Origin: Aridibaculum aurantiacum
GTDB taxonomy: Bacteria; Bacteroidota; Bacteroidia; Chitinophagales; Chitinophagaceae
Length of the DNA stretch: 64,000 nucleotides
Direction of reading: 5' to 3'
Assembly: GCF_017355875.1 (NCBI RefSeq)
Contig: NZ_JAFEWC010000004.1
Location: 12,989 to 76,988, forward strand
Below the pieces are notes generated by a model. The model worked only from the letters and a program-made list of their open reading frames with translations. It made no database searches and was not told where the DNA came from. The translations under genes and the position numbers were made by a program. Below, one piece after another: positions 1 through 64,000 of the stretch (positions within the stretch are counted from its first letter, which is position 1; each line of letters opens with the position of its first letter).

Positions 1-200
1 TACACAATACATTCTACACTACCACGGACCAGCTTTTCCTGCAGCAGGTTGCGGATATTAAATTCGAATGGTTTCAACAATGGCGGAATAGTGATCCTAA
101 GATCGAATTGTTTGCCGTTCAGTGATTTTAGTTCTACCAGGAATACTTTGTCTCCTACTGCCCGCTCTGCCCTGCCAAAGCCCGTCATTGAATGCAACAT
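1..200 (-). CDS. YicC-family stress-induced protein (partial; C-terminus lies beyond the window start)
   Basis: Reverse-complement translation from the ATG at 200 gives MLHSMTGFGRAERAVGDKVFLVELKSLNGKQFDLRITIPPLLKPFEFNIRNLLQEKLV. The SMTGFGR start is the hallmark N-terminus of YicC/DUF1732 proteins. The supplied + strand ORF 49..237 has an implausible, Ser/Cys-rich composition. Confidence 0.5.
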   Translation of the reverse strand, partial: MLHSMTGFGRAERAVGDKVFLVELKSLNGKQFDLRITIPPLLKPFEFNIRNLLQEKLVRGSVECIV

Positions 201-346
201 AATAATGTATAAGTTGATTAATTGTCCTTCCTGTTGAACCGCCTTTTCAACCTGCAAAATGCAGTGCTGACTGGGGTTGTATGCAACAAAAACGGCAAAT
301 GTTATTCGGGTAAAAATAAGGCAAAAGGTGGTTGTGCTAAAAAGTA

Positions 347-380
347 AAAGCCGGCTCTTTTAAGAACCGGCTTTTGTTTA
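347..380 (-). terminator. Rho-independent terminator downstream of the sus operon
   Basis: Hairpin AGCCGG-N-CCGGCT flanked by an A-run and a T-run, immediately 3' of the SusF-like stop at 414. Confidence 0.5.
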
Positions 381-413
381 ATTACCTTATATCGTCGAAC
401 AGAGTTGTGGTAG

Positions 414-2171
414 CTATTGAATGGTCATTGTTTGGGTACGTTCGTTGAGCGTAATCGTATAAGTACCAGCGGTTGCAGGTGTCTTAAAGTTATCACCGCC
501 TTCCCAACGTATTCTTCTTGTATTTGCTGCAGCACCAGGACCGGCATCTTCATAATCAAATGCGCCCCATGCATTTCCTGAAAGGAATTTGATATCCTTA
601 TTCGCTTTTAAACCTACAGTCAACGTCCATATACCATTTCCTGAAAATTGCATAGCTGGAGAAGATGCAGGATCCCAATCATTCACGCCAGCCATGTTTA
701 TACCATCACCCACCAAACGCATTTCAGGAGCCAGCATCAACTCGTACTTAATGTTGTCTGGATCTCTGCCATCCCAGATTACCCTGTACCTGCCGGCTGC
801 AGGAATGTTAGGGAAATTAGAACCATTTACTTCCATAGTAGTTCCGGTGCCGCCAGCTGCACCATAGCTGCGGGTTTCAGTTACAGTATTGCTACCGTTG
901 TTCCACTCGTTATTATCAATCATTTTCCATCCACCTGCAGGAAGATCGAAAACGCCAACAAAAAGGTTTCTTCCGGCATAGCCCAATGAATGTGTGGTTA
1001 CAGCCGAAGCAGGAGACCATCCATTCACATCACCAACTATACCCATTCTGCCTTCGCGGATATCGTATTTCATATTTGCCAGGTCTACGCTTATGCGATA
1101 TACACCAGCATTTTGTACTGAAAGGTTCGCACCACCAGCAGACAGGTTGCCATTCGTGCCACCGTAGTTTGTACTCCATGAGCGGCCTTCAGTTATTTTG
1201 AATTCAGCACCTGCAGGCAGGTAGATGTAGGTGTAGTACATTTTGTTGAGCAAGCCACTGCGCAGGTCGCGAATGAATTCAGGCGCATTGCCTGGTTCCC
1301 AATCGGTACCGTTGCCGGTAGCAGCCTGGTAGCCTCCCGGCATGTACAGGCGCAGCAATGGCACGTAAGTATTTACAGTAATGGCAACCCTGTTACTAAA
1401 AGCAACTGCACCTTGTGCAGTGGTAGCTTTCACCCTGTATTCCAATCTTCCGGTAGTGCCGCCTGCTACACCTTCAGTAAGAGCTGTTTCGTTTATTTGT
1501 CCTTGAGTTAATGCTAAGCTATAGGTGTTAGCTCCTGCTGCTAATTCATTAGGACTAGCAAAGTTTTTACCTACAGAATCGTACTGGATGCTATAAGTGA
1601 TCATTCCTGTATAACCTACAAAAGAAGGTGTCCAGTTAAACGTCAGCGCATTTTGACTAGATGAGGCCAATGTACCTGTAACGGTGGTGGCAGTGCTGGT
1701 AAGCGTAGAAGAGTCAGTGAATGGAGTAACTGTCAGGCGAACCACGTTAGACATGTACTGCTCGTTGTTGTTCTTATAAGAAGAAACCACACGAACATCC
1801 ATGTTATATGGTGTACCCAGTTGGAAGCCATATCCAAGTAGAATAGCATTCAGTTCTCTACCTGTGAAAGAAGTACTTCTTTGACCGGTAACCTCTTTGG
1901 TTACTTTACGTGAAAAATCCCTACCAGCAGAATCGATCTCAACTACATATTTATAGTTGTTGCTGTCGGTGGCGTAGTTGGGACTTGTCCATGAAAAAGA
2001 AACCACAGCAGTATTAGAATCTGCAGGGGTAGGAGCTACAGTGGTACGCGAAGCTGTCAGTGTAACAGGAGTACCCTTTCCATAATAAGGAAGGTCTGCT
2101 ATTTTTCTACAGCCGGCGATGGATAGCACCACTACCAGTGTGAAAGAAAGAAGTTTAAAAAGAGTTTTCAT
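414..2171 (-). CDS. SusF-like outer-membrane starch-binding lipoprotein
   Basis: Lipoprotein signal peptide (…SIAGC). It is the last gene of the susC-susD-susE cluster. Ser/Thr/Asn-rich composition suggests repeated Ig-like/CBM modules typical of SusE/SusF-family proteins. Confidence 0.55.
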   Translation of the reverse strand: MKTLFKLLSFTLVVVLSIAGCRKIADLPYYGKGTPVTLTASRTTVAPTPADSNTAVVSFSWTSPNYATDSNNYKYVVEIDSAGRDFSRKVTKEVTGQRSTSFTGRELNAILLGYGFQLGTPYNMDVRVVSSYKNNNEQYMSNVVRLTVTPFTDSSTLTSTATTVTGTLASSSQNALTFNWTPSFVGYTGMITYSIQYDSVGKNFASPNELAAGANTYSLALTQGQINETALTEGVAGGTTGRLEYRVKATTAQGAVAFSNRVAITVNTYVPLLRLYMPGGYQAATGNGTDWEPGNAPEFIRDLRSGLLNKMYYTYIYLPAGAEFKITEGRSWSTNYGGTNGNLSAGGANLSVQNAGVYRISVDLANMKYDIREGRMGIVGDVNGWSPASAVTTHSLGYAGRNLFVGVFDLPAGGWKMIDNNEWNNGSNTVTETRSYGAAGGTGTTMEVNGSNFPNIPAAGRYRVIWDGRDPDNIKYELMLAPEMRLVGDGINMAGVNDWDPASSPAMQFSGNGIWTLTVGLKANKDIKFLSGNAWGAFDYEDAGPGAAANTRRIRWEGGDNFKTPATAGTYTITLNERTQTMTIQ

Positions 2172-2228
2172 ATCTGATAATTTATTAGCTGGTCGGCTGC
2201 CTTTGTTGGGGCAGCCAACCGTTTACTA

Positions 2229-3050
2229 TTACTGTTTTACTACCGTGTATTTACCTGTTCTGAAATTCAGGGTGATCTTGTAAGTGCCGGCATCACCAGG
2301 TGTAGGAATGGCATCAGGATCGCTGCCGCCGCCCAGGTTCACACCTATATCACCACCGGTAGCACTGCTTCCACCATACTGTGGTTGCCACTGCCCTGGG
2401 TGCGATAAGAACTTATACATGGTTCCCGGAGAAAGCTGCGTGATGATGAAATATTCTCCCCTGTCTACACGGGTAAGCTTTTGAGCTGCAGGTGGTGAAT
2501 TTGTCCAGCCTGAAGCGGTAGCATCACCAGTCATATACAACTCGTTGCTTGTAGGAGGAGGCACAGCAAAATCCTCGTAAGGCACAACGCCTGTTATTTG
2601 TATAGCATTGGAGAATAAACGAGCAGTTCCATTAATACTGGAAGCAATGCGGATCTCAATGTTATGCGGAATCTCTGCAACCATTCTCATCCGGGTCAGG
2701 TAGTTGTTCATCATTGCTACCGTTACTGTACGCGACAGGTCGTTGCTGATAGCTATTTCCACCTTTTCAGGATTGGTGAAATTTGCTCCAACTGTATCTA
2801 CCTGTAAATGGTAGGTTACATTGTGAGAACTGACACCGGTATTGAACATATAATCCGGGTTGGTCCAGTTTAGCTGTGCAAACACTTCGTCTTTTCTTGC
2901 TGCTGTCAGCACTTTGTTGGCTGTAACTGTAGCAGTCAGTTTAGGCGCTGTTCCTCCTTGCAGAACAACCCTGTTCTCTTCTTTCTTACAACCCGCCAGT
3001 ACAACCAGCGTGAGTGCAGCAGAAAAAAACCAATTCATATATCGTTTCAT
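2229..3050 (-). CDS. SusE-like outer-membrane lipoprotein
   Basis: 273 aa with a lipoprotein signal (…VLAGCKKE). It sits directly downstream of susD and upstream of the SusF-like gene, matching the canonical Sus operon order. Confidence 0.55.
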   Translation of the reverse strand: MKRYMNWFFSAALTLVVLAGCKKEENRVVLQGGTAPKLTATVTANKVLTAARKDEVFAQLNWTNPDYMFNTGVSSHNVTYHLQVDTVGANFTNPEKVEIAISNDLSRTVTVAMMNNYLTRMRMVAEIPHNIEIRIASSINGTARLFSNAIQITGVVPYEDFAVPPPTSNELYMTGDATASGWTNSPPAAQKLTRVDRGEYFIITQLSPGTMYKFLSHPGQWQPQYGGSSATGGDIGVNLGGGSDPDAIPTPGDAGTYKITLNFRTGKYTVVKQ

Positions 3051-3070
3051 AATTATGATTATTTAGAAGA

Positions 3071-4675
3071 TTAGTACCCTGGGTTTTGCCTGATGTTAGG
3101 GTTAGCACTTACCTCAGTAGAAGGTAATGGGAACAACCTGTAATTAGATGATACTGCTGTTCCGCCTTGTACTCCGCCTTTCCATGGCCATAGGTAAGCT
3201 GCAGTAGTAAACCTGTTGTAGCGGATAAGGTCGCTACGACGAACAGCCTCCCAATACATTTCACGGGATCTTTCATCCAGCAGCAGGTCAAGCGACAGTG
3301 CAGAAACATTGCCTGATGCATTTCCATATGCACGCTGGCGTAGCGTGTTGAAATAGGTCAGTGCTTCATTCTGGTTACCACCTGTTCCACCGCGCAATAC
3401 TGCTTCAGCGTATATCAGGTACATTTCAGCTAAACGGAAAACAGGAAAATCTACATCAGAGTAAGTTCTTTCAGGGTCGTTACCATAGCCACCTGTGCGG
3501 GTACGGTTTCTAAACTTAGCTACACCCAAACCTTGCTCAAATACGCTGATGTCAGAGATTTCTACATTGTGCCCGTCAGTGAAGAAAAGTGCTCTCCTGT
3601 CGGTAATGTTTGATGAAGAAAAATTAGGGAAGCCAGGGAATTTTTCTGGCAGGTTGCGTGTTGTGCGCAGACCACTCCAGCCAGAAAGGCCGGTAAGGTC
3701 TTTATGCGGGGTGCTGCCACCACCTGTTGAACCATTGATTAAGAATGTAGTTCCTCCAAAGTTCCTTGTACGTACACCATCATAGTTCAATGTCCAGATA
3801 AACTCAGTGTTATTAACATGGTTATCAGCCATAAACAAGTGGCTGTAGTTAGGCATCAGCGTATAGCCGCCATCTATTACTTTTTTAGAATAGGTAATAG
3901 CGTCGTTCCACCTTGCAGTTCCTGTATAAACTTCTGCATTTAGGTAAAGCCTTGCCAGCTGTGCCCATGCAGCTGCCCTGTCAGCCCTGCCGTATGGTGC
4001 AGCTCTTGGCGCATCCATTTCAGGTTCTATTGCTTTCAGTTCAGCTTCTATAAAATTGAACAGGTTCTGCCTGGTTATTTGCTGTGGAAGATTTCCTGCA
4101 CCTATGGGTGTTTCTTCATTAGTAAAACCTGGATTTCCAAAAAGGTCAAGCAGTACGCTATAAACGTGCGCCCTTACAAACCTTGCTTCAGCGCGCATCT
4201 TGCGTATATTATCAGCAGAAGCTGTTAATCCACGCTGGCTGATCCTTTCAGGAGAACTTTCCCTGATGAATTCGTTGGAAAGTGTAATGATATAAAAACA
4301 GCGGTTGTACAACCCGTTCAACATACCATTGTTAGCGCTCCAGTTCAGGTTGTGGAAGTCACGGATACCGGCATCGTTCCAGGCAACTACTGCTTCGTCT
4401 GTGGTTAGCTCCTGTGCCATCCACATCAGGCGCAGGAAGTCAGAGGTACCTTCATCTATACCTGCTACATCACCTGCACCAGCAGGACCAGCATTACCGG
4501 TAAGCGCCATTGAACCGTACACTTTTGAAAGCACCTGCAGGTAACCTCCTTCAGTGCCGTATACCTGCGCCGACGTTACATCGTTGGGCGGGAACCTATC
4601 AAGATCTTTGTGGCATGCTACCAGCAGCGTTGCCGCCATCAGCACCCAAATACTATATGTTATTAGCTTTTTCAT
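3071..4675 (-). CDS. susD: SusD/RagB-family nutrient-binding outer-membrane lipoprotein
   Basis: 534 aa with a lipoprotein signal (…LLVACHKD). It lies immediately downstream of the TonB-dependent receptor with a 19-bp gap. It has SusD-like length and TPR-like composition, including the RYNRFTTAAYLWPW-type C-terminal region. Confidence 0.85.
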   Translation of the reverse strand: MKKLITYSIWVLMAATLLVACHKDLDRFPPNDVTSAQVYGTEGGYLQVLSKVYGSMALTGNAGPAGAGDVAGIDEGTSDFLRLMWMAQELTTDEAVVAWNDAGIRDFHNLNWSANNGMLNGLYNRCFYIITLSNEFIRESSPERISQRGLTASADNIRKMRAEARFVRAHVYSVLLDLFGNPGFTNEETPIGAGNLPQQITRQNLFNFIEAELKAIEPEMDAPRAAPYGRADRAAAWAQLARLYLNAEVYTGTARWNDAITYSKKVIDGGYTLMPNYSHLFMADNHVNNTEFIWTLNYDGVRTRNFGGTTFLINGSTGGGSTPHKDLTGLSGWSGLRTTRNLPEKFPGFPNFSSSNITDRRALFFTDGHNVEISDISVFEQGLGVAKFRNRTRTGGYGNDPERTYSDVDFPVFRLAEMYLIYAEAVLRGGTGGNQNEALTYFNTLRQRAYGNASGNVSALSLDLLLDERSREMYWEAVRRSDLIRYNRFTTAAYLWPWKGGVQGGTAVSSNYRLFPLPSTEVSANPNIRQNPGY

Positions 4676-4693
4676 TTCAATCGTTGTTTTGAA

Positions 4694-7600
4694 TTAAAAG
4701 TTCAGGTTGAAGCCTAAAGTGAATGTGCGTGGACGAGGATAGAACTGGTTGTCTATACCGCCATTGATCTCAGGATCGATACCAGAATACCTGGTGATCA
4801 CAAATGCATTTTGCACATTGGCTGAAACTCTTAGTCTTGAACCTCTGAAAACCTCACCTGCATCGTAAGAAACATTGATGTTATCCATACGCAGGAATGA
4901 AGCGTTCTGAACAAAATAATCAGATACATACAAGTTTGGATCTGCACCAACAAAGTTGGTAGTAAGGAAGCTGGTAGAACCATTGTTCATCCAACCAAGG
5001 GGGTTGAAGATGGCACGTTGTGTTCCTAAGTTAGAGTGAACGTTGTTGTACACATAGTTGTCGAAGCTACCACGTGCAACAAAACCTGCAGCCCACTTCT
5101 TATAAGTAAGGCTTGAGCTAAAGCCAAGCAGGTAACGAGGCTGAACTGACTTGTACTGGTAACGGTCGTCATCGTTGATAACACCATCACGGTTCAGGTC
5201 TTCATACAAACCTTCTATCGGGCGTCCTGATGCATCATATACTTGCTTCAGTACATAGAAACTTGAAGGCAGGTACCCGATACTGTGGATTAAAACAGTG
5301 TTACCTGTACCACCCTGGATGCCGCCAAAACGATTTCCGCGGAAAGAAGGATCAGGGTTCAACAGTAGCTGGCTGATCTTAGGATCGATGTATGTAAAGT
5401 TGAAGTTTGCATCCCATGTGAAATCCTTACGCTGAATAGGCACAGTATTGATGGTTACTTCCACACCACGGCTTTCTATGCTACCAACGTTTGTCAACAA
5501 CTCATTACTGAAGTTGGTTCCCAAAGCAATTGGCACTACGCTCAGCAGGTCTCTTGTTTTACGAGAGAATACATCTACCGAACCATTGATACGGTTTTTA
5601 AAGAAACCAAAGTCAAGAGCTACGTTTACATTCTCTGTTGTTTCCCACTTCAGGTTTGGATCGTAAGCCTGTGGGCGCAACATTGGGTAGAAAGTGTTGC
5701 CAAGCTGGTATTGAGCTGTGTTATTGCTAAGCGTATAACGAGGAATGTAGCCATAGAAATCAATTCCACCTTGCTGGCCTGTAACACCATAACCAACTCT
5801 CAATTTCAGGTCAGATACTGTATTGGAATTTTTCAGGAAGCTTTCTTCGTTGATGCGCCATGCAAAGGCAGCAGCAGGGAAGAAGCCCCAGCGATTGTCC
5901 TGGCTGAACTTAGATGTACCATCTGTACGTGCACTCAATGTAACTACATACTTATTGGCAAGGGTATAATTCAAACGGCCGTAGTAAGAGATCAGTGTAA
6001 ACTGCGGTTGGTTCATTGGGAACTGCGGCGTAGACTCTGGTCTTATACTTCCATTGAATCTGAAGTCAGGATAATTAAAATTAGTAAACCTGAAATCCTG
6101 GTAACCATGACCAGCCATCAGTTCCAAACGGCTATTGATGCTGGTAAGGTCGCGGGTATAGTTCAGGTAAAAATCGAGAAGCAGGTTGCGCTGCTGGCTC
6201 TTATAACGGTTGCGCATACCACCATAATGAAGAACGCTGTCTGCAGTACCTGCACGGTTCCTGCCAATTTCGTAACGACGATAAAATGCACCCGCACTGT
6301 CGCTGGCAACATCAGTACCCTCGCCACTTTGTACATCATATCCTAGGTTCAGGTTAGCACGCAAGCCTCTTACAAAAGGAAGTGAATAGTCGAACTGAAC
6401 ATTACCGATGCTGCGGAATACTTCGCTCCTGTTTTCACGCATTTCAAGTAAAGAAACCGGGTTACGTGGAGCAAGATCTCTTGGAACCTGTCCAATACCA
6501 ATTGTTTCTAAATATTCGAAATAGCCACCAAAGCGGTTGCTGTTGGTACGTACTGGTTGTGTAGGATCGAATGCTATTGCAGAGCCGATAGCTCCTTCGT
6601 CAGCAAAACGATTACCTGTTCTTGCACCTTTTAAATTAATATCTACACGCAGTTGGTCCTTCAGGAAACGTGGGCTCAGGTTGATGGCCAATGTTTGCCT
6701 GTTGAAGTTGCTGGTGCGCAAAATACCATCCTGGTTTAGCATGCCACCAGAAATACGGAAAGGCAGTTTACCATCTGCTATTGCACCAGATGCAGATATG
6801 TTCAAATCCTGGCCAAAAGATGTTCTGAAAATCTCATCCTGCCAGTCAGTATTAGCTGTTCCAAGTTTAGCTGCATCACCAGGTGCACCCTTGCTGTTTA
6901 CTATGCTACGCAGCTGGTCTGCTGAAAGCACATCCACCTTGCGGGCAGGAGTTTGAGCAAATGCCTGAGCATTTACATTGTAAACAACTCTACCTCTTTT
7001 ACCTTTTTTGGTAGTAATAAGGATAACACCATTAGATGCCCTTGAACCATAGATAGCGGCAGCAGAAGGATCTTTTAGTACAGTAAAAGTTTCGATGTCG
7101 TTTGGATTGATCATGTTGAGCGGGTTCGCAGAACCAGCTACACCACCATTGTCTACAGGTACACCATCAATTACAATCAGCGGATCGTTGCTCGCATTTA
7201 GCGAAGCACCACCACGAATTCTTATTTGGCTACCAGCACCAGGAGCACCACTGGAAGGTGAAATCTGAACACCCGCTACTTTACCGGCTATCAGTTGCTC
7301 CGCTGAAACGATGTTTCCTTTCTGGAAATCTTTTTCAGTAACGGTGGCAACAGCACCTGTAACATCGCGGCGGCGCTGGGTACCATAACCCACTACTACC
7401 ACCTCGTTGAGTGCAGCGGTAGCACCTGCCAGCACCACGTTAATAGGACCATCAACAATGGCCACTTCTTGTGTGGTAAAATTTACCGAGCTGATCACAA
7501 TGGATGTTGCCCGGGCAGGAACTTTTAAAGAGAAGCTGCCATCAGCGGCAGTTGAGGTACCAGTTGTACCTCCTTTCATTACAACGGAGGCATTAGCAAC

Positions 7601-7717
7601 AGGAGCTCCACCGGCATCGGTTACGCGTCCTGTAACTACTTTGTCTTGCGCAATTACTTGTCCTGTAAAAAGGAGCAAGGGCAAGACCATAGCAAAGAGC
7701 AGTCGTTTAAAGGTCAT
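4694..7717 (-). CDS. susC: SusC/RagA-family TonB-dependent outer-membrane receptor
   Basis: 1007 aa with a signal peptide. It has an N-terminal carboxypeptidase-regulatory-like region and a plug domain with the VVVVGYGTQRRRDVTGAV TonB-linked signature. The C-terminal beta-barrel ends in an aromatic residue (…LNF). Confidence 0.9.
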   Translation of the reverse strand: MTFKRLLFAMVLPLLLFTGQVIAQDKVVTGRVTDAGGAPVANASVVMKGGTTGTSTAADGSFSLKVPARATSIVISSVNFTTQEVAIVDGPINVVLAGATAALNEVVVVGYGTQRRRDVTGAVATVTEKDFQKGNIVSAEQLIAGKVAGVQISPSSGAPGAGSQIRIRGGASLNASNDPLIVIDGVPVDNGGVAGSANPLNMINPNDIETFTVLKDPSAAAIYGSRASNGVILITTKKGKRGRVVYNVNAQAFAQTPARKVDVLSADQLRSIVNSKGAPGDAAKLGTANTDWQDEIFRTSFGQDLNISASGAIADGKLPFRISGGMLNQDGILRTSNFNRQTLAINLSPRFLKDQLRVDINLKGARTGNRFADEGAIGSAIAFDPTQPVRTNSNRFGGYFEYLETIGIGQVPRDLAPRNPVSLLEMRENRSEVFRSIGNVQFDYSLPFVRGLRANLNLGYDVQSGEGTDVASDSAGAFYRRYEIGRNRAGTADSVLHYGGMRNRYKSQQRNLLLDFYLNYTRDLTSINSRLELMAGHGYQDFRFTNFNYPDFRFNGSIRPESTPQFPMNQPQFTLISYYGRLNYTLANKYVVTLSARTDGTSKFSQDNRWGFFPAAAFAWRINEESFLKNSNTVSDLKLRVGYGVTGQQGGIDFYGYIPRYTLSNNTAQYQLGNTFYPMLRPQAYDPNLKWETTENVNVALDFGFFKNRINGSVDVFSRKTRDLLSVVPIALGTNFSNELLTNVGSIESRGVEVTINTVPIQRKDFTWDANFNFTYIDPKISQLLLNPDPSFRGNRFGGIQGGTGNTVLIHSIGYLPSSFYVLKQVYDASGRPIEGLYEDLNRDGVINDDDRYQYKSVQPRYLLGFSSSLTYKKWAAGFVARGSFDNYVYNNVHSNLGTQRAIFNPLGWMNNGSTSFLTTNFVGADPNLYVSDYFVQNASFLRMDNINVSYDAGEVFRGSRLRVSANVQNAFVITRYSGIDPEINGGIDNQFYPRPRTFTLGFNLNF

Positions 7718-7890
7718 ATTTTAAAATTTACGAGTTTACAAAAAGGCGCTGTTCTGATTTTTATGAGGATTAAGAAATAAGTCGTTCTTCTTCTTGCTGT
7801 GTATAGTGGAGTAAGGCCGCAAAAGAATGGGTTAATAAGACAATGCACCTCTTCAACACGATGCTTGCTGCCACACCATTTAAGCGTACT

Positions 7891-10779
7891 TTAATTTATA
7901 ACCTGGAACTGTTGAACCTTCATTTTGCCATTCACTTCAATCTTTAACAAGTACATTCCTGTGGCAAGTCGCGAAGGATTGAAACCATTAGAATTAATTG
8001 GTAATTTTTGAGTTCCTCTTGCTTTAAAACCTGTGTATAGTGTAGCCAGTTGCTGGCCTGTCATATTCAATACAGACACCGTCACATTTCCACTTTCAGG
8101 CAGATCGTAATCTATAACCGCGAACTTGTTTACCGGGTTTGGATATATAGACATACGCATGTTGAGCGCTGTGGCAGCAACATTTCGCACTGGTGTGGTA
8201 ACAAGATTATTTACATCCCTGTTCAGGTATACAGCATATTCTCCAGGCTGCAGTGTGATGCTTTCTGTACCACCTGTCGCGTTGCGCGTACCACCGCCTG
8301 TATAGTTGTACCAAATACCAGGGCTCTGGAAAGTGATATTACCAGTAGCCGGCACTACATCAAAATTGCCTATGACGGTAACGCGTAACGAGTCAGAATT
8401 CACCTGCAACCACTTAAAGGCTCCGGCTAAGTTGTATGAAACATTATTGGTAACCCAGGTAGGAAGGAAGTTGGGAATATTGCGCAAACGCAGCATGCGT
8501 GCATAATGATCGTGTAATGCTTTGCGATTTGGATTGCCTAGATAATCCCAGCGAATAGGCTTCGGATCTGTACGGCAATTATCATTCACGGTTCCGTTCT
8601 GGCAATAGTTGATAGAAAAATCGTAACCAAGTTCACCAAACTGCCACATCATTTTTGGCGCAGGTATCATTGACCAGAAACTGGTAGTTAGCTCGTTTCT
8701 TTTAAGTGCTACATTCAGGTCGCGTACATTATGAGCAGGGTTGTTGGTATTACCAAAGTTCAGGTTTCTATACATTAGCCTTTCTTCATCATGGCTTTCC
8801 TGGTAAGTGATCAGGTGAGGCCGCGTCCAGTTCCTGGCAGTATGAATGCCCCATTGGAAATTTGACTGAGCCAAATGCCCCATGGCAGCTTCGCTGAAGT
8901 TGTGGTTCAGGTTGCCCCACAGCAGCATGCCATAATTAGCCAGTTCTGTTTCTTCTGAGTTATCTGCAAAGTGTTCCAGTATGCAATAAGAATTAGCGGA
9001 CGTTGCCATCATTTTATCGTAAATGCGTTTCCAGATGGCAATACGGCTGGCATCGTAGTTGCCCCACTGCGCTACATTACTACCAGAGTTTACCTGTGTA
9101 AACCCTTTAGAAAGATCCCATCTGAAACCATCGATCTTATAGTTGGTTAGCCAATGCTCCACCACGCGGTCTACCAATGTCCTTGTTGCCTGGCTTTCAT
9201 GGTTGAAATCAAAACCAACATTGAAAGGGTGACGCGCTTCTTCATTGTGCCATGGGTTATCGGCAGACGGACGATTGAGTGCTGCATTCCAATACATCTG
9301 CACAGTTGGTGACATACCAAAAGCATGGTTCAATGCTATATCCATCACCACTGCTATGCCTTCTTTATGGCACTCATCAATAAACTGGCGCAATGCTGTT
9401 TCTGTACCATAAATTTTATCAGGGGCAAAAAAGTAAGAAGGATTGTATCCCCAGCTGATGTTGCCTTCAAACTCGTTGAACGGCATAATGTTGATGGTGT
9501 TGATGCCCAAACGCTTCAAATAGCCAAGCGTATCGCGTAAGGTATTCCAGTTTTGTGTGGCCACAAAATCACGCACCAGCAGTTCGTAAATAATCAGGTT
9601 TCTTTTATCAGGCCTGGCAAAATTTTGTACCTGCCAGTTGAATGTAGGCTTTGCTGTCTGCAGCACACTCACCACACCCGACTGACCAGCAGGGTAAGGT
9701 TTCAAATTTGGATAGCTGGCAGCCGGGATGTATTGGTCATTCCATGGATCCAATACTTTTTCAGCATACATATCTGCCACCTTCAATGTGCCATCAATCA
9801 AAAACTGGTAAGCATATTCTCTTGCAGGTGTAAGACCAGTAATCCTTACCCAGAAACGATTTCCATCAGGCGTTTTCTTCATCTGGTGCTGTACAGTTGG
9901 CGCCCAGTTATTGAACTCGCCAATAACAGCAACCGAATTTTTACCCGGGGCAAAAAGCACCAACGTAACAGAAGTATCGCCACTCTCGTAGTTGATACCA
10001 TTGCGTACACCAGCAGGTAGTGGTTCCACTACAGTGGTCGGTGTTACAAAAAAGGTAACGGTATCTCTTTTTACTGTAGTACCCACTGTCGCTTCTGCTA
10101 TCACGGTTTGGGTACCGGTAGTGGTGATGGTAACATTTGCTGAGACAGTGGTAGCATTTGCTGCATTTGCCACCTCGGTTCCATTAAATAGTAATTTCAG
10201 TTGTGCAGCATCGCTCGAAGCGCCAGAAATTGTAAGTGAATTTCCAATGACAAGGTTCAAAGGCTCTGCAATAGGATTGAACGTAGGCTGACGGAAAGGC
10301 TGCGTCACTCTCACCTGCAGGTTGTTATCATAAACCGGGATGTACATATCCGTTCCATCACGATTTCTTTGCGCCTTGGCTCCAGTTCCGCTTCTAAACA
10401 GGATCACGATCTTTTGGATCACCTCGTTCTGGTTGGTAACGCCAAAAAAGCTGCGTAGTCCACCTGTAATGGTAAACCTCCACTTGTTAGGCGACACATA
10501 AGTAGCCTGCGCTGCCGGTGTTGCCTGTCCCCATGTGAACTTAGAGTACTTCCAGTCGGTAGGGCTGGTGCTCAGGTTGGTGATCAGACCAATATGTACA
10601 TAAACATCAGAAGTAGGTGTATGATCTTTTAATCCCTGGTTGCCAAAGTTGGCGTCCATGGAGATCTCAATTGTAGAAGAAGATTCTCTTACAAAAACAG
10701 GATTGGTAGAGAGGAGCTGTCCCTGGCAGATCACTGCATAGAACAGGAAAAACAGTGTAGAAAATAGTTTCATACGCAC
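7891..10779 (-). CDS. GH13 alpha-amylase (SusG-like) with a C-terminal T9SS type A sorting domain
   Basis: GH13 catalytic motifs are present: VVMDIALNHAFG, GFRWDLSKGF, YQESHDEERL. The C-terminal ~90 aa (MSIYPNPVNKFAVIDYDL…LLKIEVNGKMKVQQFQVIN) match the Por/T9SS secretion-system C-terminal sorting domain. Confidence 0.85.
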   Translation of the reverse strand: MRMKLFSTLFFLFYAVICQGQLLSTNPVFVRESSSTIEISMDANFGNQGLKDHTPTSDVYVHIGLITNLSTSPTDWKYSKFTWGQATPAAQATYVSPNKWRFTITGGLRSFFGVTNQNEVIQKIVILFRSGTGAKAQRNRDGTDMYIPVYDNNLQVRVTQPFRQPTFNPIAEPLNLVIGNSLTISGASSDAAQLKLLFNGTEVANAANATTVSANVTITTTGTQTVIAEATVGTTVKRDTVTFFVTPTTVVEPLPAGVRNGINYESGDTSVTLVLFAPGKNSVAVIGEFNNWAPTVQHQMKKTPDGNRFWVRITGLTPAREYAYQFLIDGTLKVADMYAEKVLDPWNDQYIPAASYPNLKPYPAGQSGVVSVLQTAKPTFNWQVQNFARPDKRNLIIYELLVRDFVATQNWNTLRDTLGYLKRLGINTINIMPFNEFEGNISWGYNPSYFFAPDKIYGTETALRQFIDECHKEGIAVVMDIALNHAFGMSPTVQMYWNAALNRPSADNPWHNEEARHPFNVGFDFNHESQATRTLVDRVVEHWLTNYKIDGFRWDLSKGFTQVNSGSNVAQWGNYDASRIAIWKRIYDKMMATSANSYCILEHFADNSEETELANYGMLLWGNLNHNFSEAAMGHLAQSNFQWGIHTARNWTRPHLITYQESHDEERLMYRNLNFGNTNNPAHNVRDLNVALKRNELTTSFWSMIPAPKMMWQFGELGYDFSINYCQNGTVNDNCRTDPKPIRWDYLGNPNRKALHDHYARMLRLRNIPNFLPTWVTNNVSYNLAGAFKWLQVNSDSLRVTVIGNFDVVPATGNITFQSPGIWYNYTGGGTRNATGGTESITLQPGEYAVYLNRDVNNLVTTPVRNVAATALNMRMSIYPNPVNKFAVIDYDLPESGNVTVSVLNMTGQQLATLYTGFKARGTQKLPINSNGFNPSRLATGMYLLKIEVNGKMKVQQFQVIN

Positions 10780-10840
10780 AGCAATTTCGTCAGTTAGAAT
10801 TTGATTTAGTTGATAATCAACGTCATCTACTTAAATCAAA

Positions 10841-10857
10841 TGTGTAAATCTTACACA
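10841..10857. promoter_or_regulatory. Candidate operator palindrome TGTGTAAAtcTTACACA upstream of the amylase gene
   Basis: Near-perfect inverted repeat about 65 bp upstream of the amylase start. The same motif recurs twice in the pullulanase/regulator divergent region. Confidence 0.45.
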
Positions 10858-10925
10858 ATATAGAAAATATTTTATCCGTCAAATACTTTGTTAAAAAATA
10901 ATCCTCTGCTATAGGCTTATAACCA

Positions 10926-11675
10926 TTAGAAATCTATTCCGAACCACTTCCGCTTGTTTTGTTCATATTTCTCAAAATTGAACTTGTACAGTTTTCCCGG
11001 CCGGTGCGGAACATCTTCTTCATATTCTTCTATATCTATCAGGAAATCCATAGAGAAAAACTTCTTCCGGAAATTGCGGCGGTCGAGTGAAACGCCTAGA
11101 ATTGCTTCATAAAGGTTCTGCAACTGGCGCAGCGAAAACTTTTCGGGCAGCAGGTTGAAAGCTAATGGATGCTCCTGGATACGCTTCTGCAGCCAGCTGT
11201 AGCATTCATCAATAATATCCTTATGATCAAAAGCCATATCGCACAGCTGGTTCACCGCATGCCAGTGCAATTCATTATCTAAGATCTTTAACTGGTGGTG
11301 AAGCACATTTAACAGCGAACAGTAAGCAACTGTTACTACTCTTCCACCCGGGTGGCGGTTGGGGCTGCCAAAGGTTTTTACCTGCTCCAGGAATACGTCT
11401 TCCATGCCCGTACGCTGGCGAAGAACCCGGTACGCTGCCTCGTCCAATTCTTCTGTATCGTGCACTACATCACCCAGTAGCGACCATTTACCTTCAAAAA
11501 CTTCAAGATCACTGCGTATCAGCAGCACTTTCAGCTCATTCTCGTCAAAGCCAAAAATGACACAGTCTACAGTAATGGGAACAACAGGATAGGAATCAAC
11601 AAGTGATTTTGGATCTTGAATAAGTGGAGCTTCCTGTGGCATATCTAGTACGCCTGGTGATGGAGATTTATCCAT
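10926..11675 (-). CDS. Nudix-hydrolase-family transcriptional regulator (NrtR-like; Nudix domain plus C-terminal winged-helix-like domain)
   Basis: 249 aa. The N-terminal Nudix fold carries a degenerate Nudix box (GKWSLLGDVVHDTEELDEAAYRVLRQRTG). The C-terminal ~90 aa are of winged-helix type. The gene sits between divergently organised starch-degrading genes, as known for Bacteroidota NrtR-like sugar regulators. Confidence 0.55.
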   Translation of the reverse strand: MDKSPSPGVLDMPQEAPLIQDPKSLVDSYPVVPITVDCVIFGFDENELKVLLIRSDLEVFEGKWSLLGDVVHDTEELDEAAYRVLRQRTGMEDVFLEQVKTFGSPNRHPGGRVVTVAYCSLLNVLHHQLKILDNELHWHAVNQLCDMAFDHKDIIDECYSWLQKRIQEHPLAFNLLPEKFSLRQLQNLYEAILGVSLDRRNFRKKFFSMDFLIDIEEYEEDVPHRPGKLYKFNFEKYEQNKRKWFGIDF

Positions 11676-11730
11676 ATTGGCAATCGTTAGTTTCTAGAAA
11701 GGATATGAAAGTAGGATATTTTAAGATTAA

Positions 11731-11747
11731 TGTGTAAATGATACATA
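11731..11747. promoter_or_regulatory. Candidate operator palindrome TGTGTAAAtgaTACATA (imperfect)
   Basis: Second copy of the TGTGTAAA half-site in the regulator/pullulanase intergenic region. Confidence 0.35.
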
Positions 11748-11802
11748 TCATCAAAATCCTGGTGAACGCACATTTCCTTTACGAGTCAAAGATATCTGGT
11801 AA

Positions 11803-11820
11803 AGTGTAAAAGTTACACAT
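11803..11820. promoter_or_regulatory. Candidate operator palindrome AGTGTAAAagTTACACAT upstream of the pullulanase
   Basis: Inverted repeat GTGTAA/TTACAC about 30 bp upstream of the pulA start. It is the third copy of the motif. Confidence 0.45.
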
Positions 11821-11849
11821 TCATTTTATACTTTTATTTTCCTCAATTA

Positions 11850-13859
11850 TTGCTAATGATAACTTGCCTTGCCCGCCACACATTTTTGGTGGTATCAATT
11901 TTTCTCTATTGCTCTTTCAATATGATAGCAATAGCACAAGAACAAACAACGTATCCAGTTTATACCGGCTCCGATCTTGGGGTAACGTACCAACCCAAAG
12001 GCACCAAATTTAAAGTATGGGCACCCAATGCATCGGAAGTGGTGCTACGGCTGTACCCATCAGGCCTGGGTGGAACGGCAACAAAAACCATCAATTTAAA
12101 ACCTAGCACCAATGGTGTATGGGAAGTAGTGGCGGAAGGAGATCTGAAGAACCAATACTATACTTTCCAGGTAAAACAGGAAGGGAAGTGGTTGCTGGAG
12201 AGACCTGATATTTATGCCAAAGCCGTAGGCGCCAATGGTCTGAGAGGAATGGTGGCAGACATGAGATCTACTAATCCAAAGGATTGGGAGAAAGACAAAA
12301 GACCGCAGCAGAAGAGCTTTACCGACATCATCATTTACGAAACGCATGTACGCGACCTCTCCATCAGCCCCAACTCAGGCATCAAGAACAAAGGCAAGTT
12401 CCTGGGTTTTACAGAAGCCGGAACCAAATCACCAACAGGTGAAAGCACTGGTCTTGATCATTTAAAAGAACTGGGAATTACCCACGTTCACCTGCTGCCT
12501 TCCTTCGACTTTAGCACCATAGATGAAACGAAGCTGGAGCTAAATGAATACAATTGGGGCTATGATCCTGCCAATTACAATGTTCCTGAAGGGAGTTATG
12601 CTACAGATCCATATGATGGAAATGTGCGGATCAAAGAATTCAAACAACTGGTAAAAACACTTCATGATAATAGTATCCGTGTGATACTGGATGTAGTATA
12701 CAATCATACAAGCACTACTGAAAAATCCAACTTCAACCAGTTTGCGCCGGGTTATTACTACCGGTTAAAAGAAGATGGCTCCTATTCCGACGCCAGTGGC
12801 TGTGGAAATGAAACTGCATCGGAAAGAGCAATGATGCGCAAGTTCATTGTAGAATCAGTTGCATATTGGGCAAAGGAATATCATATTGATGGTTTCCGTT
12901 TCGACCTGATGGGTATCCATGATATTGAAACCATGAACCAGGTAAGCGAGACGCTGCATAAAATAGATCCTACCATTTTTGTGTATGGCGAAGGCTGGAC
13001 AGCAGGTGGCAGTCCATTGCCTGAAGATCAAAGGGCAATAAAGATCAACACGCCAAAACTGCAAAATATTGCTGCCTTTAGCGACGACATCAGGGATGGC
13101 TTACGCGGCCCTTTTAGCAACGACCGCGAAATTGGCTTTGTTAGTGGAAAAGCGGGCACAGCCGAAAGTGTGAAGTTTGGCATTGTAGCAGCAACACAGC
13201 ACCCGCAGATCAACTACCATCATGTGAATTATTCAAAAGCTCCATGGGCAAATGAACCGAGCCAGTGCATCACCTATGTTTCCTGCCACGACGACCATAC
13301 ATTGTTCGACAGGCTGAAACATGGCAACGAACATGCCTCGGAAGAAGCATTGATAAAAATGGACAAGCTGGCGCATACTACAGTGCTTACAAGCCAGGGG
13401 GTGGTTTTCCTGCATGCAGGCGCTGAACTATTACGCACCAAACAAGGTGTTGCCAATTCGTACAAATCGCCGGATGCCATCAACCAAATAGACTGGAGCT
13501 GGAAAAACAAGTACAAGAAAGAATTTGAATATTACAAAGCACTGGTAGCGCTGCGCAAAAATCATCCGGCTTTTAGAATGTCGACTACCAAAATGATCCA
13601 GGAGCATCTTAGGTTTCACGATACACACGACCCGCTGCTGATAAGCTACGAGATAAGTGGCAATGCCAACGGCGACAAATGGAAGCAAATACTTGTGCTG
13701 CTAAATGGAAATAAGCATGATAAACATGTCTCGCTTCCTGCCGGTGAGTGGACATTGGCTGGTGATGGAAATACCATCAACGAAAAAGGTATCAGGAAAG
13801 TAGAAGGTACAGAACTGACCATACCTGCTACCACTGCATATATATTGTTTGCACGGTAA
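11850..13859 (+). CDS. pulA: Type I pullulanase (GH13_14)
   Basis: 669 aa with an N-terminal CBM48-like region. GH13 motifs are present: DVVYNHT, GFRFDLMG, YGEGW, YVSCHDDHTLFD. Confidence 0.85.
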   Translation: MLMITCLARHTFLVVSIFLYCSFNMIAIAQEQTTYPVYTGSDLGVTYQPKGTKFKVWAPNASEVVLRLYPSGLGGTATKTINLKPSTNGVWEVVAEGDLKNQYYTFQVKQEGKWLLERPDIYAKAVGANGLRGMVADMRSTNPKDWEKDKRPQQKSFTDIIIYETHVRDLSISPNSGIKNKGKFLGFTEAGTKSPTGESTGLDHLKELGITHVHLLPSFDFSTIDETKLELNEYNWGYDPANYNVPEGSYATDPYDGNVRIKEFKQLVKTLHDNSIRVILDVVYNHTSTTEKSNFNQFAPGYYYRLKEDGSYSDASGCGNETASERAMMRKFIVESVAYWAKEYHIDGFRFDLMGIHDIETMNQVSETLHKIDPTIFVYGEGWTAGGSPLPEDQRAIKINTPKLQNIAAFSDDIRDGLRGPFSNDREIGFVSGKAGTAESVKFGIVAATQHPQINYHHVNYSKAPWANEPSQCITYVSCHDDHTLFDRLKHGNEHASEEALIKMDKLAHTTVLTSQGVVFLHAGAELLRTKQGVANSYKSPDAINQIDWSWKNKYKKEFEYYKALVALRKNHPAFRMSTTKMIQEHLRFHDTHDPLLISYEISGNANGDKWKQILVLLNGNKHDKHVSLPAGEWTLAGDGNTINEKGIRKVEGTELTIPATTAYILFAR

Positions 13860-13886
13860 CCTACATTTGCTGTCCAATCGTACCAC

Positions 13887-15992
13887 ATGTATTCAAAGGA
13901 ACAAGTAGTAGCCCTACAGAAACGCACGAAAGAGCTAATTGAGGCCAATCATACAGAGAAAGCATTCGAGATAATAGAGCAGCTGCGCGACATTCTCCGC
14001 TTTCACGAGTACCGATATTATGTATTGAACGACCCGCTCATTTCCGATGCAGAATACGACCAGCTATACAAACTGCTGGAGAAGATAGAACATTCGCACC
14101 CGGAGCTCATTACAACTACATCACCTACACAACGTGTGGGCAGTAGCCTGAACGCTGCTTTTAAAACTGTTCCGCACCTGGTGCCGATGCTTAGCCTGGA
14201 GAACAGCTATAATGCTGATGACTTAATTGACTGGGACCGCAAAGCAAGAGAAGTAGCCAAAAAAGACGAGCTGGAATATTGCATCGAGCCGAAGTTTGAC
14301 GGTGCCAGCATTTCACTTATTTATGAGAATGACCACCTGGTGCGTGGCGCCACCCGTGGTAATGGTGTAGAAGGCGACGACGTTACCACCAACATGAAGC
14401 AGGTACGCTCTATTCCACTGCACGCTGCCTTTTCTGAATATGGTGTGCACACGGTAGAGATACGTGGCGAGGTGATGATGAGCAAAAAAGCCTTCAAAGC
14501 TTTTAACGAACAACTGGCAGAACAGAACCTGCCGCCACTGGCCAACCCGCGCAATGCTGCTTCTGGTAGTTTGCGCATGAAAGATCCTAAAGAAGTAGCA
14601 CGTAGAAGACTGGAAGCCTTCCTGTACAACATCAGCTATCATACTACTACCGGAGAAGCTGTAGACAAAAAGAAAGATGCGCTGCTGCACACTCACGCCG
14701 GCAACCTGCAGATGCTATGGAATGTTGGCTTTCGCAGCCCGATGAACGAGATGAAGGTGGTGAAGGGAATACAAGCCGTGATAGACTACTGCAACGAGTA
14801 CGAAAGCAAGCGCGACGACCTGCCTTTTGAAATAGACGGCATGGTGATAAAGGTGAACGACCTGGCGCTGCAGGATGCAATGGGCATGACCACCCACCAT
14901 CCCCGCTGGGCTATTGCATACAAGTTCAAAGCAAGGCAAGCAACCAGCAAGCTGCGCAATGTAGAGTTCCAGGTGGGCCGCACCGGCTCTATTACACCTG
15001 TAGCTAAAATTGACCCTGTGTTCATTGGTGGTGTTACGGTTGGTTCTATCTCTTTGTTCAACGAAGATGTGATAAAGGAGAAGGACCTGATGATCGGCGA
15101 CACCGTGCTGGTGGAAAGAGCAGGTGATGTAATACCATACATTGTAAAATCATTGGCAGAGGTAAGAGATGGTAGTGAAACAAACATCCAGTTTCCTACT
15201 AAATGCCCTGCCTGTGAAAGTGAATTATATAGAGAAGAAGGCGAGGCTGTGTGGCGCTGCGTAAACATTGAATGTCCTGCGCAGGTGGTAGAAAGAATGA
15301 TCCACTTTGTAAGCAAAGACGCCATGGACATCCGCAGCTTTGGCGAAGCCAACATTCGAAAATTCTATGAACTGGGACTGCTAAAAGATATTCCCGGCAT
15401 CTACCAACTCGACTGTACCCGCATCGGCAGCCTGCCGGGCTTTGGAAAAAAATCAATAGACAACATACAAGCCGCCATTGAAGCATCCAAGCAACAAACG
15501 CTCAACCGGCTGATCTTTGCACTGGGCATTCGCTATGTGGGCGAAACAACTGCCAAGGTGCTGGCCAATACCGTAGACCACCTGCTCGACCTGAAAAACT
15601 ATAGCGAAGAACAACTCCAGTCGCTGGAAGACATAGGCGTGAAGGTGGCAAAGAGCATCCATACCTTCTTTAGCAACGAACAGAACATAGAGATGCTGCA
15701 TCAACTGGAGAGCTTAGGTGTGCAGATGAATAACACCAAGCGAACGGCTCCTGTAGCCGGTGGCTTAAGCGGTCAGACCTTCTTGTTCACCGGCACCCTC
15801 AACAAACTAAAACGTACACAGGCAGAAGAAATGGTAGAACAGCAGGGAGGGAAGCTACTCGGCAGCGTCAGCAGCAAACTCAACTACCTGGTAGTAGGCG
15901 AAGACGCCGGCAGCAAGTTGGAAAAAGCAAAAAAGATCAACACGGTGAAGATTATTAGTGAAGATGAGTTTTTGCAGTTGATCGGTGGTTAG
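13887..15992 (+). CDS. ligA: NAD-dependent DNA ligase
   Basis: 701 aa. Adenylation motif KFDGASISLIYENDHLVRGATRGNGVEGDDVT. Cys4 zinc finger (CPACESELYREEGEAVWRCVNIECPAQ). HhH and C-terminal BRCT (FLFTGTLNKLKRTQAEEMVEQQGGKL) domains are present. Confidence 0.95.
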   Translation: MYSKEQVVALQKRTKELIEANHTEKAFEIIEQLRDILRFHEYRYYVLNDPLISDAEYDQLYKLLEKIEHSHPELITTTSPTQRVGSSLNAAFKTVPHLVPMLSLENSYNADDLIDWDRKAREVAKKDELEYCIEPKFDGASISLIYENDHLVRGATRGNGVEGDDVTTNMKQVRSIPLHAAFSEYGVHTVEIRGEVMMSKKAFKAFNEQLAEQNLPPLANPRNAASGSLRMKDPKEVARRRLEAFLYNISYHTTTGEAVDKKKDALLHTHAGNLQMLWNVGFRSPMNEMKVVKGIQAVIDYCNEYESKRDDLPFEIDGMVIKVNDLALQDAMGMTTHHPRWAIAYKFKARQATSKLRNVEFQVGRTGSITPVAKIDPVFIGGVTVGSISLFNEDVIKEKDLMIGDTVLVERAGDVIPYIVKSLAEVRDGSETNIQFPTKCPACESELYREEGEAVWRCVNIECPAQVVERMIHFVSKDAMDIRSFGEANIRKFYELGLLKDIPGIYQLDCTRIGSLPGFGKKSIDNIQAAIEASKQQTLNRLIFALGIRYVGETTAKVLANTVDHLLDLKNYSEEQLQSLEDIGVKVAKSIHTFFSNEQNIEMLHQLESLGVQMNNTKRTAPVAGGLSGQTFLFTGTLNKLKRTQAEEMVEQQGGKLLGSVSSKLNYLVVGEDAGSKLEKAKKINTVKIISEDEFLQLIGG

Positions 15993-16200
15993 TGATTGGT
16001 GATTAGTGTGGTTGATAGGTTGATTGGTTGATTGGTTGAGTAGTTGATATGTTGATATGTTGATTGGTAGCTGCATAATGTTGAACAACCTCATTTTCAA
16101 ACTTTCAAATTCTGCTCATTTTCAAAATTTGCTTTCCCCCAAAATCCCCAAATCTCAAAATCCCAAAAATCCCAAAATCTAAAATCTAAATTCTCAAATC
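15993..16200. repeat. Low-complexity microsatellite-like block ((G)TTGATTGG-like, then AAAATCCC/AAAATCT-like short tandem repeats)
   Basis: Direct reading shows gtgattggtgattagtgtggttgataggttgattggttgattggttgag… followed by aaaatccccaaatctcaaaatcccaaaaatcccaaaatctaaaatctaaattctcaaatc. Confidence 0.7.
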
Positions 16201-16206
16201 ACCCCC

Positions 16207-16875
16207 ATGCTCTCCCCTTCCACACTACAATACCTGGTTGATCTGAAAGCCAATAACAACAAGCCATGGTTCGATGAGAACAGGAGCCGGTTAGACGCTG
16301 CACGCAACGACTTCGAACAGATGGTGTCGGAGATACTAAAGCAGCTGGCAGATGCAGATCCTGACATGGCACCGCTGGAACCAAAGAAGTGCATCTTCAG
16401 GCAGTACCGCGATGTGCGTTTCAGCAACGATAAGACACCGTACAAGCACCACATGGGCGCCAGCTTCGACCGGGGAGGTAAGAGCTCAGGCTTTGCCGGC
16501 TACTACTTTCATTGCGAGCCCGGCAACAACAGCATGGTAGGTGGCGGACTGTGGATGCCTCCCGCCGATGTGCTAAAGAAAGTAAGACAGGAAATAGATT
16601 ATTGCTACGATGAACTAAAGGCCATCACCGGCAGCAAAGAATTCAAAAAGACCTACGGCGATCTCGATGCCTCGCCAGAATACAAGCTAACCCGTGAACC
16701 CAAAGGCTACGAAAAAGACAATTCCGCCATTGAATACCTGAAGCTAAAAAGCTTCGTAGCCATCAAACCACTTACCGACAACGACCTCACCTCCAAAGGC
16801 ATCACCAGCAAGATCGTCAAAGACTTCATCGTGCTGATGCCACTGGTGAAGTTTATTAACAGGGCGATTGAGTAG
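16207..16875 (+). CDS. DUF2461 (TIGR02453) family protein
   Basis: 222 aa. The N-terminus QYLVDLKANNNKPWFDENRSRLD and the CEPGNNSMVGGGLWMP motif match the conserved-hypothetical DUF2461 family. Confidence 0.65.
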   Translation: MLSPSTLQYLVDLKANNNKPWFDENRSRLDAARNDFEQMVSEILKQLADADPDMAPLEPKKCIFRQYRDVRFSNDKTPYKHHMGASFDRGGKSSGFAGYYFHCEPGNNSMVGGGLWMPPADVLKKVRQEIDYCYDELKAITGSKEFKKTYGDLDASPEYKLTREPKGYEKDNSAIEYLKLKSFVAIKPLTDNDLTSKGITSKIVKDFIVLMPLVKFINRAIE

Positions 16876-16907
16876 GGACGGGATTACAGGATGCTTTTTT
16901 GGTATGA

Positions 16908-18917
16908 TTATTCTTCAAATCCCTCCTTTTTTGAGAGTTGTAGTATTCTTATTCCATTTTTTGCCTGCTTTACGGACATGCCCTTTCCTCTGCTTTCAAT
17001 AATACCTAAATTGTAAGAAAGCTTTCTGTCGAACGGGGAAAAAAGATTGTTCTCCTTCGCCCATTTTGCCAATGCAAACCAAGTTTCAGCTTTCACAGTT
17101 GATGCTTCTTCAATCATTTTAATTTCCTGCTCTGTTAATGCCTCTGCCTGCATGCCATTACCACCATACAGAACCAGATGGTTTTTTAGCATTCCTGTGT
17201 CAAAATGCTTATCCCTTAACGTCAGCCAACATTCCTGTCTTTTACACCACTCGGTAATGTTCATACCAGACTTTGAGGGTGACATTATATGTTCCCAGAC
17301 TACATCAATGAGGCGGTTGATTATTGCACGTAAGTCGTCATTTAATTCCTGCTGTTGCCAAATGGTTTCCAGATCAAGCTTCTGCCCTGTTTTGAAGGAG
17401 AGAATAGCAATGGTGTAAGAAACAACATTGGCTTTATAGCCTCCTAGCTTTTTTGCCGTTATCATTTTATCAATCTCATGAAATAAAATAGCTTTGGCAA
17501 TCACGTGATGGTACTGCGTCTTGGAAATTTCCACGTTGTGATCCGTGTCCTTCACAAACAACAGGAAGTTTTTTTCTCCTCCTTTACTGGCATCATGAGG
17601 ACGTTGTCGCCAGCTCATCTCATATTTTGCCAAATCTGTTTTATTAAACTTTTGCTTCTTTGGATACTCTACATCGAAGCGCTTCTGATCCTTCTTGGAA
17701 GGTATTCTTGAACGTTCGTCTAAATACTGTCCTCTTGTCCTTTCATAATACCACTTGCTTATAGCTTTTCCTCCACCAGTTTCCGGAACCCACTCACTCC
17801 TCGACCATTGCTCTAGAGAAACGTGATACTGCGAATTTGAACTGAAGTCCGAGTCTTTGATAGCTGTCTGGCTGTTTGCGAACCTTGAAATGCTGGGAAC
17901 TACGTCATTTAAACTGTTACCAGGTTTAACGACAGATATCTTCATCGGCACGAAAGCCCTAGAAAGGTCAATTCCCTTTTCACCGGAGGTGTAATAGATG
18001 GAAGCCGTTGTCTGGCCACCATTCACAATCTGCAGATTCTCAATTCGGTTCAGATAAGGGATACCTTCTTCATATATCACGTCCACTTTTTCCGCGGTGG
18101 TGGAAATGCCATTGTTGTAGGCGAAGAACATATCTGGCTGGGTCCTGATGGTTTCTCGGATGCCGTTATTCACCTTTGCCTTGAACTGCAGAAAGGTCCT
18201 TACATTTTTTTCCAGAAGTCCCTGCTTATACTGGCCATATATGTCTGCGAGAATCAGAGCAGGGAGAATTGCAAGATATTCATCCACTTTATCGCTCACA
18301 TTCTCCATCTGAAGACACTTCAGTCTGTAATTATAATCCCTTTGAAAATCAATTTCAATCTTCTGTTTTCCTGCTTTAATTAAATATTGCTGGTATATCC
18401 GCTCGATATCCCACAGCTCATAATCCCAAATAATATCGTTTTCCTCTTTATCCTGTGGTACAATGTGTGGTGAGCATAGCCCATTGGTAAGGACAAAAAC
18501 ACGGACGTTTCTGGAATAAGCTTTGGTATGCTGTATGATATCAATAAAATCAGACAGCTGTTCGTCTGGCTGATCAACTTTATCTCCAATAGTTCCATTT
18601 CTAACTGCCAGAAAGAACTTTTCGGCTTTGCTGAAAGCGTCTAGCACGTCTTTGTCTGAGATCTTCTGAATTCTTGAATCTTCTTTACTTAACGTGACAA
18701 ACAGATCAATAGCCTCATTGTCATCGTCATAGTCCAAGGCGTTAATTTTCATGCCTCTCACTTTGAAACTGCATACTTGCGGTTCAAGAATTTCACCGCA
18801 ATCTTTTATGTATTCCAAGATATCAATTGTAATTGCATCTTCTAAAGAAAGACTGTCAGTATCGACACTAATCATTACATTTTCAAGAAAGTCAGCTGCA
18901 AATTCGTCAAGTGTCAC
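16908..18917 (-). CDS. AIPR-family (abortive infection phage resistance) protein
   Basis: 669 aa. It has an AIPR-like N-terminus (MTLDEFAADFLENVMISVDTDS…) and carries the VNGGQTTASIYY (NGxQT) motif remembered as diagnostic for AIPR. It lies 11 bp downstream of the DUF1998 gene. Confidence 0.5.
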   Translation of the reverse strand: MTLDEFAADFLENVMISVDTDSLSLEDAITIDILEYIKDCGEILEPQVCSFKVRGMKINALDYDDDNEAIDLFVTLSKEDSRIQKISDKDVLDAFSKAEKFFLAVRNGTIGDKVDQPDEQLSDFIDIIQHTKAYSRNVRVFVLTNGLCSPHIVPQDKEENDIIWDYELWDIERIYQQYLIKAGKQKIEIDFQRDYNYRLKCLQMENVSDKVDEYLAILPALILADIYGQYKQGLLEKNVRTFLQFKAKVNNGIRETIRTQPDMFFAYNNGISTTAEKVDVIYEEGIPYLNRIENLQIVNGGQTTASIYYTSGEKGIDLSRAFVPMKISVVKPGNSLNDVVPSISRFANSQTAIKDSDFSSNSQYHVSLEQWSRSEWVPETGGGKAISKWYYERTRGQYLDERSRIPSKKDQKRFDVEYPKKQKFNKTDLAKYEMSWRQRPHDASKGGEKNFLLFVKDTDHNVEISKTQYHHVIAKAILFHEIDKMITAKKLGGYKANVVSYTIAILSFKTGQKLDLETIWQQQELNDDLRAIINRLIDVVWEHIMSPSKSGMNITEWCKRQECWLTLRDKHFDTGMLKNHLVLYGGNGMQAEALTEQEIKMIEEASTVKAETWFALAKWAKENNLFSPFDRKLSYNLGIIESRGKGMSVKQAKNGIRILQLSKKEGFEE

Positions 18918-18928
18918 AATGTTTGATT

Positions 18929-20995
18929 TTATTGATTAAAAAGTCCAATTCGTGAATTATTAAGTGTTCCGATCACCGCTGCACGATCCAGGTATTTGTT
19001 CATTTTTTCGCAGCTTGTTTCGGGTAGCAGCACACAGGAATAGCAGGCTGCAAGGTTAAGCCCCATAAAGCCCTGCCCCTGTTCTGCTGATATGCAAAGC
19101 GGATCAGAGGAGCACCAGCGCGCTTTATCGACACCTTTGTTCATCACTGATGAAAGATAATCCGGCTGTCCTTTTTCAACCAATCCGCCTAGGGATCCCT
19201 CAGCGTCGGAAGTCGTGGTATAAATAAGGATACCGTTCATCTCTTCTTCAGTCCCGATTGAAGAGTTGCCACTACAGTAGATAATTTCTGCGAGGGATGA
19301 AAGACTGTATCCGCAGTCCTCTGCCAGCTCTTTTAGCAGTATATGGGAAAGTGTATGCAGGAATAAGTACCGTTTATTGATTAACTCATGATTCTGGTTG
19401 AAACTGAGGTTCGCCTGTTCTAAGTTGTGGTTTATCGTATCGAGACGTGCATTCGGATACTCATCTGCCCACGCATTGAGCTTTTTATTACTGAACTTAA
19501 GAAAAATTCCTTCTCCTTTCACTTCAACTGCGGGCAATTCCCTTGTATGCAAGGGGTCTCTGCGTGCATCCTGTATACGCTCAAATTCGTGTTTCTGCTT
19601 CGTATCTAAATTATCCGCAGCTTCTGCAAAAACTAGTTCTTCACCCATCAATGGTTTCACCCGCGTGAACCCCTTATAGACCTTCAGTGCGGAGAGTTTT
19701 TCAAGTAGTACTACTTCCTCCAACAGATCGGGCTGACCTGTGAGGCTGTTGTATTCATTACCATCAACTTTCTTCTTTTTGAACCATACTGTCTTATCCT
19801 TTATCACTGTCCCTGTAAAAGCGCTGAATTCCTGTTGACGAAGCAATACAGCTTTGTTGATAAAGCGCTCTTCGGGCTTTTCACCAAAATGATTCCGGAT
19901 AAAACCGATGACTGCTTCCTTGGTATAGCCAAGTTTCAGCAACTGGTGATTCGGATTGCTTTCGACAAGTCTGATCAGGAAATCGCGCCATTGCTCGTTT
20001 GTATAGTCCTGATATATATCCGGCATACTGTCCCTGAAAATTGTGACCGTTGAGTCCAGATTTTGCTGCACTTCCGGAGGGCATTGCTGCTCATAGGCTG
20101 ACTGTGGCAGGAGGATACCGCTGTAAATAATGGGGAAAATAATATTGCCGGCGCCCCTTTGCATTGTCCTGGGAAACTTGCGCTTTGCAGCCGGTGATAA
20201 ATCATCACCGTCCATGATGTTTCCCTGCCTTGGAACGTCACTGACGAGCTCTGTTACATAGCTCTCATTGTTATGCCATCCTTTCCATGGTTTTGGCAGG
20301 TAATTGTTTACATAATCCAGATAATTTCCTTCTGCATCTGTTTCAGTGAAAATTGACTGGTCAAATATCTGACCGAGATCTCTGCTGGCTAAAAAAGTAT
20401 TGCTTCCTCTCCGGTAACTCTCAATTGTAATATCGCTCAGACCTGCTGATCCTCCCTTTGATTTATAATAAAGCAGATGTCTCTGGCCCCTTTCTTTAGG
20501 ACAGCTTTTGTGAACAAACCAGTCCCAAGGAAAATCACCCAGAAAACCCTCTTCTGTCGCAATCACAAAGCGCATTGGCACCAGATTGGGGCCGATACCC
20601 GTCTGATTATTAGTGCAGGCATCACAAGTAAAAGCTCGCATCTTCTGATCGAAAGAGCCCCGTTCAATTATTGCCTGCCCTCTCGTCTTTGTAATAAAAT
20701 GAATCAGCCCACACTTTGGACAATACTGCGCTCCGGGAAACCGTATTCCATAGGCGGATAGATTATTAATGCCATCCTCCTGTGGGGGAACCACAAAATG
20801 ATCGACCTTAAATGCTTCTGCCAGGCGACTGTCTCTAATCACCTGTTTTTTATTCGGGTCTTCCTGATTTACATTTCCCCAGTCGCCGTAGCCATCATCA
20901 TGGCACAGCATGATCAGTGAAAGCTCCGGAAAATCAATCATTGAGCCGGACGGCCATGTATGTATAATTTGTGACTGTCTGATATCGTAACTCAT
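18929..20995 (-). CDS. DUF1998-domain protein (DrmB/MrfB-like) with an N-terminal zinc ribbon
   Basis: 688 aa. The C-terminal cysteine signature AACYSCVLLPETSCEKMNKYLDRAAV, preceded by TTTSDAEGSLGGLVE, is typical of DUF1998. A second Cys cluster is CPKCG…CDAC. The start lies 3 bp after the helicase stop. Confidence 0.65.
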   Translation of the reverse strand: MSYDIRQSQIIHTWPSGSMIDFPELSLIMLCHDDGYGDWGNVNQEDPNKKQVIRDSRLAEAFKVDHFVVPPQEDGINNLSAYGIRFPGAQYCPKCGLIHFITKTRGQAIIERGSFDQKMRAFTCDACTNNQTGIGPNLVPMRFVIATEEGFLGDFPWDWFVHKSCPKERGQRHLLYYKSKGGSAGLSDITIESYRRGSNTFLASRDLGQIFDQSIFTETDAEGNYLDYVNNYLPKPWKGWHNNESYVTELVSDVPRQGNIMDGDDLSPAAKRKFPRTMQRGAGNIIFPIIYSGILLPQSAYEQQCPPEVQQNLDSTVTIFRDSMPDIYQDYTNEQWRDFLIRLVESNPNHQLLKLGYTKEAVIGFIRNHFGEKPEERFINKAVLLRQQEFSAFTGTVIKDKTVWFKKKKVDGNEYNSLTGQPDLLEEVVLLEKLSALKVYKGFTRVKPLMGEELVFAEAADNLDTKQKHEFERIQDARRDPLHTRELPAVEVKGEGIFLKFSNKKLNAWADEYPNARLDTINHNLEQANLSFNQNHELINKRYLFLHTLSHILLKELAEDCGYSLSSLAEIIYCSGNSSIGTEEEMNGILIYTTTSDAEGSLGGLVEKGQPDYLSSVMNKGVDKARWCSSDPLCISAEQGQGFMGLNLAACYSCVLLPETSCEKMNKYLDRAAVIGTLNNSRIGLFNQ

Positions 20996-20998
20996 AAG

Positions 20999-23900
20999 TT
21001 AAATGCTTTTAATCCTTACTTTGGAAGAAGATTCGACATTTCTCAATGTCTGCATTGTCGGAATGTGGTCCTGCAGCAGGCTTTCAACAAATTGTGCCGG
21101 AGCATTGTAAACAGCATTCGGATTTCTGATTTTAGTTACAACCTGTTCTATGTTGGGGTCATAACGCATATAATCCGTATAGACTGCTAGCCTCCGGTCA
21201 CCATCGAGCATTGAGAGCCGTGTAGTGAACTCCTGCTGAATAGAATCAATTGTATCACATATCTCAGTTGCGTCAGCCGCTCCATAAATGGCAATTGCTT
21301 TGGCTTTGACATCCTGTATAACGCCGTCAACAAATGTCCTGTAAGCTGTATCTGCGGGACTGAATACACCGTGGCTTCCGGTAAGAAACAAACTGCGGGT
21401 CAGGGTAATCAGCACTGTAGGCAGGACCTTTTCGAGTGCCGGCCGGGAGAATGGTGTAACGGAGCTTGCTTCAACATGATAGTAATAAGCCTGATGGAAT
21501 GCCTTGAATTGTTCATAATGTGAACGGTCCCTGTTTTTAGTGGGTGCAAGAAAAGTGAAAACCACACCAGGGCCTTCCCTTCCTACCCTTGAGCTGGCCT
21601 GAATATATTCTGCAGTAGTTTTGGGCTGACCGTTTACAATCATGGTGTTCAGCCTGGGAATATCAACGCCCACTGAAATCATGTTTGTCGCCGGTGCAAT
21701 CTGCACCGGATCGGGATGTCCCCCCATAAGATTGTTTACAGCATTGATAAACGATTTATAATCCTTTTCACTGTCACCTGAAAAAGCAAGATCGATCTGA
21801 TCGAAAAAAGGCTTGTTTAAAAATCCTGACCAGACAGAACCTTTTGCTGTTTTAATATCTCCATTTGTCCGGATACCCGTTGCGAAAAGTTTCTGAACCA
21901 GCAAATTATTTTCATCAAGCCCGGCAGGAAGTGTTGTCTTTTCCAGTCTGTCAAGACCTTTGTTAATGTCATCTGCCGTCATGACACTGGACAATTCACA
22001 AAGGGCATTCTGGTTGAACGGTTTGAAAAACGTGCTGAAATGATTAGCCAGCATTTTCCTGTAAGCGACAATGTCATCGGTAAGAAAGGTCCTGAACTTT
22101 CCCAATTCTTTTAATGCATTGAAATACACAACCAGTGTGTAATACCGATCCAGCTCTCCATTTGCTGCGGGCAGTACAGGTATTCTTTCAAGCAGGACTG
22201 AGGCCAGCCGGATCAGGGCTGTGCTGGTAGTCACACCCGATGGCATGAATCCAACATAGAGCCTGTTCTTTGGATCGTCTACCTTGATTTTCTTTGCGTA
22301 AAACGAATCGTCTGCATCGGTAGCCGGAGGAGGAAACTGAAGAAAATGCTTCCTGCCGTACAAACGCCTGCATTGTTCTTCCGCATTCCGAACGGTTGCC
22401 GTAGCGCCAACGACTTTGCAGATATTTCCCTCAGCTTCCCGGCAAAGTCTGTCGATTACAATCTCATATACCCCATATATCGTTCCCAAGGCAGAACTGA
22501 TCAGATGTAGTTCATCTTGAATGATCAGTTCCGGGGAAGGATAGAGCCGTTTTACCTGATTATTGCTGAACTCTGTATTGAACAGATTGAAGGCATCACT
22601 CCTCCAAGCAAGCTGAACAAATTTATCGACAGTGGAGAACAGCAGTGACGGACGTTCCTGGTAAATTGTTTCATCCACTTCATAAACAGGAAATGTTTTA
22701 TCAGGGTTTTTCCGGAAGTCAGCAGCAGTCACATAGAAGGCACAACGGGTATTTGTGCAGGCCATGTGATAACGTCCTGTTTCACTCCCTCTGTTATTTA
22801 CCGTCCTGAAATAACCCCATCGTCCGATTACCTGATTGTTTTCAATTTCACGGACAAGACGGTTGCCGCAACACGGACAGGACAGCAGCGGAGGTGAACT
22901 TTTGTAAGTACTTGGTTGTCTGCCTCTGTTTACCTGCCTTATATAATCAGCATAGTCCCTCTGCTGATCCTCCTCATTGTTTGGTGTCATGGATCTACCC
23001 ATCCAAATACCGTTTGATATTCTGACTTTCCCATATGCAGCCGGTTCCATCCGCCGGATAAGATCACAGGAACAGATCAGAATTGTTGCCCGCTCAAATT
23101 GTTGTTTGTTAAGAAGTCTCAATGTATACCGCATGAGGACAGAGACACCTGCTCCTTGGTCAGGGTCATTATATGATTTTCTAGCTTTCAAACGCCTGAA
23201 GAAAATAGTGAATGCTGTAAGACCTAAATAAGCTTCAGTCTTACCACCGCCTGTGGGAAACCAGATAAGGTCGACAGTATCACGGTCCGGTGAGGACGGG
23301 TCTGTAATCCCTTGGACCTGGGAAAGTAAGAAGGCGAGCTGAAACGGGCGCCAGCGTGCTAGTGTCCCCGTTTTTTCATAGTTGATTAAATCGATATGGA
23401 GTTCTCCTTCTTGCCATATTTTTCCAGCACCGGCATCAAATGGAATTTTGGTGTAATCGGGCAGGCCGTCATCTGTACCTGCGTTATTTTTCTGTACGCG
23501 TCCTGCCACCCTTCTGTGTCTGCTGAAATCTGCCATTACCCGCTGCATAAACATAGCCCTGTTGGCATCTTCAAAGGCTTTCCGTGCTTCGCTGTCTGCA
23601 GCTAGCAACTCAATCCCTTTCTTCATCCTTTCATAAAGCTTCTCACATTTTTTAAGGTTTTTTACGGCCTGTTCTTTAAGTTTCGGTTCCAGCCCATTGT
23701 TCTTGATTTGCTCTCCCTGATCGACTATCCACTGTTTATATAAATCGATAAACACTTCCAGCTCACTTTTTACCGTTGTCCAGTCATATGACATTTCAAG
23801 CGCAGTTCCGCTCAGTCTCTTTATATACAAAATATTGCTCCCCTTGAATACGTCCGGATTCAGATCCACACCATTCACTTTTTCCTGTGGAAGTACCTGT

Positions 23901-24793
23901 GTAAACACCTTCTGAACCTGGTCGTTTTCTTCATCCCAGTCCACCGATATGCCGTGTCCTTGTGCATAAACTTTGTAATTTCGGTAAAGCAATTTGAGAT
24001 TAAGATCTTCTTCTGACAGAATATTTAAGTCGGTCCGGTCATCAAAAGCTTTGAAACCGTTTGTCGTTTGCACCGTTAGAGATGGCTGAAACAGACAATC
24101 GTCTGCACTTTTCTGGTGACCCGATGATTTTGCTTCCTTCTTATTGATCAGCGTGAAGGTTTTTATTTCGAGGGCTTCCTGACCATATTTATGCGGGTAG
24201 TTCCTTGTTGCAATCGTCAGAATTGCATTCTCATTAAGATTTACATTGATCAGATTTCCATTCTTTGAATAATTAAGGTCGCCAAAATCAAAGGTGTCAC
24301 CTTTAATTTTAAGAGTAAATTCGTGCGGAACATGTTTATATACATTTACGCTGACCATTGTTACTGCTTCCCCCTTTACAACTTCTTTTTCAGCTTTTTT
24401 CTTCACATATACAGCAAAGCGGATATTGATTTCAAGTGAAGCATTTTTTGCAGTAAGAACAGATATCCCTGCAGCAGACGGACGGAACTTAGTGGTCAGC
24501 TCCAGCTCTCCGCTTTTATCTGTAGTATCCGCCTCCTGAGATGCTCTTACTTTCTGTGTTGTTGACTTTTCTTCACCGGAAGTATTTTCGCCTGCATTTT
24601 CCTGCTGCATCTGTGCTCCTGTGCCCACACTGTTGTCGTCCTGCTCCTCGTATTCTTTGGTAAGTGGGAGTTGAGGAAACAATACGCCGACAGAATAGAA
24701 ATCAAGTGGGTTCTTCTCCAGCTGTTCGCCACTACCGTTTATTGGTCCGTGCAGAATTCTCGCAACTTCTGCAACAATAGTTTCTCTGAGCAT
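20999..24793 (-). CDS. SF2 DExH-box helicase with an inserted zinc ribbon (DrmA-like partner of DUF1998)
   Basis: 1264 aa. Motif I WFPTGGGKTEAYLGL, motif II IIQDELHLIS, motif III VGATATV, motif VI QASSRVGR. A CPCCGN…CTNTRC zinc ribbon sits between motifs Ia and II. A ~450-aa N-terminal domain has unknown function. A helicase immediately upstream of DUF1998 is the DrmA/DrmB (and MrfA/MrfB) arrangement. Confidence 0.6.
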   Translation of the reverse strand: MLRETIVAEVARILHGPINGSGEQLEKNPLDFYSVGVLFPQLPLTKEYEEQDDNSVGTGAQMQQENAGENTSGEEKSTTQKVRASQEADTTDKSGELELTTKFRPSAAGISVLTAKNASLEINIRFAVYVKKKAEKEVVKGEAVTMVSVNVYKHVPHEFTLKIKGDTFDFGDLNYSKNGNLINVNLNENAILTIATRNYPHKYGQEALEIKTFTLINKKEAKSSGHQKSADDCLFQPSLTVQTTNGFKAFDDRTDLNILSEEDLNLKLLYRNYKVYAQGHGISVDWDEENDQVQKVFTQVLPQEKVNGVDLNPDVFKGSNILYIKRLSGTALEMSYDWTTVKSELEVFIDLYKQWIVDQGEQIKNNGLEPKLKEQAVKNLKKCEKLYERMKKGIELLAADSEARKAFEDANRAMFMQRVMADFSRHRRVAGRVQKNNAGTDDGLPDYTKIPFDAGAGKIWQEGELHIDLINYEKTGTLARWRPFQLAFLLSQVQGITDPSSPDRDTVDLIWFPTGGGKTEAYLGLTAFTIFFRRLKARKSYNDPDQGAGVSVLMRYTLRLLNKQQFERATILICSCDLIRRMEPAAYGKVRISNGIWMGRSMTPNNEEDQQRDYADYIRQVNRGRQPSTYKSSPPLLSCPCCGNRLVREIENNQVIGRWGYFRTVNNRGSETGRYHMACTNTRCAFYVTAADFRKNPDKTFPVYEVDETIYQERPSLLFSTVDKFVQLAWRSDAFNLFNTEFSNNQVKRLYPSPELIIQDELHLISSALGTIYGVYEIVIDRLCREAEGNICKVVGATATVRNAEEQCRRLYGRKHFLQFPPPATDADDSFYAKKIKVDDPKNRLYVGFMPSGVTTSTALIRLASVLLERIPVLPAANGELDRYYTLVVYFNALKELGKFRTFLTDDIVAYRKMLANHFSTFFKPFNQNALCELSSVMTADDINKGLDRLEKTTLPAGLDENNLLVQKLFATGIRTNGDIKTAKGSVWSGFLNKPFFDQIDLAFSGDSEKDYKSFINAVNNLMGGHPDPVQIAPATNMISVGVDIPRLNTMIVNGQPKTTAEYIQASSRVGREGPGVVFTFLAPTKNRDRSHYEQFKAFHQAYYYHVEASSVTPFSRPALEKVLPTVLITLTRSLFLTGSHGVFSPADTAYRTFVDGVIQDVKAKAIAIYGAADATEICDTIDSIQQEFTTRLSMLDGDRRLAVYTDYMRYDPNIEQVVTKIRNPNAVYNAPAQFVESLLQDHIPTMQTLRNVESSSKVRIKSI

Positions 24794-24802
24794 AAAATTG
24801 AT

Positions 24803-26545
24803 TTAGTTTGAATTGGCGATACGATTCGCGATAACAGAATGATACCGGCTGTTGATAAAAAAAATGCTTTGCGCTGTAGCCCGTGTATTGGCAATATAGA
24901 TCAGTGACATCTGCTTTTTGTCATTCGGATTATAATCTTCCGGACTGCAGATAAGGATAAATCTGTTTTCCAGTCCCTTGTAGGCATGAATGGTTGACAC
25001 AATTACTTTACCGGAAACCGGAAAAGCACTTTCAACATACCGGCCCGGATTGGATTGTACAAGAGATATAAGCTGCTCTCTTTCCGAACAAAGAATTGTT
25101 ACATCTTTTCGTTCAACTCCTTCAGCTTCCAGTTTTATGATTGTCTCACTGACCCTGTTTTTCAGATCAGTATCAGAAGAATAAAACTTTATTTCACTGT
25201 TCCAGGTTTGATCCGTGCGAAGACAGGGCATTTCAGGGAAACCGGTTTGCAGTGAGGCCCTTTTGATTGTGGAAAGCGTATTCCTGCAGTTCAATTGAAG
25301 CAGACTGACAAAGCAGGGATACACATCACGCAAGTACTCAAAATATTCATCTGCATCATTGTTGTAAATGTTCTGGTACTCTTTGTCCATAAAAATTGCC
25401 CAGTTACCTGATTCTAGGCCGCCTTTCAACAGAAGTCCCAGTGCTTCGAAATGATATTCATTCAATATATCCTGCCCCTCATCTATGATCAGGTAATCGA
25501 ACGACCGCTTTTTAGTTTCTGCCAAGTTCCGAACAAACTGAAGCGGCAAATCACGGGACCAGTATTCCTCATTGCTGCTGATGTCACCCGGCGGGTTTTG
25601 AAGAAAATCCCTGTCCCTGTATAAACTATGAAGGTGACAGATAAAATAATTTCCTTCAGTCACAAGGTTACGGCCTTGCTGAGTAAGGTATTCCGCCAGA
25701 TTTTTATTAAAACAGATTAACAGGGTGCGCCTGCCATCTGTAAGTGCCCTTTTGAAAAGCTCCAGCGCGAGGAGTGTTTTGCCGGTTCCTGGGCCTCCCA
25801 TAATCACGCCTCCCTTTCCCGGATTGTATTTCAGGTTATCCAGAATATACATCTGCATTCCTGTGAGGCGCTGTGCTTCCTCGCTTCCTTTTTTCAAAAG
25901 ATCAGAAACGGGCAACCGGAAATGAAGATCCTGCCGGAAGTAACGGCTGACGGTACTTAGTTCTTTCTGACTTAGACCTGATCTTCCAGCATATTGCGGA
26001 TGAGCGGACCAGTATCGTTTAACTTTCTGAAGAAAACCGATTAGACCCCCTTTCTTATGATCACTGTAATCATAAATCAATTCCGGATCAAATTCCATTT
26101 GCCCCATTGTTGATTTTCTGAACTCATCGGGTTTAATGGTGTCAGGGAACAAGACACCGATACCATATACCAGCCGTCCCGGGATGGATTTGCCCCGGAA
26201 CAAATCCGGCAGCAGTGTGTCTCTCGTATAAAATAAAGTGTTGTACGCCTGCCTGAAAGGATCACCCGGCTCTGTACCTCCCTGAACATACCACTGATTT
26301 TTGAGCGAGTCGAATTTTACTGATCCGCCTTTTACTTCCAGAAAAAGGATGCATTCGCTGTCCATGTACACAAAGTCTATCTCTCCTTTGATCTTCTTAT
26401 CCCCTGTTTTTGCCATGTTCAGAGAATGAAAAAGATATTTTTCGGTGTTATTAAAATAAGTGCTGTTTGCGGCCACCACATAAATCTCTTTTTCAGCCTG
26501 TGAGTTGAATTCATATCCGTTCAATGAAGAGGGACTAAGGGGCAT
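24803..26545 (-). CDS. NERD-domain nuclease fused to a UvrD-like SF1 helicase/ATPase (Nhi-like architecture)
   Basis: 580 aa. The N-terminal ~110 aa have a NERD-like (nuclease-related domain) pattern (EIDFVYMDSECILFLEVKGG). Walker A is GGPGTGKTLLALE and Walker B is LIIDEGQD. A UvrD C-terminal motif V-like TIHAYKGLENRFILI is present. Confidence 0.6.
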   Translation of the reverse strand: MPLSPSSLNGYEFNSQAEKEIYVVAANSTYFNNTEKYLFHSLNMAKTGDKKIKGEIDFVYMDSECILFLEVKGGSVKFDSLKNQWYVQGGTEPGDPFRQAYNTLFYTRDTLLPDLFRGKSIPGRLVYGIGVLFPDTIKPDEFRKSTMGQMEFDPELIYDYSDHKKGGLIGFLQKVKRYWSAHPQYAGRSGLSQKELSTVSRYFRQDLHFRLPVSDLLKKGSEEAQRLTGMQMYILDNLKYNPGKGGVIMGGPGTGKTLLALELFKRALTDGRRTLLICFNKNLAEYLTQQGRNLVTEGNYFICHLHSLYRDRDFLQNPPGDISSNEEYWSRDLPLQFVRNLAETKKRSFDYLIIDEGQDILNEYHFEALGLLLKGGLESGNWAIFMDKEYQNIYNNDADEYFEYLRDVYPCFVSLLQLNCRNTLSTIKRASLQTGFPEMPCLRTDQTWNSEIKFYSSDTDLKNRVSETIIKLEAEGVERKDVTILCSEREQLISLVQSNPGRYVESAFPVSGKVIVSTIHAYKGLENRFILICSPEDYNPNDKKQMSLIYIANTRATAQSIFFINSRYHSVIANRIANSN

Positions 26546-26547
26546 GA

Positions 26548-29139
26548 TTATATTTTATAAATTGTCGAAATTCTTTTTATCTCAATATGATTGATAAAAT
26601 CATTTAACAGGTTGTCCGTATAAACCTCATCTTCTTGGAACCTGATACCATAAAGCCGTGCGATAAGTCTACGGATTGCGGTTCTTACAAAGCCTGCCTG
26701 AATGGATTTAAGATCAGCGTTGTGTTTATTGAAAGAACCGATTTCATCATTGTTGATAATGCCAAGTTTACCCAGTGCATGCAGCAAACTCACAAAATTA
26801 TCCGGGCGTTGCGTGTCACCATCGATCCAGTTTTTCACTGTTGCAGGACCAATTTTAAATCCGTTGTCCAGCAGTTTTTTGCAGAAGAAATTCAGGTCCA
26901 TCCGGCACCGGACGATATGATTTTTCAGCAGGAGCCTCCATTTTTTATCCATCTCAATTGCCAGAGAAAACGCAGGGTCTTTTCTTAAGGCCTGCTCCAG
27001 CAGGTCTTTGACCTGAAGACCACGTCTGGCTACAATAATCTGATCACCCGCGCTCAAGGTCGTTACGGACCTAAAAGACGCTTCATAATCAAAATCTTCC
27101 TTATCATCTTCATACACATAGAAATGTCTTGACTCCGGCACCTGACTAAGTGTCCTGTCATCAAACAAAAGAATGTATTTTTCAGATAGTTCTTTTGCAT
27201 TAGAACCTTCATATTGCTGAACAATCTTTTGAACCACTTCCTGCAGGTCAATGTCCTGAACTTCTGATACATTTTGGACAATTTCCGGTTCTAACTTCGG
27301 CACATTAAACTCAACCTCAATGAGACCAGAGGCTATATTATCCGGAGACGAGGATGGCGGCTGGAGATTAAGCAAAGTATACTTCACACGGTCACAACCT
27401 ACTTCTTTTTGTATGTCCTGATATTTACCAAATAGGTTTTTTGCAAAATAGCAGCTTCTTTCATTTAATATAAATAACTGATTTGCTGCTAACACATTGC
27501 CAATTGCCGCACCAATTGTTTTTCTATCACTGGTCAAATAAAATATATATGAAGAAGGAACTTCATTTTTCTGATTAAATGTGTGGAATTCTTTTTTATG
27601 GATATGTAGGATTTTGATGTTAGGGAGGGTCTCTCCCAAAGTATTTACAAGCCACTTCGCATCTTCAATGCTGCTGTTGTCCGATACTATTTCAATTGTT
27701 CCTTGTAAAGTTCTGCTGTTTAGCTCCTGTAAAATAATTGGTAGTTTGAAGTTGACAAAACGAGAATTATTCAAAATGTATTGTTCCAAATACCATTTTA
27801 TGTCTTCTATTAGACCATAATCTTGTCCGCCAGAAAACCAGTTCTGCCGAAGTTCCTCTAAACTGGATAAAAAATCGGTTGAAAATTCCTGCAGAGCTTT
27901 AGGATCGAAAAAAGAATTTAGTTTAGTACGTAGATTGTAAAGACAACTGAGGGGTCGTATTATTTCACCATTACAAAAGCTTTCTTGAGCTATGTTTTTC
28001 AATCTTAAAATCAGGTCCCAAAGTTTCTTATTTAAATTTTCAAACTCAGGATCTCCTGTAGATGTGACAATTACTTTTGGTGGATTAGCTACTTTCTTTT
28101 CATCAAGATCTAATTGCTCCAATGGCTGCAAGAGCCATGGATTGTATTCTATTTTTAATTCATTAAAATAAGTATGAATATCCAGGTTGCTGATCCGGGA
28201 AATTAAGTACATATCCTTGATCTGTTTGTCCCGCACCATTTGAAGATATCCTTCATTTAGGTTTTGTAGTTCTTGCAAAAGGCTTTGTGACCTTTCCCAA
28301 CTGTATATAAAAGAATCGAAATCATCTAAGATTATAGTTTTGACATGATTAAATCGACCTTTACCTGCCTCTATGATTGATTTATAAGCGCGAAACGAAT
28401 CCTGACGTGCAACAATCAGAGAAACTGGAGCATTCTCAGTATTAGGCCCAGAAAGACGCTGAAACCGTAACTCTGCATCGTTGGCAGGAAAAATGACTTT
28501 TTGAATGTTTAAATGTCTTCTTAGATCAGTCCCTGCAACTTTTACGTTTTTAAGAAGACTCTCGAATTTGCTTATATTGGTAAACAAAACAACTGCCTCA
28601 AAATTATCTTGGGGAAGTATTGGAAGAGTAAAAATATTTTGTTCAACTGCTTGATCTAAATCTGCAAATTTCTCAATCTTATCTCTTAAAAAATTTGAAT
28701 TAGACAACCAGTTTAGTTTGTATGTTTCGTCAAATGGAATTGATTTATCACCACCAGTCCCTGCTTGAATAATTAAACTGCGATCTATAAAATTAACTTG
28801 CCTTACATCATATATAGTTCCATTTAAAACGACTTGTTTACAGTTTGGTCCGTATGCTAAATTTCCAAAGTCATGCCTTTTCATTGAAAGGGACAATGCT
28901 TTCCTGTACTGACCCATTATTACAAAGAATGGGACTAAATTTATCGTAGTGGTACTGTTTGACGGATAAAGGCCTATAATTCGGTGGTTCCGATCGACAG
29001 TATTTTGATGGATTAAAAATGGAAGAAGTTGGCTTGCAGTAAAGTCAGACACAATGCAACCATTGATTTCATATTGAAGATTTCTTAAATCTGGGCATTC
29101 GCATGATATGGAATGCTGTATATAAGCCTTGTTAAGCAT
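26548..29139 (-). CDS. Hypothetical 863-aa protein (possible DrmE-like component), strongly AT-rich gene
   Basis: Long uninterrupted ORF, first gene of the tightly spaced block (2-bp gap to the next gene). No recognisable catalytic motif by eye. Composition is visibly AT-richer than the flanking housekeeping genes. Confidence 0.6.
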   Translation of the reverse strand: MLNKAYIQHSISCECPDLRNLQYEINGCIVSDFTASQLLPFLIHQNTVDRNHRIIGLYPSNSTTTINLVPFFVIMGQYRKALSLSMKRHDFGNLAYGPNCKQVVLNGTIYDVRQVNFIDRSLIIQAGTGGDKSIPFDETYKLNWLSNSNFLRDKIEKFADLDQAVEQNIFTLPILPQDNFEAVVLFTNISKFESLLKNVKVAGTDLRRHLNIQKVIFPANDAELRFQRLSGPNTENAPVSLIVARQDSFRAYKSIIEAGKGRFNHVKTIILDDFDSFIYSWERSQSLLQELQNLNEGYLQMVRDKQIKDMYLISRISNLDIHTYFNELKIEYNPWLLQPLEQLDLDEKKVANPPKVIVTSTGDPEFENLNKKLWDLILRLKNIAQESFCNGEIIRPLSCLYNLRTKLNSFFDPKALQEFSTDFLSSLEELRQNWFSGGQDYGLIEDIKWYLEQYILNNSRFVNFKLPIILQELNSRTLQGTIEIVSDNSSIEDAKWLVNTLGETLPNIKILHIHKKEFHTFNQKNEVPSSYIFYLTSDRKTIGAAIGNVLAANQLFILNERSCYFAKNLFGKYQDIQKEVGCDRVKYTLLNLQPPSSSPDNIASGLIEVEFNVPKLEPEIVQNVSEVQDIDLQEVVQKIVQQYEGSNAKELSEKYILLFDDRTLSQVPESRHFYVYEDDKEDFDYEASFRSVTTLSAGDQIIVARRGLQVKDLLEQALRKDPAFSLAIEMDKKWRLLLKNHIVRCRMDLNFFCKKLLDNGFKIGPATVKNWIDGDTQRPDNFVSLLHALGKLGIINNDEIGSFNKHNADLKSIQAGFVRTAIRRLIARLYGIRFQEDEVYTDNLLNDFINHIEIKRISTIYKI

Positions 29140-29250
29140 GTCAGGTTAATATTAAAACCGGACAACATTGGGGGATGTTAGTCTTGGTTAGCTAAGCAGG
29201 TTAATTGCAAGTTGAATGTACAACTTCATTAATTAACTACTACAGTTAAC

Positions 29251-30516
29251 CTACAAAATCTTCATTATTGATTTCGCAATTGCATAAGCCATTAATGGCG
29301 GCACTGCGTTTCCTATCTGCTTGAATGCGGCAGTTCTATTAAAAGATAGTTTTCTTTTAATATCACTTGGCTTCACTCCTTCAAAATAATAATCATCCGG
29401 GAACGATTGAAGCCTGGCTGCTTCTCTAACTGTCAATGAACGGATTTGCTTGATATCAGGATGAATATAATAATGACCGTCTTTCGCTATATGGGCAACA
29501 ACTGTCTGTGAATAAGGCAGGTCATCGGCAACTACTTTGAAACGATCAAAAAAAGAAGTCCTATTGTTATGGGTTTTAAGTTCATCAGGTAGATCATTAT
29601 AATTTAATCTCTCCCCGCTCCTTTTCCACTTCTTTATAGCGATACGATATATTTTTTTGTCTTGTTGGTTATGTGGACGGGAGATATGTTGGGTCAGTAC
29701 GTCTATGCCATTTCTGATGCAATTGTTTATTAAATATTGATTTGTATCACCTGCGTAAGCCTGATATTTATCTATTCCAGCTCCTGCCAATAAAACTGGT
29801 AAATCAACTAATACATCAGCTACGGTGGATTTGGTTTGGTGTTTTACTTCTTCGAGATTTGGTATCTCAAGATTTAAATCTTTCTTCCATCCAATAATAA
29901 TTACTCTCCTTCTTCTTTGTAATACACCAAAATTGTTTGCTTCAACAGTAAACAGTTTCATCTTATAACCTCGATCTAAAAACAGCTTCTCCATCTGTTC
30001 AAGATAAAATCCTCTTTTGGCTGACTTCAACCCAAGAACATTTTCAAATACAAACATTTTAGGTTTATAAAAAGCTAGATAGTTGGCGTATTCTACAAAT
30101 AAATAGTTTCGAGGATCACCCTCCATCTTTGTTGCAGATCTGGATCTACCAGCCAGTGAGTAAGCCTGACATGGAGGTCCACCTATAATTAAATCTACTT
30201 TTTGCTTGCCGAGGAGGCTCTTTATTGTTTTATGAATGGTCTCATTATGCTCAGGCCCAACTGGCAGATTAATTATTGAAGACTTTACTTCATCAGGGAT
30301 TTCTTTATACAATTTTTCTCGACTTATCTCTCCCCTTAAATAGGATACATAGATGCTGTACTGATTGTTTGCCTTCAAGTAATGGTAGGCAGTTCTGGTT
30401 CTTAAGGAATAGCAAGCAGCTTTATCCATTTCAACGTGTGCAATAGGGGTAAATCCTGCCCGGATGAAGCCCTCGGATAATCCACCGGCACCTGCAAATA
30501 AGTCTATGAAGTTCAT
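29251..30516 (-). CDS. dcm: DNA (cytosine-5)-methyltransferase
   Basis: 421 aa. Motif I FAGAGG, motif IV GGPPCQAYSLAGR, motif VI FVFENVLGL, motif X QIGNAVPP. Confidence 0.9.
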   Translation of the reverse strand: MNFIDLFAGAGGLSEGFIRAGFTPIAHVEMDKAACYSLRTRTAYHYLKANNQYSIYVSYLRGEISREKLYKEIPDEVKSSIINLPVGPEHNETIHKTIKSLLGKQKVDLIIGGPPCQAYSLAGRSRSATKMEGDPRNYLFVEYANYLAFYKPKMFVFENVLGLKSAKRGFYLEQMEKLFLDRGYKMKLFTVEANNFGVLQRRRRVIIIGWKKDLNLEIPNLEEVKHQTKSTVADVLVDLPVLLAGAGIDKYQAYAGDTNQYLINNCIRNGIDVLTQHISRPHNQQDKKIYRIAIKKWKRSGERLNYNDLPDELKTHNNRTSFFDRFKVVADDLPYSQTVVAHIAKDGHYYIHPDIKQIRSLTVREAARLQSFPDDYYFEGVKPSDIKRKLSFNRTAAFKQIGNAVPPLMAYAIAKSIMKIL

Positions 30517-30941
30517 TTCCTGGAAGATACAATTTTGCCAGGCAATTTAGCAAGAGTTTTTTGAAGTTTCCCTGCTTTTGTCTCACACTCCCAGACTGTG
30601 AGTACTTTCCATCCAGCATCTTGAAGAGCTTTTTTGTTTCTCTTGTCTCTTCTGACGGTATCCGAAAACTTCTTTTTCCAATTTGTACTAGATTCTTGTG
30701 ATGGAGTCGTGCAATACCTGCAGCCTGGATGCCGATGAAAATAACACCCATGTATGTCAACTACCGTTTTATACTTCGGCAAAACAATATCAGGCTTACC
30801 CGGCAGATCCTTGACATGAAGCCGGTAACGGAAGCCGTGCTTGTGCAGAAAGCGACGCACCAGCATCTCGGGCTTTGTATCCTTGCCCCTGATTGCAGCC
30901 ATATTTTTACTGCGTGTTGCTTTATCATGCACATCTGCCAT
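30513..30941 (-). CDS. vsr: Very-short-patch-repair endonuclease
   Basis: Vsr signature MADVHDKATRSKNMAAIRGKDTKPE…VDIHGCYFHRHPGCRY…VWECE. The stop overlaps the dcm start in ATGA. The supplied ORF extends to 31049 (178 aa), but the conserved Vsr N-terminus begins at the Met at 30941. Confidence 0.8.
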   Translation of the reverse strand: MADVHDKATRSKNMAAIRGKDTKPEMLVRRFLHKHGFRYRLHVKDLPGKPDIVLPKYKTVVDIHGCYFHRHPGCRYCTTPSQESSTNWKKKFSDTVRRDKRNKKALQDAGWKVLTVWECETKAGKLQKTLAKLPGKIVSSRK

Positions 30942-31175
30942 ATACCAAAGCTCCAGTTCAATCATCTCGCCAAAGTCTCTGCCAGCACCTTTAACACCGT
31001 ACAAGTTGCGACCCCGCCTTCGCCAATGCTTCGGTCGGGGCAGGCGCAATCGCGGCCAAATAATATTATAGGGCTGGTCCCATAATAATTCCTTCCCAAG
31101 TAAGCGGCGGCGTGGTAACCATGTGATGGATGATTGGTGGCGAGATCCAACACCTATTCACGCAGCACCCACCCA

Positions 31176-31213
31176 TACAAAAAACAAAAGGAGCAGTTGC
31201 CTGCTCCTTTCCT
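31176..31213 (-). terminator. Rho-independent terminator of the flotillin operon
   Basis: GGAGCAG-gcaact-CTGCTCC hairpin followed on the minus strand by TTTTGTTTTTTG, directly 3' of the flotillin stop at 31214. Confidence 0.6.
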
Positions 31214-32788
31214 TTACGATAAAATGGTGGGTGTTTCAATTACCTCTAGTGGTGGATTTGCTTTATCAAGCTTTGCTTTGCCTAAATAATCAGGCAGGTC
31301 CATACCCGCCATTTCGAAGATGTCTTTTAGCGGTGGTACTGATTTGTACAACCCGCTAATGAAGTTGGCGGTAGAACTTTTACCGTCGCCGGCTCCGCCA
31401 TTCTCCCAAACCGTTACCTTGTCTATCTTGATGTTCTTGATAGCCTCGGTCTGCATCTTCACCAACTCAGGAAGTTTGTCGCTTATCAACAGCAGCACGG
31501 CATCTTTTGGATTGTTGCCTGCAGCTTTCACTATGCGATCCAAACCTTCGGCCTGCTTGGTAAGTATCTCGTACATACCACGTGCTTCCGCTTCCAGTTT
31601 TGAGTAGATAGCATCTGCTTCACCTTTTGCTTTTTCGCGGATCTTTTCTGCTTCGGCTTGTGCCTCCAGTATTGCCTTTTGCTTTTCTATTTCAGCACTT
31701 ACTACAATGTTGGCTGTCTGCGATGCTCTTTCTTTTTCGGCACGGGCCTCTTCAGTTTTGCGCTCTGCATTGTAGGCTTCTTCCATGGCCTTGGCTGACT
31801 GCACTTTTTCTGCAGACATGGCACGCTTTAGGGCTTCTGCTTCTCTTTCTCTCCTGTCGGCCTCAGAGTTGGCAATTTGTATCCGCGATACGTTCTCACC
31901 TTCTACCGCTACAGCATTTGCCGATGCAGTTTTGATACGCGTATCTCTTTCAGCTTCTACTTTACCTATCTGCTCGTCGCGCTTGGCTGCGGCCAACAGT
32001 ACTTCCCTGTCTTTTACAGCCATGGCTATACGTGTATCACGATCGCGCTGCGTTTCGGCTATCTGCACATCCCTGTCGCGCTGTGTTTCCTGGATGCTGA
32101 TGTCGCGGCTGCGCTCTGCATTGGCTCTACCTACTTCACCCACCAGGTCTTGTTCTGCTACGCTCTTCTTAGCCTCGTTGATGGCCTTAGCAGCAGCCTC
32201 TTTACCAAGCGCCTCTATATAACCACTTTCATCTTTGATGTCGGTGATGTTTACGTTGATCAGTTTCAAACCGATCTTCTTAAGCTCTGCTTCTACGTTA
32301 CTAGCCACATTGCTCAAAAACTTATCGCGGTTGTTGTTGATCTCTTCAATATCCATCATAGCAACCACCAGGCGCATCTGACCTAAGATGATGTCGTTGG
32401 CCAGGTTATGAATATCCTGCGCTTTCAGGCCCAACAGGCGTTCAGCTGCATTCTCCATTACACCAGGCTCGGTAGAAATACCAACAGTGAATTTAGAAGG
32501 CACATCCACACGAATGTTTTGCTTGCTCAGCGCCTTTGTCAGGTTTACTTCTATACTCATAGGAGTAAGATCGAGGAAGGAATAATCCTGGAACAACGGC
32601 ATGATGAAAGCCGCACCACCATGTATACACTTAGCGGTAAGGTTACCTTCAGTTCCCTTACCTACTTTTCCGAATACCACAAGTATCTTATCGGAAGGAC
32701 AACGTTTGTAGCGCCTGGCAAGCGCCATCACTACAAGAAATAATACAGCAATTACTACTGCAATTAAAATGAGAATTGTTTCTGGCAT
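31214..32788 (-). CDS. Flotillin/SPFH (band 7) family protein, YqiK/FloA-like
   Basis: 524 aa with an N-terminal TM helix and an SPFH domain. A long EA-rich coiled-coil follows (…RDRDVQIAETQRDRDTRIAMAVKDRE…). Confidence 0.8.
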   Translation of the reverse strand: MPETILILIAVVIAVLFLVVMALARRYKRCPSDKILVVFGKVGKGTEGNLTAKCIHGGAAFIMPLFQDYSFLDLTPMSIEVNLTKALSKQNIRVDVPSKFTVGISTEPGVMENAAERLLGLKAQDIHNLANDIILGQMRLVVAMMDIEEINNNRDKFLSNVASNVEAELKKIGLKLINVNITDIKDESGYIEALGKEAAAKAINEAKKSVAEQDLVGEVGRANAERSRDISIQETQRDRDVQIAETQRDRDTRIAMAVKDREVLLAAAKRDEQIGKVEAERDTRIKTASANAVAVEGENVSRIQIANSEADRREREAEALKRAMSAEKVQSAKAMEEAYNAERKTEEARAEKERASQTANIVVSAEIEKQKAILEAQAEAEKIREKAKGEADAIYSKLEAEARGMYEILTKQAEGLDRIVKAAGNNPKDAVLLLISDKLPELVKMQTEAIKNIKIDKVTVWENGGAGDGKSSTANFISGLYKSVPPLKDIFEMAGMDLPDYLGKAKLDKANPPLEVIETPTILS

Positions 32789-32801
32789 TGTTTGTTAGTT
32801 T

Positions 32802-33536
32802 TTATTGTAAAGAATTGGTTTTAGAAGTTACTACCAGCACATTGCTGTTCAACTTATTTACTACCTGTACCGTTTTGCCGGTAGCGATATCTGTTTCATC
32901 ATCCGTTACGGCTTCTATTTCTACCAGGCGGCCCTGCACTACTACGTGCACTTTGCCACGTCCACCGCGCTGCGAAGGAATACGCAGGTATACTTCGCCT
33001 ACCTGGTTAATGGCATTCTCCACCTGCAGTGTACCGCTCTGCCTGAGCTTATATACATTCTTAAGAAGCAGGTAAAGAATAGCAACCATAGTAACACCTG
33101 ACAACAGGCCCACTGCTATAGCGGCTATGTCGCTACCACCGGCTTGCTTTGTAGCCAGGCCACTCCAACCGAAAATGGTAAAGAATACTACCAGGTTCCT
33201 GATAGAAAAGAATTGAAATGATACATCACCGCCGTCTATATCACCTCCATCGTAGCCGTCGTCAAAAAAATCGAATGCACCACCCAGTAGTGACAGAATT
33301 GACAGGATAACTAAAATGGTTGAAAACAATAACGCGATGATCCAGAGCATCATTTCCATTGATTGCATTTCAAGCAACCAGGAAATAAAATTTGAAAGCA
33401 TGTTTGTTTGGTTTAGGGTTGTGAAAATATAGGAAAAACTAATCTGCCATGGAGCATTAAAGCCGTTACAAGCAAGAATGTCTTTTACAAAATGAATAAC
33501 CCGCCATGTATAAGCATTCCAAATAAAGAGCAGCAA
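32802..33536 (-). CDS. NfeD-like membrane protein (YqiJ-like) partner of flotillin
   Basis: 244 aa with multi-TM regions. The C-terminal OB-fold-like segment is GKVHVVVQGRLVEIEAVTDDETDIATGKTVQVVNKLNSNVLVVTSK. It lies 13 bp upstream of the flotillin gene. Confidence 0.55.
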   Translation of the reverse strand: MLLFIWNAYTWRVIHFVKDILACNGFNAPWQISFSYIFTTLNQTNMLSNFISWLLEMQSMEMMLWIIALLFSTILVILSILSLLGGAFDFFDDGYDGGDIDGGDVSFQFFSIRNLVVFFTIFGWSGLATKQAGGSDIAAIAVGLLSGVTMVAILYLLLKNVYKLRQSGTLQVENAINQVGEVYLRIPSQRGGRGKVHVVVQGRLVEIEAVTDDETDIATGKTVQVVNKLNSNVLVVTSKTNSLQ

Positions 33537-33902
33537 AAGAGGCTAAAAGAATTTGTCCGGCCACATTTGCTGCTCCTCTAAAAAAACATTTTCTGCTCCG
33601 GCACGACCATTATAAAATAATAAAGGTCCGCCAGTTGGGGACCTTTATTAAGTTGTAAAACTTCTTACTTATTTAATGATGTAGCCAAACCCAATATTAA
33701 ATTGGATTTTTTAGGCTTGGGCTACGCCCAAGACGTTTCGTACATGTTCATTTTCTACAAACGGAGTTGGGCGCTGCCCAATTATTGGTCTCCCTGGTTT
33801 AAAGATCCAGCATCCTGCTTCAACATCCAGCATCGCTTTTTCTAACACCTAACATCTAACGCTTGATGCTCAACATCTTTAATCAAGTAGGAATCCTTTT
33901 GT

Positions 33903-34904
33903 TTATTCCTGGTTTTTCAGAATTCCTTTTTCCATTAAATACTCTGCTATTTGTACAGCATTTGTTGCTGCACCTTTACGCAGGTTATCGCTCACAATCC
34001 ACATGTTTAAGGTATTAGGCTGTGTTTCATCTCTGCGCAATCTTCCTACAAATACTTCATCTTTTTCGTGTGCAGATAAAGGCATTGGATAATGCTGGTC
34101 TGCAGTATTATCTTCTACAATTATTCCCGGCGATGATGCAAGCAATTGCTTTACCTCTTCCAGTTCAAAATCATTTTCAAATTCTACATTCACGCTTTCG
34201 CTATGGCCACCAATGACAGGTATGCGAACGGTAGTAGCGGTAACACGAATTGTATCATCCTGCATGATCTTTTTTGTTTCGTTCACCATTTTCATTTCTT
34301 CTTTGGTATAACCATTATCCATGAAAACATCTATCTGCGGAATTACGTTCAGGTCAATAGGATATTTATAAGCCATTTCTCCTTCTACACCTTTACGCTC
34401 ATTATGTAGCTGCTGTACAGCTTTTACGCCCGTACCGGTTACACTTTGGTAAGTGCTTACTACCACTCTTTTTATTTTGTATTGCTTATGCAGTGGTTGC
34501 AGTGCCACTACCATTTGTATGGTAGAGCAATTAGGATTTGCAATTATTTTATCGTCTTCTGTTAGTACATCAGCATTTACTTCGGGTACCACTAATTTTT
34601 TGGTTGGGTCCATACGCCATGCACTGGAATTATCAATTACAGTTATTCCTGCTTCGGCAAATTTTGGCGCCCACTCAAGTGAGGTACTTCCGCCTGCAGA
34701 AAATAAGGCTACGTCTGGTTTGGCAGCAATAGCATCGGCAGCGGAAACAACCTTGTATTTTTCACCTTTAAATTCTATTTCTATACCCACTGATCTTTCA
34801 GAAGCAACAGGTATTAATTCTGTTACCGGGAAATTTCTTTCTGTAAGTACCTGTAACATTTTGGTACCTACAAGGCCTGTAGCGCCCACTACTGCAACTT
34901 TCAT
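33903..34904 (-). CDS. asd: Aspartate-semialdehyde dehydrogenase
   Basis: 333 aa. Rossmann N-terminus MKVAVVGATGLVGTKMLQVL. The active-site region is ANPNCSTIQMVVAL. Typical Asd length. Confidence 0.9.
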   Translation of the reverse strand: MKVAVVGATGLVGTKMLQVLTERNFPVTELIPVASERSVGIEIEFKGEKYKVVSAADAIAAKPDVALFSAGGSTSLEWAPKFAEAGITVIDNSSAWRMDPTKKLVVPEVNADVLTEDDKIIANPNCSTIQMVVALQPLHKQYKIKRVVVSTYQSVTGTGVKAVQQLHNERKGVEGEMAYKYPIDLNVIPQIDVFMDNGYTKEEMKMVNETKKIMQDDTIRVTATTVRIPVIGGHSESVNVEFENDFELEEVKQLLASSPGIIVEDNTADQHYPMPLSAHEKDEVFVGRLRRDETQPNTLNMWIVSDNLRKGAATNAVQIAEYLMEKGILKNQE

Positions 34905-35174
34905 ATTGTTTTGTTTATTCAGTTATGGTTATAAAAAAAGCCTTCCGTGTTAGGGAAGGCTCAATATTGTATATACATGCAATCACCTTCCTTACCCAGG
35001 AAACTGTTTCTTGCACTTATTGATGATTTGTAACATGGCAACGAAAATAGGCATTTGCTGCATCTGAACAAAAAATATAGATATTGATATCAACAATGTA
35101 TTTTAGGAGTATAATGAACTGCATTGCCTGCAATGGAAATGCAAGTGTATCCTACAGTACATTAATAGTTTACA

Positions 35175-37796
35175 ATGAAAAATGTTTCGACTGCGGCACT
35201 GGTTGCTATTCTTATCCTATTTCATAATTCTTTGAAAGCGCAGTTTACTGACAACTTCAGCGATGGAGATTTTACCAGCAATCCTACCTGGGTGGGCAAT
35301 ACCAACGACTGGATGGTGAATTCTTCCATGCAACTTCAGAGTAACAATACCGTTGCAAACAGTACCTATTACTTAAGCACTGCCAATACATTGGCAACTG
35401 CTGCGCAATGGGATTGGTTCACCAGGATCGAATTCAATCCTTCGGGACCAAACTCTATTGATGTATACCTTACCGCCTCTGCAAGTGATCTTGCCAGCAA
35501 TAGTACCGTAGGTTATTTTGTACGAATAGGAAATACCGATGATGAGATAGCATTGTACAGGAAAGATGCAGGAGGAACGATAACAAAGATCATTGATGGT
35601 GCAAATGGCATATTGAACAGTTCTGCCAGCATGATGAAAATACGGGTGATCAGAACAGCCAATAACCAGTGGAGTTTGCTACGTGATCTTTCCGGTACAG
35701 GTACTACCTATGTTTCAGAAGGAACAGTTACAGATGCTACATATACTACTTCTTCTTTTTTTGGAATACTGGTAAGGCAAAGCACCGCCAGCTTTTTTCA
35801 AAAACATTTTTTTGATGACTTTGAGGTAAAGGCTTACGTGCCTGATGTAACACCGCCGGCTATTGTTTCTGCCACGGCTGTTTCACCCAATACCATTGAT
35901 GTTCTTTTCAATGAACCCGTTGATCTTACCACCTCACAAGTAGCAGCTAATTATTCTGCCAATAATGGTATAGGATCGCCCACAACAGCAGTACGCGATG
36001 CAGCTAATACTTCTTTGGTGCGGCTAACGTTTGCTAACAATTTTCCTTCAGGACCAGTACATACTCTTACAATAAACAATGTGCAGGATCTATCGGGCAA
36101 TGCCATCAGCAACGGCACTGCCAGCTTTAGTTTTTACATACCTAAGCAGTTCGATATAGTGATAGATGAATTGATGCCTGATCCATCGCCTGTTGTATCG
36201 CTACCTAATACGGAGTGGGTAGAACTAAAGAACACCAGCGGAAGAGCCATCAACCTGCAAGGCTGGCGGATAACAACAGCCAGTGCTACAAGTGGCGCTA
36301 TGGCTTCTTATGTATTACCTGCTGATAGTTTTGTTGTCATCACATCGTCCACACAGGTAGCAGCCTTTGCGGCTTATGGAAGAGTTTTGGGAGTTTCATC
36401 ATTTCCTGCATTACCCAACGAGGCTGGAACAGTATCGCTTATATCTCGTGAAGGAGCAACCATACACACCGTTAGTTATTCTGACACATGGTACCAGAAC
36501 GCGGTAAAAAAAGAAGGCGGATGGACGCTGGAAATGATTGACACCCGCAACCCGTGCAATGGCGGAAACAACTGGCGTGCAAGTGTAGACCCAAGAGGCG
36601 GCACACCGGGTGCAAAAAATTCAATTGATGCGGCTAACCCTGATCAAACATCTCCATCGTTAGTGCGTGCTGCAGCCACAGATAATCTTACGGTGGTACT
36701 TACTTTCAGCGAACCTGTAGATAGTGCTCGTGCTGCTACTGCTTCTAATTATACCATAAGCGATGGTGTAGGAACACCTGTTTCTGCATTAACCATTGCG
36801 CCTGCATTCAACCGTGTGCAACTGCGATTGGCAACACCTTTACAAACGGGCAGGGTATATACTATCACCGCTAATAATGTAGCTGATTGTAGCGGCAATA
36901 CCATTTCTTCTTTCAATACAGCAAGAGTTGGACTGCCTAGTCCTATAGACAGCTTTAGCATTGTGATCAACGAGGTGCTGTTCAATCCACCAACAAATGG
37001 CGTGGATTACGTAGAGATATACAACCGCACCAACAATGTGTATGACCTGAAAGACCTTTACATCAACAACCGCGCTGGCTCTACTTTAGCTTTGGGTACA
37101 CCACGACAAGTGTCTACAGATAACCTGCTGCTGTTTCCTGGTGAGTACTTTGTTTTATCGCCAAGTGGCGAAATGGTAAAACAACAATTCAATGCTTTGA
37201 ACCCGCAGAACTTTGTTGACGTTGCTTCTTTTCCAAGCTATCCCAACGACAGGGGTTACGTGGTGCTGATGAATGCACAAGGCATCATAGTAGATGAACT
37301 CGCCTACAGCAATCAATGGCACTACAGGCTGCTGGATAATGAAAAAGGCGTTGCGCTAGAAAGGATCGATTTCAACAGGCCTACGCAGGACCAGAACAAC
37401 TGGCATAGTGCGGCTTCTACCTCGGGTTTTGGAACGCCATCGTACCAGAACTCGCAGTACCGTGCTGATGTAACACTTCAAGGTGAAGTAACAATAACAC
37501 CTAAAACATTTTCACCTGACAATGATGGATACGAAGATTTCACAGTGATCAACTATCGACTTACTGATCCTGGATATGTGGCTAACATCACCATTTTTGA
37601 TGCTGCAGGCAGACCGGTGCGTTTATTGGCAAAAAATGCTACACTGGGATTGAATGGCAGCTTCCGGTGGGATGGATTGAATGATAAGCAGGCACGTGTA
37701 CCAATAGGTGCTTACGTGGTGTATACAGAGGTGTTCAATATAGATGGAAAGAAACGTTCCTTCAAGAACACAGTGGTGGTAGCTGCAAGGTTCTAA
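35175..37796 (+). CDS. Secreted multi-domain protein with lamin-tail domains and a C-terminal T9SS type B (CHU_C/gliding-associated) sorting domain
   Basis: Signal peptide present. Two LTD-like segments: IDELMPDPSPVVSLPNTEWVELKNTSGRAINLQGWRI and INEVLFNPPTNGVDYVEIYNRTNNVYDLKDLYI. The C-terminus FSPDNDGYEDFTVINY…YVVYTEVFNIDGKKRSFKNTVVVAARF is of the T9SS type B CTD kind. Confidence 0.55.
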   Translation: MKNVSTAALVAILILFHNSLKAQFTDNFSDGDFTSNPTWVGNTNDWMVNSSMQLQSNNTVANSTYYLSTANTLATAAQWDWFTRIEFNPSGPNSIDVYLTASASDLASNSTVGYFVRIGNTDDEIALYRKDAGGTITKIIDGANGILNSSASMMKIRVIRTANNQWSLLRDLSGTGTTYVSEGTVTDATYTTSSFFGILVRQSTASFFQKHFFDDFEVKAYVPDVTPPAIVSATAVSPNTIDVLFNEPVDLTTSQVAANYSANNGIGSPTTAVRDAANTSLVRLTFANNFPSGPVHTLTINNVQDLSGNAISNGTASFSFYIPKQFDIVIDELMPDPSPVVSLPNTEWVELKNTSGRAINLQGWRITTASATSGAMASYVLPADSFVVITSSTQVAAFAAYGRVLGVSSFPALPNEAGTVSLISREGATIHTVSYSDTWYQNAVKKEGGWTLEMIDTRNPCNGGNNWRASVDPRGGTPGAKNSIDAANPDQTSPSLVRAAATDNLTVVLTFSEPVDSARAATASNYTISDGVGTPVSALTIAPAFNRVQLRLATPLQTGRVYTITANNVADCSGNTISSFNTARVGLPSPIDSFSIVINEVLFNPPTNGVDYVEIYNRTNNVYDLKDLYINNRAGSTLALGTPRQVSTDNLLLFPGEYFVLSPSGEMVKQQFNALNPQNFVDVASFPSYPNDRGYVVLMNAQGIIVDELAYSNQWHYRLLDNEKGVALERIDFNRPTQDQNNWHSAASTSGFGTPSYQNSQYRADVTLQGEVTITPKTFSPDNDGYEDFTVINYRLTDPGYVANITIFDAAGRPVRLLAKNATLGLNGSFRWDGLNDKQARVPIGAYVVYTEVFNIDGKKRSFKNTVVVAARF

Positions 37797-37926
37797 CGCA
37801 GTAGTTACATCATTGAACTAGACGATCATCCAAAGTTTCACAAAGACAAAACTTGCGAGGAACAACTCGACCATAACTGACCTCTTTATTGTTTTCTTCT
37901 GAGTAGTATTTTTACTGGTAATTCCT

Positions 37927-39294
37927 ATGAATAGAACTTCTAAACCTGTGCGGGCATTTGTATGGTTTTCGTCATTGCTTGTTCTCTTATCTGTAGTCTT
38001 ATATATTACCAGCCTTTCCGGAACCATTTCTTCAAAGCCAGCACTAATTGCTTTGGTTTGTGCATTATATACCGGCCTTCTATGTTTTGTAGCTATTCGC
38101 AAATATGCTTTTACTGCTACGGTTATTCTTTGTGCAAGCATTGCTATGATATTTCCACAAGCATTCATTGCATGGAATGGCTTTAGCCTTTCGCTGCTCA
38201 TTGTGCCGCTAATGCAGCTTATCATGTTTGGAATGGGCACCACGTTGAGCCCTGCTGATTTTGCACGAATTGCACGTTCACCCTTGCCAGTGCTGGTAGG
38301 ATTGATACTACAGTTTTCTATCATGCCTGTCGTAGGTTATATACTTGCTAACCTGTTTGGATTTGAAGGAGAAATTGCTGCGGGGATCATTTTAATCGGT
38401 TCCTGCTCGGGAGGTGTAGCCTCCAACCTGATGACATTTTTGGCTAAAGGAAATGTAGCGTTATCAGTCACCATGACCTTCTTCTCTACATTGGTTGCTC
38501 CTTTTGCAACACCTTACCTGATGAAAGTTTTTGCAGGTGCTTTTGTACCTATTGATCCCATCAAAATGATGTTCTCCATTTTGAACATGATCATTGTGCC
38601 GCTGCTTGCGGGGCTGGTAGCTCATGAGCTACTGTACAGCAAAAGAAAGTGGATGCAAGAAGTTTTTGTATTACTTGGGCTGGCTGCGGCGGCAGTTGTA
38701 CTGGCAGTACTTGCGCTAAAGAACAATCTATTGTTCGGTCCGCTTGCCAATGGTATCATGATGGGCAGCTTCCTTATCGCGCTTATCATAATCATTAAGC
38801 TGGTAATGAATAACGTGCTGCATAAGCAAGGCGATTGGATGGATGCAGTTCTGCCTCTTATTTCTATGGCTGGAATTTGTATCATTATCACCATCATCAT
38901 TGCGCAGACACATGAGGTTTTTACGGCTGTAGGTATATCGTTGCTCATCGCAGCTATCATTCATAATGCTGTTGGTTATACATTAGGCTATAGCTTTCCA
39001 CTTTGGATCGGGCTGCTGTATAGAAAAATGCGGAAGCTATCAGGTTTTGCAAGCAATGATAGACTGATAATAAGTGAAGCAGAAAGAAGAACAATAGCCA
39101 TAGAAGTAGGTATGCAGAATGGCGGAATGGCTACAGGTTTGGCCATTGATGTACTGCATAGTCATGTGGCGGCGCTTCCTGCAAATCTTTTTGGTACATG
39201 GATGAATATTTCAGGATCAATGCTGGCTAATTATTGGCAGCAAAAGCCTGTAGAAGACGAGACTGCCGATGAAGGGGAGAAGCAACCCAAGTAA
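37927..39294 (+). CDS. Bile acid:sodium symporter (BASS) family membrane transporter
   Basis: 455 aa polytopic membrane protein with a GMQNGGMATGLA motif characteristic of BASS/SBF transporters. Confidence 0.55.
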   Translation: MNRTSKPVRAFVWFSSLLVLLSVVLYITSLSGTISSKPALIALVCALYTGLLCFVAIRKYAFTATVILCASIAMIFPQAFIAWNGFSLSLLIVPLMQLIMFGMGTTLSPADFARIARSPLPVLVGLILQFSIMPVVGYILANLFGFEGEIAAGIILIGSCSGGVASNLMTFLAKGNVALSVTMTFFSTLVAPFATPYLMKVFAGAFVPIDPIKMMFSILNMIIVPLLAGLVAHELLYSKRKWMQEVFVLLGLAAAAVVLAVLALKNNLLFGPLANGIMMGSFLIALIIIIKLVMNNVLHKQGDWMDAVLPLISMAGICIIITIIIAQTHEVFTAVGISLLIAAIIHNAVGYTLGYSFPLWIGLLYRKMRKLSGFASNDRLIISEAERRTIAIEVGMQNGGMATGLAIDVLHSHVAALPANLFGTWMNISGSMLANYWQQKPVEDETADEGEKQPK

Positions 39295-39408
39295 GGCTGC
39301 TGAAAGAACTTTTCATTTTTCCTGCTTCAAATTATTATTGGCTATTTTCAGCCGGTAATATTGGATCTTCTATTTAGTCGGATCTCCAACCACCCAACGC
39401 ATCTGCTT

Positions 39409-40200
39409 ATGAAAACAAGTGTACTAGAACGCTATAACGTTACAATAACCGGGGAAGGAAAGCAACCTATGATGTTTGCCCACGGCCTTGGCTGTACCCA
39501 GATCATGTGGCGCTATATCTATCCTGCTTTTGAAAAAGACTACAAGATCATTCTCTTCGATTACCTGGGCAATGGTGGAAGCAGCAGTCAATCAAACTAT
39601 GAAAGCATACAAGATCATGCAAATGATGTATTGGAGATTATAGAGGCTCTACAGCTACAGGAGGTAATCTATGTTGGACACTCCATCAGCAGTATGATAG
39701 GAATGCTGGCATCAATTAAATCTCGAGGCGTGTTTAGCAAAATGATAATGGTAGCGCCCTCTCCACGCTATATCAACGACAAAGACTATGTAGGCGGCTT
39801 TGACAAACACGAGATACAGGAAGTGCTGGCGGTAATGAAAGAAAACATGAACAACTGGGCAAAGATGTTTATGCCACAGGTGGTGAGCGGAGATAATGCT
39901 GCAGCATTAAGCGAGGAACTTCGAGCCAGCTTTTGCAACACAGATAACATGGTAGCTTACAAATTTGCAGAGCAAGCATTTAATATTGATCTGCGGGACC
40001 AGCTACATAAGCATACTACGCCCACACTCATCCTGCAAGGAACCAATGACATAGTGGTGCCTGAGCGTGTGGGGCATTATCTAAAGGAGAATTTGCAAAA
40101 CAGCACATTGGTAGTGATGAAGGCGGTTGGTCATTATGCACATTTATCTGCCCCTGGTGAAACGGTGGAGCTGATACAGCAATACTTACAAGAAAATTAG
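39409..40200 (+). CDS. Alpha/beta-hydrolase, RsbQ/KAI2-like
   Basis: MMFAHGLGCTQIMW…YVGHSISSMIGM nucleophile elbow (GHSxS). Size is about 265 aa. The supplied ORF starts at 39361, but the conserved family N-terminus fits the Met at 39409. Confidence 0.7.
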   Translation: MKTSVLERYNVTITGEGKQPMMFAHGLGCTQIMWRYIYPAFEKDYKIILFDYLGNGGSSSQSNYESIQDHANDVLEIIEALQLQEVIYVGHSISSMIGMLASIKSRGVFSKMIMVAPSPRYINDKDYVGGFDKHEIQEVLAVMKENMNNWAKMFMPQVVSGDNAAALSEELRASFCNTDNMVAYKFAEQAFNIDLRDQLHKHTTPTLILQGTNDIVVPERVGHYLKENLQNSTLVVMKAVGHYAHLSAPGETVELIQQYLQEN

Positions 40201-40205
40201 CGTGA

Positions 40206-40577
40206 TCAACAAGAGAATAACTGGCGTAGGAGCAAGTCTACTTTCCGCTTGCTGATCTCTTTGCGGGTTATTTTATAACACCAGGTAAAAAGGCTCTCTT
40301 TGTTACTGTCGTATTCATTTATTCGCTGCACGATGTTGATGAAACAGGTTTCAAGTATATCTGCACTGGTAGCTTCGCCAAAAGGAACCTGTACAATGAA
40401 CCCGTAAAGTGGCTGCGAATACATGTCGTACAACCTGTTGATGGCGGTACTACTCTTACGTGCTATTTCCCTTGCAAGGGCAGCATCGGTAGCACGCTGA
40501 TGAGGCACTACCAGGTTCTGTACCCGCTGTGGAATGGAGATGGTGTTTGTTTGGTTCATACAGGAATCTATCCACAC
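40206..40577 (-). CDS. Truncated ECF-type sigma-70 region-2-only protein (possible gene remnant)
   Basis: The segment LYDMYSQPLYGFIVQVPFGEATSADILETCFINIVQRINEYDSNKESLFTWCYKITRKEI follows the region-2 pattern of ECF sigma factors. No region 4 is present, and the total length is only 123 aa. Confidence 0.35.
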   Translation of the reverse strand: MWIDSCMNQTNTISIPQRVQNLVVPHQRATDAALAREIARKSSTAINRLYDMYSQPLYGFIVQVPFGEATSADILETCFINIVQRINEYDSNKESLFTWCYKITRKEISKRKVDLLLRQLFSC

Positions 40578-40603
40578 AAATTATTATGCCAGCTGCTGCA
40601 GGT

Positions 40604-40912
40604 TTATTTATCCAGGTATCGCTCTCCTACTTCTGCAGGAACGAGTACTTCTACTCCCCAATCCTCTAAAATTTCTTCTTTTAGTTTTCGCACGATCTCT
40701 TCCAGCCCATGGTACCAATCAAGGTGCGGACTCCACTGGTCGCAGCCACCTTCAGGACCTATACATTGCGTATGATCCCAAACTTTTTTACATGATGGAC
40801 AGCGGCCGCCGGTGTCAAAGGTGTTCCATACATGGCCACACTCGCACATCCATTCTGAGTCTTCTGCAGGCTCCCACTGGCATTTAGGGCAGTATATGTC
40901 TATATTATCCAT
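40604..40912 (-). CDS. Small Cys-rich zinc-ribbon protein (hypothetical)
   Basis: 102 aa with about 10 Cys in CxxC/CxC clusters (CPKCQW…CECGH…CPSCKK…C). Acidic C-terminus. Confidence 0.4.
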   Translation of the reverse strand: MDNIDIYCPKCQWEPAEDSEWMCECGHVWNTFDTGGRCPSCKKVWDHTQCIGPEGGCDQWSPHLDWYHGLEEIVRKLKEEILEDWGVEVLVPAEVGERYLDK

Positions 40913-40932
40913 GGTTATTTCTTTTGTTCAAT

Positions 40933-42912
40933 TTAATAATTCAGCAGCTTTTGAATGTATTCATGCAGCCTGCTTTTAGCCATAAAATTTTTCTCCAACT
41001 CCATATTGAAAGGAATGGGAGTGTCGAGAGATGCACACCTGAGCACCGGTGCGTCCAGCATTTCAAAACAGTTTTCTGTGATCCATGCACTTAGCTCACC
41101 ACCAATGCCTCCTGTTAGTGTATCCTCGTGAAGCAGTAGCACCTTTCCCGTTCTACTTACCGCTTCTTTTATAGCAGTGTAATCTAAAGGAAGTAACGTA
41201 CGCAGGTCCAAAATGTTTATAGAAATACCTGCATTCTGCCCCGCATATTCCTGTGCCCAATGTACGCCGCTTCCATAAGTTATTATGGAAATATCGTCTC
41301 CCTCCTGCACTTTCCGTGCTTTACCTATTTCTACTTCATAATATTCTGCAGGCACATCGCCGCTTACGCTTCGGTATAGCGCCTTGTGTTCAAAAAACAT
41401 AACCGGATTTGGATCGTTGATAGCAGCTATCAGCAATCCTTTTGCATCGGCTGGAGTTGATGGATACACCACCTTTAGCCCCGGTGTATGTACAAACCAG
41501 GCTTCGTTGCTCTGGCTGTGGAAAGGACCCGCACCTACACCGCCACCTGTAGGCATACGTATTACCACATCGGCATTCTGGCCCCATCGGTAGTGGATCT
41601 TTGCCAGGTTATTTACGATCTGGTTGAAGCCAACAGAAACGAAATCGGCAAATTGCATTTCCATCATGCTCTTATAGCCTTCCAGGCTCAATCCCAGTGC
41701 ACTGCCTACAATGGCACTTTCGCACAGCGGTGTGTTGCGAACTCGTTCTTTACCAAACTCCTGCAAAAAGCCTTCTGTAATTTTGAATGCACCACCATAT
41801 TCCGCTATATCCTGCCCCATCAGCACCAGGTTTTCATGCTTTTGCATCGACTGGTGCAGCCCTTCTTTTATGGCATCTATAAACCGGAGGTTGCGGCCAG
41901 ATGCCGCAGGTTGGGTGCTTGTGGATGAAGTGTAAGGCGCGTAAACATCGGACAGCTCTTCTTCTGTATTTGGTTGTATATCTGCCGCCTCGAAAGCGAG
42001 TTGTAGTTCTGATTCTATGTATGCCTTGAACTCCGCCTGGTTGTCTTCTATCTGTTGCTGTGTAAGCACCGAAGACTCCAGAAGAAAGTGTTGGAAGTTT
42101 TTGATCGGGTCGTTCTTGCTCCACTCCTCGAACAGGTGCGAGGGAACATATTTTACCCCGCTGGCTTCTTCGTGTCCACGCATCCTGAAGGTCATACACT
42201 CTATCAGGTAAGGCTTCTGCTCCCTGATGCAATACTCACGAATACCATTGATGGTGTCGTACACTTCCAGCACATTGTTACCGTCTATACGTACTCCATC
42301 CATACCATAACCTTTGGCCCTGTCTACCAGTCTTTCGCAGCGATATTGTTCATTAACCGGTGTGCTTAGGCCATAACCATTGTTTTCAATAATAAAAATT
42401 ACCGGCAGGTCCCATACTGCAGCTACATTCAGCGCTTCATGAAAATCTCCTTCGCTTGTACCACCATCGCCGGTAAAAGCAAGGGAAACCTTATTTTCTT
42501 TTTTAAGCTTGTAAGCCAGCGCTACACCATCTGCTATGGCCAGTTGCGGACCAAGATGCGAGATCATACCGCAGATATGATGTTCTTTAGAGCCAAAATG
42601 GAAGCTGCGTTCGCGGCCTTTGCTGTAGCCTTCTTTGTTGCCCTGCCACTGCATGAAGAGCTTGTGCAAAGGCATTTTACGGGTTGTAAAAACACCGAGG
42701 TTCCGGTGCAGCGGCATCATCCATTCATCGTGCTGTAAAGCGAGTGCTGCACCAACAGAAATGGCTTCCTGTCCAATACCACTGAACCACTTGCTGATCT
42801 TTCCCTGCCGCAGGAGCACCAGCATCTTTTCTTCGATCATCCGGGGCAGAAGCAGGTTGCGGTAGGTAAATATCAGCTGGTCGTTGGTGAGGTCCTTACG
42901 GTGAAATTGCAT
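40933..42912 (-). CDS. 2-oxoacid (pyruvate/branched-chain) dehydrogenase E1 component, fused alpha/beta subunits
   Basis: 659 aa. The N-terminal half has an alpha-subunit TPP motif (GDGGTSEGDFHEALNVAA). The C-terminal half is a beta/transketolase-like domain (…TPLCESAIVG…). Confidence 0.8.
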   Translation of the reverse strand: MQFHRKDLTNDQLIFTYRNLLLPRMIEEKMLVLLRQGKISKWFSGIGQEAISVGAALALQHDEWMMPLHRNLGVFTTRKMPLHKLFMQWQGNKEGYSKGRERSFHFGSKEHHICGMISHLGPQLAIADGVALAYKLKKENKVSLAFTGDGGTSEGDFHEALNVAAVWDLPVIFIIENNGYGLSTPVNEQYRCERLVDRAKGYGMDGVRIDGNNVLEVYDTINGIREYCIREQKPYLIECMTFRMRGHEEASGVKYVPSHLFEEWSKNDPIKNFQHFLLESSVLTQQQIEDNQAEFKAYIESELQLAFEAADIQPNTEEELSDVYAPYTSSTSTQPAASGRNLRFIDAIKEGLHQSMQKHENLVLMGQDIAEYGGAFKITEGFLQEFGKERVRNTPLCESAIVGSALGLSLEGYKSMMEMQFADFVSVGFNQIVNNLAKIHYRWGQNADVVIRMPTGGGVGAGPFHSQSNEAWFVHTPGLKVVYPSTPADAKGLLIAAINDPNPVMFFEHKALYRSVSGDVPAEYYEVEIGKARKVQEGDDISIITYGSGVHWAQEYAGQNAGISINILDLRTLLPLDYTAIKEAVSRTGKVLLLHEDTLTGGIGGELSAWITENCFEMLDAPVLRCASLDTPIPFNMELEKNFMAKSRLHEYIQKLLNY

Positions 42913-43324
42913 ATGGAAGTAATTACGGCTAAGATAGGGAATGAGCGGAATGGTTGATGCTGGATACTTGATGGTAGATTGGAGGATGGATGTTTCATGC
43001 TGGATACTTGATGCTAGATGCTGGATAGCCTAAGCATGCAATGTCATCCCGACGAAGGAGGGATCTCCCATCAAGTAAGTTGGAAGTTGGTTGTTGCAGG
43101 TTGGAGGAGATGCCTCGTACCTCGGCATGACAAGCCATTGAATGTCATCCCGACGAAAGAGGGATCCCCTTAAAGTAAGTTGGAAGATGGAGGTTGGAGG
43201 TTGGAAGTTGAAGAGATGCCTCGTACCTCGGCACGACAGCAATTAATCAAACAGCAGGCTGCAAGAAATGCCAAAGCCGGTATTGATACCGGCTTCCAAA
43301 TATTATTAGATATACCTGCTCTTG
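42913..43324. repeat. Intergenic block of palindromic (MITE/REP-like) repeat units
   Basis: Two tandem ~95-bp units, each GTCATCCCGACGAAGGAGGGATC…(GTTGGAAGTTGG-rich spacer)…GAGATGCCTCGTACCTCGGCATGAC. The flanks are near-inverted. The block is preceded by three GCTGGATACTTGATG(C/G)TAGAT copies. Confidence 0.7.
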
Positions 43325-43681
43325 CTATTTCTCTTTCCTGTTCAACCCAAAGAAAGCCTCTATAAGAGAAGAGGAAATGGAAACGATGAAGCTGAACAGC
43401 AGGGCACTGAACCAGCTGCCTACCCTGAAACCCGGAACCAGATCGGACGTCCACATGATGATGAGTATGTTGATGACCAGGAGAAATAGCCCCAGCGTGA
43501 ATATGGTGATGGGAATGGTTAGCAAAATAAGAATGGGGCGAACGATTGCATTGAGCAAGCCAAGCACCAACGCTACAACAATGGCCGTCCACGAGCTGTT
43601 GACGGTAACTGCAGGTAGTATCCATGAAGCTATCAATACAGCTATGGCTGTTATCAGGATCTTGATGATAATACGGTGCAT
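43325..43681 (-). CDS. DUF360/YvlD-like 4-TM membrane protein (phage holin family 4)
   Basis: 118 aa. The N-terminal half follows the DUF360 pattern (…IVVALVLGLLNAIVRPILILLTIPITIFTLGLFLLVINILI…). The C-terminal half, including a recalled PGF motif, fits less closely. Confidence 0.5.
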   Translation of the reverse strand: MHRIIIKILITAIAVLIASWILPAVTVNSSWTAIVVALVLGLLNAIVRPILILLTIPITIFTLGLFLLVINILIIMWTSDLVPGFRVGSWFSALLFSFIVSISSSLIEAFFGLNRKEK

Positions 43682-43934
43682 AGGTGAAGTTATTTAGTTA
43701 GTTCCTGGTTTCTTTTCCTGGTTTTGCTCCCGGTGTCATGCCGACGAAGGAGGCATCTCCTTTGGCGGTGGTGGGTTTATGTTTTTAGTTCCTGGTTTCT
43801 TGTTCCTGGTTTTGCTCCTACTGTCATACCGACGAAGGAGGCATCCGCAAAAAATTATTTAGTTTCTTGTTCCTGGTTCCAAGTTTCTGTCCAGTAATCA
43901 CTGATCTCCAATCACTGATCTCTGATCTCTCCTA
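43682..43934. repeat. About 2.3 copies of an ~80-bp tandem repeat carrying the GTCATGCCGACGAAGGAGGCATC element, plus an AATCACTGATCTC microsatellite
   Basis: tagttcctggtttcttttcctggttttgctcc…gtcatgccgacgaaggaggcatc is repeated at ~43693 and ~43786. A partial third copy follows, then aatcactgatctccaatcactgatctctgatctc. Confidence 0.7.
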
Positions 43935-45215
43935 TCAAACAACCACCAGCTCATAAAACTCCTCGGGCACCAGGTATTTTTCTGCCAGCTCTTTTATCTC
44001 TTCTGCGTTTATGTTTTTGATGGTGTTGATAGACGTATAGAAATAGCTTTCATCCAGCCCGTTCAGCACATAGTTTTTCCAGCGTGCGATTATCTGGAAA
44101 GGACCGTCAAGATCGCCAAGTATACTTCCGATCATGTAATTGCGTACTAGCGAAAGTTCATCTTCGTCAACCAATTCCTCACGCAGTCCTTGCATCTCTT
44201 TGTACACCTCGGCTATGGTTGCTTCGCTCACATCACGGCCTGCTTCGGTGCTTATCATCCACGCGCTGGTTTGCACATGATTTTGAAAATAGCTGTGGAT
44301 GCCGTAGGTATAGCCTTTGTCTTCGCGGATGTTGCTCATCAGTCGCGAGCCAAAGAAACCTCCAAACAAGCTGTTCAGAACCTGCACTTTTATAAAATCA
44401 GGGTGATGACGATTAGGAAACGGGCGGGCAATGCGTATCGCGCCTTGTACGCCATTTTCATCGTTCATTATCCTGTACTTCTTTTCGCTGGCTGCAGTAG
44501 GCAGTATTTCCTTTGCTGCAGGCGCAGTGCCTTTTAGTGGTAAATGCCCCAGCACCTTATTAAGCTGCTCCATCATATCGGCTGGTATTTTACCTGCAAC
44601 AAATATGACACAGCTACCATGGCGGTAGTACTGGTCGTAAAAAGCAACAATGCTTTCCCGCTCCAAAGCCTCGTAATCTTCCATAGAAGTATAGCGTCCA
44701 TACGGATGATGGAAGCCATAGATGTACTCATCGATAAGACGGTTGGCAACAAAGTCAGCCTTTTTCATGCTCACTTTTAGCCGCTGCTTTTGGTTCTGCT
44801 TATAAATGGCTAATTCTTCTGACGGAAAAATAGAATCTGTAAGCAGTTCACCTACAACAGGCAAAACCGTATTCAGGTGCTTGGTAAGACCATGCAGAGT
44901 GATATTGGCTGTTTCGTTGTAGCAGTTACGGTTCAGGTAAGCGCCGTAGTATTCGAAGTGCTCATTGATTTCGAAAGCTGTGCGGGATGAGGTGCCATTC
45001 TTCAACATGAAATTGGCGGTACCTGCAACGATGTTCTGCTCTTCATACCAGTTTCCTGCAAAGAACACCAGCTCTACCAGTGTTACTTCCTGTGCACCGG
45101 CATCTATGGCATATACCTGCACACCATTATCCAAGGTAAATCGTTCACATTGCTGCAGTTGAAGATCAAAATCAACGGCATCTTTTATAGGGGGAGCTTG
45201 TGTTCTGTCTATCAT
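43935..45215 (-). CDS. M16-family peptidase, non-catalytic (insulinase-like) subunit
   Basis: 426 aa with the M16 fold pattern and no HxxEH motif. It is paired with the catalytic M16 gene upstream. Confidence 0.75.
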   Translation of the reverse strand: MIDRTQAPPIKDAVDFDLQLQQCERFTLDNGVQVYAIDAGAQEVTLVELVFFAGNWYEEQNIVAGTANFMLKNGTSSRTAFEINEHFEYYGAYLNRNCYNETANITLHGLTKHLNTVLPVVGELLTDSIFPSEELAIYKQNQKQRLKVSMKKADFVANRLIDEYIYGFHHPYGRYTSMEDYEALERESIVAFYDQYYRHGSCVIFVAGKIPADMMEQLNKVLGHLPLKGTAPAAKEILPTAASEKKYRIMNDENGVQGAIRIARPFPNRHHPDFIKVQVLNSLFGGFFGSRLMSNIREDKGYTYGIHSYFQNHVQTSAWMISTEAGRDVSEATIAEVYKEMQGLREELVDEDELSLVRNYMIGSILGDLDGPFQIIARWKNYVLNGLDESYFYTSINTIKNINAEEIKELAEKYLVPEEFYELVVV

Positions 45216-45322
45216 TTTATTGCTGTTAAAGGGTACCTCGCAGATCCTTTAGTTTTGTTTCCACTTATGATCTTCCGTATATAAATCAAATTGTTGATCA
45301 CAAGCCTGGTGATATTTCTCAA

Positions 45323-46561
45323 TTAACTCTTGCTGAAGTAATGCATGGTGCTGCTGTTGGCTTCATCAAATATTTCTTTAGCAGTTTCTTTCAGGTCTTC
45401 AGCGGTTACCTGCTGGTAGCGCTCCAGTTCGGTGTTCATCATGTTAGCATCGCCCAGCAGCTCATAGAAAGCAAGGCTATTAGCGCGGTTCATGATTGTC
45501 ATGTCTTCAAAAGCGATCACACTTTCCGTCTTGTTCTTCACCTTCTGTAGTTCCGTTTCACTTACAAGGTCAGCCTGCATCTTTTCTACTTCTTCCTGTA
45601 CCGCTTTTTCAGCCTCTTCCATTTTCACACCTTTTACCAGCTTGCCTTCTATGGTAAGCAGGCCAGGTTCTATGCTGCCCATGTGGTAACAGTCGATATT
45701 GCTAAAAAGCTGGCGTTCCTTTACCAGCGCCTGGTATAGTCTTGAAGAACCTCCACCACTTAATACATCAGAAATAAGATCAGCTGTATAGTATCCTTTC
45801 TCAAGTCGTGAAGCTATATGCCATGCTTTGTAGAAAGCATCTAATGGCACATCGGCCTCTACCGTCAGAAGTCTATGCTGTGTTTGTTTTGGCTCCTGCG
45901 GCAGGTTACGATTGTATTTTTCACCCATTTCTATAGGACCAAACCATTTTTCCGACAGGCGTTTTACCTCTTCCAGCTTTACATGTCCCGACACTACCAA
46001 TATGGCATTCACTGGGCGGTAGTGCTTAAAGAAGAAATTCTTTACATCCACCAGGCGTGCATTTTCTACATGGCTTAAGTCTTTACCAATCGTCATCCAT
46101 TTATAAGGATGTGTAGTATAAGCCAGTTCACGCAGCTTATGCCATACATCTCCATATGGCTTGTTGATGTAGTGCTCTTTAAATTCTTCGCACACCACTT
46201 TGCGCTGTACGTCCAGGCTTTTTTCGCTAAACGCCAGGCTCAACATGCGGTCACTTTCAAGCCAGAAAGCTGTTTCCAGGTTTTCGGCAGGAAGCTGAAT
46301 ATAATAATTGGTGAGATCGTTGGTTGTGTAAGCATTGTTCTCTCCACCTGCCATTTGTAATGGCTCATCATAATCTTCTATGTTAATGCTACCACCAAAC
46401 ATCAGGTGCTCAAACAAATGCGCAAACCCTGTTCGATCAGGATCTTCATCGCGGGCTCCTACATCATACATCACATTTACCACAGCCATAGGTGTGCTAT
46501 GGTCTTCATGCACTATCACTCTTAAACCATTATCCAGGACAAACCGATCGAATTGTATCAT
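45323..46561 (-). CDS. M16-family zinc peptidase (catalytic subunit)
   Basis: Inverted zinc-binding motif HLFEHLMFGGS (HxxEH) near the N-terminus. 412 aa. Confidence 0.85.
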   Translation of the reverse strand: MIQFDRFVLDNGLRVIVHEDHSTPMAVVNVMYDVGARDEDPDRTGFAHLFEHLMFGGSINIEDYDEPLQMAGGENNAYTTNDLTNYYIQLPAENLETAFWLESDRMLSLAFSEKSLDVQRKVVCEEFKEHYINKPYGDVWHKLRELAYTTHPYKWMTIGKDLSHVENARLVDVKNFFFKHYRPVNAILVVSGHVKLEEVKRLSEKWFGPIEMGEKYNRNLPQEPKQTQHRLLTVEADVPLDAFYKAWHIASRLEKGYYTADLISDVLSGGGSSRLYQALVKERQLFSNIDCYHMGSIEPGLLTIEGKLVKGVKMEEAEKAVQEEVEKMQADLVSETELQKVKNKTESVIAFEDMTIMNRANSLAFYELLGDANMMNTELERYQQVTAEDLKETAKEIFDEANSSTMHYFSKS

Positions 46562-46647
46562 ATATAATAAAGAGGGTGCAAATTATGTAAAATCTAGAGG
46601 ACGGCTCTAATTCAAATCCTCCACCAGTACGGCAGACATCCCTGCAA

Positions 46648-46690
46648 ACTTTTTCTCTTAAATAAAAACTGCCTCCGTTAGGAAGCAGTC
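46648..46690 (-). terminator. Rho-independent terminator after the nuclease gene
   Basis: CTGCTTCC-taac-GGAGGCAG hairpin followed by TTTTTATTT on the minus strand, about 25 bp 3' of the stop at 46715. Confidence 0.55.
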
Positions 46691-46714
46691 ATATAAACAC
46701 TATTGATTAGCTTC

Positions 46715-48175
46715 TTATTTAGCTACCATTATCTTCTGGAACAACTGTTCACCGTGGTGATACACGATAACCATGTACGTACCATTGATCAGCTGGCTTG
46801 CATCGAGCCTGATGGTGTTACCATTCATTTTCAGGTTGTGCTGCTGTACCATTTTGCCGCTTGCATCGGTTATGCGAACCAGTACGGTGCCATTTACATT
46901 GTTATTTAGCTGTAGTTGCATATAACTTGAAACAGGATTTGGATACACTATGAGCTTGCTATTTAGCGGCACGTGCACCGAGAACACCTGGCTATACTTA
47001 TACGAACCGTCTTTATCTACCATTTTCAACCTATAGTAAATGCGCTGCCCACGATTGGTAATAGATTTATCTGTATAGCTATACTGGCGGCTATTGGTGG
47101 CTACTACCTCATCAATCTTTTGGTAAGTAATTCCATTAATGCTTTTCTCGATCTCGTACCTGGCAAGGTCCGATTCGTTTTCTGACAGCCACTCAAGCAA
47201 AACATTCTCCGCTTGCAGTTTTCCACCAAACTGTACCAGGTCTACCGGCAATGCAGTTAATCCCGGGCAGCTACTATTCCAAACCCTCGTTACAAACTGC
47301 GGGCTATCAACAAAAGGATTCCTGTTTCCCTGGTAAGTATAAGCGGCATTGTTACGGTCTATTTCCTTCTGGCTTACCGGGTCTAACTGGTGCCACTGGA
47401 TCATAAGACGCAGGTAAGGAATATCTACGCTGGGATAAGTATTAGGTTCAAAAGCTTGTGCAGCCTCAGAATTAGCTGCATAGTTGGCCATGTTATCCTC
47501 GTACCGGGTCACGAAATACAGGAAAGCCCTGGCAAGATCTCCTTTGAAAGAATCAATAGGCTCGAACACGGGACCTGTAATTCCTGCCACCGCCGAAGAA
47601 CCCAACTTACTTCCGTTTTGCGTAGTATGAGTAGCCGTTGCCACTTTACCGTATGGATAGTTAGCTCTTAATCCATTCACGTATTTATCCGTTGGAAAAA
47701 TATGGTGATAATCAGTTGCCGGACCCGGCGTACTGGTACTTCCAGAGAACCAGCTTAAAGGAACGGAGTGTTCGCGATTGTACAATTGTCCTTCTGAGGT
47801 ACCACCGGAGCCCTGGTCCTGTTGGCCACCTGTACCTGTGCCGGGTGTGAAATTATAAGGATCATTACTTGGACCCGGCCGATCTGAATACACATCCCAG
47901 ATAACCATGGCCGAACCAGTTCCTACTTCACGAGGCTTTACATCCGATACCTGGAACTGGGTCCATAGATCGCCATAAGTTCGTGGATTATGACCATTTG
48001 TAATGATGGATTTGAGCGTTGTCTTTAAACCACTGCACGACAATCCTGAAGTTGATTGATAATATCCTGCAGGAACCTGTGCTATAGAAAATATAGAGGT
48101 TAGTGTATAAGCAGCAAGTAAGAAATATTTCATAGATAGTAGCAAAAAGCGGTAAATGTAAATTTTTACCTCCAC
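46715..48175 (-). CDS. Secreted endonuclease I-family nuclease with a T9SS C-terminal sorting domain
   Basis: Signal peptide present. Endonuclease-I-like motifs: YNREHSVPLSWF and QGNRNPFVDSPQFV. The C-terminal ~80 aa (LIVYPNPVSS…GTYMVIVYHHGEQLFQKIMVAK) form a T9SS CTD. Confidence 0.55.
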   Translation of the reverse strand: MEVKIYIYRFLLLSMKYFLLAAYTLTSIFSIAQVPAGYYQSTSGLSCSGLKTTLKSIITNGHNPRTYGDLWTQFQVSDVKPREVGTGSAMVIWDVYSDRPGPSNDPYNFTPGTGTGGQQDQGSGGTSEGQLYNREHSVPLSWFSGSTSTPGPATDYHHIFPTDKYVNGLRANYPYGKVATATHTTQNGSKLGSSAVAGITGPVFEPIDSFKGDLARAFLYFVTRYEDNMANYAANSEAAQAFEPNTYPSVDIPYLRLMIQWHQLDPVSQKEIDRNNAAYTYQGNRNPFVDSPQFVTRVWNSSCPGLTALPVDLVQFGGKLQAENVLLEWLSENESDLARYEIEKSINGITYQKIDEVVATNSRQYSYTDKSITNRGQRIYYRLKMVDKDGSYKYSQVFSVHVPLNSKLIVYPNPVSSYMQLQLNNNVNGTVLVRITDASGKMVQQHNLKMNGNTIRLDASQLINGTYMVIVYHHGEQLFQKIMVAK

Positions 48176-48226
48176 CGATGGCTGTTAAAAAGATGTAGAA
48201 TTCATCTTCATAAATATCATGCCCAT

Positions 48227-49456
48227 TTAGAGAATGGATTGCACCTTCAAAACCACTTCTTTCAGCTGGTTACCACGCCTTATGATCATCCTTGCACGGG
48301 AGTTGGCCAGTTGCAGAATATTCTTATATACCTGGATATTTCCGCTCAGATTATTATTAACCGAAATGATCACATCTCCGGGTTGTAAACCTGCCCTTTC
48401 GCCCGGCGAGTTTTTTATCACATCTTCTATCACTATTTCGCCATCTACCAGGTAAATGCCGAGCCCGGTATATGAGTAATCAAAAGGTTCTTCAAAATGT
48501 GTATTGGGCGAAAGGTGTATCTCTTTCTTTTCATAATTCAGTACCAGGTTAAAACGCCTTAGCAGGTCGTTGCCTACCAGGCCTCCCAATTCAGGGTAGT
48601 TGGTCAGGCCATTATCATCGTGAAAAAGGTGCACCGGAACATTCCTGAACTTATAAGGGCCCAAACGCATTTCCTTCACCGTCGTTAGTCGCATAGCTTT
48701 TTTTCCTCCCAGTCCCTCGCCTTGCGTTTCAATGATCTTCTTGCGGCGGCCAGTCAGCAGGCTGTCGCCAGCGTATTCTTCCGAAAGTAAAAGACACAAA
48801 CCCGCACCGGTATCAAAATAAAAACTGGAAGTGGAAGAGCGTCCGTCTCGAATGGAGGCACCAAAAACAGGCAGATTGTTTAGCCGCGGCCTAAGCACCC
48901 AGCCCTGCCGCGGGTAGCTTATACTGCCTTGCGAGTAAACCTGCAACAGGTATTTATCATAATCTACCTTTACAATATACCTGCTCAAAAAGCTATAACC
49001 GATTATCCCATCGATCTTTAGCCCATACACACTGGTAAGTATGTCGTAGTCATTAATGTGAAAATCCAGCTGGTGCACCGCCAGCCCCGGGAAGTTCAAA
49101 CGCTGGTTTAGTACAAATGAGACGGTCCTGGTGCCGGCCAACCCGCGTATGGTTCTTTGCGACGGAGTTACTTTCAGCTTTAGGTAAGCTACCGTGGTAC
49201 TATCCAGCGAAATTCCACCGCTGCCGGTGTCCAATATAAAATTCAGCGTGTCAGGAAAATCAGAAAGCGTAGCCTGCAAAATAATTACTCCGCCACTCAA
49301 CAGTTTTATGGGAAATGAAGCCAGGAGTTTCGCCTGTGGCTTTATAAAATCCTCCTGTGCATGAGTGGCTATAGTACATACCAACAGGCTGCTGATTACA
49401 AGCAGGATCTTTAGGTAACCAGCCTTGGTACTACTATCAGGCTTTTGTTGTGTCAC
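48227..49456 (-). CDS. Retropepsin-like aspartyl protease with a C-terminal PDZ domain
   Basis: Signal peptide present. Two D-T/S-G motifs (ILDTGSGGISLD and YFDTGAGLCLL). PDZ-like segment GLQPGDVIISVNN. Confidence 0.5.
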   Translation of the reverse strand: MTQQKPDSSTKAGYLKILLVISSLLVCTIATHAQEDFIKPQAKLLASFPIKLLSGGVIILQATLSDFPDTLNFILDTGSGGISLDSTTVAYLKLKVTPSQRTIRGLAGTRTVSFVLNQRLNFPGLAVHQLDFHINDYDILTSVYGLKIDGIIGYSFLSRYIVKVDYDKYLLQVYSQGSISYPRQGWVLRPRLNNLPVFGASIRDGRSSTSSFYFDTGAGLCLLLSEEYAGDSLLTGRRKKIIETQGEGLGGKKAMRLTTVKEMRLGPYKFRNVPVHLFHDDNGLTNYPELGGLVGNDLLRRFNLVLNYEKKEIHLSPNTHFEEPFDYSYTGLGIYLVDGEIVIEDVIKNSPGERAGLQPGDVIISVNNNLSGNIQVYKNILQLANSRARMIIRRGNQLKEVVLKVQSIL

Positions 49457-49612
49457 TCACTTCAGGGTTTAGTACGCTATTCAGCCAATCAAATTACAGC
49501 TTTACATGTGCACTACCAGCAGTATGTATTAATATAATTTAAGAAACAACTAGCTTACTCTTATAGCTGATGCAGTTGTGGTGTCGTACTTTTGCGAGCT
49601 ATAAATTATTAC

Positions 49613-50737
49613 ATGCAATTAGCTGATTTATACCAGAAGGCGCTCAATTTCGGCTTTCTTAGCGTAGAAGAAGGTGTCTTTCTTTTTGACAATGCTCCCA
49701 CTGCCGACCTGATGCAGGTAGCCAACGAACTTCGCAAGCAGCAGGTGCCGCATGGTAAAGTTACCTGGATCATCGACCGCAATATGAACACAACCAACGT
49801 GTGTATTGCCAACTGTAAGTTCTGCAACTTCTACCGCATACCTGGTCATCCCGAAGCGTATGTTACTGACCTGGAAACGTACAGGCAGAAAATTGAAGAA
49901 ACCTTTAGGTATGGCGGCGAGCAGCTCCTCCTGCAAGGTGGTCACCATCCTGATCTTGGCCTGCAGTATTATGTAGACCTGTTCCGGAACCTAAAGCAAA
50001 TGTTCCCTAACCTGAAGCTTCACACTTTAGGACCTCCCGAAGTAGCGCACATTACCAAGCTGGAAAAAAGCACGCACCACGAAGTACTTAAAGCTTTGAA
50101 AGAAGCTGGAATGGACAGCATGCCTGGTCCGGGTGCCGAAATACTGGTTGATCGTGTTCGCCGTTTGATAAGCAAAGGCAAATGCGGATCGCAGGAATGG
50201 CTCGACATAATGCACGAAGCGCATAAGCTGGATATTACTACCAGCGCTACCATGATGTTTGGACATGTAGAAACAGTGACTGAGCGTTTTGAGCACCTGG
50301 TAAAGATCCGCGAAGTGCAGGCAAAAAAGCCAGAGCACGCTAAAGGTTTTGTTGCTTTTATCCCGTGGACCTTCCAGGATGTAGATACACTGCTTGCACG
50401 TATACGTGGTGTACACAATCTTACTACAGCCGACGAATACATAAGGATGATCGCACTTAGCCGTATCATGCTGCCAAACGTAAAGAACATTCAAGCCAGC
50501 TGGCTAACGGTTGGAAAGCAGGTTGGACAAATCTGTTTACATGCAGGTGCCAACGACTTTGGCAGCATCATGATAGAAGAGAATGTAGTAAGTGCTGCAG
50601 GCGCTCCTCACAGGTTTACCAGCAAAAGCATTCAACAAGCTATCCGCGAAGCAGGTTTCGAACCACAGCTGCGCAACCAGCAATACGAGTTCAGGCAATT
50701 ACCAGAAGTAATGGAAGAACAGGTGATCAGCTATTGA
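49613..50737 (+). CDS. Radical SAM menaquinone (futalosine pathway) enzyme, MqnC/MqnE family
   Basis: CIANCKFCNF radical-SAM Cys triad. Family-typical N-terminus MQLADLYQKALNFGFLSVEEGVFLF. The supplied ORF has an upstream Met at 49592. Confidence 0.7.
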   Translation: MQLADLYQKALNFGFLSVEEGVFLFDNAPTADLMQVANELRKQQVPHGKVTWIIDRNMNTTNVCIANCKFCNFYRIPGHPEAYVTDLETYRQKIEETFRYGGEQLLLQGGHHPDLGLQYYVDLFRNLKQMFPNLKLHTLGPPEVAHITKLEKSTHHEVLKALKEAGMDSMPGPGAEILVDRVRRLISKGKCGSQEWLDIMHEAHKLDITTSATMMFGHVETVTERFEHLVKIREVQAKKPEHAKGFVAFIPWTFQDVDTLLARIRGVHNLTTADEYIRMIALSRIMLPNVKNIQASWLTVGKQVGQICLHAGANDFGSIMIEENVVSAAGAPHRFTSKSIQQAIREAGFEPQLRNQQYEFRQLPEVMEEQVISY

Positions 50738-50762
50738 TCATCATTGGTTTCAGCATAATTAA

Positions 50763-50800
50763 ACCTACTGTAGCATCGCCTGCAGTAGGTTTTTCTTTTT
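50763..50800 (+). terminator. Rho-independent terminator after the mqn gene
   Basis: CCTACTG-tagcatcgc-CAGTAGG hairpin followed by TTTTTCTTTTT. Confidence 0.65.
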
Positions 50801-50866
50801 AATTCATCCAGCATATGGCATCGCTAGGAATGTTTTTTGTGCAACCGGTGATTTCAAGCAATCACT

Positions 50867-51967
50867 ATGTGGAAACAGTTAATAGATCAAATAGACTCTT
50901 TGCCTCCGTATGCACTCAACTTAGTACTGGCTTTGGCCGCTATTCTTACAGGATTGATTTTTAAAGGAATAGCTACAATCATTCTTAGAATTTACTCTCG
51001 CAAAAACCTGGATTATTCGCTTTTCAGAAGCATCATTAGCCGTTTAAGCACACCTATTACGTGGTTTTTGCCTTTGCTTACGCTCAATATCGTGTTGCCG
51101 CTAATGGTTCTAAATGCACGGCAGCTGAAAGTGTTGAATAATATCAACGGTATACTGCTCATCGTCGTTTTTGCCTATATACTGATAGCCTTGGTGCATA
51201 TTGTCCAGGATTATTTTTACAATATTTATGACCTGCGAAAAGAAGACAACCTGCGTGAACGAAGGGTAAGAACACAGATCCAGTTCATCAGGAAACTTCT
51301 TATCGGGATGATCGTAATCATTTCAATAGGAGCGATTTTATTAAGCTTCCCAAGCCTGCGCAGGGTAGGAGCTGGTCTGCTTACCGGTGTGGGTGTGGGT
51401 GGTATCATTATCGGTTTGGCTGCACAGAAAACATTGGGTAACCTTTTGGCAGGATTGCAAATAGCATTTACGCAACCTATACGTATAGATGATGTAGTGA
51501 TAGTAGAAAATGAATGGGGCAGGATAGAGGAAATTACTTTGACTTATGTGGTAGTGAATATTTGGGACCAGCGCCGGCTGGTGGTTCCTATCAACCATTT
51601 CATAGAGAAACCTTTCCAAAACTGGACACGAACAACATCACAGATACTGGGTACCGTTTTCCTTTACCTCGATTATACTGCACCTGTAGATATGATAAGA
51701 GCGGAGTTCGACAGGCTGGTGAATAAATCGCATCTATGGGATAGGAGAGTAGGCGTTTTACAAGTTACCAATACTACGGATCGCACCATAGAACTGCGTG
51801 TATTAGTGAGTGCCGCCAGTGCCGGAAATGCATTTGATCTAAGGTGTTATTTGCGCGAAAACCTGGTGTCTTTCATACAAAAGAATTATCCCGACTCCTT
51901 GCCTAAAACAAGAGCAGAAATTTCACCGGAAAAACAACCTGCTGAGCTTGTTGACCTGCTGAAATAA
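50867..51967 (+). CDS. Small-conductance mechanosensitive channel (MscS family)
   Basis: 366 aa. N-terminal TM helices then the MscS pore/beta-domain pattern (…GNLLAGLQIAFTQPIRIDDVVIVENEWGRIEEITLTYVVV…). Confidence 0.8.
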   Translation: MWKQLIDQIDSLPPYALNLVLALAAILTGLIFKGIATIILRIYSRKNLDYSLFRSIISRLSTPITWFLPLLTLNIVLPLMVLNARQLKVLNNINGILLIVVFAYILIALVHIVQDYFYNIYDLRKEDNLRERRVRTQIQFIRKLLIGMIVIISIGAILLSFPSLRRVGAGLLTGVGVGGIIIGLAAQKTLGNLLAGLQIAFTQPIRIDDVVIVENEWGRIEEITLTYVVVNIWDQRRLVVPINHFIEKPFQNWTRTTSQILGTVFLYLDYTAPVDMIRAEFDRLVNKSHLWDRRVGVLQVTNTTDRTIELRVLVSAASAGNAFDLRCYLRENLVSFIQKNYPDSLPKTRAEISPEKQPAELVDLLK

Positions 51968-51991
51968 TAAAGCGGAAAAGGAGCTAAAGCT

Positions 51992-52306
51992 TTATTTTTT
52001 ACCGCGCAACATATCGGAGCCAAAGCATTTTATATGACCATCAGGCCTGTTGGTAGCAATTCTTCTCATACCTGTAGAAAAGCGTTGCTTTTTTGCCTGC
52101 ATTTTATCTTTTGCCTCTGTTTGAGCAAAATAAAGCCGGATCACTTCTTCGAGAACAATTGCTTTAGGAGCAAGTTTATGATTAGTGGAAATTATCTTTT
52201 TTAAAGATGGCAAAGCATCAACACCAAATCTTGATGCTACCTGAACAAAATCAACCTCCTCTTGGTGCAAACATTCATTGATCTGTTCAACCAGGTTCTG
52301 TTTCAT
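51992..52306 (-). CDS. Hypothetical protein
   Basis: 104-aa ORF. Coding-like composition, no recognisable motif. Confidence 0.35.
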   Translation of the reverse strand: MKQNLVEQINECLHQEEVDFVQVASRFGVDALPSLKKIISTNHKLAPKAIVLEEVIRLYFAQTEAKDKMQAKKQRFSTGMRRIATNRPDGHIKCFGSDMLRGKK

Positions 52307-52477
52307 GATGTATAGTTTATGCAGCTATGGTTTATTTAGAAAATCTTAAACAAAACCCAGGCCGCGTATACAGCCTGATTTTTAGCTAAGACTTGTAAAA
52401 GATACATTATTTCAGGAAGTAGCTGTTAAAAAGAAATTCGTAATCTTGAAAGCGATAAAACACCTTTTTTAAATTGT

Positions 52478-53308
52478 ATGATACCTATAAGCACGATCAT
52501 TTTAATTATCACTGTTCTTGTTTCTTATAAAGGTTTGAAAGACCATTCGTTCTACGACAGGTATTGCTTTAAAATAGCGCCAGTAATACATTACAAAGAT
52601 TATAAACGCATTATTACTTCTGCATTTTTACACGTAAGCTGGATGCACCTGATTTTCAATATGGTAGCTCTTTATTTTTTTAGCAGCAGTGTAGAATTAG
52701 CACTTGGTCCTGTTTATTATCTTATTATTTATTTCTCTTCCATCATTGGTGGCAACCTGCTAAGTATGTTCATTCACAGGCACCACGATAGCTACAGTGC
52801 AGCCGGTGCCTCAGGGGCCATTTGTGGGGTAATATTTGCAGCTATTGCCATTATCCCGGGAATGAGTGTAGGCCTGTTTCTTTTGCCATTTAGCATGCCG
52901 GGCTGGTTGTTTGGATTGATCTATGTTGCTGTTTCTATTTATGGCATCAGGTCGAGGCGCGATAACATAGGCCACGATGCACACCTTGGCGGCGGACTAA
53001 CGGGCATGTTTGTAGCCATTGCGTTACACCCTTCAGTCATTACTACCAATATTGTTACCATCCTAATTGTAGCTGTACCAGCTATTGCATTTATCCTGTT
53101 CATTATTTATAAACCTGAAGCATTGTTGGTAGATAATATGTTTTACCGCAGCAACAGTTTTTATACTGCAGACGACAAGTACAACCTGACTAAAAAACAA
53201 AAGCAGCAGGCACTGGATGATATACTGGAGAAGATCCACAAAAAAGGCATGAATAGCCTGACTGCAAAGGAGAAAATGCTACTGAAAGAATATTCCGAAA
53301 AGGCATAA
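52478..53308 (+). CDS. Rhomboid-family intramembrane serine protease
   Basis: GASGAICG catalytic-serine motif in a TM helix. Histidine in AHLGGGLTG. Six to seven TM helices. Confidence 0.8.
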   Translation: MIPISTIILIITVLVSYKGLKDHSFYDRYCFKIAPVIHYKDYKRIITSAFLHVSWMHLIFNMVALYFFSSSVELALGPVYYLIIYFSSIIGGNLLSMFIHRHHDSYSAAGASGAICGVIFAAIAIIPGMSVGLFLLPFSMPGWLFGLIYVAVSIYGIRSRRDNIGHDAHLGGGLTGMFVAIALHPSVITTNIVTILIVAVPAIAFILFIIYKPEALLVDNMFYRSNSFYTADDKYNLTKKQKQQALDDILEKIHKKGMNSLTAKEKMLLKEYSEKA

Positions 53309-53333
53309 AAAAAGGTTGCCGTGGCAACCCCTT
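53307..53333. terminator. Bidirectional terminator hairpin between convergent genes
   Basis: AAAAAA-GGTTGCC-gt-GGCAACC. The T-run is on the minus-strand side, serving the 53354..53611 ORF. Confidence 0.55.
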
Positions 53334-53353
53334 ACATAGGTTAGCAACTAATT

Positions 53354-53611
53354 TTAAACTTCTCTTCTGCTACCACCGCGAAGTAGTGCTACAAGTAGTA
53401 AAATAAATACAGCGATACCTACAACCCATACCCAAGGAGAACCAAAAAATCCTCCGCCGCCACTATTAGTATTTACGTTAACATCTAATTGTCCGCCTCC
53501 GCCGCCACCATCTTGTGCGAATGTTACAACAGAAACAAGTATTGCCATTAAAGCCATGAAAAATTTAGAAATGAAAGCCAGCGGTGCTGATTTTCTAAGA
53601 ACGGTTTGCAT
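53354..53611 (-). CDS. Small Gly-rich membrane/secreted protein (hypothetical)
   Basis: 85 aa. N-terminal TM/signal segment, GGGGGG and GGGG runs, C-terminal TM helix. Confidence 0.35.
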   Translation of the reverse strand: MQTVLRKSAPLAFISKFFMALMAILVSVVTFAQDGGGGGGQLDVNVNTNSGGGGFFGSPWVWVVGIAVFILLLVALLRGGSRREV

Positions 53612-53691
53612 GATATTGTTTTTTAAAAATGAATTAATTATTAGTAAATTTTTAAAATATCATGCCATATAATACATCCAGCAAACACCTA

Positions 53692-54765
53692 TTAGATCTT
53701 CAAAGAAAAGAGCTCCAGGCCATTGCCTTTTCCTTTTAGTTCTACCATGCCTAATGCTTCAGTTTGCCAGGCTTTCAGATCTATAAGCTCACGCATTTCT
53801 TCCGAAATAATATACTTCTGGTTTAGCTCGCTACAAGCACTGCGAATGCGTGCCGTAGTATTCATAGTATCGCCGCTCATGGCAATATCTTTTTTGATTA
53901 CGCCTATCTCTCCTACTGTTACATCACCTACATGTATACCTACCCTAAACTCAGGAATAACTCCATATTTCCGCCTGAAGTCTTCGTTGTGTTTTTGCAG
54001 GTTCTTACGAGCCTCAATCAATGCCGCCATACAACGCTTTGCATTCTTCTTATTGTTCACCCACGACACCACTACCTCATCGCCAACGTATTGGTAAATG
54101 TTTCCACCATGCTCAATGATAGCATGCGATATCTGGTGAATAAAATCGCGGATGAATTTGAAGTATTGCTGGTGTCCCAGTTTCTCGGCGATAGGCGTCG
54201 AATCTTTCAGGTCAAGAAACATAACAATACGTTTCTCAATTTTAGGCTCGATGTATTTTCCGATCAATATATCCATGAACACGCCCGGCGAGTACTTTTC
54301 ATTTATCTCCAGTACCAGTTGCGTCATAAAGAATAGCCCCATCCAGTAGATGATCTTTTGCGTTAGCCAATCAGGCTGAAATGCATCTTGCCCATAGCGA
54401 TGAAATGCTTCTACAACGCCAAGATCTAGGATGAAAACAATGTGGGCTGCATGAATGAGGTAGTTAACTATATAAGCCGCCACCAACAGTATAAGACTGC
54501 GAAGCAAAAAGCTAAGCCAGAGCGAATGACGCGTAAATAATTTTCGCAACTTAAACACCAGCAGGTAACCGATACCCAGGCTCATTACAAATAATAAAAA
54601 CGAACGTAGCGCTATGGCTGATGCAAAGCTGTAGTAAGTAGGTTCGCTTCGCGTAAGCAGTACCACAAAATCTAAACACGTCCAGAAAAGTGATATATAA
54701 AAAATGAGCTTAAACCTATACCTGTTTACAAAGCTGAAATTGAAATATTGTTTCAGGGATTTCAT
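53692..54765 (-). CDS. Membrane-anchored class III adenylate/guanylate cyclase
   Basis: 357 aa. About six N-terminal TM helices. The C-terminal cyclase domain shows a FLDLKDSTPIAEKLG metal-binding segment and GDEVVVSW…GIHVGDVTVGEIG. Its start overlaps the ppk1 stop by 4 bp. Confidence 0.75.
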   Translation of the reverse strand: MKSLKQYFNFSFVNRYRFKLIFYISLFWTCLDFVVLLTRSEPTYYSFASAIALRSFLLFVMSLGIGYLLVFKLRKLFTRHSLWLSFLLRSLILLVAAYIVNYLIHAAHIVFILDLGVVEAFHRYGQDAFQPDWLTQKIIYWMGLFFMTQLVLEINEKYSPGVFMDILIGKYIEPKIEKRIVMFLDLKDSTPIAEKLGHQQYFKFIRDFIHQISHAIIEHGGNIYQYVGDEVVVSWVNNKKNAKRCMAALIEARKNLQKHNEDFRRKYGVIPEFRVGIHVGDVTVGEIGVIKKDIAMSGDTMNTTARIRSACSELNQKYIISEEMRELIDLKAWQTEALGMVELKGKGNGLELFSLKI

Positions 54766-56807
54766 ATGCGGCTTTGCAAGTATTGATAAATTGTTCGTTG
54801 CGCATTGACGGGCTCACCTTCGGGTTGCAATTTTCGCTGCTCCAGGTTAGATGATAAAACAACAGCTTTATCTGTATCCGACCATTGTATATCAAAATAA
54901 TCTACCAGCTCTTTTTTTATCGACAGGTTCTTTATTGATGTGCAAACCTCGATACGGTGGTAAAGGTTACGCGTCATCCAATCAGCTGATCCCATAAAGA
55001 CCTCAGGATTATCACCTGCTCCAAAAATGAACAGCCGTGTATGTTCAAGGTACCGGTCTACTATTCTCTTCACGGTTATTTTCTCACTAACGGAAGTGAT
55101 GCCAGGCATCAGGCAACATATACCACGCACCAGCAACTGAACCGGCACATTTGCCTGGCTCGCCTTGTACAACATGCTTATCATGTGTGGTTCTTCCAGG
55201 CTATTAACCTTTACGCGTATCAATGCATCTTCGCCCATAGAAGCTTTATGTATCTCCTGGTCTATCAGTTTCTCAAAGCGCTCCACCATATTAAATTGAG
55301 AGACCAACAGTTTATCAAACTTCAATCGCGGCTTTTGGTTAAGCTTGTTTTCCTTCTGCAGGTACTTAAACAATTGCAGCAGTTCATTTATGATAAAAGG
55401 ATCTGACGTAAGGAGTACGTGGTCTGTATAAAACTGTGCAGTTATCTCATTGAAATTACCGGTGCTAAGAATAGCATAGGATACAACCTCCTGCCCATTT
55501 TTCTTTTTTATAAGTGCAATTTTAGAATGCACTTTTATATGCGGCATACTGTAGATGATCTTGATGCCGGCCTCACGCATTTTCCTGCTCCACTTTATAT
55601 TATTAGCCTCATCAAAGCGAGCTTTCAGTTCTACAAATGCCGTAACCTTTTTACCATTTTTAGCTGCACTAATCAGTGCATTCACGATGTGAGAATCAGC
55701 AGCAACCCGGTACAGTGTAATATATATTTCAGTAACTGCCGTGTCAACTGCAGCCTGGTTAAAAAAAGACAAAACAGGATTGTACGAATGATAAGGAAGG
55801 TGCAGCAGGATATCTTTAGTATTTAGGATATTGAATATGTCGCCACAATCCATTTCATCCGTCAGCGGTAAAGGTTTTAGCTTTTGGTATTTCAGCTTTT
55901 TATCAAAAGTTGGAAATGAACCCAGGTCACTTAAATGATGATACCTGCCACCGGCAAACATTTCTTCAAACTGAAGATCAAATGCTGAAGCAAGGAATAG
56001 CTGTACATTTCGCGGCATTTCCTGCTCGTATAAAAACCTGGAAGGCGGACCATAATCCCTTTTCTTTAATTGCTTCTCAATTTTGTACAGCAATTCATCA
56101 TTGTATTCATCTTCTAGTTTCAATTCAGCATCACGGTTGAATTTTATACTGTATGTTCCTGCTATTTCGCAAGCCGGAAATACGCAATTCAAATTTTCCC
56201 GGACTATATCGTCAATAAAAATTACATATTGATAATCTTCCAAAGGTGAAAGAACAAAAAAGCGAGGTAATTTATCTGAAGGAATATTTATGACTGCATG
56301 TCGCAAGCTGATATTATCAGAACCCTGTATGGTTACTACCAGGTACAGGTGATTATTCTCAGGAACAAAACGATGTTTGAAATTACCTTCAAGGTATAAA
56401 GGCTGAATAAACGATAGTACCTGCGAAAGAAATATTTCTCTTATTTCACGAATATGCTCCTCGCGTATTTTTTGCTTGTAATAAAAGATAATCCCTTCTT
56501 CTTTTAAGGCAGGCAAAATTTGATCTTCTAGAATGCGTCCGAAATAATCCAGCTGCCTGTTTATTTCGCTTTGCATTTTACCTGGCACGTCTTCATTATA
56601 TCCATTACTTACCTGTGCCTGTATTTTTGTATTTAATTTTGAAAAAGCAAAAATGGAAGGATATCGGACTCTAAAAAATTCATCAAGATTAGATGAAAAA
56701 ATAGAAAGAAATTTTACCCGTTCAAATAAAGGAACATTGTTGTCAGCAGCTTCCTGCAAAACCCTATAATTAAATCCTAACCAACTAAGGTCGCGATTGT
56801 AAAGCAT
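54762..56807 (-). CDS. ppk: Polyphosphate kinase 1
   Basis: 681 aa. PPK1 N-terminus MLYNRDLSWLGFNYRVLQEAADNNVPLFERVKFLSIFSSNLDEFFRVRY. Two PLD-like HKD regions are present. Confidence 0.95.
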   Translation of the reverse strand: MLYNRDLSWLGFNYRVLQEAADNNVPLFERVKFLSIFSSNLDEFFRVRYPSIFAFSKLNTKIQAQVSNGYNEDVPGKMQSEINRQLDYFGRILEDQILPALKEEGIIFYYKQKIREEHIREIREIFLSQVLSFIQPLYLEGNFKHRFVPENNHLYLVVTIQGSDNISLRHAVINIPSDKLPRFFVLSPLEDYQYVIFIDDIVRENLNCVFPACEIAGTYSIKFNRDAELKLEDEYNDELLYKIEKQLKKRDYGPPSRFLYEQEMPRNVQLFLASAFDLQFEEMFAGGRYHHLSDLGSFPTFDKKLKYQKLKPLPLTDEMDCGDIFNILNTKDILLHLPYHSYNPVLSFFNQAAVDTAVTEIYITLYRVAADSHIVNALISAAKNGKKVTAFVELKARFDEANNIKWSRKMREAGIKIIYSMPHIKVHSKIALIKKKNGQEVVSYAILSTGNFNEITAQFYTDHVLLTSDPFIINELLQLFKYLQKENKLNQKPRLKFDKLLVSQFNMVERFEKLIDQEIHKASMGEDALIRVKVNSLEEPHMISMLYKASQANVPVQLLVRGICCLMPGITSVSEKITVKRIVDRYLEHTRLFIFGAGDNPEVFMGSADWMTRNLYHRIEVCTSIKNLSIKKELVDYFDIQWSDTDKAVVLSSNLEQRKLQPEGEPVNAQRTIYQYLQSRI

Positions 56808-56820
56808 CTTAATTAATTGT

Positions 56821-58032
56821 TTATAATGGTGTACCCGAAGAATTGGTTATCGTTCCTTCGGCAGCATCATTTAGAAAAACTGCAAGACCAAAAGCCACTA
56901 CGGAAATAATAATTCCAAACATGAAAATATTATAAGCCCACCTGATCAATTTGTATTTACGTGCAAGCACCACCCCTAGTTGGAAAATATCTTTCACCAG
57001 TGATCCATATAAATATGTTGGATCAATCATCATCCTACTCATTGCTTGCTCGTACTGTGAAAGTGAAGTGCGGTGGAAATTACCAAAAAATAACAGGTTC
57101 ACTTTTTTATCAATAATGTCCTGGTCACTAAAGGTTCCTTCACTTACTTTAGGCCTGGTAGCAAGAATTGCTACAACAATAGTAACTACTGAAAATGCAA
57201 GAAATATAACTGTTGGAATGGTGAGGTAAGTATCAACCTGCAGACGCCGTAGCAGTACCGATAAAATAACTGAAATAATAATTGCATTTACAGAAATAAG
57301 GATATTGGCTTTTCCATCTGCCATATCACTTAGGCGCATATGGTTTTCTGATGTTAGCCTCAGCATTGTTTGGATGCCTTTTGTTGTAAAAGCATTCTGC
57401 TTATCTACCAATTCATCTTTTGTACTTACTTCAGCAATTTCATTAAGATCTTTTTTCAGCTTCTTTAAATTCTTTCTCTTTTTTTCTGTCAGCAATTCTT
57501 TGCAGTAGGTAGTATAATATTGGTGATTTTCCAGTAGCTCAATTGCCTTTTGTTGCCACTCTTTTTTACTACCTGCATTGCCCCGCAACCTGAATTCTTC
57601 GTACACCAATTTATTAGTGATATTAAATTCTTTCGTGCCGAGATTGTAAGTATCTGCATCGCAAATAATCTGCTGAAGCAGGTTCACCGCTTTCCTGTTT
57701 GGCTTGGTAGCCAGAATACATTCTTCAATTGTGTTTACCAGGTCATCATCCTGCGTTTGCATGCGCATAAATTCACGCATCAATTCTGCACTTTTTTCCT
57801 CATGGCGCGCCGGCTCTTCAAATAAGTAGCCAGTATCATGAAACCAGGCAGCTACATAAAGTACCACCATATCATTTTCTACCAGGTTGTAATGTGCAGC
57901 TATTTCTTTCGTTCTGTTAACTACACTTTTAGTATGCTGCAGGTTATGGTACACCAGGTTAGGATCGTGTACCCTGCCGTACATATCTGTTACATACTGC
58001 TCTGCATTCTTATATATCTGATTGTAATCCAT
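56821..58032 (-). CDS. HD-domain phosphohydrolase fused to a C-terminal multi-TM domain (DUF5706/Pycsar-effector-like)
   Basis: N-terminal HD motif (H…HNLQHT…WFHDTGY). C-terminal segment LSDMADGKANILISVNAIIISVILSVLL plus further TM helices. It lies 14 bp upstream of ppk1 on the same strand. Confidence 0.55.
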   Translation of the reverse strand: MDYNQIYKNAEQYVTDMYGRVHDPNLVYHNLQHTKSVVNRTKEIAAHYNLVENDMVVLYVAAWFHDTGYLFEEPARHEEKSAELMREFMRMQTQDDDLVNTIEECILATKPNRKAVNLLQQIICDADTYNLGTKEFNITNKLVYEEFRLRGNAGSKKEWQQKAIELLENHQYYTTYCKELLTEKKRKNLKKLKKDLNEIAEVSTKDELVDKQNAFTTKGIQTMLRLTSENHMRLSDMADGKANILISVNAIIISVILSVLLRRLQVDTYLTIPTVIFLAFSVVTIVVAILATRPKVSEGTFSDQDIIDKKVNLLFFGNFHRTSLSQYEQAMSRMMIDPTYLYGSLVKDIFQLGVVLARKYKLIRWAYNIFMFGIIISVVAFGLAVFLNDAAEGTITNSSGTPL

Positions 58033-58041
58033 GTTCTGTTA

Positions 58042-61000
58042 TTAAAATGTTAGGTTGAACTTAGTACCAAGAGAAAAATTAAAAAGTTTCTCTTCCTGTG
58101 AAAAACCAATAGTGGCTGAAATAAGCACTGCATTATAAGCAGCATAATAAAAGCCACCGCCATACGAGTTGTGCCATCTTTTTGAATCTTCGCCACGCAT
58201 CCACACACGGCCCAGGTCGTTGAAAGCAACTACACCCACTGCCCCAGGAAAGATGTACGATGTGGACTGGAATAACCTGTAGCGTAATTCCAAGCTGGTA
58301 TAAAAAGCACCAGAGCCGGCAAACCTGTTCTTTCTAAATCCTCGGAGGAAGTTGTTCTGGCCCAAATTCATAGCCTGGAAATATTCGAAGTTGCGGGTAA
58401 AGATGTGGCCGCCACCAATCCTCAATACAGACATAAGCTTAGCTGGTTCTGCCAGGCTTGAATACACCGTCATGTCGGTAGTAAAGCTGGTAACAGGCGC
58501 ACTGGCTTTATTTAGCCCACCTACTGAAGTAAACTGTGTAAGCCAATAAACACCACGGGTAGGGTAAAGCTGGTTATTCAGGTTGTTTACCAAAGCCATG
58601 AAACGTCCACCGAAGTAAGATTTATTACTGTAAACATTTACAGAATCAAGCCCTATCATTCCGGGGTGAGAAAGTATCCTGTTCTCGTTGTCCTGTGGTC
58701 GGTTCCAGTAGTGGTAGAAATACGGACCAACACCATAAGTAAGCACAGAGTTAGGTCGGCGGCCTAACAGTGCTTCGGCCTCCACGAAATTGTACCGCAC
58801 ACGGTAGAAGCGCCTGCCAAGCTGTATATCGTTCTCTGAATTGTTTCCTAAACCAAAGAAGTTGTTCAATACAGGCTTTACGATCTGGCCATTCAACAAC
58901 AGGTCGTTTTTACCAAGCACCCTGTTGAACTGGCCATTGTACCGCACCTGGTAAGAGCCCCTGTTTACAGCAAAAAGGGACGTCAGTCGTTGGTGTGTGG
59001 CAAAAGGCTCTTTTCTAAAGCTGTGGGTTGTTTTAGAAAAACCAATACCTACCAATGGACCATCTTCTACGTTATACCCAAGATTTAACTCCGGCAGGTT
59101 GATGCGGTTGTACTCGTAACCTGTAGGAGAATAATCATGAATGGCAGGTTCAGCTGAAAAACGCTCTCTAACCTTCGCGCCATTTTTAATAAAATTCTTT
59201 TCCGTCTCCAGATCATATATCAAAGCCCTCACGTTCCCCTTCACATCAAAAGTGTCATTCCCTCTTCCTCCTATTATCCTGATCTTGATATTTGATGTAG
59301 CATCGGCATCAATATCATAATAGTCATCACCGTTCAACCCGTACAACCTGATCTCTTTGGTAATTGCATCATGAAATTTGCGGTCGTAAAGAACAGATGT
59401 AGTATCCTGTTGATTTTTAGAGTAAACCCTAACCTGTACCTGGTCGCCTACTTTACTTACTTTAAAATATTCATGCTCGTTGCTACCTACTATATTCACT
59501 TCTTTTGCCAAAAAGTTATAGTACTGGAGCCCGGCCTTCATCAACTGGTCGCGCCTGCTGCGAATTTTTTCTTCAATCAGTGAGCCTTTTAGTGCATATA
59601 CCTCTTTTGGCATCTTTTGCACTGCATCTCTTATCACCTGGTCTGAAAGCTGCGACTGAAAATTGCTGATCGCCTTTTGCCAGTCATTGCGTTCCAGGTT
59701 ATTCAGAAACAAACGATCGAAATCGCGTGCCCAATACGAAAGCCATTTTACATTGCGTATGTCTTTTCTAAAACCCTGGAGAAAAGGCATCCTGTTAGCA
59801 GAAACAGCTTTTATCAAAAGTCCATCGGATACTGAGAAAGCCTGGTCGCGGTCGCGGGGAATTGGTATGTACAACTTTCCTTTTCCTGTATCTCCTACTA
59901 TAAACCGCCATTGATCAAAGTGGCGATCCCAGTCAGCGATCAATATATCAAGTAAACGTGCACGCAGCACGGCCTGCTGGTCTACCGTATGATCATTGTC
60001 CTCCCGCATTTTACTTATCACCTTAGCCGTACTTCTTGTATCCACCAGGCTTGCCACTGGCTCACGCTCCTCGAACAAGCAGATCTTATTGGCAAACACC
60101 TGTCGGTACTCACCAAAATCATTGTCGTTAGGTACAAAATAGATTTTTGGAGAAGCTACCACCACATTGGCTGCCTTAGCCAGTGGCGGTACTATCACCG
60201 GCGAATAAGGATGAGCAGTAGTAACAAAATCCTGCAAATAGTTTTGGGCGGCCGTTGCCCTGAAATTTGCAGGCAATAGTTTTTCCAGGTCTTTATCTAT
60301 TGTTCTAAGAACATATTCCTTTCCATTCTTATCTGCCAACCGCAACGACTTCGTTTGTTTTCCTCCACCTATACTAACAGGTTTTAGTCCCAGCTTCCTT
60401 ATTTTAAATACAGGTAAGCGAACCGGCGTTGCCCACTCTTCACGGTAGTTGTCACCATTAAAAAACCGTTTCAATCCTGATGCATTGTTGTAGCGTGGAT
60501 TGGCAGAAATGGTAATGCTATCTGCATTGAAAGGAACATAAACGATCCTTACCGTATCCTCGAAACGCAGTGGTGGCAATTTCGAAAAATTGAACAGGTT
60601 AGAATCATAAGCCAGCCTTGTGTCTTCACCCGTTACATTGTAGAAAGAGGTACGAACGTTTTTGTTTTTTGAGATCTCCAATACTGCGTAGCCCAGTGTA
60701 TCAGATACATATAAACTATTGCTGCCGGGTGAAACACGGGTTTCCTTGCAGCCAGCGCCACTTACTATATAGTAATAAGTAGAGTCTTTTATCAGCTGCT
60801 GGTTATGCTCATGGCCTGCAACAAAAATGATATTAGGATGCTGCTGCGCCACTTTTGATATAGCATTCACCATGTTTACATAGGTAGGGTGCTTCAGGTC
60901 TTGCGGCGTACCAAACACACCGCGGGCTATTGGGTAAATAGAGCCTATACCCGGCAGCGGCACGTACAGGTTCTTCCTTATATCAGTTAGTGGAAATATG

Positions 61001-61680
61001 TGCGATTTCAAAGGGAAATATCCACCATGAATGCCGTAGCTTTTGAACGGGTGGTGCGTAGCAAGTATCACCAGCTTCTTCGAATGTTTAGCGATCAGGT
61101 CTTCCAGCTGGCTGAGTACCTCTGTTTGTGTTTTGTACGGACAATCTGACTCTATGCCGGGTTTCTCCCAACGGTGTAGCCACCATTGTGTATCCAACAT
61201 GATCAAAACCACTTCATCAGAAAGTGATACTTCTACAGGACCAGGGCAGCCGTCTTTTGGTTCAAAGCTTACTCGTTGCTTAGCTCCCAGGTTATCTATT
61301 AGTTCCTGCTGGCGCTGTACAAATTGCAACCCGTAGCGGCTGCTATTGTTCCAATCGTGGTTACCCGGAATCATATAAACACGTGCAGCTGTTCCCCTGT
61401 TTACCTGTACCTGTGTATCTAGTACAGCACGCAGTTCCGTGTAAGTCAGGTCCTGCTCATCAGGCAAACCATCCAGGTACAGGTTGTCGCCCAGGTATAG
61501 AACGGTTGTCTTTTTGTCGAGGTTTATATTCTTCCGCACCGACTCAATCACCGGCTGTTTGCCATTGAACAATTTACCAGCGTCGCCTATTAATACCAAT
61601 CTTGCCTGTATGGTATCTGCTTGTGCTACGCATATGGCAGAACAGAACATACTCACTAAACCGGCGGCAAGTTTCTTCAT
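58042..61680 (-). CDS. Calcineurin-like metallophosphoesterase fused to a large C-terminal outer-membrane beta-barrel-like domain
   Basis: 1212 aa with a signal peptide. Metallophosphatase motifs GDAGK…GDNLY…GNHD…GHEH. The C-terminal ~600 aa are rich in alternating aromatic/Gly strands and end …NLTF. Confidence 0.55.
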   Translation of the reverse strand: MKKLAAGLVSMFCSAICVAQADTIQARLVLIGDAGKLFNGKQPVIESVRKNINLDKKTTVLYLGDNLYLDGLPDEQDLTYTELRAVLDTQVQVNRGTAARVYMIPGNHDWNNSSRYGLQFVQRQQELIDNLGAKQRVSFEPKDGCPGPVEVSLSDEVVLIMLDTQWWLHRWEKPGIESDCPYKTQTEVLSQLEDLIAKHSKKLVILATHHPFKSYGIHGGYFPLKSHIFPLTDIRKNLYVPLPGIGSIYPIARGVFGTPQDLKHPTYVNMVNAISKVAQQHPNIIFVAGHEHNQQLIKDSTYYYIVSGAGCKETRVSPGSNSLYVSDTLGYAVLEISKNKNVRTSFYNVTGEDTRLAYDSNLFNFSKLPPLRFEDTVRIVYVPFNADSITISANPRYNNASGLKRFFNGDNYREEWATPVRLPVFKIRKLGLKPVSIGGGKQTKSLRLADKNGKEYVLRTIDKDLEKLLPANFRATAAQNYLQDFVTTAHPYSPVIVPPLAKAANVVVASPKIYFVPNDNDFGEYRQVFANKICLFEEREPVASLVDTRSTAKVISKMREDNDHTVDQQAVLRARLLDILIADWDRHFDQWRFIVGDTGKGKLYIPIPRDRDQAFSVSDGLLIKAVSANRMPFLQGFRKDIRNVKWLSYWARDFDRLFLNNLERNDWQKAISNFQSQLSDQVIRDAVQKMPKEVYALKGSLIEEKIRSRRDQLMKAGLQYYNFLAKEVNIVGSNEHEYFKVSKVGDQVQVRVYSKNQQDTTSVLYDRKFHDAITKEIRLYGLNGDDYYDIDADATSNIKIRIIGGRGNDTFDVKGNVRALIYDLETEKNFIKNGAKVRERFSAEPAIHDYSPTGYEYNRINLPELNLGYNVEDGPLVGIGFSKTTHSFRKEPFATHQRLTSLFAVNRGSYQVRYNGQFNRVLGKNDLLLNGQIVKPVLNNFFGLGNNSENDIQLGRRFYRVRYNFVEAEALLGRRPNSVLTYGVGPYFYHYWNRPQDNENRILSHPGMIGLDSVNVYSNKSYFGGRFMALVNNLNNQLYPTRGVYWLTQFTSVGGLNKASAPVTSFTTDMTVYSSLAEPAKLMSVLRIGGGHIFTRNFEYFQAMNLGQNNFLRGFRKNRFAGSGAFYTSLELRYRLFQSTSYIFPGAVGVVAFNDLGRVWMRGEDSKRWHNSYGGGFYYAAYNAVLISATIGFSQEEKLFNFSLGTKFNLTF

Positions 61681-62546
61681 GGAATGGATGGTTTACTTTT
61701 AAAAATGAGAATATTACCTGCACCTACTTCTGCTGCTTCGTTAGAAATAAGCATGTCACCGGCAGGTGTGAAGTTTAAACCTTCAGGTTGCTTGAACCGT
61801 GCTGGATCAAGGGGAATAACATCTTTTATTTTACCATCCCGTTCTGCTATCACCAGGCATTTATTTACAGAAGATACGATGTAGAGGTCCTGTGTGATTG
61901 GATGTATAGCTGCAGCAGAAGGTTTAAATTTCTTTTCCTCGCTGTTAAGGGCTGCTAAAACCTGTTTGCCAGAAATGGTGAAATAAGGCGAAGCACTAAA
62001 GGATTTCGTGTCAAGATCATAAGCATAGGCAGTCACCTCTTTCTTATCCGATTTACAATCTTTGCAGATCACTACCAGCTTGTTGGCAGCACTATCGTAG
62101 TACAAGGTTTCAAACTCATTCTTGCCTTCTACCGGCAGTTTAAGTTCTTCTACATCCAAAGAATCTGAAGCATATATTCTGAAGCGGGTAAGATTGCCGT
62201 TGCTATGTAATGCGTAAAAGGTACTATCAACTAAAGCCAGGTCTTCGTAATCAGCATCTTTAGAAAACTGCCAGCTTTCAATTCTTACTTTATTCCTTAT
62301 ATAAATCTTATACAACAGACCCAGTTCATCGTTCACGGCAAAAACACTGGTGTCTTTAGGATAATAAACCACTCCCGATATTTCGTCCAGCTCTGTTTTT
62401 AAACTTACTACTACTGGTGTGTGGATGTCGTAGCCAGCAATATCAGGGTATTTTTGTTTACCGCTCAGCATATTGCACGACGACAATAATGTCCATCCTG
62501 TAAGCAACAGCAGGTTAGCTATTTTCAAAAATCTACACATAGGCAT
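61677..62546 (-). CDS. Lipoprotein, beta-propeller-like (YjiK/SdiA-regulated-like?)
   Basis: Lipobox LLSSC. 289 aa. Family assignment is weak. Confidence 0.3.
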   Translation of the reverse strand: MPMCRFLKIANLLLLTGWTLLSSCNMLSGKQKYPDIAGYDIHTPVVVSLKTELDEISGVVYYPKDTSVFAVNDELGLLYKIYIRNKVRIESWQFSKDADYEDLALVDSTFYALHSNGNLTRFRIYASDSLDVEELKLPVEGKNEFETLYYDSAANKLVVICKDCKSDKKEVTAYAYDLDTKSFSASPYFTISGKQVLAALNSEEKKFKPSAAAIHPITQDLYIVSSVNKCLVIAERDGKIKDVIPLDPARFKQPEGLNFTPAGDMLISNEAAEVGAGNILIFKSKPSIP

Positions 62547-62749
62547 ATGAATTCCGGCAGCTGTAACTGCACCTTATAAAGTCAAATCTTTTGCCGCCAA
62601 TGCGGCGCTGATTCTTAGCAGCTTTGACAGGAAGAAAACCTAAATATGTATGTGTTGGGGAAGTTTTTCTACAGTAGAAGCGGGTGTAGGAAAAGCTGAA
62701 AAATATTGAATAACAATACTATGTAAAAGAAAATTGCTTGCGGAAGGGC

Positions 62750-63445
62750 TCAGCTTAAGACAAACCGGTAGCCTATCCCTTTCATGGTTAATATCTCCAC
62801 CGAAGGATCATCTTTAAAATATCCACGCAGCTTTGTGATGTATACATCCAGGTTCCTGCTATTGAAAAAACTGTCATTACCCCATAGAAGATTTAGTATC
62901 TCGCGGCGGTCAATCACCTTGTTGCGGTGCTGCCACAGGTACTTTAGCAGCTCGCTTTCGCGGTAAGAAAGCTTTCTTTCTTCATCACCAAAAGTAAGCA
63001 CCTGCCGGTTGGTGAAATATTGGTAGCGGCCAATTTTTACAGTTTCTGCAACTGGTTCTGCTGCGCCATTACCATTATTAATGATGCGCAGCAAATTCTC
63101 GATCCGAACAATGAGCTCCTCCATGCTGAAAGGCTTGCGGATATAATCGTTGCCGCCTGTTTTAAAACCTTTCACCACGTCCTCTGTCTGCACTTTTGCG
63201 GTTAAAAATATAATAGGAACGTCCTCGTCTATCTCCCTTATTTCTTCGGCTATATCAAACCCGTTTTTGTTTGGCAACATCACATCAAGGACGCAGATGT
63301 CTGGCTTATACTGCTTGTAAGATTGCACCACCTTTGCCCCGTCTTCCTCCATCAGCACATCAAACCCTCTCATCTCCAGGCTTTCCTTTACTATTTTACC
63401 CAGAAAGGTTTCATCTTCTACATATAGAACTTTTATGACTGGCAT
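62750..63445 (-). CDS. OmpR-family two-component response regulator
   Basis: Receiver domain (VEDETF…DVMLP…K) plus a C-terminal winged-helix trans_reg_C (…LTMKGIGYRFV). Confidence 0.9.
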   Translation of the reverse strand: MPVIKVLYVEDETFLGKIVKESLEMRGFDVLMEEDGAKVVQSYKQYKPDICVLDVMLPNKNGFDIAEEIREIDEDVPIIFLTAKVQTEDVVKGFKTGGNDYIRKPFSMEELIVRIENLLRIINNGNGAAEPVAETVKIGRYQYFTNRQVLTFGDEERKLSYRESELLKYLWQHRNKVIDRREILNLLWGNDSFFNSRNLDVYITKLRGYFKDDPSVEILTMKGIGYRFVLS

Positions 63446-63484
63446 GGGTTGATGTTTCTTGTATTTTTTCTGATGATGCTACTA

Positions 63485-64000
63485 TTAAACTTTAGGAAAC
63501 TGAACGACGAATGAGCTTCCTACTCCCGGCACACTTTCTACTTTTATAGAACCACGGTGCTGCTGCACTATATGAGCCACATAGCTCAGGCCAAGGCCAT
63601 AGCCTTTAATGTTGTGCTTGTTGTGCATCGGCACGCGGAAGAACTTTTCAAATATCTTGTCTTTAAACTCGGGCTGTATGCCTATCCCATTGTCCCTGAC
63701 CATAAGTTGCACAACTTCTTCCTTGGCTTCTATTGCCACCTCTACCTGCAGGTCTTCTTTACAATATTTAATAGCATTATCGAGCAGGTTGTAAATAACG
63801 CTGGTGATGTGCAGCCGGTCTCCTTCCAGGTGAAAATTCTCTCCTGAGGTATTGAAGCTTACCTGGCCCTTGCACTTCTCAAATTGAAGCCGCATGCTGC
63901 CCAACACTTCCTGCACCAGCTGCCTTAGATCAACCCGCTCTATATTAAGTTCAACGTCCTTCTTCTCAAACATGGAGAGCTTGAGGACTTTATCAACCAG
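63485..64000 (-). CDS. Sensor histidine kinase (partial; only the C-terminal HATPase region is in the window)
   Basis: HATPase_c motifs NLLDNAIKY, DNGIGI and GYGLGLS. The ORF runs off the window end. It lies immediately upstream of the response regulator. Confidence 0.7.
   Translation of the reverse strand: MVDKVLKLSMFEKKDVELNIERVDLRQLVQEVLGSMRLQFEKCKGQVSFNTSGENFHLEGDRLHITSVIYNLLDNAIKYCKEDLQVEVAIEAKEEVVQLMVRDNGIGIQPEFKDKIFEKFFRVPMHNKHNIKGYGLGLSYVAHIVQQHRGSIKVESVPGVGSSFVVQFPKV

Follow-up and report, generated by a model that had tools for sequence, protein, structure and literature searches.

Gene organization and palindromic sites of the starch locus

The window, which is the whole 64-kb stretch of DNA analysed here, comes from a soil bacterium of the Chitinophagaceae and contains a set of starch utilization genes arranged around a gene that encodes a protein with a Nudix-like and a winged-helix domain. 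The genes of this locus and the three palindromic sites predicted as operators (O1–O3) are the following:

414..2171, minus strand: SusE/SusF-like surface glycan-binding protein with X25 and CBM20-like starch-binding modules (PF14292, PF22058, PF16411)
2229..3050, minus strand: SusE-like outer-membrane protein (PF14292, PF16411)
3071..4675, minus strand: SusD-family starch-binding lipoprotein (NF033071, 7.6e-125, under the equivalog cutoff; Pfam SusD_RagB)
4694..7717, minus strand: SusC/RagA TonB-dependent transporter (TIGR04056, 2.3e-221)
7891..10779, minus strand: GH13 alpha-amylase-family enzyme with CBM48 and a T9SS C-terminal sorting domain
10841..10857: O1, TGTGTAAATCTTACACA, perfect 7-bp arms and a 3-bp spacer
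10926..11675, minus strand: regulator gene, 249 aa, Nudix-like plus winged-helix (Pfam, PDB match)
11731..11747: O2, TGTGTAAATGATACATA, two mismatches in the right arm
11803..11819: O3, AGTGTAAAAGTTACACA, one mismatch
11850..13859, plus strand: type I pullulanase (TIGR02104, 812 bits against a cutoff of 504)
13887..15992, plus strand: NAD-dependent DNA ligase LigA (TIGR00575), 27 bp past the pullulanase gene

The regulator gene is codirectional with the amylase, SusC, SusD, SusE and SusE/SusF-like genes, and the amylase, with its likely start at the ATG at 10773, probably heads the regulated PUL operon. The pullulanase gene is divergent from the regulator. It probably starts at the ATG at 11856, and the N-terminus encoded from there resembles a signal peptide. 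In the SusE/SusF-like protein encoded at 414..2171, the match to PF00686 is weak. No arabinose genes were seen near the regulator, whose neighbours are the GH13 amylase, SusCDEF, the pullulanase and ligA, and no genes for NAD biosynthesis or salvage adjoin the operators of the window. A scan for sigma-70 promoters and terminators between positions 10700 and 14000 yielded match counts at shuffle level, the consensus not being applicable to Bacteroidota.

A search of the 64 kb for TGTGTAA-N3-TTACACA (17 bp), with at most two mismatches, returned exactly three matches. All of them are located in the intergenic DNA on the two sides of the regulator gene (10926-11675, minus strand), which amounts to approximately 320 bp. 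Dinucleotide shuffles of the window gave a mean of 0.38 matches, and three matches were reached in only one of 100 shuffles. The sites were also read directly, and both approaches confirm the three related inverted repeats that an earlier note on this DNA had placed around the regulator gene, with the correction that the third one, correctly started at 11803, ends at 11819 instead of 11820.

O1, the only perfect palindrome of the three, lies upstream of the amylase as that note had proposed for 10841-10857, 69 bp past the regulator stop codon and 68 bp ahead of the amylase ATG. O3 is located 37 bp upstream of the pullulanase ATG and has parallels in the pullulanase–regulator intergenic site of another locus (L197) and in a site between the pullulanase and SusC genes of L188, while the pullulanase arrangement as such is common to only one other locus, L197. 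O2 precedes the regulator ATG by 56 bp. In the orientation of the regulator it reads TATGTATCATTTACACA and matches the TATGTA-N5-TACACA sites that about 16 other loci, and L197, have 59–102 bp ahead of the regulator gene. Judged from this likeness, O2 is probably an autoregulatory site of the regulator gene and not primarily a pullulanase site. The assignment of two sites to the pullulanase thus holds for 11803-11819, whereas 11731-11747 is orthologous to the autoregulatory sites of other genomes.

Domain architecture and family of the regulator

The N-terminal part of the regulator (residues ~34–158) is a Nudix-like domain (PF00293 NUDIX, E 8.1e-9) and its C-terminal part (residues ~170–243) is an NrtR/AraR winged-helix DNA-binding domain, in which the Pfam model NrtR_WHD (PF21906, E 6.9e-26) is aligned over residues 172–232 at 61 of its 61 positions and AraR_C (PF19368) matches with an E value of 3.6e-11. 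The initial proposal of a Nudix-family, NrtR-like regulator is borne out by these three profiles, two of which, PF21906 and PF19368, provide the DNA-binding domain on which that proposal had been made to depend. The Nudix domain aligns at full length to the AraR and SoNrtR structures, and the closest solved structure is that of BtAraR (5bs6, E 4.4e-54, 39% identity over 217 aa), the match to SoNrtR being far weaker (E 2e-23). Among NCBIfam models, the best match is NF050029 (ADPR-responsive repressor) at 123 bits against a cutoff of 400, and neither this score nor the ligand contacts described below correspond to those of an ADP-ribose-responsive NrtR proper. The earlier note named ADP-ribose-like or sugar ligands for the NrtR family; the nearest characterised relative belongs to the sugar-responsive AraR branch and not to the ADP-ribose-sensing NrtR regulators.

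The REUXEE segment of the Nudix box reads RVLRQR in the regulator (R83-V-L-R-Q-R88), so that the catalytic glutamates are replaced. Among 118 orthologues, position 88 is always R, only V or I occurs at position 84, and position 87 is occupied by Q in 65 sequences and by E in 49. From this degenerate signature (GX5EX7REUXEEXGU), similar to that of non-catalytic regulators, the Nudix domain is judged to be catalytically dead. The regulator is 100% identical to an Aridibaculum aurantiacum protein annotated as 'NUDIX hydrolase', public annotations of this protein being 'NUDIX hydrolase' or '8-oxo-dGTP diphosphatase', and its identity across Chitinophagaceae genera ranges from 72 to 84%. It combines the marks of the NrtR family, namely the Nudix fold, the NrtR winged helix, palindromic operators and an impaired Nudix signature.

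DNA contacts and ligand pocket

In the crystal structure of BtAraR, the operator GTGT-N7-ACAC is read by Lys179, Arg180, Asn181, Lys184 and Arg205 (PMC4666351). The motif of the window has this same geometry, and the equivalent residues of the regulator are Arg199, Arg200, Asn201, Lys204 and Arg225, four of which are invariant in 118 orthologues, with Arg199 being Arg in 117 of them. Around these positions, D198, R200, N201, R203, K204 and R225 are identical to AraR, while K179 is changed to R199 and AraR K204 to H224. The regulator, therefore, possesses the C-terminal wHTH and the DNA contacts of the AraR type, and both its domain architecture and the retention of the DNA-contact residues are read directly from the sequence.

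The ligand pocket offers a more mixed picture. Of the AraR residues that contact the sugar by hydrogen bonding or packing, the regulator keeps Arg107, His151 and Phe149, while V26, Y29, S55, L57, D69 and R88 differ from AraR (Tyr5 to Val, Asn8 to Tyr, Arg34 to Ser55, Phe36 to Leu, Gly48 to Asp, and Leu67 to Arg, respectively). V26, Y29, S55 and R88 do not vary among the 118 orthologues, whereas L57 is found in 113 and D69 in 112 (Asn in the other six). The arabinose triad Arg34/Arg86/His131 is conserved in all AraR orthologues, with Arg34 acting as a hydrogen-bond donor to arabinose (PMC4666351). In the regulator, R107 and H151 preserve Arg86 and His131, but the position of Arg34 is occupied by Ser55 in 118 of 118 sequences. 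These six clade-wide changes point to an effector different from arabinose. As for the ADP-ribose contacts of SoNrtR, the positions of Arg41, Asn43, Lys76 and Arg98 correspond to Ser55, Leu57, Arg88 and Gly110, and only that of Lys76 keeps a basic residue (R88).

Conservation of the operators in orthologous loci and metagenomes

The orthologous set comprised 80 loci (1.25 Mb), which together contain 42 copies of the exact core TGTGTA-N5-TACACA, where 0.13 would be expected. Of these 42 cores, 39 are located no more than 400 bp past the regulator stop codon, in 38 loci, and 37 of these 38 belong to the 41 loci that have a downstream amylase or SusC match. Among the remaining four of those 41 loci, three carry versions with one or two mismatches and one carries none (L037), where the only downstream match is a SusC at 31% identity. 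PUL genes are not adjacent to the regulator in 39 of the 80 loci, and 38 of these 39 are devoid of a downstream site, the exception (L005) being a short contig that ends just past its site. The comparison across related Chitinophagaceae that had been suggested as a check thus finds the exact core in 37 of the 41 loci where an amylase or SusC match follows the regulator, and the motif occurs well away from the random frequency that would have spoken against it, both in the window and in the 80 orthologous loci.

The O1-equivalent sites are situated 64–341 bp after the regulator stop codon and 20–117 bp, mostly 20–50 bp, before the amylase start. In 36 of 80 loci, an amylase with more than 40% identity follows the regulator in synteny. 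Several loci contain tandem sites 25–31 bp apart. Moreover, 22 of 40 loci show a TTTG element no more than 16 nt from the first operator in the direction of the PUL, against only one of 40 with the element on the mirrored side. These sites are position-specific, phylogenetically conserved operators associated with alpha-glucan genes. The ligA gene keeps its synteny with the regulator, next to which it lies in divergent orientation in 64 of 80 loci. The regulator–ligA spacer lacks an operator with up to two mismatches in most of the 39 PUL-less loci and contains, in most of them, a conserved AAACTTTGTATCTTG promoter-like element. With most PUL-less spacers being free of the palindrome, ligA was rejected as the real target of the regulator, at least as the main explanation.

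An independent metagenome scan with the exact 17-mer returned at least 120 contigs. Recurrent flanking genes among the matches listed encode starch-type SusC, GH13 enzymes, pullulanase, GH97 alpha-glucosidase and alpha-glucan phosphorylase, and NrtR-family regulator genes constitute the second most frequent flanking family among them. Since about 100 of the 120 contigs listed have no interpretable neighbour, the scan provides examples of the regulon and not frequencies. Some of the alpha-glucan contigs listed lack a regulator gene beside the site, an indication that the alpha-glucan regulon may be dispersed. The 17-mer also precedes pncA-pncB, nadV, PARG and ADP-ribosylglycohydrolase genes, beside NrtR paralogues with 33–41% identity, and the sequence shared with the pncA-pncB, nadV and PARG loci is TGTGTAAA-WW-TTACACA. 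Given that the palindrome is found at both starch and NAD-type NrtR loci, it marks the family and not starch. Moreover, the identity of the 17-mer at targets of NrtR paralogues means that the operator alone cannot name the paralogue that binds it, and cross-talk is possible.

Proposed mechanism and alternative explanations

A tblastn search of the window and 199 other loci, including the 80 orthologous genomic loci, with the TPR+DUF6377 protein of L197 as query yielded no match to a SusR-like (DUF6377) gene, L197 carrying the sole TPR+DUF6377 gene, without homologues elsewhere in the loci. We take DUF6377 to be the mark of SusR-type regulators. No other regulators, kinase domains or receiver domains were present in the nine scanned ORFs from the SusE/F gene to DUF2461, and the domains of the regulator itself are only Nudix and wHTH, unlike those of SusR-type membrane sensors (TPR+DUF6377) or of HTCS proteins, which combine a periplasmic sensor with a kinase, a receiver and an AraC HTH. 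Thus, the Nudix-type protein is the sole regulator seen at the locus.

The most likely role of this protein is that of a cytoplasmic repressor released by a breakdown product of alpha-glucans. A dimer of the regulator would bind, through its winged helices, palindromes of 17–21 bp with the core TGTGTA-N5-TACACA (that is, GTGT-N7-ACAC), with O1 serving the amylase-susC-susD-susE-susF operon, O3 the divergent pullulanase gene and O2 the gene of the regulator itself. Once bound 20–70 bp from the start codons and beside the TTTG promoter element, it would block transcription initiation, and it is from this position of the operators and the adjoining TTTG that repression is deduced. In turn, a cytoplasmic small molecule derived from alpha-glucans, for which glucose, maltose, a maltodextrin or a phosphorylated derivative are candidates, would enter the dead Nudix-like pocket and rotate the DNA-binding domains as in AraR, freeing the DNA and inducing the starch utilization genes. 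Binding to the predicted O1–O3, the polarity as a repressor and the identity of the effector are inferred here. Taken as a whole, with operators, repression and an alpha-glucan effector, we assign a probability of about 0.75 to the regulator being a one-component NrtR-family transcription factor of the sugar-responsive AraR-like branch of Bacteroidota.

The TGTG/CACA half-sites resemble Crp-type motifs, and this resemblance, together with the hydrolase and diphosphatase annotations, would fit palindromes that belong to another factor, e.g., of the Crp/Fnr type, with the Nudix protein being a mere neighbour or an enzyme. However, this is very improbable, since the protein has a winged-helix domain with conserved AraR DNA-contact residues and has lost the catalytic glutamates from its Nudix box, the palindrome recurs beside unrelated NrtR-family genes in metagenomes, the TGTG-N9-CACA spacing is 1 bp off that of the Crp motif TGTGA-N6-TCACA, and the operator geometry is identical to that of the AraR–DNA crystal structure (PMC4666351). 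The same operators could instead be used by an activator or dual regulator, as the 68 bp between O1 and the amylase ATG could leave room for a downstream promoter and several loci have two tandem sites 25–31 bp apart. Nevertheless, the proximal site mostly ends 20–50 bp before the start codon and abuts TTTG, so that in most loci there is no space for a downstream promoter, and NrtR, NdnR and AraR have all been described as ligand-released repressors (PMC2330246, PMC4666351), which makes activation unlikely.

A classical NrtR, in turn, would sense ADP-ribose or NAD and either tie the starch genes to NAD status or mainly serve ligA, and several observations agree with it: the protein is a member of the NrtR family with NF050029 as its best NCBIfam match, ligA is its divergent neighbour in 64 of 80 loci, the invariant R88 is aligned with the phosphate-binding Lys76 of SoNrtR, and an identical palindrome occurs at pncA-pncB, nadV, PARG and ADP-ribosylglycohydrolase loci. 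Yet the NF050029 score of 123 bits stands far below the cutoff of 400, AraR is a far closer relative than SoNrtR (E 4e-54 vs. 2e-23), and the ADP-ribose contacts Arg41, Asn43 and Arg98 of SoNrtR are Ser, Leu and Gly here (PMC4666351). Moreover, the regulator–ligA spacers of PUL-less loci are mostly without an operator even at two mismatches, and the operators near the regulator gene track alpha-glucan genes, so that this possibility is regarded as quite unlikely.

Relation to known regulators and implications

In the textbook case, starch utilization is under the control of SusR, which spans the membrane, senses maltose in the periplasm and acts as an activator. The sugar-responsive repressor proposed here would, like SusR of B. 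thetaiotaomicron, control a Sus-like alpha-glucan locus with susC/D/E/F and GH13 enzymes, but it is an unrelated type of protein, a soluble Nudix-wHTH regulator that presumably acts as a cytoplasmic repressor. Its closest parallel is BtAraR (BT0354; 5bs6, 5dd4, 5ddg, 5deq), the L-arabinose-responsive NrtR-family repressor of Bacteroides thetaiotaomicron (PMC4666351), with which it shares Nudix-like and wHTH domains, a degenerate Nudix box, the recognition-helix residues Asp, Arg/Lys, Arg, Asn, Arg and Lys plus the wing Arg, GTGT-N7-ACAC operators that are sometimes in tandem, SusC/D-containing PULs in the regulon, and a regulator gene within or beside the regulated cluster. However, AraR acts on arabinose and arabinan genes, whereas the targets here are genes for alpha-glucans, i.e., hexose polymers, and the locus has no linkage to araMPRDAB or arabinan genes. 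Unlike BtAraR, moreover, the clade is found in Chitinophagaceae and not in Bacteroides or Prevotella, and its member here is apparently the sole regulator of its PUL, while the control exerted by AraR overlaps that of HTCS regulators.

XylR (BT0791) and other pentose-linked NrtR-like regulators belong to the same family and phylum (PMC2330246, PMC3878776) and are likewise cytoplasmic sugar-sensing repressors encoded beside catabolic genes, but by published description they serve xylose and arabinose pathways. The link to NAD metabolism via ribose-5-phosphate that was proposed for pentose regulators (PMC2330246) is inapplicable to starch. The classical NrtR proteins of Shewanella oneidensis (SO1979, 3gz5) and Synechocystis have in common with the regulator the fold, the 21-bp palindromic operators of the family and, as proposed here, repression that is released by a ligand in the Nudix pocket, yet they respond to ADP-ribose and control NAD metabolism, and their contacts with the phosphates and adenine of ADP-ribose are mostly lost here.

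Earlier work on arabinose and xylose has already described sugar genes and PULs of Bacteroidetes under the control of NrtR-family regulators (PMC2330246, PMC3878776, PMC4666351), and a search of the literature on NrtR/Nudix regulators together with starch, alpha-glucan or Chitinophaga PULs found only papers on arabinose, xylose and NAD. Nudix-type control of a starch PUL, described at the outset as less usual, is therefore less unusual than was thought. No SusR-like gene was found in the window, and no HTCS-type domains in the nine scanned ORFs. The advance is incremental and holds no conceptual surprise, but a new specificity within a known regulator family is well-supported, and it adds a hexose polymer to the published NrtR-family specificities for NAD, arabinose and xylose. 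PUL regulation is poorly mapped outside gut Bacteroides, and a soluble Nudix-fold repressor appears to govern alpha-glucan use in many soil and freshwater Chitinophagaceae, in whose genomes the conserved operator motif can be used to predict alpha-glucan regulons. Furthermore, the annotations as 'NUDIX hydrolase' and '8-oxo-dGTP diphosphatase' are corrected, and NrtR, AraR and the present clade form a natural series for the retuning of the Nudix pocket to new ligands.

The alignment of R88 with the phosphate-binding Lys76 of SoNrtR makes a phosphorylated or nucleotide-linked ligand a possibility. An effector of this kind derived from glucose, e.g., glucose-1-phosphate from alpha-glucan phosphorylase or the glycogen precursor ADP-glucose, in place of a plain sugar is a speculative and rather unlikely variant. 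Its basis in the pocket is the retained phosphate-type R88 and the gain of the invariant Ser55 and Tyr29 and the near-invariant Asp69. If such an effector were at work, the harvest of external starch would be coupled to the internal pool of glucans and nucleotide sugars in Chitinophagaceae, and the regulator would stand midway between NrtR, which senses nucleotides, and AraR, which senses sugars.

Organization of the locus and identity of the regulator

The regulator, for which the earlier note proposed a Nudix-family, NrtR-like identity, is encoded on the reverse strand. The proposal is upheld by a Pfam search in which the NUDIX, NrtR_WHD, and AraR_C families were all matched, the full-length NrtR_WHD match providing the DNA-binding domain. 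No other regulator was found among the nine ORFs scanned in the region of the starch-utilization cluster (PUL), and, apart from one in the metagenome contig L197, no SusR-like (DUF6377) gene was found by tblastn, which covered the window and 199 further loci.

Features of the PUL and its surroundings (window positions)
10926-11675, (-): regulator, 249 aa; PF00293 NUDIX (8e-9), PF21906 NrtR_WHD (6.9e-26, full-length), PF19368 AraR_C (3.6e-11)
7891-10779 (likely ATG 10773), regulator's strand, downstream: GH13 enzyme with CBM48 and a T9SS sorting tail
Regulator's strand, downstream: SusC (TIGR04056, 2e-221)
Regulator's strand, downstream: SusD (top match, the starch-binding SusD model)
Regulator's strand, downstream: SusE
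Regulator's strand, downstream: SusE/F-like protein with X25 and CBM20-like modules
Divergent from the regulator: type I pullulanase (TIGR02104, 812 bits, exceeding the cutoff)
Starting 27 bp after the pullulanase stop codon: ligA, NAD-dependent DNA ligase, followed by a DUF2461 gene
10841-10857: candidate operator O1, TGTGTAAATCTTACACA, 0 mismatches
11731-11747: candidate operator O2, TGTGTAAATGATACATA, 2 mismatches
11803-11819: candidate operator O3, AGTGTAAAAGTTACACA, 1 mismatch
16908-31049, (-), just past DUF2461: defence island with an AIPR/MzaE-like abortive-infection protein, DrmB (DUF1998/MZB), DrmA helicase, a NERD-helicase, an 863-aa protein without family match, DrmMII C5-cytosine methylase, and a Vsr nicking endonuclease

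Within 11676-15992, the gene for pullulanase has been inserted between the regulator and ligA, and, since only 27 bp separate ligA from the pullulanase stop codon, this essential gene may be partly co-transcribed from the regulated promoter. With its accessories, the defence island resembles a class 2 DISARM system.

Among solved structures, the closest to the regulator is AraR, the L-arabinose repressor of B. thetaiotaomicron (E 4.4e-54; 39% identity across 217 residues in a MAFFT alignment), with the ADP-ribose-binding Shewanella SoNrtR (3gz5) far behind (2e-23), while the score against the NCBIfam equivalog of ADP-ribose-responsive NrtR (123 bits) lies below its cutoff of 400. The regulator carries RVLRQR at the place of the Nudix signature REUXEE; among 118 close orthologues, position 84 is V or I and position 88 is R in all 118, with Q (65) or E (49) prevailing at position 87. 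By the published criterion for a non-catalytic Nudix signature (PMC2330246, PMC4666351) the box is broken, which argues that the regulator should not be a hydrolase. Its sequence is 100% identical to an Aridibaculum aurantiacum (Chitinophagaceae) protein named 'NUDIX hydrolase', and the public names across the homologues P0001-P0120 are either this one or '8-oxo-dGTP diphosphatase'. With its ruined catalytic box and its DNA-binding domain, the protein fits neither name, and both are a systematic misannotation that extends to several thousand database homologues.

Palindromes in the window and their recognition

A search of the whole 64-kb window with TGTGTAANNNTTACACA, allowing up to 2 mismatches and complemented by direct reading of 10500-12100, returned exactly three matches, all of them in the two short spacers flanking the regulator ORF. 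Dinucleotide shuffles gave a mean of 0.38 matches, and three were reached in 1 of 100 shuffles. The positions in the earlier note are thus correct to within one base, although its description of three palindromes was generous, as only the one at 10841-10857 is perfect. O1 lies 68 bp from the amylase start and O3 37 bp from the pullulanase start.

The operator in the AraR-DNA crystal structure, ...AAAGTGTTACTTTTACACCC..., has the form GTGT-N7-ACAC; the residues reading it come from the recognition helix (Lys179, the intercalating Arg180, Asn181, and Lys184) and from the wing (Lys204, Arg205; PMC4666351, Table 2). Precisely this geometry is seen in the window motif, T-GTGT-AAATCTT-ACAC-A. Moreover, the equivalent residues of the regulator (R199, R200, N201, K204, H224, and R225) are invariant in the 118 orthologues, except for R199, which is Lys in one. 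With these residues conserved, the regulator is equipped to read the invariant GTGT/ACAC cores.

Conservation of the operators in orthologous loci

Eighty orthologous loci were collected from GTDB genomes of Segetibacter, Sediminibacterium, Parafilimonas, Hydrotalea, and further Chitinophagaceae (regulator protein identity 72-82%), and synteny was assessed by tblastn with the window proteins as queries. The ligA-DUF2461 pair divergently adjoins the regulator in 64 of the 80, whether the PUL is present or not. The amylase and/or SusCDEF cluster lies 3' of the regulator in about half (41/80 with any match, 40/80 at >40% identity), and a pullulanase in the window's position was found by tblastn in none of the 80.

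The exact core TGTGTA-N5-TACACA was counted 42 times in the 1.25 Mb of these loci, where base composition would predict 0.13 occurrences, and of the 41 loci in which an amylase/SusC match lies downstream, 37 contain it. Altogether, 39 of the 42 cores, spread over 38 loci, are located within 400 bp past the regulator stop codon. Three of the four remaining PUL-match loci carry versions with 1-2 mismatches, and the fourth, L037, has no site and a SusC match at 31% identity as its sole downstream match. Among the 39 loci without a downstream PUL, 38 also have no site there; the exception, L005, is a 2.6-kb contig ending right after its site. An alignment of 41 sites shows an A/T-rich spacer, a preference for ATAT in the 5' flank, and twelve core positions that are invariant except for a single substitution in the outermost base on either side. 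Many loci, e.g., in the Sediminibacterium-like group, contain a second site 25-31 bp downstream, resembling the tandem sites described for AraR (PMC4666351). Approximately 16 loci have a weaker site, TATGTA-N5-TACACA, 59-102 bp upstream of the regulator gene. O2, which reads TATGTATCATTTACACA on the regulator's strand, is the orthologue of this weaker site and is best read as a probable autoregulatory site.

The palindrome in metagenomes and beside NAD-related genes

A metagenome scan with TGTGTAAAWWTTACACA yielded at least 120 contigs, and 112 of 123 sites among the matches listed fall outside long ORFs. The commonest flanking family in ORF clustering of these matches is starch-type SusC (L140, L170, L178, L188, and L194), to which tblastn adds SusC at L153 and a GH13 amylase at L177. 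Neighbours identified by tblastn or Pfam include GH13 amylases (L092, L177), pullulanases (L188, L197), GH97 alpha-glucosidases 36 bp from the site (L095, L200), alpha-glucan phosphorylases 52-76 bp from it (L085, L131), and an esterase with a pullulanase X25 starch-binding module (L170). Several alpha-glucan-gene contigs contain no regulator gene, which fits a dispersed regulon that may also explain the PUL-less orthologous loci.

The second commonest flanking family among the matches listed comprises NrtR-like regulators of 33-41% identity (L118, L132, L157, L171). TGTGTAAAWWTTACACA precedes an NrtR-pncA-pncB operon (L118, 5171-5940) and an NrtR gene adjoining a microbial PARG gene (L171, 7320-8114), as well as nadV (L196, 1055-1071) and an ADP-ribosylglycohydrolase gene (L141, 2869-2885). 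Since it precedes NAD and ADP-ribose genes beside distant NrtR paralogues, the palindrome is a family-wide NrtR operator in these bacteria rather than a starch-specific one. This ties the operator more firmly to the regulator family; it also means that the operator alone does not tell paralogues within one genome apart, and that cross-talk between them is possible.

The sole other pullulanase-regulator arrangement among the loci listed is in L197 (pullulanase 73%, regulator 76% identity), with TATGTAATTTTTACACA in the 146-bp spacer. At 8249-10098 of this contig, the perfect operator after the regulator gene precedes not an amylase but a membrane protein of 578 aa that combines TPR and DUF6377 with an HTH-like tail at its C-terminus, a layout which we take to be that of SusR-type regulators; if so, L197 may represent a regulatory cascade.

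Mechanism, effector, and alternative explanations

In the orthologous loci, the proximal operator usually ends 20-50 bp ahead of the amylase start codon. TTTG is the hallmark of the -33 and -7 promoter boxes in Bacteroidota, and 22 of 40 loci have a TTTG element no more than 16 nt from the first operator on the side facing the PUL, whereas on the mirrored side 1 of 40 does. Characterised NrtR-family members are all repressors released by ligand (PMC2330246, PMC4666351). These distances, the TTTG element, and the family precedent favour a dimeric repressor that would occlude the promoter at the operators; an activator was considered, but the operators lie too near the start codons for one. Binding of the palindromes by a different factor was also weighed, and is disfavoured by the match to AraR crystal-structure geometry, the conserved DNA-contact residues of the Nudix protein, and the recurrence of the palindrome beside unrelated NrtR genes.

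With regard to the effector, the sugar contacts Arg86, His131, and Phe129 of AraR are kept as R107, H151, and F149, as are Gly47, Gly89, and Val92. Six other pocket positions have changed: Arg34 to Ser55, Tyr5 to Val26, Asn8 to Tyr29, and Leu67 to Arg88 (all invariant in the 118 orthologues), Phe36 to Leu57 (113/118), and Gly48 to Asp69 (112/118). This near-invariance indicates that the orthologues share a conserved ligand other than L-arabinose. A true ADP-ribose or NAD sensor tied to ligA would accord with the regulator-ligA synteny, which is real, and an NrtR-family gene beside an NAD-consuming enzyme is suggestive. However, the regulator-ligA spacer has no operator (up to 2 mismatches) in most PUL-less loci, and of the residues with which SoNrtR contacts ADP-ribose, Arg41, Asn43, and Arg98 have been lost, the Lys76 position alone being still basic, as R88. 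Based on the analogy with AraR and a regulon that includes a cytoplasmic-type alpha-glucan phosphorylase, we propose instead that the effector could be glucose, maltose or maltodextrin, or a phosphorylated derivative.

The published roles of the NrtR family comprise NAD metabolism, PRPP, and pentose (arabinose, xylose) use, including AraR control of arabinan PULs (PMC2330246, PMC3878776, PMC4666351), and a full-text literature search found nothing linking the family to starch or alpha-glucan. Given these roles, with no SusR-like gene at the loci and no other regulator among the nine ORFs scanned, the regulator represents a new specificity clade of a known family with unchanged architecture, very probably sharing its mechanism, which is of use in regulon prediction and annotation correction.

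Additional sites

In L050 (a Deminuibacter MAG), two operators (11001-11062) precede a starch-type SusC, and a third exact core (19043-19059) lies ~35 bp before a second SusC-like gene, 8 kb away and past yicC, which suggests that the regulator controls two PULs in this genome. In the PUL-less locus L046, the DNA separating asd from the gene for a bifunctional NAD(P)HX epimerase/dehydratase contains the exact core TGTGTACTGACTACACA (5351-5367), at a distance of 4.6 kb from the regulator. This site could have arisen by chance, form a weak terminator hairpin, or mark a target related to NAD; no exact-core palindrome accompanies asd in the window (33903-34904). A 1-mismatch site, AGTGTAATAATTACACA (10429-10445), is present in L044, with a galactan-type cluster (LacI-family regulator/GH53/GH2) on one side and, on the other, a SusC gene whose product shares 47% identity with the window's SusC. 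This is either a chance match (~0.5 expected at up to 1 mismatch in 1.25 Mb, a rough hand estimate) or the regulon reaching a non-starch PUL in Parafilimonas. Finally, in Sediminibacterium-like genomes, PUL-less loci (e.g., L020, L026, L040) share the strongly conserved sequence AAACTTTGTATCTTG, located ~60-100 bp ahead of the regulator start. This element is free of overlapping palindromes and probably represents the promoter of the regulator, of Bacteroidota type (-7 box).

What the first reader, a model, noticed from the sequence alone, without database searches (positions are those of the whole stretch)
16908..31049. Seven-gene minus-strand defence island: Vsr-Dcm plus a DISARM-like helicase/DUF1998 core lacking DrmC, with NERD-helicase and AIPR genes added
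The genes run in order Vsr, Dcm (C5-MTase), an 863-aa orphan, a NERD+UvrD-like helicase, an SF2 DExH helicase with zinc ribbon, a DUF1998 protein, and AIPR. The last five are separated by only 2-11 bp, indicating one operon. Helicase followed by DUF1998, plus a C5 methyltransferase and a large orphan protein, is the class-2 DISARM logic (DrmA/DrmB/DrmMII/DrmE). No PLD-nuclease DrmC is present. Two genes not part of canonical DISARM (a NERD nuclease-helicase and an AIPR abortive-infection-family protein) are embedded in the same operon. I do not recognise this combination as a described system. It may be a new DISARM subtype in which a NERD nuclease replaces the PLD nuclease and an Abi-type effector is hard-wired downstream.
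Basis: partly seen in the sequence, partly recalled or inferred. Interest (0 to 1): 0.88.

Follow-up and report, generated by a model that had tools for sequence, protein, structure and literature searches.

The report
DISARM variant with NERD nuclease-helicase
This seven-gene anti-phage island is a class-2 DISARM system that lacks the usual PLD nuclease gene and carries a nuclease-helicase gene that has co-evolved with the DISARM core in dozens of other genomes, which makes it a testable candidate for DISARM's unidentified DNA-cutting component.

Summary
All seven minus-strand ORFs are at the stated coordinates with the stated domains. The 1264-aa and 688-aa proteins are true DrmA and DrmB (PDB 7S9V, E 3e-118 and 2e-87). 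Dcm matches a DrmMII model end to end. The "orphan" is a divergent DrmE. No PLD gene lies in the island.

The new result is comparative. DrmE–NERD/SF1 helicase–DrmA–DrmB is a conserved block in every relative examined, down to 31% helicase identity. A NERD-type helicase lies next to DrmA or DrmB in 30 of 44 well-covered DrmB-relative loci. Its divergence tracks DrmA and DrmB as tightly as they track each other (r about 0.94). Its nuclease and ATPase residues are invariant in 36 of 36 sequences.

AIPR is fixed after DrmB only in the closest sub-clade, and appears upstream in two distant loci. Dcm/Vsr is a shuffled module.

Best reading: a widespread class-2 DISARM variant with an integral nuclease-helicase, probably the effector. 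PADLOC and NCBIfam have no DISARM-specific model for this helicase, and I found no description in the held literature. Ofir 2018, the founding DISARM paper, could not be read.

The function is inferred, not shown. The main rival is an independent defence gene embedded in the operon.

The parts
30513..31049 (-). vsr (very-short-patch-repair T:G mismatch endonuclease). This is the maximal ORF from a TTG. The real start is probably Met37 at about 30941.
   Evidence: PF03852 4e-30 and TIGR00632 129 bits, above its cutoff of 98. The translation shows the canonical Vsr N-terminus from residue 37. It overlaps dcm by 4 bp.
29251..30516 (-). C5 cytosine DNA methyltransferase (DrmMII-type Dcm), the self-marking module.
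   Evidence: PF00145 3e-62. PADLOC DrmMII PDLC02649 7.8e-169 covers residues 1-421. It is only 30-31% identical to the Dcm of the sister loci L005 and L097, but 50-53% identical to Dcm of distant DISARM loci, so it is a shuffled module.
26548..29139 (-). Divergent DrmE (863 aa). The predicted fold contains SF2-helicase-like RecA domains without a Walker A motif.
24803..26545 (-). NERD (PD-(D/E)xK) nuclease fused to an SF1 helicase. It is the conserved extra component of this DISARM variant.
   Evidence: NERD PF08378 at residues 32-111, plus AAA_19, ResIII and UvrD_C_2. The best PADLOC hit is the DRT-associated 'RTasNERD-Hel' at 8.8e-33, and there is no DISARM model for it. D57, E70-x-K72, Walker A G253-T257, D355/E356, R421 and R555 are invariant in 36 DISARM-linked homologues. 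It sits between DrmE and DrmA in all near and mid relatives. Mantel r is 0.946 against DrmA and 0.936 against DrmB. The AF2 model has pLDDT 88; the nearest solved folds are SLFN11/14, Upf1, UvrD and Dna2.
20999..24793 (-). DrmA, the YprA-family SF2 DExH helicase of DISARM.
   Evidence: PADLOC DrmA 6.1e-192. NCBIfam DISARM_DrmAS 839 bits, below the equivalog cutoff of 950. PDB 7S9V_A (Serratia DrmA) 2.8e-118, the only PDB hit. GKT 517-519 and DELH 760-763 are invariant in 36/36.
18929..20995 (-). DrmB (DUF1998/MZB zinc-binding partner of DrmA).
   Evidence: PF09369 2.7e-7. PADLOC DrmB 6.2e-61. NCBIfam DrmB_fam 346 bits, above its cutoff of 240. The clade profile matches PDB 7S9V_B at 2.3e-87. 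Conserved Cys clusters are seen.
16908..18917 (-). AIPR (AbiU1/AIPR-family) protein. It is an accessory tail gene, fixed only in the closest sub-clade.
   Evidence: PF10592 2.6e-96 and AIPR_N 1.1e-29. NCBIfam MzaE gives 360 bits against a cutoff of 1050, so it is not an MzaE equivalog. Orthologues of 70% and 71.5% identity lie directly after DrmB in L005 and L097. AIPR lies upstream of DrmE in L071 and L090. It is absent in L007-L010, L013 and L017.
31186..31211 (-). Intrinsic-terminator-like hairpin ending the upstream SPFH/Band_7 gene. It marks the 5' border of the defence unit.
   Evidence: An 11-bp stem with 5 GC pairs, followed by a T-run. It is the strongest terminator-like site between 16 and 33 kb. 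The sequence is shown.

Best explanation
The island (about 16.9-31.2 kb, minus strand) is a class-2-type DISARM restriction-like defence system. It belongs to a conserved variant whose core operon is DrmE - NERD/SF1 nuclease-helicase - DrmA - DrmB.

Shown here: what the genes are, that the block is conserved, that the helicase co-diverges with DrmA and DrmB, and that its catalytic motifs are intact.

Inferred from published DISARM work: the Dcm (DrmMII) methylates host DNA at its motif, and Vsr repairs the T:G mismatches that 5mC deamination creates. The DrmA-DrmB complex loads on unmethylated invader DNA with single-stranded 5' ends and translocates using ATP. DrmE is an essential partner; here it is predicted to be a helicase-like protein without ATPase motifs.

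My inference: the NERD-SF1 protein, translationally coupled between drmE and drmA, supplies the nuclease activity that PLD DrmC was once assumed to provide. It would unwind and cut the DNA that DrmAB has engaged.

In the closest sub-clade an AIPR gene, of a family classed as abortive infection, is attached after drmB. It probably acts as a second-line effector or partner. Dcm/Vsr is an exchangeable specificity module.
For: DISARM identity:
- PADLOC, NCBIfam and Pfam hits.
- The only PDB sequence matches are Serratia DrmA and DrmB, at 2.8e-118 and 2.3e-87.

Conservation of the block:
- The identical seven-gene order occurs in Spirosoma flavus.
- DrmE-NERDhel-DrmA-DrmB occurs in Pedobacter agri, Salegentibacter salarius, Halalkalibaculum and metagenome contigs, down to 31% helicase identity.
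- The result holds whether the search starts from the helicase or from DrmB.
- Specificity controls: a 31%-identical generic NERD-helicase (L011) is not in a DISARM locus, and the next DrmB clade examined (L014, 26% identity) has no such helicase.

Breadth:
- Of 44 DrmB-relative loci with at least 1.8 kb visible on both sides, 17 have a helicase of about 580 aa before DrmA, 11 have one after DrmB, and 2 have both (30 in all). One more has a split copy. None has a PLD.
- Pfam finds NERD in 7 of the 9 helicases of this size that were sampled.

Co-evolution:
- Distance-matrix correlations over 36 loci are 0.946 (helicase vs DrmA) and 0.936 (helicase vs DrmB), against 0.949 for DrmA vs DrmB. Mantel p is at most 5e-4.

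Selection on activity:
- NERD residues D57 and K72 are identical in 36/36 and E70 in 35/36 (one D). The Walker A, Walker B and arginine-finger positions are identical in 36/36.

Operon:
- Gaps of 2-11 bp. No strong internal terminator.

Literature:
- DrmC is dispensable and often missing, and how DISARM degrades DNA 'has remained a mystery' (PMC9142583).
- drmA, drmB and drmE are essential in class 2 (bioRxiv 10.1101/2021.12.28.474362).
- AIPR is frequently linked to RM systems (PMC3506569).
- ARMADA II pairs a YprA-family helicase with a toxin-fused GajB-like SF1 helicase, a parallel design.
Against: - Nothing here is functional. No defence, methylation, interaction or nuclease assay exists for this variant.
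- Co-divergence would also arise if a passenger gene were simply inherited with the block.
- In a crude NJ tree, generic NERD-helicases that are not DISARM-linked nest among the DISARM-linked ones. The protein family can therefore live outside DISARM and might act autonomously.
- HNH genes co-occur with the helicase in some loci (L017, L022, L047), so the 'one nuclease slot' idea is not clean.
- The two PLD-bearing loci (L072, L085) lack upstream context, so mutual exclusion of PLD and NERD is untested.
- The 80 metagenome loci are the best of 587 hits to patterns derived from this clade. The frequencies are biased and are not population estimates.
- The window's DrmE and DrmA score below the curated NCBIfam cutoffs.
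- Ofir et al. 2018 could not be read, so a prior depiction of this gene cannot be excluded.
Confidence: 0.65

Rival explanations
1. The NERD-helicase (and AIPR) are self-sufficient single-gene defence systems that are merely embedded in, and co-regulated with, a DISARM operon. They would not be DISARM components.
For: DISARM, BREX, Hma and type I RM systems often carry embedded defence genes in the same orientation (bioRxiv 10.1101/2024.01.29.577857). The helicase's best PADLOC match is a NERD-helicase model from another context (DRT-associated, 8.8e-33), with weaker hits to Nhi, AbiO and GajB. Generic NERD-helicases occur outside DISARM (L011) and nest among the DISARM-linked ones in an NJ tree. 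AIPR changes position between lineages and is absent from most loci.
Against: Embedded cargo is normally variable. Here the same helicase family stays put from 100% to 31% identity, in every locus of the DrmB clade that was examined. It co-diverges with DrmA and DrmB as tightly as they do with each other. It is retained in three different arrangements across deep DISARM lineages. The 2-bp and 9-bp gaps suggest translational coupling. For AIPR alone this rival is much stronger than for the helicase.
Confidence: 0.2
2. The NERD-helicase is an integral DISARM component but acts upstream, not as the killer nuclease. It could be a second motor analogous to the SNF2 helicase DrmD of class 1, or an end-processing enzyme that resects invader DNA ends to make the 5' single-stranded substrate that DrmAB senses.
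For: Class 1 DISARM pairs DrmAB with a second helicase, DrmD. DrmAB is activated by DNA with 5' overhangs (PMC9142583). The nearest solved folds include the end-processing or translocating enzymes Dna2, UvrD and RecD2. Some loci carry additional nucleases (HNH, or UvrD-PDDEXK_1 in L048) that could be the effector instead.
Against: The PD-(D/E)xK triad is invariant in 36/36 sequences, so nuclease chemistry is needed. No other nuclease is encoded in the window's operon, apart from Vsr and possibly AIPR. Nothing here separates the sensor-side role from the effector-side role.
Confidence: 0.12
3. The helicase/DUF1998 pair is a housekeeping MrfA/MrfB-type DNA-repair module, or the locus is a decayed, non-functional DISARM remnant that has lost DrmC.
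For: The Pfam name of the DUF1998 domain is 'MrfA Zn-binding domain'. The neighbours are housekeeping genes: ligA and DUF2461 on one side, SPFH and asd on the other. PADLOC's type II rule requires DrmC (PMC9252829).
Against: The only PDB matches are DrmA and DrmB, with no MrfA hit at E <= 1e-3. Helicase and DUF1998 are separate genes, which is the DISARM hallmark. All ORFs are intact, with invariant catalytic motifs. DrmC is dispensable for defence. The GC content dips to 0.35-0.39 and the neighbouring genes are defence-type (Dcm, Vsr, AIPR), which marks a horizontally acquired island.
Confidence: 0.03

Closest known systems
Class 2 DISARM (Bacillus paralicheniformis type: drmE-drmA-drmB-drmC-drmMII; Ofir et al. 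2018, as summarised in bioRxiv 10.1101/2021.12.28.474362 and PMC9142583)
   Same: It has DrmA, DrmB, DrmE and a C5 methyltransferase of the DrmMII type. Helicase and DUF1998 are split into two genes. It sits in a defence-island context.
   Different: There is no PLD DrmC. A NERD-SF1 nuclease-helicase gene sits between drmE and drmA and co-evolves with the core. Vsr accompanies the methyltransferase. AIPR is appended in the nearest sub-clade. DrmE is very divergent (below Pfam and NCBIfam cutoffs) and PADLOC v2.0.0 DrmE models miss it.
Class 1 DISARM (Serratia sp. SCBI; DrmD-DrmMI-DrmA-DrmB-DrmC; structure 7S9V)
   Same: The DrmA/DrmB core is homologous (E 1e-118 and 1e-87). A second helicase gene lies in the operon.
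   Different: The second helicase here is an SF1 enzyme with a NERD nuclease, not the SNF2 DrmD. There is no N6-adenine methylase DrmMI. DrmE is present.
ARMADA type II and TALON (YprA-family systems; Bell et al. 2025, bioRxiv 10.1101/2025.09.15.676423)
   Same: A YprA-family helicase is teamed with a nuclease or toxin. [quoted passage not shown] TALON pairs the YprA homologue with a NERD-type PD-(D/E)xK endonuclease.
   Different: Those systems have single-gene YprA homologues of the ARMADA/Druantia branch, with PglX/BrxHII or TPR-CSD/TBP partners. The window has the split DrmA/DrmB of the DISARM branch with DrmE and Dcm. The N-terminal domain on the SF1 helicase is NERD, not RelE.
Stand-alone or otherwise associated NERD-helicases (PADLOC 'RTasNERD-Hel', 'C3a187 NERD+UvrD', Nhi, AbiO)
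   Same: The domain architecture is the same: an N-terminal PD-(D/E)xK nuclease plus an SF1 helicase. The best PADLOC hit is 8.8e-33.
   Different: Matches to Nhi, AbiO and GajB are weak and local (1e-7 to 1e-8). The clade studied here is tied to DrmE, DrmA and DrmB rather than to reverse transcriptases or solitary loci.
AbiU1/AIPR proteins linked to RM systems, and MzaE of the Mza system
   Same: The AIPR and AIPR_N domains are present. The gene is physically attached to a methylation-based immunity system, as noted for RM-AIPR pairs (PMC3506569).
   Different: It scores 360 bits against the MzaE equivalog cutoff of 1050. No homologue of the other Mza proteins was reported among the seven island proteins in the PADLOC scan. 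The partner is DISARM rather than a type I or type III RM system.

Membership tests
DISARM (core) | DrmA: YprA-family SF2 helicase (pfam00271 helicase C domain, DExH box) | tested here: met
   PADLOC DrmA 6.1e-192. NCBIfam DISARM_DrmAS 6.3e-252, but 839 bits is below the equivalog cutoff of 950. PDB 7S9V_A DrmA 2.8e-118. GKT and DELH are invariant.
DISARM (core) | DrmB: a separate DUF1998/MZB protein encoded directly downstream of DrmA | tested here: met
   PF09369 2.7e-7 (31.6 bits, above GA 24.2). NCBIfam DrmB_fam 346.5 bits, above its cutoff of 240. PDB 7S9V_B 2.3e-87. The gap after drmA is 3 bp.
DISARM (core) | DrmC: PLD-domain (pfam13091) nuclease following DrmB | tested here: not met
   None of the seven proteins gives a PLD hit in Pfam, PADLOC or NCBIfam. 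The six-frame scan gives one match in the window, in an ORF-less stretch at 41059 (the match itself contains a stop codon), and none in the island; the only match in L005-L014 is an unrelated 138-aa ORF in L008. The gene after DrmB is AIPR. DrmC is reported to be dispensable and often absent, so this lowers strict rule-based membership (PADLOC type II) rather than kinship.
DISARM class 2 | DrmMII: C5-cytosine methyltransferase (pfam00145) in the locus | tested here: met
   PF00145 2.9e-62. PADLOC DrmMII PDLC02649 7.8e-169 over residues 1-421.
DISARM class 2 | DrmE encoded upstream of DrmA | tested here: met
   The window protein is below cutoffs: Pfam DrmE_C 20 bits against 27, and NCBIfam DrmE_fam 36.6 against 80 (E 1.7e-9, aligned over residues 182-782). 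PADLOC finds nothing. Positional orthologues carry PF24957 (8 of 10 homologues). An iterated HMM joins it to DrmE proteins that pass the Pfam threshold, for example L024 at 34.6 bits.
DISARM class 2 | Anti-phage activity; methylation-dependent self-protection (drmMII deletion toxic); drmA, drmB and drmE essential | not testable with these tools
   These properties are known only for the Bacillus system, as cited. No experiment exists for this variant.
MrfA/MrfB DNA-repair module | Single-gene helicase with fused DUF1998 (MrfA) plus an MrfB exonuclease, in a housekeeping context | tested here: not met
   Helicase and DUF1998 are separate genes. There is no MrfA hit in PDB at E <= 1e-3. No exonuclease partner is present. 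The neighbours are defence-type genes.
Mza system (MzaABCDE) | MzaE equivalog together with MzaA-D | tested here: not met
   NCBIfam MzaE gives 360 bits against a cutoff of 1050. No other Mza family appears in the PADLOC scan of the seven island proteins.
Proposed variant: NERD-helicase DISARM | A NERD-SF1 helicase of about 580 aa adjacent to DrmA or DrmB, co-diverging with them, with intact nuclease and ATPase motifs | tested here: met
   Synteny. Prevalence of 30/44. Mantel r of 0.94-0.95. Motif invariance in 36/36.

The most novel reading that the evidence does not exclude
The NERD-SF1 helicase is the long-missing DNA-degrading effector of class-2-type DISARM. It would be physically coupled to DrmAB through the pseudo-helicase DrmE, so that in a large and previously unrecognised branch of DISARM the system is a five-part 'sense, translocate, cut' machine. 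In one sub-clade, AIPR would be a wired-in suicide backup that fires when phage inhibit the DISARM core.
Probability: 0.3. Interest if true: 0.75.

Novelty: new variant of a known kind. Interest (0 to 1): 0.6.

Why it matters
How DISARM destroys or blocks invading DNA is unresolved. Its annotated nuclease, DrmC, is dispensable and often absent, and the structural work leaves the effector step open (PMC9142583).

A branch of DISARM has kept a catalytically intact nuclease-helicase inside the core operon and co-evolved with it over deep divergence. That gives a concrete candidate for the effector step: point mutants in D57/E70/K72 and K256, and pull-downs with DrmAB and DrmE.

The result also shows that current annotation resources (PADLOC v2.0.0, NCBIfam, Pfam) under-describe these loci. 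They miss the DrmE, have no model for the helicase as a DISARM gene, and their rules require DrmC.

The freely exchanged Dcm/Vsr module suggests that the motor and effector parts work with different methylation motifs. The repeated, independent attachment of AIPR suggests that immunity and abortive infection are coupled here.

Tried and rejected
- The genome-contig scan with the NERD-helicase alignment was wasted. The tool chose generic Walker A and Walker B peptides and returned four irrelevant loci, L001-L004. No census of isolate genomes was therefore possible.
- The look-up of P0082 (Virgibacillus) found no record.
- The tblastn of DrmB against plasmids gave only distant DISARM-like cassettes. 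Two that I inspected (Bacillus toyonensis, Photobacterium) carry other partners and were not informative for class 2.
- The sigma-70 promoter scan was at chance (33 found, 33.4 expected) and is not suited to Bacteroidota. I assigned no promoter.
- Hypothesis 'DrmE tracks the methyltransferase' is rejected. Loci whose Dcm is 50-53% identical to the window's have DrmE proteins undetectable by BLAST. DrmE simply evolves fast: 41-48% identity where the other core genes are 67-82%.
- The HEPN Rx4-6H motif claimed in the literature for the AIPR N-terminus could not be seen as a conserved motif in the four-sequence alignment. It is left unverified.
- The label 'UvrD790' absorbed all SF1 helicases after iteration. 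I re-checked the NERD domain with Pfam.
- Searches of the supplements of Bell 2025 and Payne 2024 for NERD, AIPR or DrmE in a DISARM context found nothing.
- Ofir et al. 2018 is not held.
- There are no tRNA genes in the window. I saw no integrase or transposase among the flanking genes that I scanned.


Full report
**Observation**

The seven minus-strand ORFs are exactly where the finding says. They are Vsr 30513-31049, Dcm 29251-30516, an 863-aa protein 26548-29139, a 580-aa protein 24803-26545, a 1264-aa protein 20999-24793, a 688-aa protein 18929-20995 and a 669-aa protein 16908-18917.

From those coordinates, vsr and dcm overlap by 4 bp and 111 bp separate dcm from the 863-aa gene. The last five genes are separated by 2, 9, 3 and 11 bp.

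The flanks are housekeeping genes. NAD-ligase and a DUF2461 gene converge on one side. An SPFH/Band_7 gene and asd lie on the other. The strongest terminator-like hairpin of the region (31186-31211) closes the Band_7 gene just upstream of vsr.

GC content falls to 0.35-0.39 over 26-31 kb, against about 0.45 elsewhere. There is no tRNA in the window. I saw no mobility gene among the flanking genes I scanned.

The exact 580-aa protein is on record from Aridibaculum aurantiacum, a member of the Bacteroidota.

**Identity of the genes**

Pfam, PADLOC and NCBIfam agree.

- Vsr: PF03852 4e-30. The likely true start is Met37, at about 30941.
- Dcm: a C5 methyltransferase that matches the PADLOC DrmMII model PDLC02649 end to end (7.8e-169).
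- 1264-aa protein: DrmA. PADLOC 6e-192 and NCBIfam DISARM_DrmAS 6e-252, though its 839 bits fall under the 950-bit equivalog cutoff.
- 688-aa protein: DrmB. NCBIfam DrmB_fam 346 bits, over its cutoff of 240.
- 669-aa protein: AIPR plus AIPR_N (2.6e-96). It is MzaE-like only at family level (360 bits against a cutoff of 1050).
- 580-aa protein: a NERD PD-(D/E)xK domain (residues 32-111) fused to an SF1 helicase. Its best PADLOC model is a DRT-associated NERD-helicase (8.8e-33). NCBIfam has nothing for it.

Against all PDB sequences, DrmA hits only Serratia DrmA (7S9V_A, 2.8e-118). A profile of the DrmB clade hits only Serratia DrmB (7S9V_B, 2.3e-87). This rules out the MrfA/MrfB repair alternative that the finding named as a refutation.

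The 863-aa 'orphan' is a fast-evolving DrmE.
- It scores below thresholds: Pfam DrmE_C 20 bits against 27, and NCBIfam DrmE_fam 1.7e-9 but 36.6 bits against 80, aligned over residues 182-782.
- Its positional orthologues carry PF24957.
- An iterated HMM joins it to 50 DrmE ORFs upstream of DrmA in other loci, including ones that pass Pfam's threshold.

No PLD is present in the island. The only PLD fold seen in the window is polyphosphate kinase.

**Is the NERD-helicase part of the system?**

The helicase has about 67 full-length homologues running from 100% down to 31% identity. Below that lies a plateau of generic NERD-helicases of about 30% identity and 553-560 aa.

Every member of the clade whose context I could read has the same block.

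| Locus | Source | Gene order |
|---|---|---|
| L005 | Spirosoma flavus | Identical seven genes: Vsr-Dcm-DrmE-NERDhel-DrmA-DrmB-AIPR |
| L006/L007 | Pedobacter agri | Dcm-DrmE-NERDhel-DrmA-DrmB-Vsr |
| L008 | metagenome | Four-gene block; Dcm/Vsr on the other strand |
| L009 | Halalkalibaculum | Four-gene block; Dcm on the other strand |
| L010 | metagenome | Four-gene block; Dcm/Vsr on the other strand |

Starting instead from DrmB gives the same picture. There are 54 clusters from 100% to 35% identity, then a gap to 27%. Salegentibacter salarius and another contig again show Dcm-DrmE-helicase-DrmA-DrmB.

Two controls define the limits. A generic NERD-helicase of 31% identity is not near any DISARM gene. 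The next DrmB clade examined (26% identity) has DrmE-DrmA-DrmB without the helicase, followed by McrBC-like and GmrSD genes.

**A wider sample**

A metagenome scan with the DrmB alignment returned 80 loci. I called ORFs in them and annotated the ORFs with HMMs built here. This showed that the association is much wider than the window's clade.

Among 44 loci with at least 1.8 kb visible on both sides:
- 17 have an SF1 helicase of about 580 aa between DrmE and DrmA.
- 11 have it directly after a longer DrmB.
- 2 have one on each side.
- 14 have none, although one of these is a split copy.
- None has a PLD.

Canonical PLD DrmC follows DrmB only in two short contigs (L072 and L085). Pfam finds the NERD domain in 7 of the 9 helicases of about 580 aa that I sampled from these distant loci.

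Other occupants of the neighbourhood include HNH endonucleases after DrmB in gut-type loci and a UvrD-PDDEXK_1 nuclease-helicase in L048.

Over 36 loci the pairwise distance matrices correlate as follows (Mantel p at most 5e-4):
- NERD-helicase vs DrmA: r = 0.946.
- NERD-helicase vs DrmB: r = 0.936.
- DrmA vs DrmB: r = 0.949.

In all 36 helicases the NERD residues E55, D57, K72, P96 and Q99 are invariant, and E70 is Glu in 35 and Asp in one. The helicase motifs G253-T257, D355/E356, Q358/D359, R421 and R555 are also invariant. DrmA keeps GKT and DELH in 36/36.

The AlphaFold model of the helicase is confident (pLDDT 88). It most resembles the nuclease-helicase Schlafens SLFN11 and SLFN14, then Upf1, UvrD and Dna2. 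No close solved relative exists.

**Caveats on the comparative evidence**

- The 80 loci are the best of 587 matches to peptide patterns taken from this clade, so the proportions are not population frequencies.
- Block inheritance alone could produce co-divergence.
- A crude midpoint-rooted NJ tree nests the generic NERD-helicases that are not DISARM-linked among the DISARM-linked ones. The family can therefore exist without DISARM.

**The other modules**

*Dcm/Vsr is exchangeable.* The window's Dcm is only 30-31% identical to that of the sister loci, where DrmA is 68-72% identical. It is 50-53% identical to Dcm of distant loci, where DrmA is about 32% identical. Position and strand of the pair also vary.

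*DrmE diverges about twice as fast as the rest.* It is 41-48% identical where the NERD-helicase, DrmA and DrmB are 67-82%. It does not track Dcm.

*AIPR is fixed only in the nearest sub-clade.*
- It lies directly after drmB in the window, in Spirosoma (70% identity) and in a Telluribacter-like contig (71.5%). In the last of these, Dcm/Vsr has moved to the other strand.
- A 77%-identical metagenome contig has an ORF of more than 651 aa, cut by the contig end, after the same 11-bp gap.
- More distant members lack AIPR.
- Two deep type-A loci (L071, L090) carry an AIPR of 32-38% identity upstream of DrmE.

The link is thus recurrent but accessory. It fits the long-noted association of AbiU1/AIPR with RM systems (PMC3506569).

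**Mechanism**

Shown here: gene identities, operon packing, conservation, co-divergence and intact catalytic motifs.

Taken from the literature:
- DrmAB is autoinhibited by a trigger loop and is activated by unmethylated DNA with 5' overhangs.
- ATPase activity is essential.
- DrmC does not co-purify, is dispensable and is often missing, so how DNA is degraded 'has remained a mystery' (PMC9142583).
- In class 2, drmA, drmB and drmE are essential and loss of drmMII is deleterious (bioRxiv 10.1101/2021.12.28.474362).

My inference: in this variant the NERD-SF1 protein supplies the nuclease step after DrmAB has engaged the invader. Vsr only repairs deamination damage caused by the methyltransferase. 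AIPR adds a second-line response in some lineages.

A sensor-side role for the helicase is a live alternative; it could be a second motor like DrmD, or an end-resection enzyme. So is the 'embedded independent defence gene' reading (bioRxiv 10.1101/2024.01.29.577857).

**Comparison with what is known**

By gene content this is class-2 DISARM minus DrmC plus a NERD-SF1 helicase. A strict PADLOC type II rule (DrmA, B, C, E, MII) would not be met. PADLOC v2.0.0 also fails to recognise the DrmE.

The most recent survey of YprA-family systems notes 'many uncharacterized DISARM-like ... classes'. It describes a NERD nuclease only in the rare TALON systems, and a toxin-fused GajB-like SF1 helicase in ARMADA II. 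Those are parallels, not this architecture.

Full-text searches for DISARM together with NERD, helicase, DrmE, class-2 terms or DISARM variants found no description of this helicase as a DISARM gene. Supplement searches of the two most relevant preprints found none either. The founding paper (Ofir 2018) is not held, so prior depiction cannot be excluded.

**Verdict**

The locus is a member of a widespread variant of class-2 DISARM that, as far as I could find, has not been described. Its core includes a co-evolving NERD nuclease-helicase.

The AIPR attachment is a sub-clade feature, and Dcm/Vsr is a swappable module. Function remains untested.

Novelty: a new variant of a known kind. Interest: moderate to high for the defence-systems field, because it gives a concrete and mutable candidate for DISARM's missing effector.

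Noticed in passing
window 53692-58032 (-): Three tightly packed genes: an HD domain fused to a PycTM Pycsar-effector domain (403 aa, PF18967 6.6e-35), polyphosphate kinase Ppk1 (681 aa), and a Guanylate_cyc-type nucleotide cyclase (357 aa, overlapping ppk by 4 bp). The cyclase plus PycTM effector looks Pycsar-like, but ppk1 sits between them.
   Followed up: no
window 26000-31000; loci L005, L097, L035, L046, L084, L091: The Dcm/Vsr module is shuffled between DISARM lineages. The window's Dcm is 50-53% identical to Dcm of distant loci but only 30-31% to its sister loci. The DrmE-Dcm stretch has a GC content of 0.35-0.39 against about 0.45 elsewhere.
   Followed up: partly
[not shown]
   Followed up: partly
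L019, L024, L026, L036 (after DrmB); L017, L022, L047 (elsewhere in the locus): Gut-metagenome DISARM loci of the DrmE-DrmA-DrmB type carry an HNH_2 endonuclease of 237-253 aa directly after DrmB, in the position of DrmC. Related HNH genes also occur in some loci that have the NERD-helicase.
   Followed up: partly
L020, L049, L076, L092; L048; L014: Further DISARM-like layouts were seen. In four loci an extra UvrD-type helicase of 620-790 aa precedes DrmA and the NERD-helicase follows DrmB. L048 has a 969-aa UvrD-PDDEXK_1 nuclease-helicase after DrmB-Vsr. L014 has DrmE-DrmA-DrmB followed by McrBC-like and GmrSD genes.
   Followed up: no
NJ tree of NERD-helicases: Generic NERD-helicases from gut Firmicutes-type contigs, which are not DISARM-linked, cluster inside the diversity of the DISARM-linked ones, next to L020 and L049. 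This hints at escape from, or repeated recruitment into, DISARM. The tree is crude: NJ with midpoint rooting.
   Followed up: partly
window 30941-31049 (-): The vsr ORF as listed starts at a TTG 36 codons upstream of the conserved Vsr N-terminus ('MADVHDKATRSKNM'). The real start is probably Met37, or possibly Met29. That leaves about 245 bp of untranslated leader after the Band_7 terminator.
   Followed up: partly
L013 12355-21263 (+): Downstream of one NERD-helicase DISARM locus lie a second Dcm, a 2OG-Fe(II) oxygenase, a DUF1848 protein and a 1519-aa DEAD-box helicase, all on the same strand. This may be another DNA-modification or defence cassette.
   Followed up: no

Follow-up and report, generated by a model that had tools for sequence, protein, structure and literature searches.

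[quoted passage not shown] SCBI has been solved (7S9V and 7S9W; Bravo et al. 2022, PMC9142583), and extra metal sites were reported in its DrmB (PMC9142583). Zinc-binding modules are already known in DrmB and in the RecA1 domain of DrmA (10.1101/2025.09.15.676423; PMC9142583), those of RecA1 having been described in the former study, which also places an EVE-like domain, possibly reading modified bases, N-terminal of the trigger loop and specifically in class 1 DrmA. The class 2 system of Bacillus paralicheniformis is given as drmE-drmA-drmB-drmC-drmMII by Ofir et al. 2018, as relayed by later accounts (10.1101/2021.12.28.474362; PMC9252829); drmA, drmB and drmE are reported to be essential in that system. 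The island of Aridibaculum aurantiacum described here is best explained, with high confidence, as a class 2 short-DrmA DISARM system of the DrmE/DrmMII type, in which a canonical DrmA-DrmB motor is accompanied by a NERD-SF1 protein as the most likely nuclease source and by an AIPR protein as a probable add-on.

In A. aurantiacum (Bacteroidota) the DISARM genes lie within a 14-kb island of the 64,000-nucleotide stretch analysed (the window), in the order Vsr, DrmMII, DrmE-like protein, NERD/SF1 nuclease-helicase, DrmA, DrmB and AIPR (Table 1). The seven ORFs are all intact and closely spaced, with intergenic gaps of 2, 9, 3 and 11 nt in the operon and a 4-nt overlap of the vsr stop with the drmMII start. 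The helicase and DUF1998/MZB frames are found where the first-pass annotation had placed them. That annotation considered the two genes translationally coupled; their junction, TAA-CTT-ATG, leaves a 3-nt gap with no overlap. Coupling is plausible, as a deduction and not as an observed property. The block drmE-NERD-helicase-drmA-drmB is kept in 6/6 loci of the clade of 48-72% identity, and the drmE-like gene occupies the same position in every one of them.

Table 1. Features of the DISARM island; positions are those of the window, aa numbers those of the encoded protein.
Feature	Positions	Strand	Basis
AIPR (AbiU1-like abortive-infection) protein, 669 aa	16908..18917	-	Pfam AIPR 2.6e-96, AIPR_N 1.1e-29
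drmB, OB-CON-DUF1998 (MZB), 688 aa	18929..20995	-	PADLOC, NCBIfam, Pfam, PDB; 3 nt after drmA stop
DUF1998 Cys cluster of DrmB, C628, C634, C651, C654 (+ C662)	19010..19114	-	invariant in 20 DrmB sequences
DrmB N-terminal finger, C92-x2-C95 … C124-x2-C127	20615..20722	-	conservation and 7s9v_B alignment
drmA, SF2 (YprA-family) helicase, 1264 aa, 'short' class-2-type DrmA	20999..24793	-	PADLOC, NCBIfam, PDB, AF2
Motif VI QASSRVGR, DrmA aa 1065-1072	21578..21601	-	Q1065, A1066, S1068, R1069, R1072 invariant
Motif II DELH, DrmA aa 760-763	22505..22516	-	D760, E761, L762, H763 invariant
Zinc ribbon in RecA1, C639-x2-C642 … C679-x4-C684	22742..22879	-	Cys conservation
Walker A / motif I GGGKT, DrmA aa 515-519	23237..23251	-	invariant, 33 homologues
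DrmA N-terminal 'chassis', aa 1-480	23354..24793	-	AF2 secondary structure and pLDDT; profile alignment
Acidic disordered loop, DrmA aa 46-100, trigger-loop equivalent	24494..24658	-	pLDDT, profile alignment
NERD (PD-ExK) nuclease + SF1 helicase fusion, 580 aa	24803..26545	-	Pfam, PADLOC, AF2; between drmE and drmA
Divergent drmE-like gene, 863 aa	26548..29139	-	NCBIfam DrmE_fam, Pfam DrmE_C
drmMII, C-5 cytosine DNA methyltransferase, 421 aa	29251..30516	-	PADLOC DrmMII 7.8e-169; Pfam DNA_methylase 2.9e-62
vsr, very-short-patch repair endonuclease	30513..31049	-	Pfam Vsr 4e-30; TIGR00632 129 bits, over cut-off
Terminator-like hairpin, 11-bp stem + T-run	31186..31211	-	consensus scan only; after upstream Band7 gene

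The pair had been proposed as a DrmA/DrmB helicase core, and the family models agree. DrmA was matched by the PADLOC DrmA model (6.1e-192) and by NCBIfam DISARM_DrmAS (6.3e-252; 839 bits, under the equivalog cut-off of 950), and DrmB by the PADLOC DrmB model (6.2e-61), NCBIfam DrmB_fam (346.5 bits, over the cut-off of 240) and Pfam MZB (2.7e-7). All four helicase motifs expected to be intact were located in DrmA, ATAT at aa 797-800 and the others as listed in Table 1. The cysteine cluster (aa 639-684; CPCC at 639-642, CTNTRC at 679-684) follows motif Ia (RYTLRLL, aa 555) and precedes motif II, as anticipated. C639, C642, C679 and C684 are invariant in 33/33 homologues and are therefore the likely metal ligands; the third Cys of CPCC, C641, is by contrast poorly kept, being W in 15/33 homologues and in Serratia DrmA (SCPCCG here, SCPWCG in 7s9v_A). 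Both cysteine sites predicted for the DUF1998 partner, its own CxxC…CxxC finger and the C-terminal cluster, are present. In the finger C92 is invariant and C95 conserved in at least 90%, and its sequence YCPKCGL aligned to RCVKCGL of 7s9v_B. The C-terminal cluster, spaced C-x5-C-x16-C-x2-C, corresponds to C559/565/581/584 of Serratia. DrmB resembles its counterpart in both the DUF1998 Cys4 cluster and the N-terminal metal site, at a length of 688 aa against 619.

The first-pass annotation had described the N-terminal ~450 residues of the helicase as a domain of no recognisable family which, with the ribbon and the DrmB finger, could mean that the pair senses a trigger different from that of characterised DISARM. 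For Pfam the description is correct, since only Helicase_C and a sub-threshold DEAD match were obtained, with nothing in the first ~500 residues, of which ~480 precede RecA1. A single-sequence search (2.8e-118 to 7s9v_A for DrmA, 5.5e-54 to 7s9v_B for DrmB) aligned, within the N-terminal region, residues 215-424 alone, and Serratia DrmA residues 1-132, where class 1 proteins carry the EVE-like domain (10.1101/2025.09.15.676423), are missing here. The description fails for the dedicated models, as the PADLOC and NCBIfam DrmA models span the helicase from residue 2-3 onward (DISARM_DrmAS, residues 3-738 from model position 2). Moreover, positions 4-726 of the DrmA family profile form one continuous stretch on Serratia DrmA 133-821 (E 2.4e-252), which takes in the chassis, the trigger loop, the PSSxGIS strand, the CxxC…Cx4C ribbon and RecA1, so that the N-terminal 480 residues, ribbon and first motor domain are mapped without a break. 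In the AF2 model (pLDDT 82, pTM 0.79) the chassis consists of a helix and strands (1-45), a disordered loop (46-100), a beta-rich part (107-306) and a helical part (338-429); G36, P40, P105, Y129, G279, G281, W286, C383, N411 and R418 are among its residues invariant in 33 homologues. The loop, with a pLDDT of about 30, falls in the alignment on residues 176-232 of Serratia DrmA, its trigger loop (PMC9142583), and a loop of 39-76 aa, measured between the conserved P40 and P105, with a net charge of -5 to -24, is found at this site in 33/33 homologues. Foldseek comparison of the single-chain model with 7S9W_A gave a TM of 0.69 over 1273 columns (E 6e-59), a match along the entire chain, the next-best folds, Brr2 and MrfA, reaching about 0.25; the rmsd values were large (6.5-12.8 Å), as expected because a multidomain protein was modelled without its partner. 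The DrmB profile likewise ran end to end on 7s9v_B (5-624 to 11-617, E 9.2e-136), N-terminal finger included. Despite an identity of about 27%, the order of parts is that of Serratia DrmA: N-terminal segment, acidic trigger loop, beta and helical parts, RecA1 with its CxxC…C ribbon, and RecA2. The lack of residues 1-132 is the sole real N-terminal difference, and it agrees with a known class-level difference and is no peculiarity of this protein; about 55 extra residues (aa 953-1024) lie between regions aligned near Serratia 1063 and 1083. A divergent trigger is therefore improbable and already largely refuted, such a mapping onto DrmA being what the first-pass annotation itself had named as the mark of a standard DrmAB, and the features of DrmA and DrmB flagged as odd are normal for the DISARM family.

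A SF2 helicase associated with DUF1998 is also common to MrfAB-type DNA repair, Dpd, Druantia and ARMADA, and MrfA (6ZNP), which shares the SF2 RecA core and the DUF1998 zinc cluster, appeared among the fold matches. Membership in one of these YprA-family systems is nevertheless extremely unlikely. MrfA is a single polypeptide without N-terminal chassis or trigger loop, acts in DNA repair and not defence, and matched with a TM of only 0.26; here, as in Serratia, helicase and OB-CON-DUF1998 module are split over two genes, an arrangement characteristic of DISARM. All PADLOC matches below 1e-5 were to DrmA or DrmB models, none to Dru or Dpd, the only other match being BrxHI (E 0.0026), and a Pfam scan of the window ORFs revealed no 7-deazaguanine cluster, fused C-terminal nuclease, PglX or BrxHII. 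Furthermore, the methyltransferase DrmMII and a DrmE-like protein are encoded next to the pair. The latter protein was matched by NCBIfam DrmE_fam at residues 182-782 (model 157-741 of 838; 1.7e-9) with 36.6 bits, under the cut-off of 80, and by Pfam DrmE_C (5.8e-4), a match present in 10/11 family members, while the PADLOC search gave no DrmE match. With DrmA also under its curated cut-off, the system is a divergent branch. The absence of DrmC and these low scores might also suggest a decaying remnant that has lost drmC and its function, but this is very unlikely, as the seven ORFs are intact, all catalytic motifs are invariant, drmC was dispensable in the systems tested, and the architecture is kept at 48-72% identity over several genera and many metagenomes, which implies purifying selection. 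The identification of the island as DISARM rests directly on homology, motif integrity, fold match and conserved gene order.

Compared with Serratia, the operon is without DrmD (SNF2), DrmMI (N6-adenine methyltransferase) and DrmC. It shares with the B. paralicheniformis system, as far as the accounts cited above describe it, the DrmMII 5mC methyltransferase, an adjacent upstream DrmE-like gene, a short DrmA (DrmAS) and DrmB; the three genes reported essential there are all present and intact here. It differs from it in the very divergent DrmE, the AIPR gene after drmB, the Vsr gene before drmMII, and in having a NERD-SF1 nuclease-helicase between drmE and drmA but no PLD DrmC. No PLD DrmC was found anywhere in the 64 kb, the sole PLD-fold match being a polyphosphate kinase, so the locus departs from the original DISARM 'core triplet' and falls outside the PADLOC type II definition. 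The replacement of the usual DrmC nuclease by the NERD nuclease-helicase is the only mildly unusual point of the operon.

The NERD-helicase shows Pfam NERD, AAA_19, SLFN-g3_helicase and UvrD_C_2 matches, the PADLOC NERD-helicase model (8.8e-33) and weak Nhi, AbiO and GajB matches; its best NCBIfam match is 27 bits, and no curated family covers it. Its nuclease and ATPase residues are invariant (D57, E70, K72, Q231, G253-K256, R421, R555 and, in Walker B, D355-E356-x-Q358-D359). The AF2 model (pLDDT 87) is closest to the solved folds of SLFN11/14, Upf1, UvrD and Dna2, and the order of an N-terminal nuclease followed by a SF1 helicase is that of NERD/UvrD-type defence candidates and Schlafen group 3 (SLFN11/14), from which it differs in being fixed inside a DISARM operon in its subfamily. 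A canonical DrmAB could also belong to a DrmC-less four-gene DISARM (DrmMII, DrmE, DrmA, DrmB) in which the NERD-helicase and AIPR are independent embedded or abutting defence genes. Unrelated defence genes of the same orientation often sit in DISARM, BREX and type I RM operons (10.1101/2024.01.29.577857), about ten Firmicute loci consist of MTase-DrmE-DrmA-DrmB only, and the dispensability of drmC fits such a system. The NERD-helicase lies upstream of drmA or downstream of drmB depending on lineage, solitary homologues of about 30% identity occur away from DISARM, different genes follow drmB in different loci, and AbiU1/AIPR proteins associate loosely with RM systems (PMC3506569). On the other hand, the NERD-helicase has a fixed place between drmE and drmA, 2-9 nt from its neighbours, throughout the 48-72% identity clade. 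It adjoins drmA or drmB in 26/64 related genome loci, from Bacteroidota, Actinomycetota, Pseudomonadota and Bacillota, whereas PLD DrmC occurs in 16/64 and both together in 0/64 (Fisher p = 6e-5, a value that overstates independence, as the exclusivity tracks DrmA phylogeny). This pattern is tighter than expected of a random passenger gene, and we regard the embedded-gene explanation as possible, with somewhat less than even weight. The distribution of the two nucleases points to a DrmC-less class-2-type DISARM variant, with the NERD-helicase probably as accessory effector.

By analogy with the Serratia complex, we infer that DrmA, with its chassis and two RecA domains, and DrmB, as an OB-CON-DUF1998 'canopy', would form a heterodimer, whose acidic disordered trigger loop would fill the ssDNA channel and hold the complex off host DNA. 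A 5' single-stranded overhang of incoming DNA would displace the loop, and the intact SF2 motor could then translocate with ATP. The Cys4 ribbon of RecA1 and the DrmB Cys clusters would be structural or zinc-binding modules common to the family and no special sensor. Self DNA would be marked with 5-methylcytosine by DrmMII, Vsr would repair the T:G mismatches arising from this methylation, and DrmE, going by the sole characterised class 2 system, may be a required partner. In an operon without PLD DrmC the nuclease activity would most likely come from the NERD(PD-ExK)-SF1 protein, and AIPR would act as a variable abortive-infection add-on.

The AIPR gene occupies a variable accessory position, 11 nt after drmB. 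It is found there in two loci of the clade (L081 and L082), other or unannotated genes taking its place in the remaining four, and the contents of the slot include AIPR, a Mrr/AspBHI_N enzyme, a methyltransferase and unannotated genes. AIPR accompanies DISARM sporadically (in 5 of ~80 genome loci, plus the window). The protein matches Pfam AIPR and AIPR_N over its full length, as do AbiU1/AIPR and MzaE, and like RM-linked AbiU1/AIPR its gene adjoins a methyltransferase-based immunity system; it is no MzaE equivalog (NCBIfam MzaE 360 bits, far under the cut-off of 1050), and the other genes of the MZA system are absent. At the opposite end, the island is bounded upstream by the terminator-like hairpin.

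The helicase and its partner are a further member of the well-characterised DrmAB family, and the features that had made them look unusual are canonical. Both open reading frames have exactly the boundaries flagged in the first-pass annotation (see the table), and all the helicase and cysteine motifs quoted there were found in them. DrmA carries GGGKT at residue 515, DELH at 760, ATAT at 797 and QASSRVGR at 1065, and its cysteine cluster, CPCC (639-642) … CTNTRC (679-684), lies between motif Ia (around residue 555) and motif II, as had been stated. In DrmB the cysteines are arranged as C92-x2-C95 … C124-x2-C127, followed by the DUF1998 cluster C628/C634/C651/C654. The two genes abut, with a gap of 3 nt (TAA CTT ATG) and no overlap; the translational coupling that had been proposed for them is plausible at this spacing. 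They provide two core components of DISARM (definition of Ofir 2018 as restated in 10.1101/2021.12.28.474362), namely drmA, a large helicase with Helicase_C (PF00271), and drmB, a DUF1998/MZB protein (PF09369) encoded by an adjoining separate gene.

Libraries dedicated to defence genes and annotation recognise the two proteins across their full length. Pfam detects in DrmA only Helicase_C (1.3e-6, above the gathering score) and a sub-threshold DEAD, for which reason its N-terminal ~480 residues seemed to belong to no recognisable family; in DrmB it detects only MZB (DUF1998, 2.7e-7). That description is right for Pfam but not for the DrmA models of PADLOC and NCBIfam, whose matches start at residue 2-3. 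PADLOC assigns DrmA at 6.1e-192, with a 1282-position DrmA model matching from residue 2, and DrmB at 6.2e-61. NCBIfam DISARM_DrmAS (short form, NF038325) covers residues 3-738 of DrmA from model position 2 (6.3e-252), the short form scoring higher than the long form DrmAL (839 versus 580 bits), and DrmB_fam matches DrmB at 346 bits, above its cut-off of 240. The 839 bits fall below the 950-bit equivalog cut-off of NF038325, which is probably why the identical RefSeq protein of Aridibaculum aurantiacum is named merely 'helicase-related protein'; despite this score the homology to DrmA is unambiguous.

Table. Features of the DISARM island, of the DrmA protein and of other regions of the window
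Feature	Position	Strand	Remarks
vsr	31049..30513	-	Vsr
drmMII (5mC methyltransferase)	30516..29251	-	PADLOC 7.8e-169; Pfam DNA_methylase 2.9e-62
drmE-like	29139..26548	-	863 aa; NCBIfam DrmE_fam 1.7e-9
NERD + SF1 helicase	26545..24803	-	580 aa; between drmE and drmA
drmA	24793..20999	-	1264 aa
drmB	20995..18929	-	688 aa
AIPR (AbiU1/AIPR family)	18917..16908	-	gene after drmB
DrmA N-terminal segment	aa 1-45		confident in AF2 model; Serratia 133-175 (profile alignment)
DrmA disordered stretch	aa 46-100		pLDDT ~30; Serratia 176-232 (profile alignment)
DrmA beta-rich domain	aa 107-306		AF2 model
DrmA helical domain	aa 338-429		AF2 model; followed by RecA1
Extra DrmA cysteines	aa 383, 574, 576, 784, 808 (~22370-23645)	-	outside the ribbon
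Cyclase-domain protein	53692-54765	-	PADLOC PycC 1.7e-18
ppk1 (polyphosphate kinase)	54762-56807		between the cyclase and HD-domain genes
HD-domain protein with PycTM	56821-58032	-	Pfam PycTM 6.6e-35; PADLOC PycTM 1.1e-15
Secreted Endonuclease I	46715-48175	-	type IX secretion C-terminal sorting domain
Alpha-amylase	7891-10779	-	type IX secretion C-terminal sorting domain
SusC/D/E/F starch-utilisation locus	414-7717		adjoins the alpha-amylase gene

The relationship extends to the solved structure of the family (7S9V/7S9W), a heterodimer in which the C-terminal arm of DrmA wraps round the N-terminus of DrmB. Single-sequence searches of the PDB returned Serratia DrmAB as the sole matches (7s9v_A, 2.8e-118; 7s9v_B, 5.5e-54), aligning the ribbon SCPCCG of DrmA with SCPWCG of 7s9v_A and the finger YCPKCGL of DrmB with RCVKCGL of 7s9v_B. 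A DrmA profile of 33 homologues matched 7s9v_A at 2.4e-252, its positions 4-726 corresponding to Serratia 133-821 in one unbroken stretch, and a DrmB profile of 20 sequences matched 7s9v_B end to end (5-624 to 11-617, E 9.2e-136). The single-chain AF2 model of DrmA, covering residues 1-1200 of 1264 (pLDDT 82, pTM 0.79), matched 7s9w_A at E 6e-59, with a TM of 0.69/0.68 across 1273 columns; the folds ranked next, Brr2 and MrfA, reached a TM of just 0.25-0.26. The N-terminal region and the ribbon map onto canonical DrmA, an outcome that the first-pass annotation itself had named as grounds for giving up the idea of a divergent pair, and the idea is given up. Assignment to Dpd, Druantia, ARMADA or MrfAB was considered and rejected; the MrfA fold has a TM of 0.26 against 0.69 for DrmA.

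By alignment and pLDDT, the N-terminal region of the protein has the chassis of the family, with a disordered loop ahead of the beta domain, and its PSSxGIS motif corresponds to PSSLGMT at Serratia 233 in the profile alignment. In the Serratia protein residues 176-232 form the 'trigger loop', which blocks the ssDNA site until 5'-overhang DNA displaces it (PMC9142583). The loop between the conserved P40 and P105 is acidic in all 33 homologues, with a length of 39-76 residues and a net charge of -5 to -24. The disordered stretch of our DrmA would be the trigger-loop equivalent, a putative autoinhibitory element, and the presence of such a loop in every one of these short-form proteins suggests that class 2-type systems share the autoinhibition reported for class 1. 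There is one real N-terminal difference: residues 1-132, present in the class 1 DrmA of Serratia, have no counterpart in Aridibaculum. Bell et al. give the order of class 1 DrmA as EVE-like domain, trigger loop, jelly-roll, N-terminal-region strand and helical domain, and describe the first of these domains as a feature of class 1 (10.1101/2025.09.15.676423). Therefore, the missing segment is a class-level difference that had already been noted.

The cysteine modules are likewise traits of the family. C639, C642, C679 and C684 of DrmA are invariant in 33 of 33 sequences and align with the CPWCG…C…C of Serratia, while C641 is a tryptophan in 15 of the 33 homologues and in Serratia; the cluster is present as reported, and its motif is therefore CxxC…Cx4C rather than 'CPCC…C'. 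Among 20 DrmB sequences, C92 and the cluster C628/634/651/654 show no variation and the conservation of C95 is at least 90%; all these positions align to the structure. The sequence conservation gives the pair the modules expected in RecA1 and in DrmB (N-terminal site and DUF1998 Cys4), with zinc binding putative. Two zinc-binding modules within RecA1 of DISARM DrmA and one more in DrmB have been described by Bell et al. (10.1101/2025.09.15.676423), and metal sites of DrmB additional to the DUF1998 Cys4 by Bravo et al. (PMC9142583). Hence none of the flagged features is an innovation: the 'unknown' N-terminal domain is a family trait, just as the ribbon and the extra finger are. Further cysteines of DrmA are fully or nearly invariant in the 33 homologues (C383, 33/33; C576 and C808, 32/33; C574, 30/33; C784, 27/33), and they are possible ligands of the second zinc-binding module that the literature places in RecA1.

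The pair is embedded in a seven-gene island on the minus strand (~16.9-31.2 kb), flanked by Bacteroidota housekeeping genes (ligA, DUF2461, Band7 and the Sus locus), and its intergenic gaps from drmE to the AIPR gene are 2, 9, 3 and 11 nt. A C-5 cytosine methyltransferase (PF00145), the DrmMII of class 2, is in the operon; the domains of drmD (SNF2) and drmMI (N6-adenine methyltransferase), which characterise class 1, are both absent from the Pfam-scanned ORFs of the window. NCBIfam DrmE_fam matches the 863-aa protein over most of its length, yet its score of 36.6 bits stays below the cut-off of 80; Pfam DrmE_C, sub-threshold in this protein, is detected in 10 of the 11 members of its family, and none of the PADLOC DrmE models match. 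The drmE slot upstream of drmA is conserved in position, and the protein is most likely a divergent DrmE. For drmC (PLD nuclease, PF13091), no ORF with HxKx4D was found in or around the island; the sole match of PLDc_2 across the 64 kb is the polyphosphate kinase, and the gene after drmB encodes AIPR instead. Since DrmC is missing and DrmE stays below the cut-offs, the 'DISARM type II' rule of PADLOC (PMC9252829) would not fire. The operon is thus outside the strict class 2 definition and part of a common DrmC-less arrangement that contains a NERD-helicase; drmC itself has been reported dispensable for defence.

drmE and drmMII are lower in GC (36.5-37.4%) than drmA and drmB (44-45%) and than the window as a whole (43.4%), a hint that the two halves of the island, modification/DrmE and DrmAB, differ in history. 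A promoter scan was uninformative (33 sites versus 33.4 expected). No tRNA genes were found at the island borders, and no integrase adjoins the island in the window. In one close relative, at the locus of P0016, a tyrosine integrase lies directly upstream of Vsr-MTase-(NOV_C)-DrmE-NERD-DrmA-DrmB, and a DDE transposase flanks the system at the related locus L088; the DISARM cassette may travel on mobile islands.

The arrangement recurs among relatives. In six loci whose DrmA is 48-72% identical (Spirosoma flavus, Telluribacter sp. and four metagenomic contigs) the block drmE-NERDhel-drmA-drmB is invariant. Five of the six also have Vsr and a 5mC methyltransferase, a module that varies in position and orientation and shifts around the conserved block. 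A more distant set comprised 80 of at least 593 related genome loci, with relatives of up to 41% identity, of which 64 could be evaluated on both sides. A full-length NERD-helicase immediately precedes drmA or follows drmB in 26 of these, and a PLD gene of ~250 aa comes directly after drmB in 16; the two never occur together (0/64; Fisher p = 6e-5, not corrected for phylogeny). The iterated NERD-helicase HMM drifted to generic SF1 helicases, so the counts rest on a strict single-sequence criterion in which the NERD and helicase parts were both covered, with four partial or fragmented adjacent cases added by hand. In a neighbour-joining tree the PLD loci group with long-form DrmA, together with two Bacillota loci, and the DrmE/NERD loci occupy the other half; part of the exclusivity is therefore phylogenetic. 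In about ten Firmicute loci the system consists of MTase-DrmE-DrmA-DrmB only. Calls of DrmE presence or absence in the distant loci are unreliable, since at L035 and L036, Bacillota loci of the PLD type, neither tblastn nor HMM searches picked up the likely DrmE. At L085, another of the related loci, three ORFs of 431, 393 and 518 aa stand between the NERD-helicase and DrmB, and the DrmA of this locus looks split or frameshifted.

The NERD-helicase retains the invariant residues of a nuclease and a helicase (D57/E70/K72 of PD-ExK, Walker A, Walker B, which is DEGQD at residues 355-359 in the window protein, and the arginine fingers), and its AF2 model (pLDDT 87) most resembles SLFN11/14, Upf1, UvrD and Dna2. 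The gene is fixed between drmE and drmA, and lies downstream of drmB in some Firmicute loci; besides the window it was recorded at loci L001-L003, L016, L020, L023, L029, L030, L039, L040, L050, L054, L066, L081, L082 and L087-L089. Gene order and exclusivity suggest that it substitutes for DrmC as nuclease, and make it a candidate alternative DISARM effector. The fuller reading, that it is an integral effector replacing DrmC in a distinct, widespread and unnamed DrmC-less subtype, DrmMII(+Vsr)-DrmE-NERD-helicase-DrmA-DrmB, with AIPR as an optional abortive-infection backup in the variable slot after drmB, is put forward tentatively, as possible rather than probable. It competes with the view that the NERD-helicase is an independent defence gene embedded in a DISARM operon: genes of this kind have been described (10.1101/2024.01.29.577857) and homologues of ~30% identity exist outside DISARM, whereas the fixed gene order and the exclusivity with PLD point to an integral component. 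No account of this operon variant turned up when the searchable literature was queried for DISARM together with NERD, which is not proof that it is unpublished.

By homology, DrmA and DrmB would be the core of DISARM, which loads onto ssDNA and is driven by ATP; the acidic trigger loop would keep them off host DNA, and 5'-overhang DNA would activate them. DrmMII and Vsr would supply and maintain the self mark, and DrmE is needed in the one characterised class 2 system. These steps draw on knowledge of the family, to which the present proteins contribute intact invariant motifs and the fold match. The flagged pair itself is of little importance, adding a Bacteroidota example to a family with a solved structure. 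If the NERD-helicase were an effector, it could explain the destruction of DNA by DISARM although DrmC is dispensable; were the exclusivity functional, it would identify an alternative nuclease for the DNA-destroying step of DISARM. Moreover, current rule-based detectors that require DrmC will miss such NERD-type systems.

The slot after drmB looks like a variable accessory slot: in the six close loci it holds AIPR twice, a Mrr/AspBHI_N enzyme once, a methyltransferase once and unannotated genes twice. AIPR itself is best taken for a variable add-on, in line with the loose association of AbiU1/AIPR with restriction-modification that is already known (PMC3506569). Several separate DrmA lineages have a gene of this family joined to their DISARM system, at differing positions: after drmB in L081 and L082 and beside the methyltransferase in L015, L037 and L066. 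Elsewhere in the window, ~23 kb from the island, a cyclase-domain protein matches PycC models and an HD-domain protein carries a fused PycTM effector domain; together they are a possible Pycsar-like pair, in which the HD-PycTM fusion is unusual. The Endonuclease I, the amylase and the Sus locus are ordinary Bacteroidota features unrelated to the DISARM pair.
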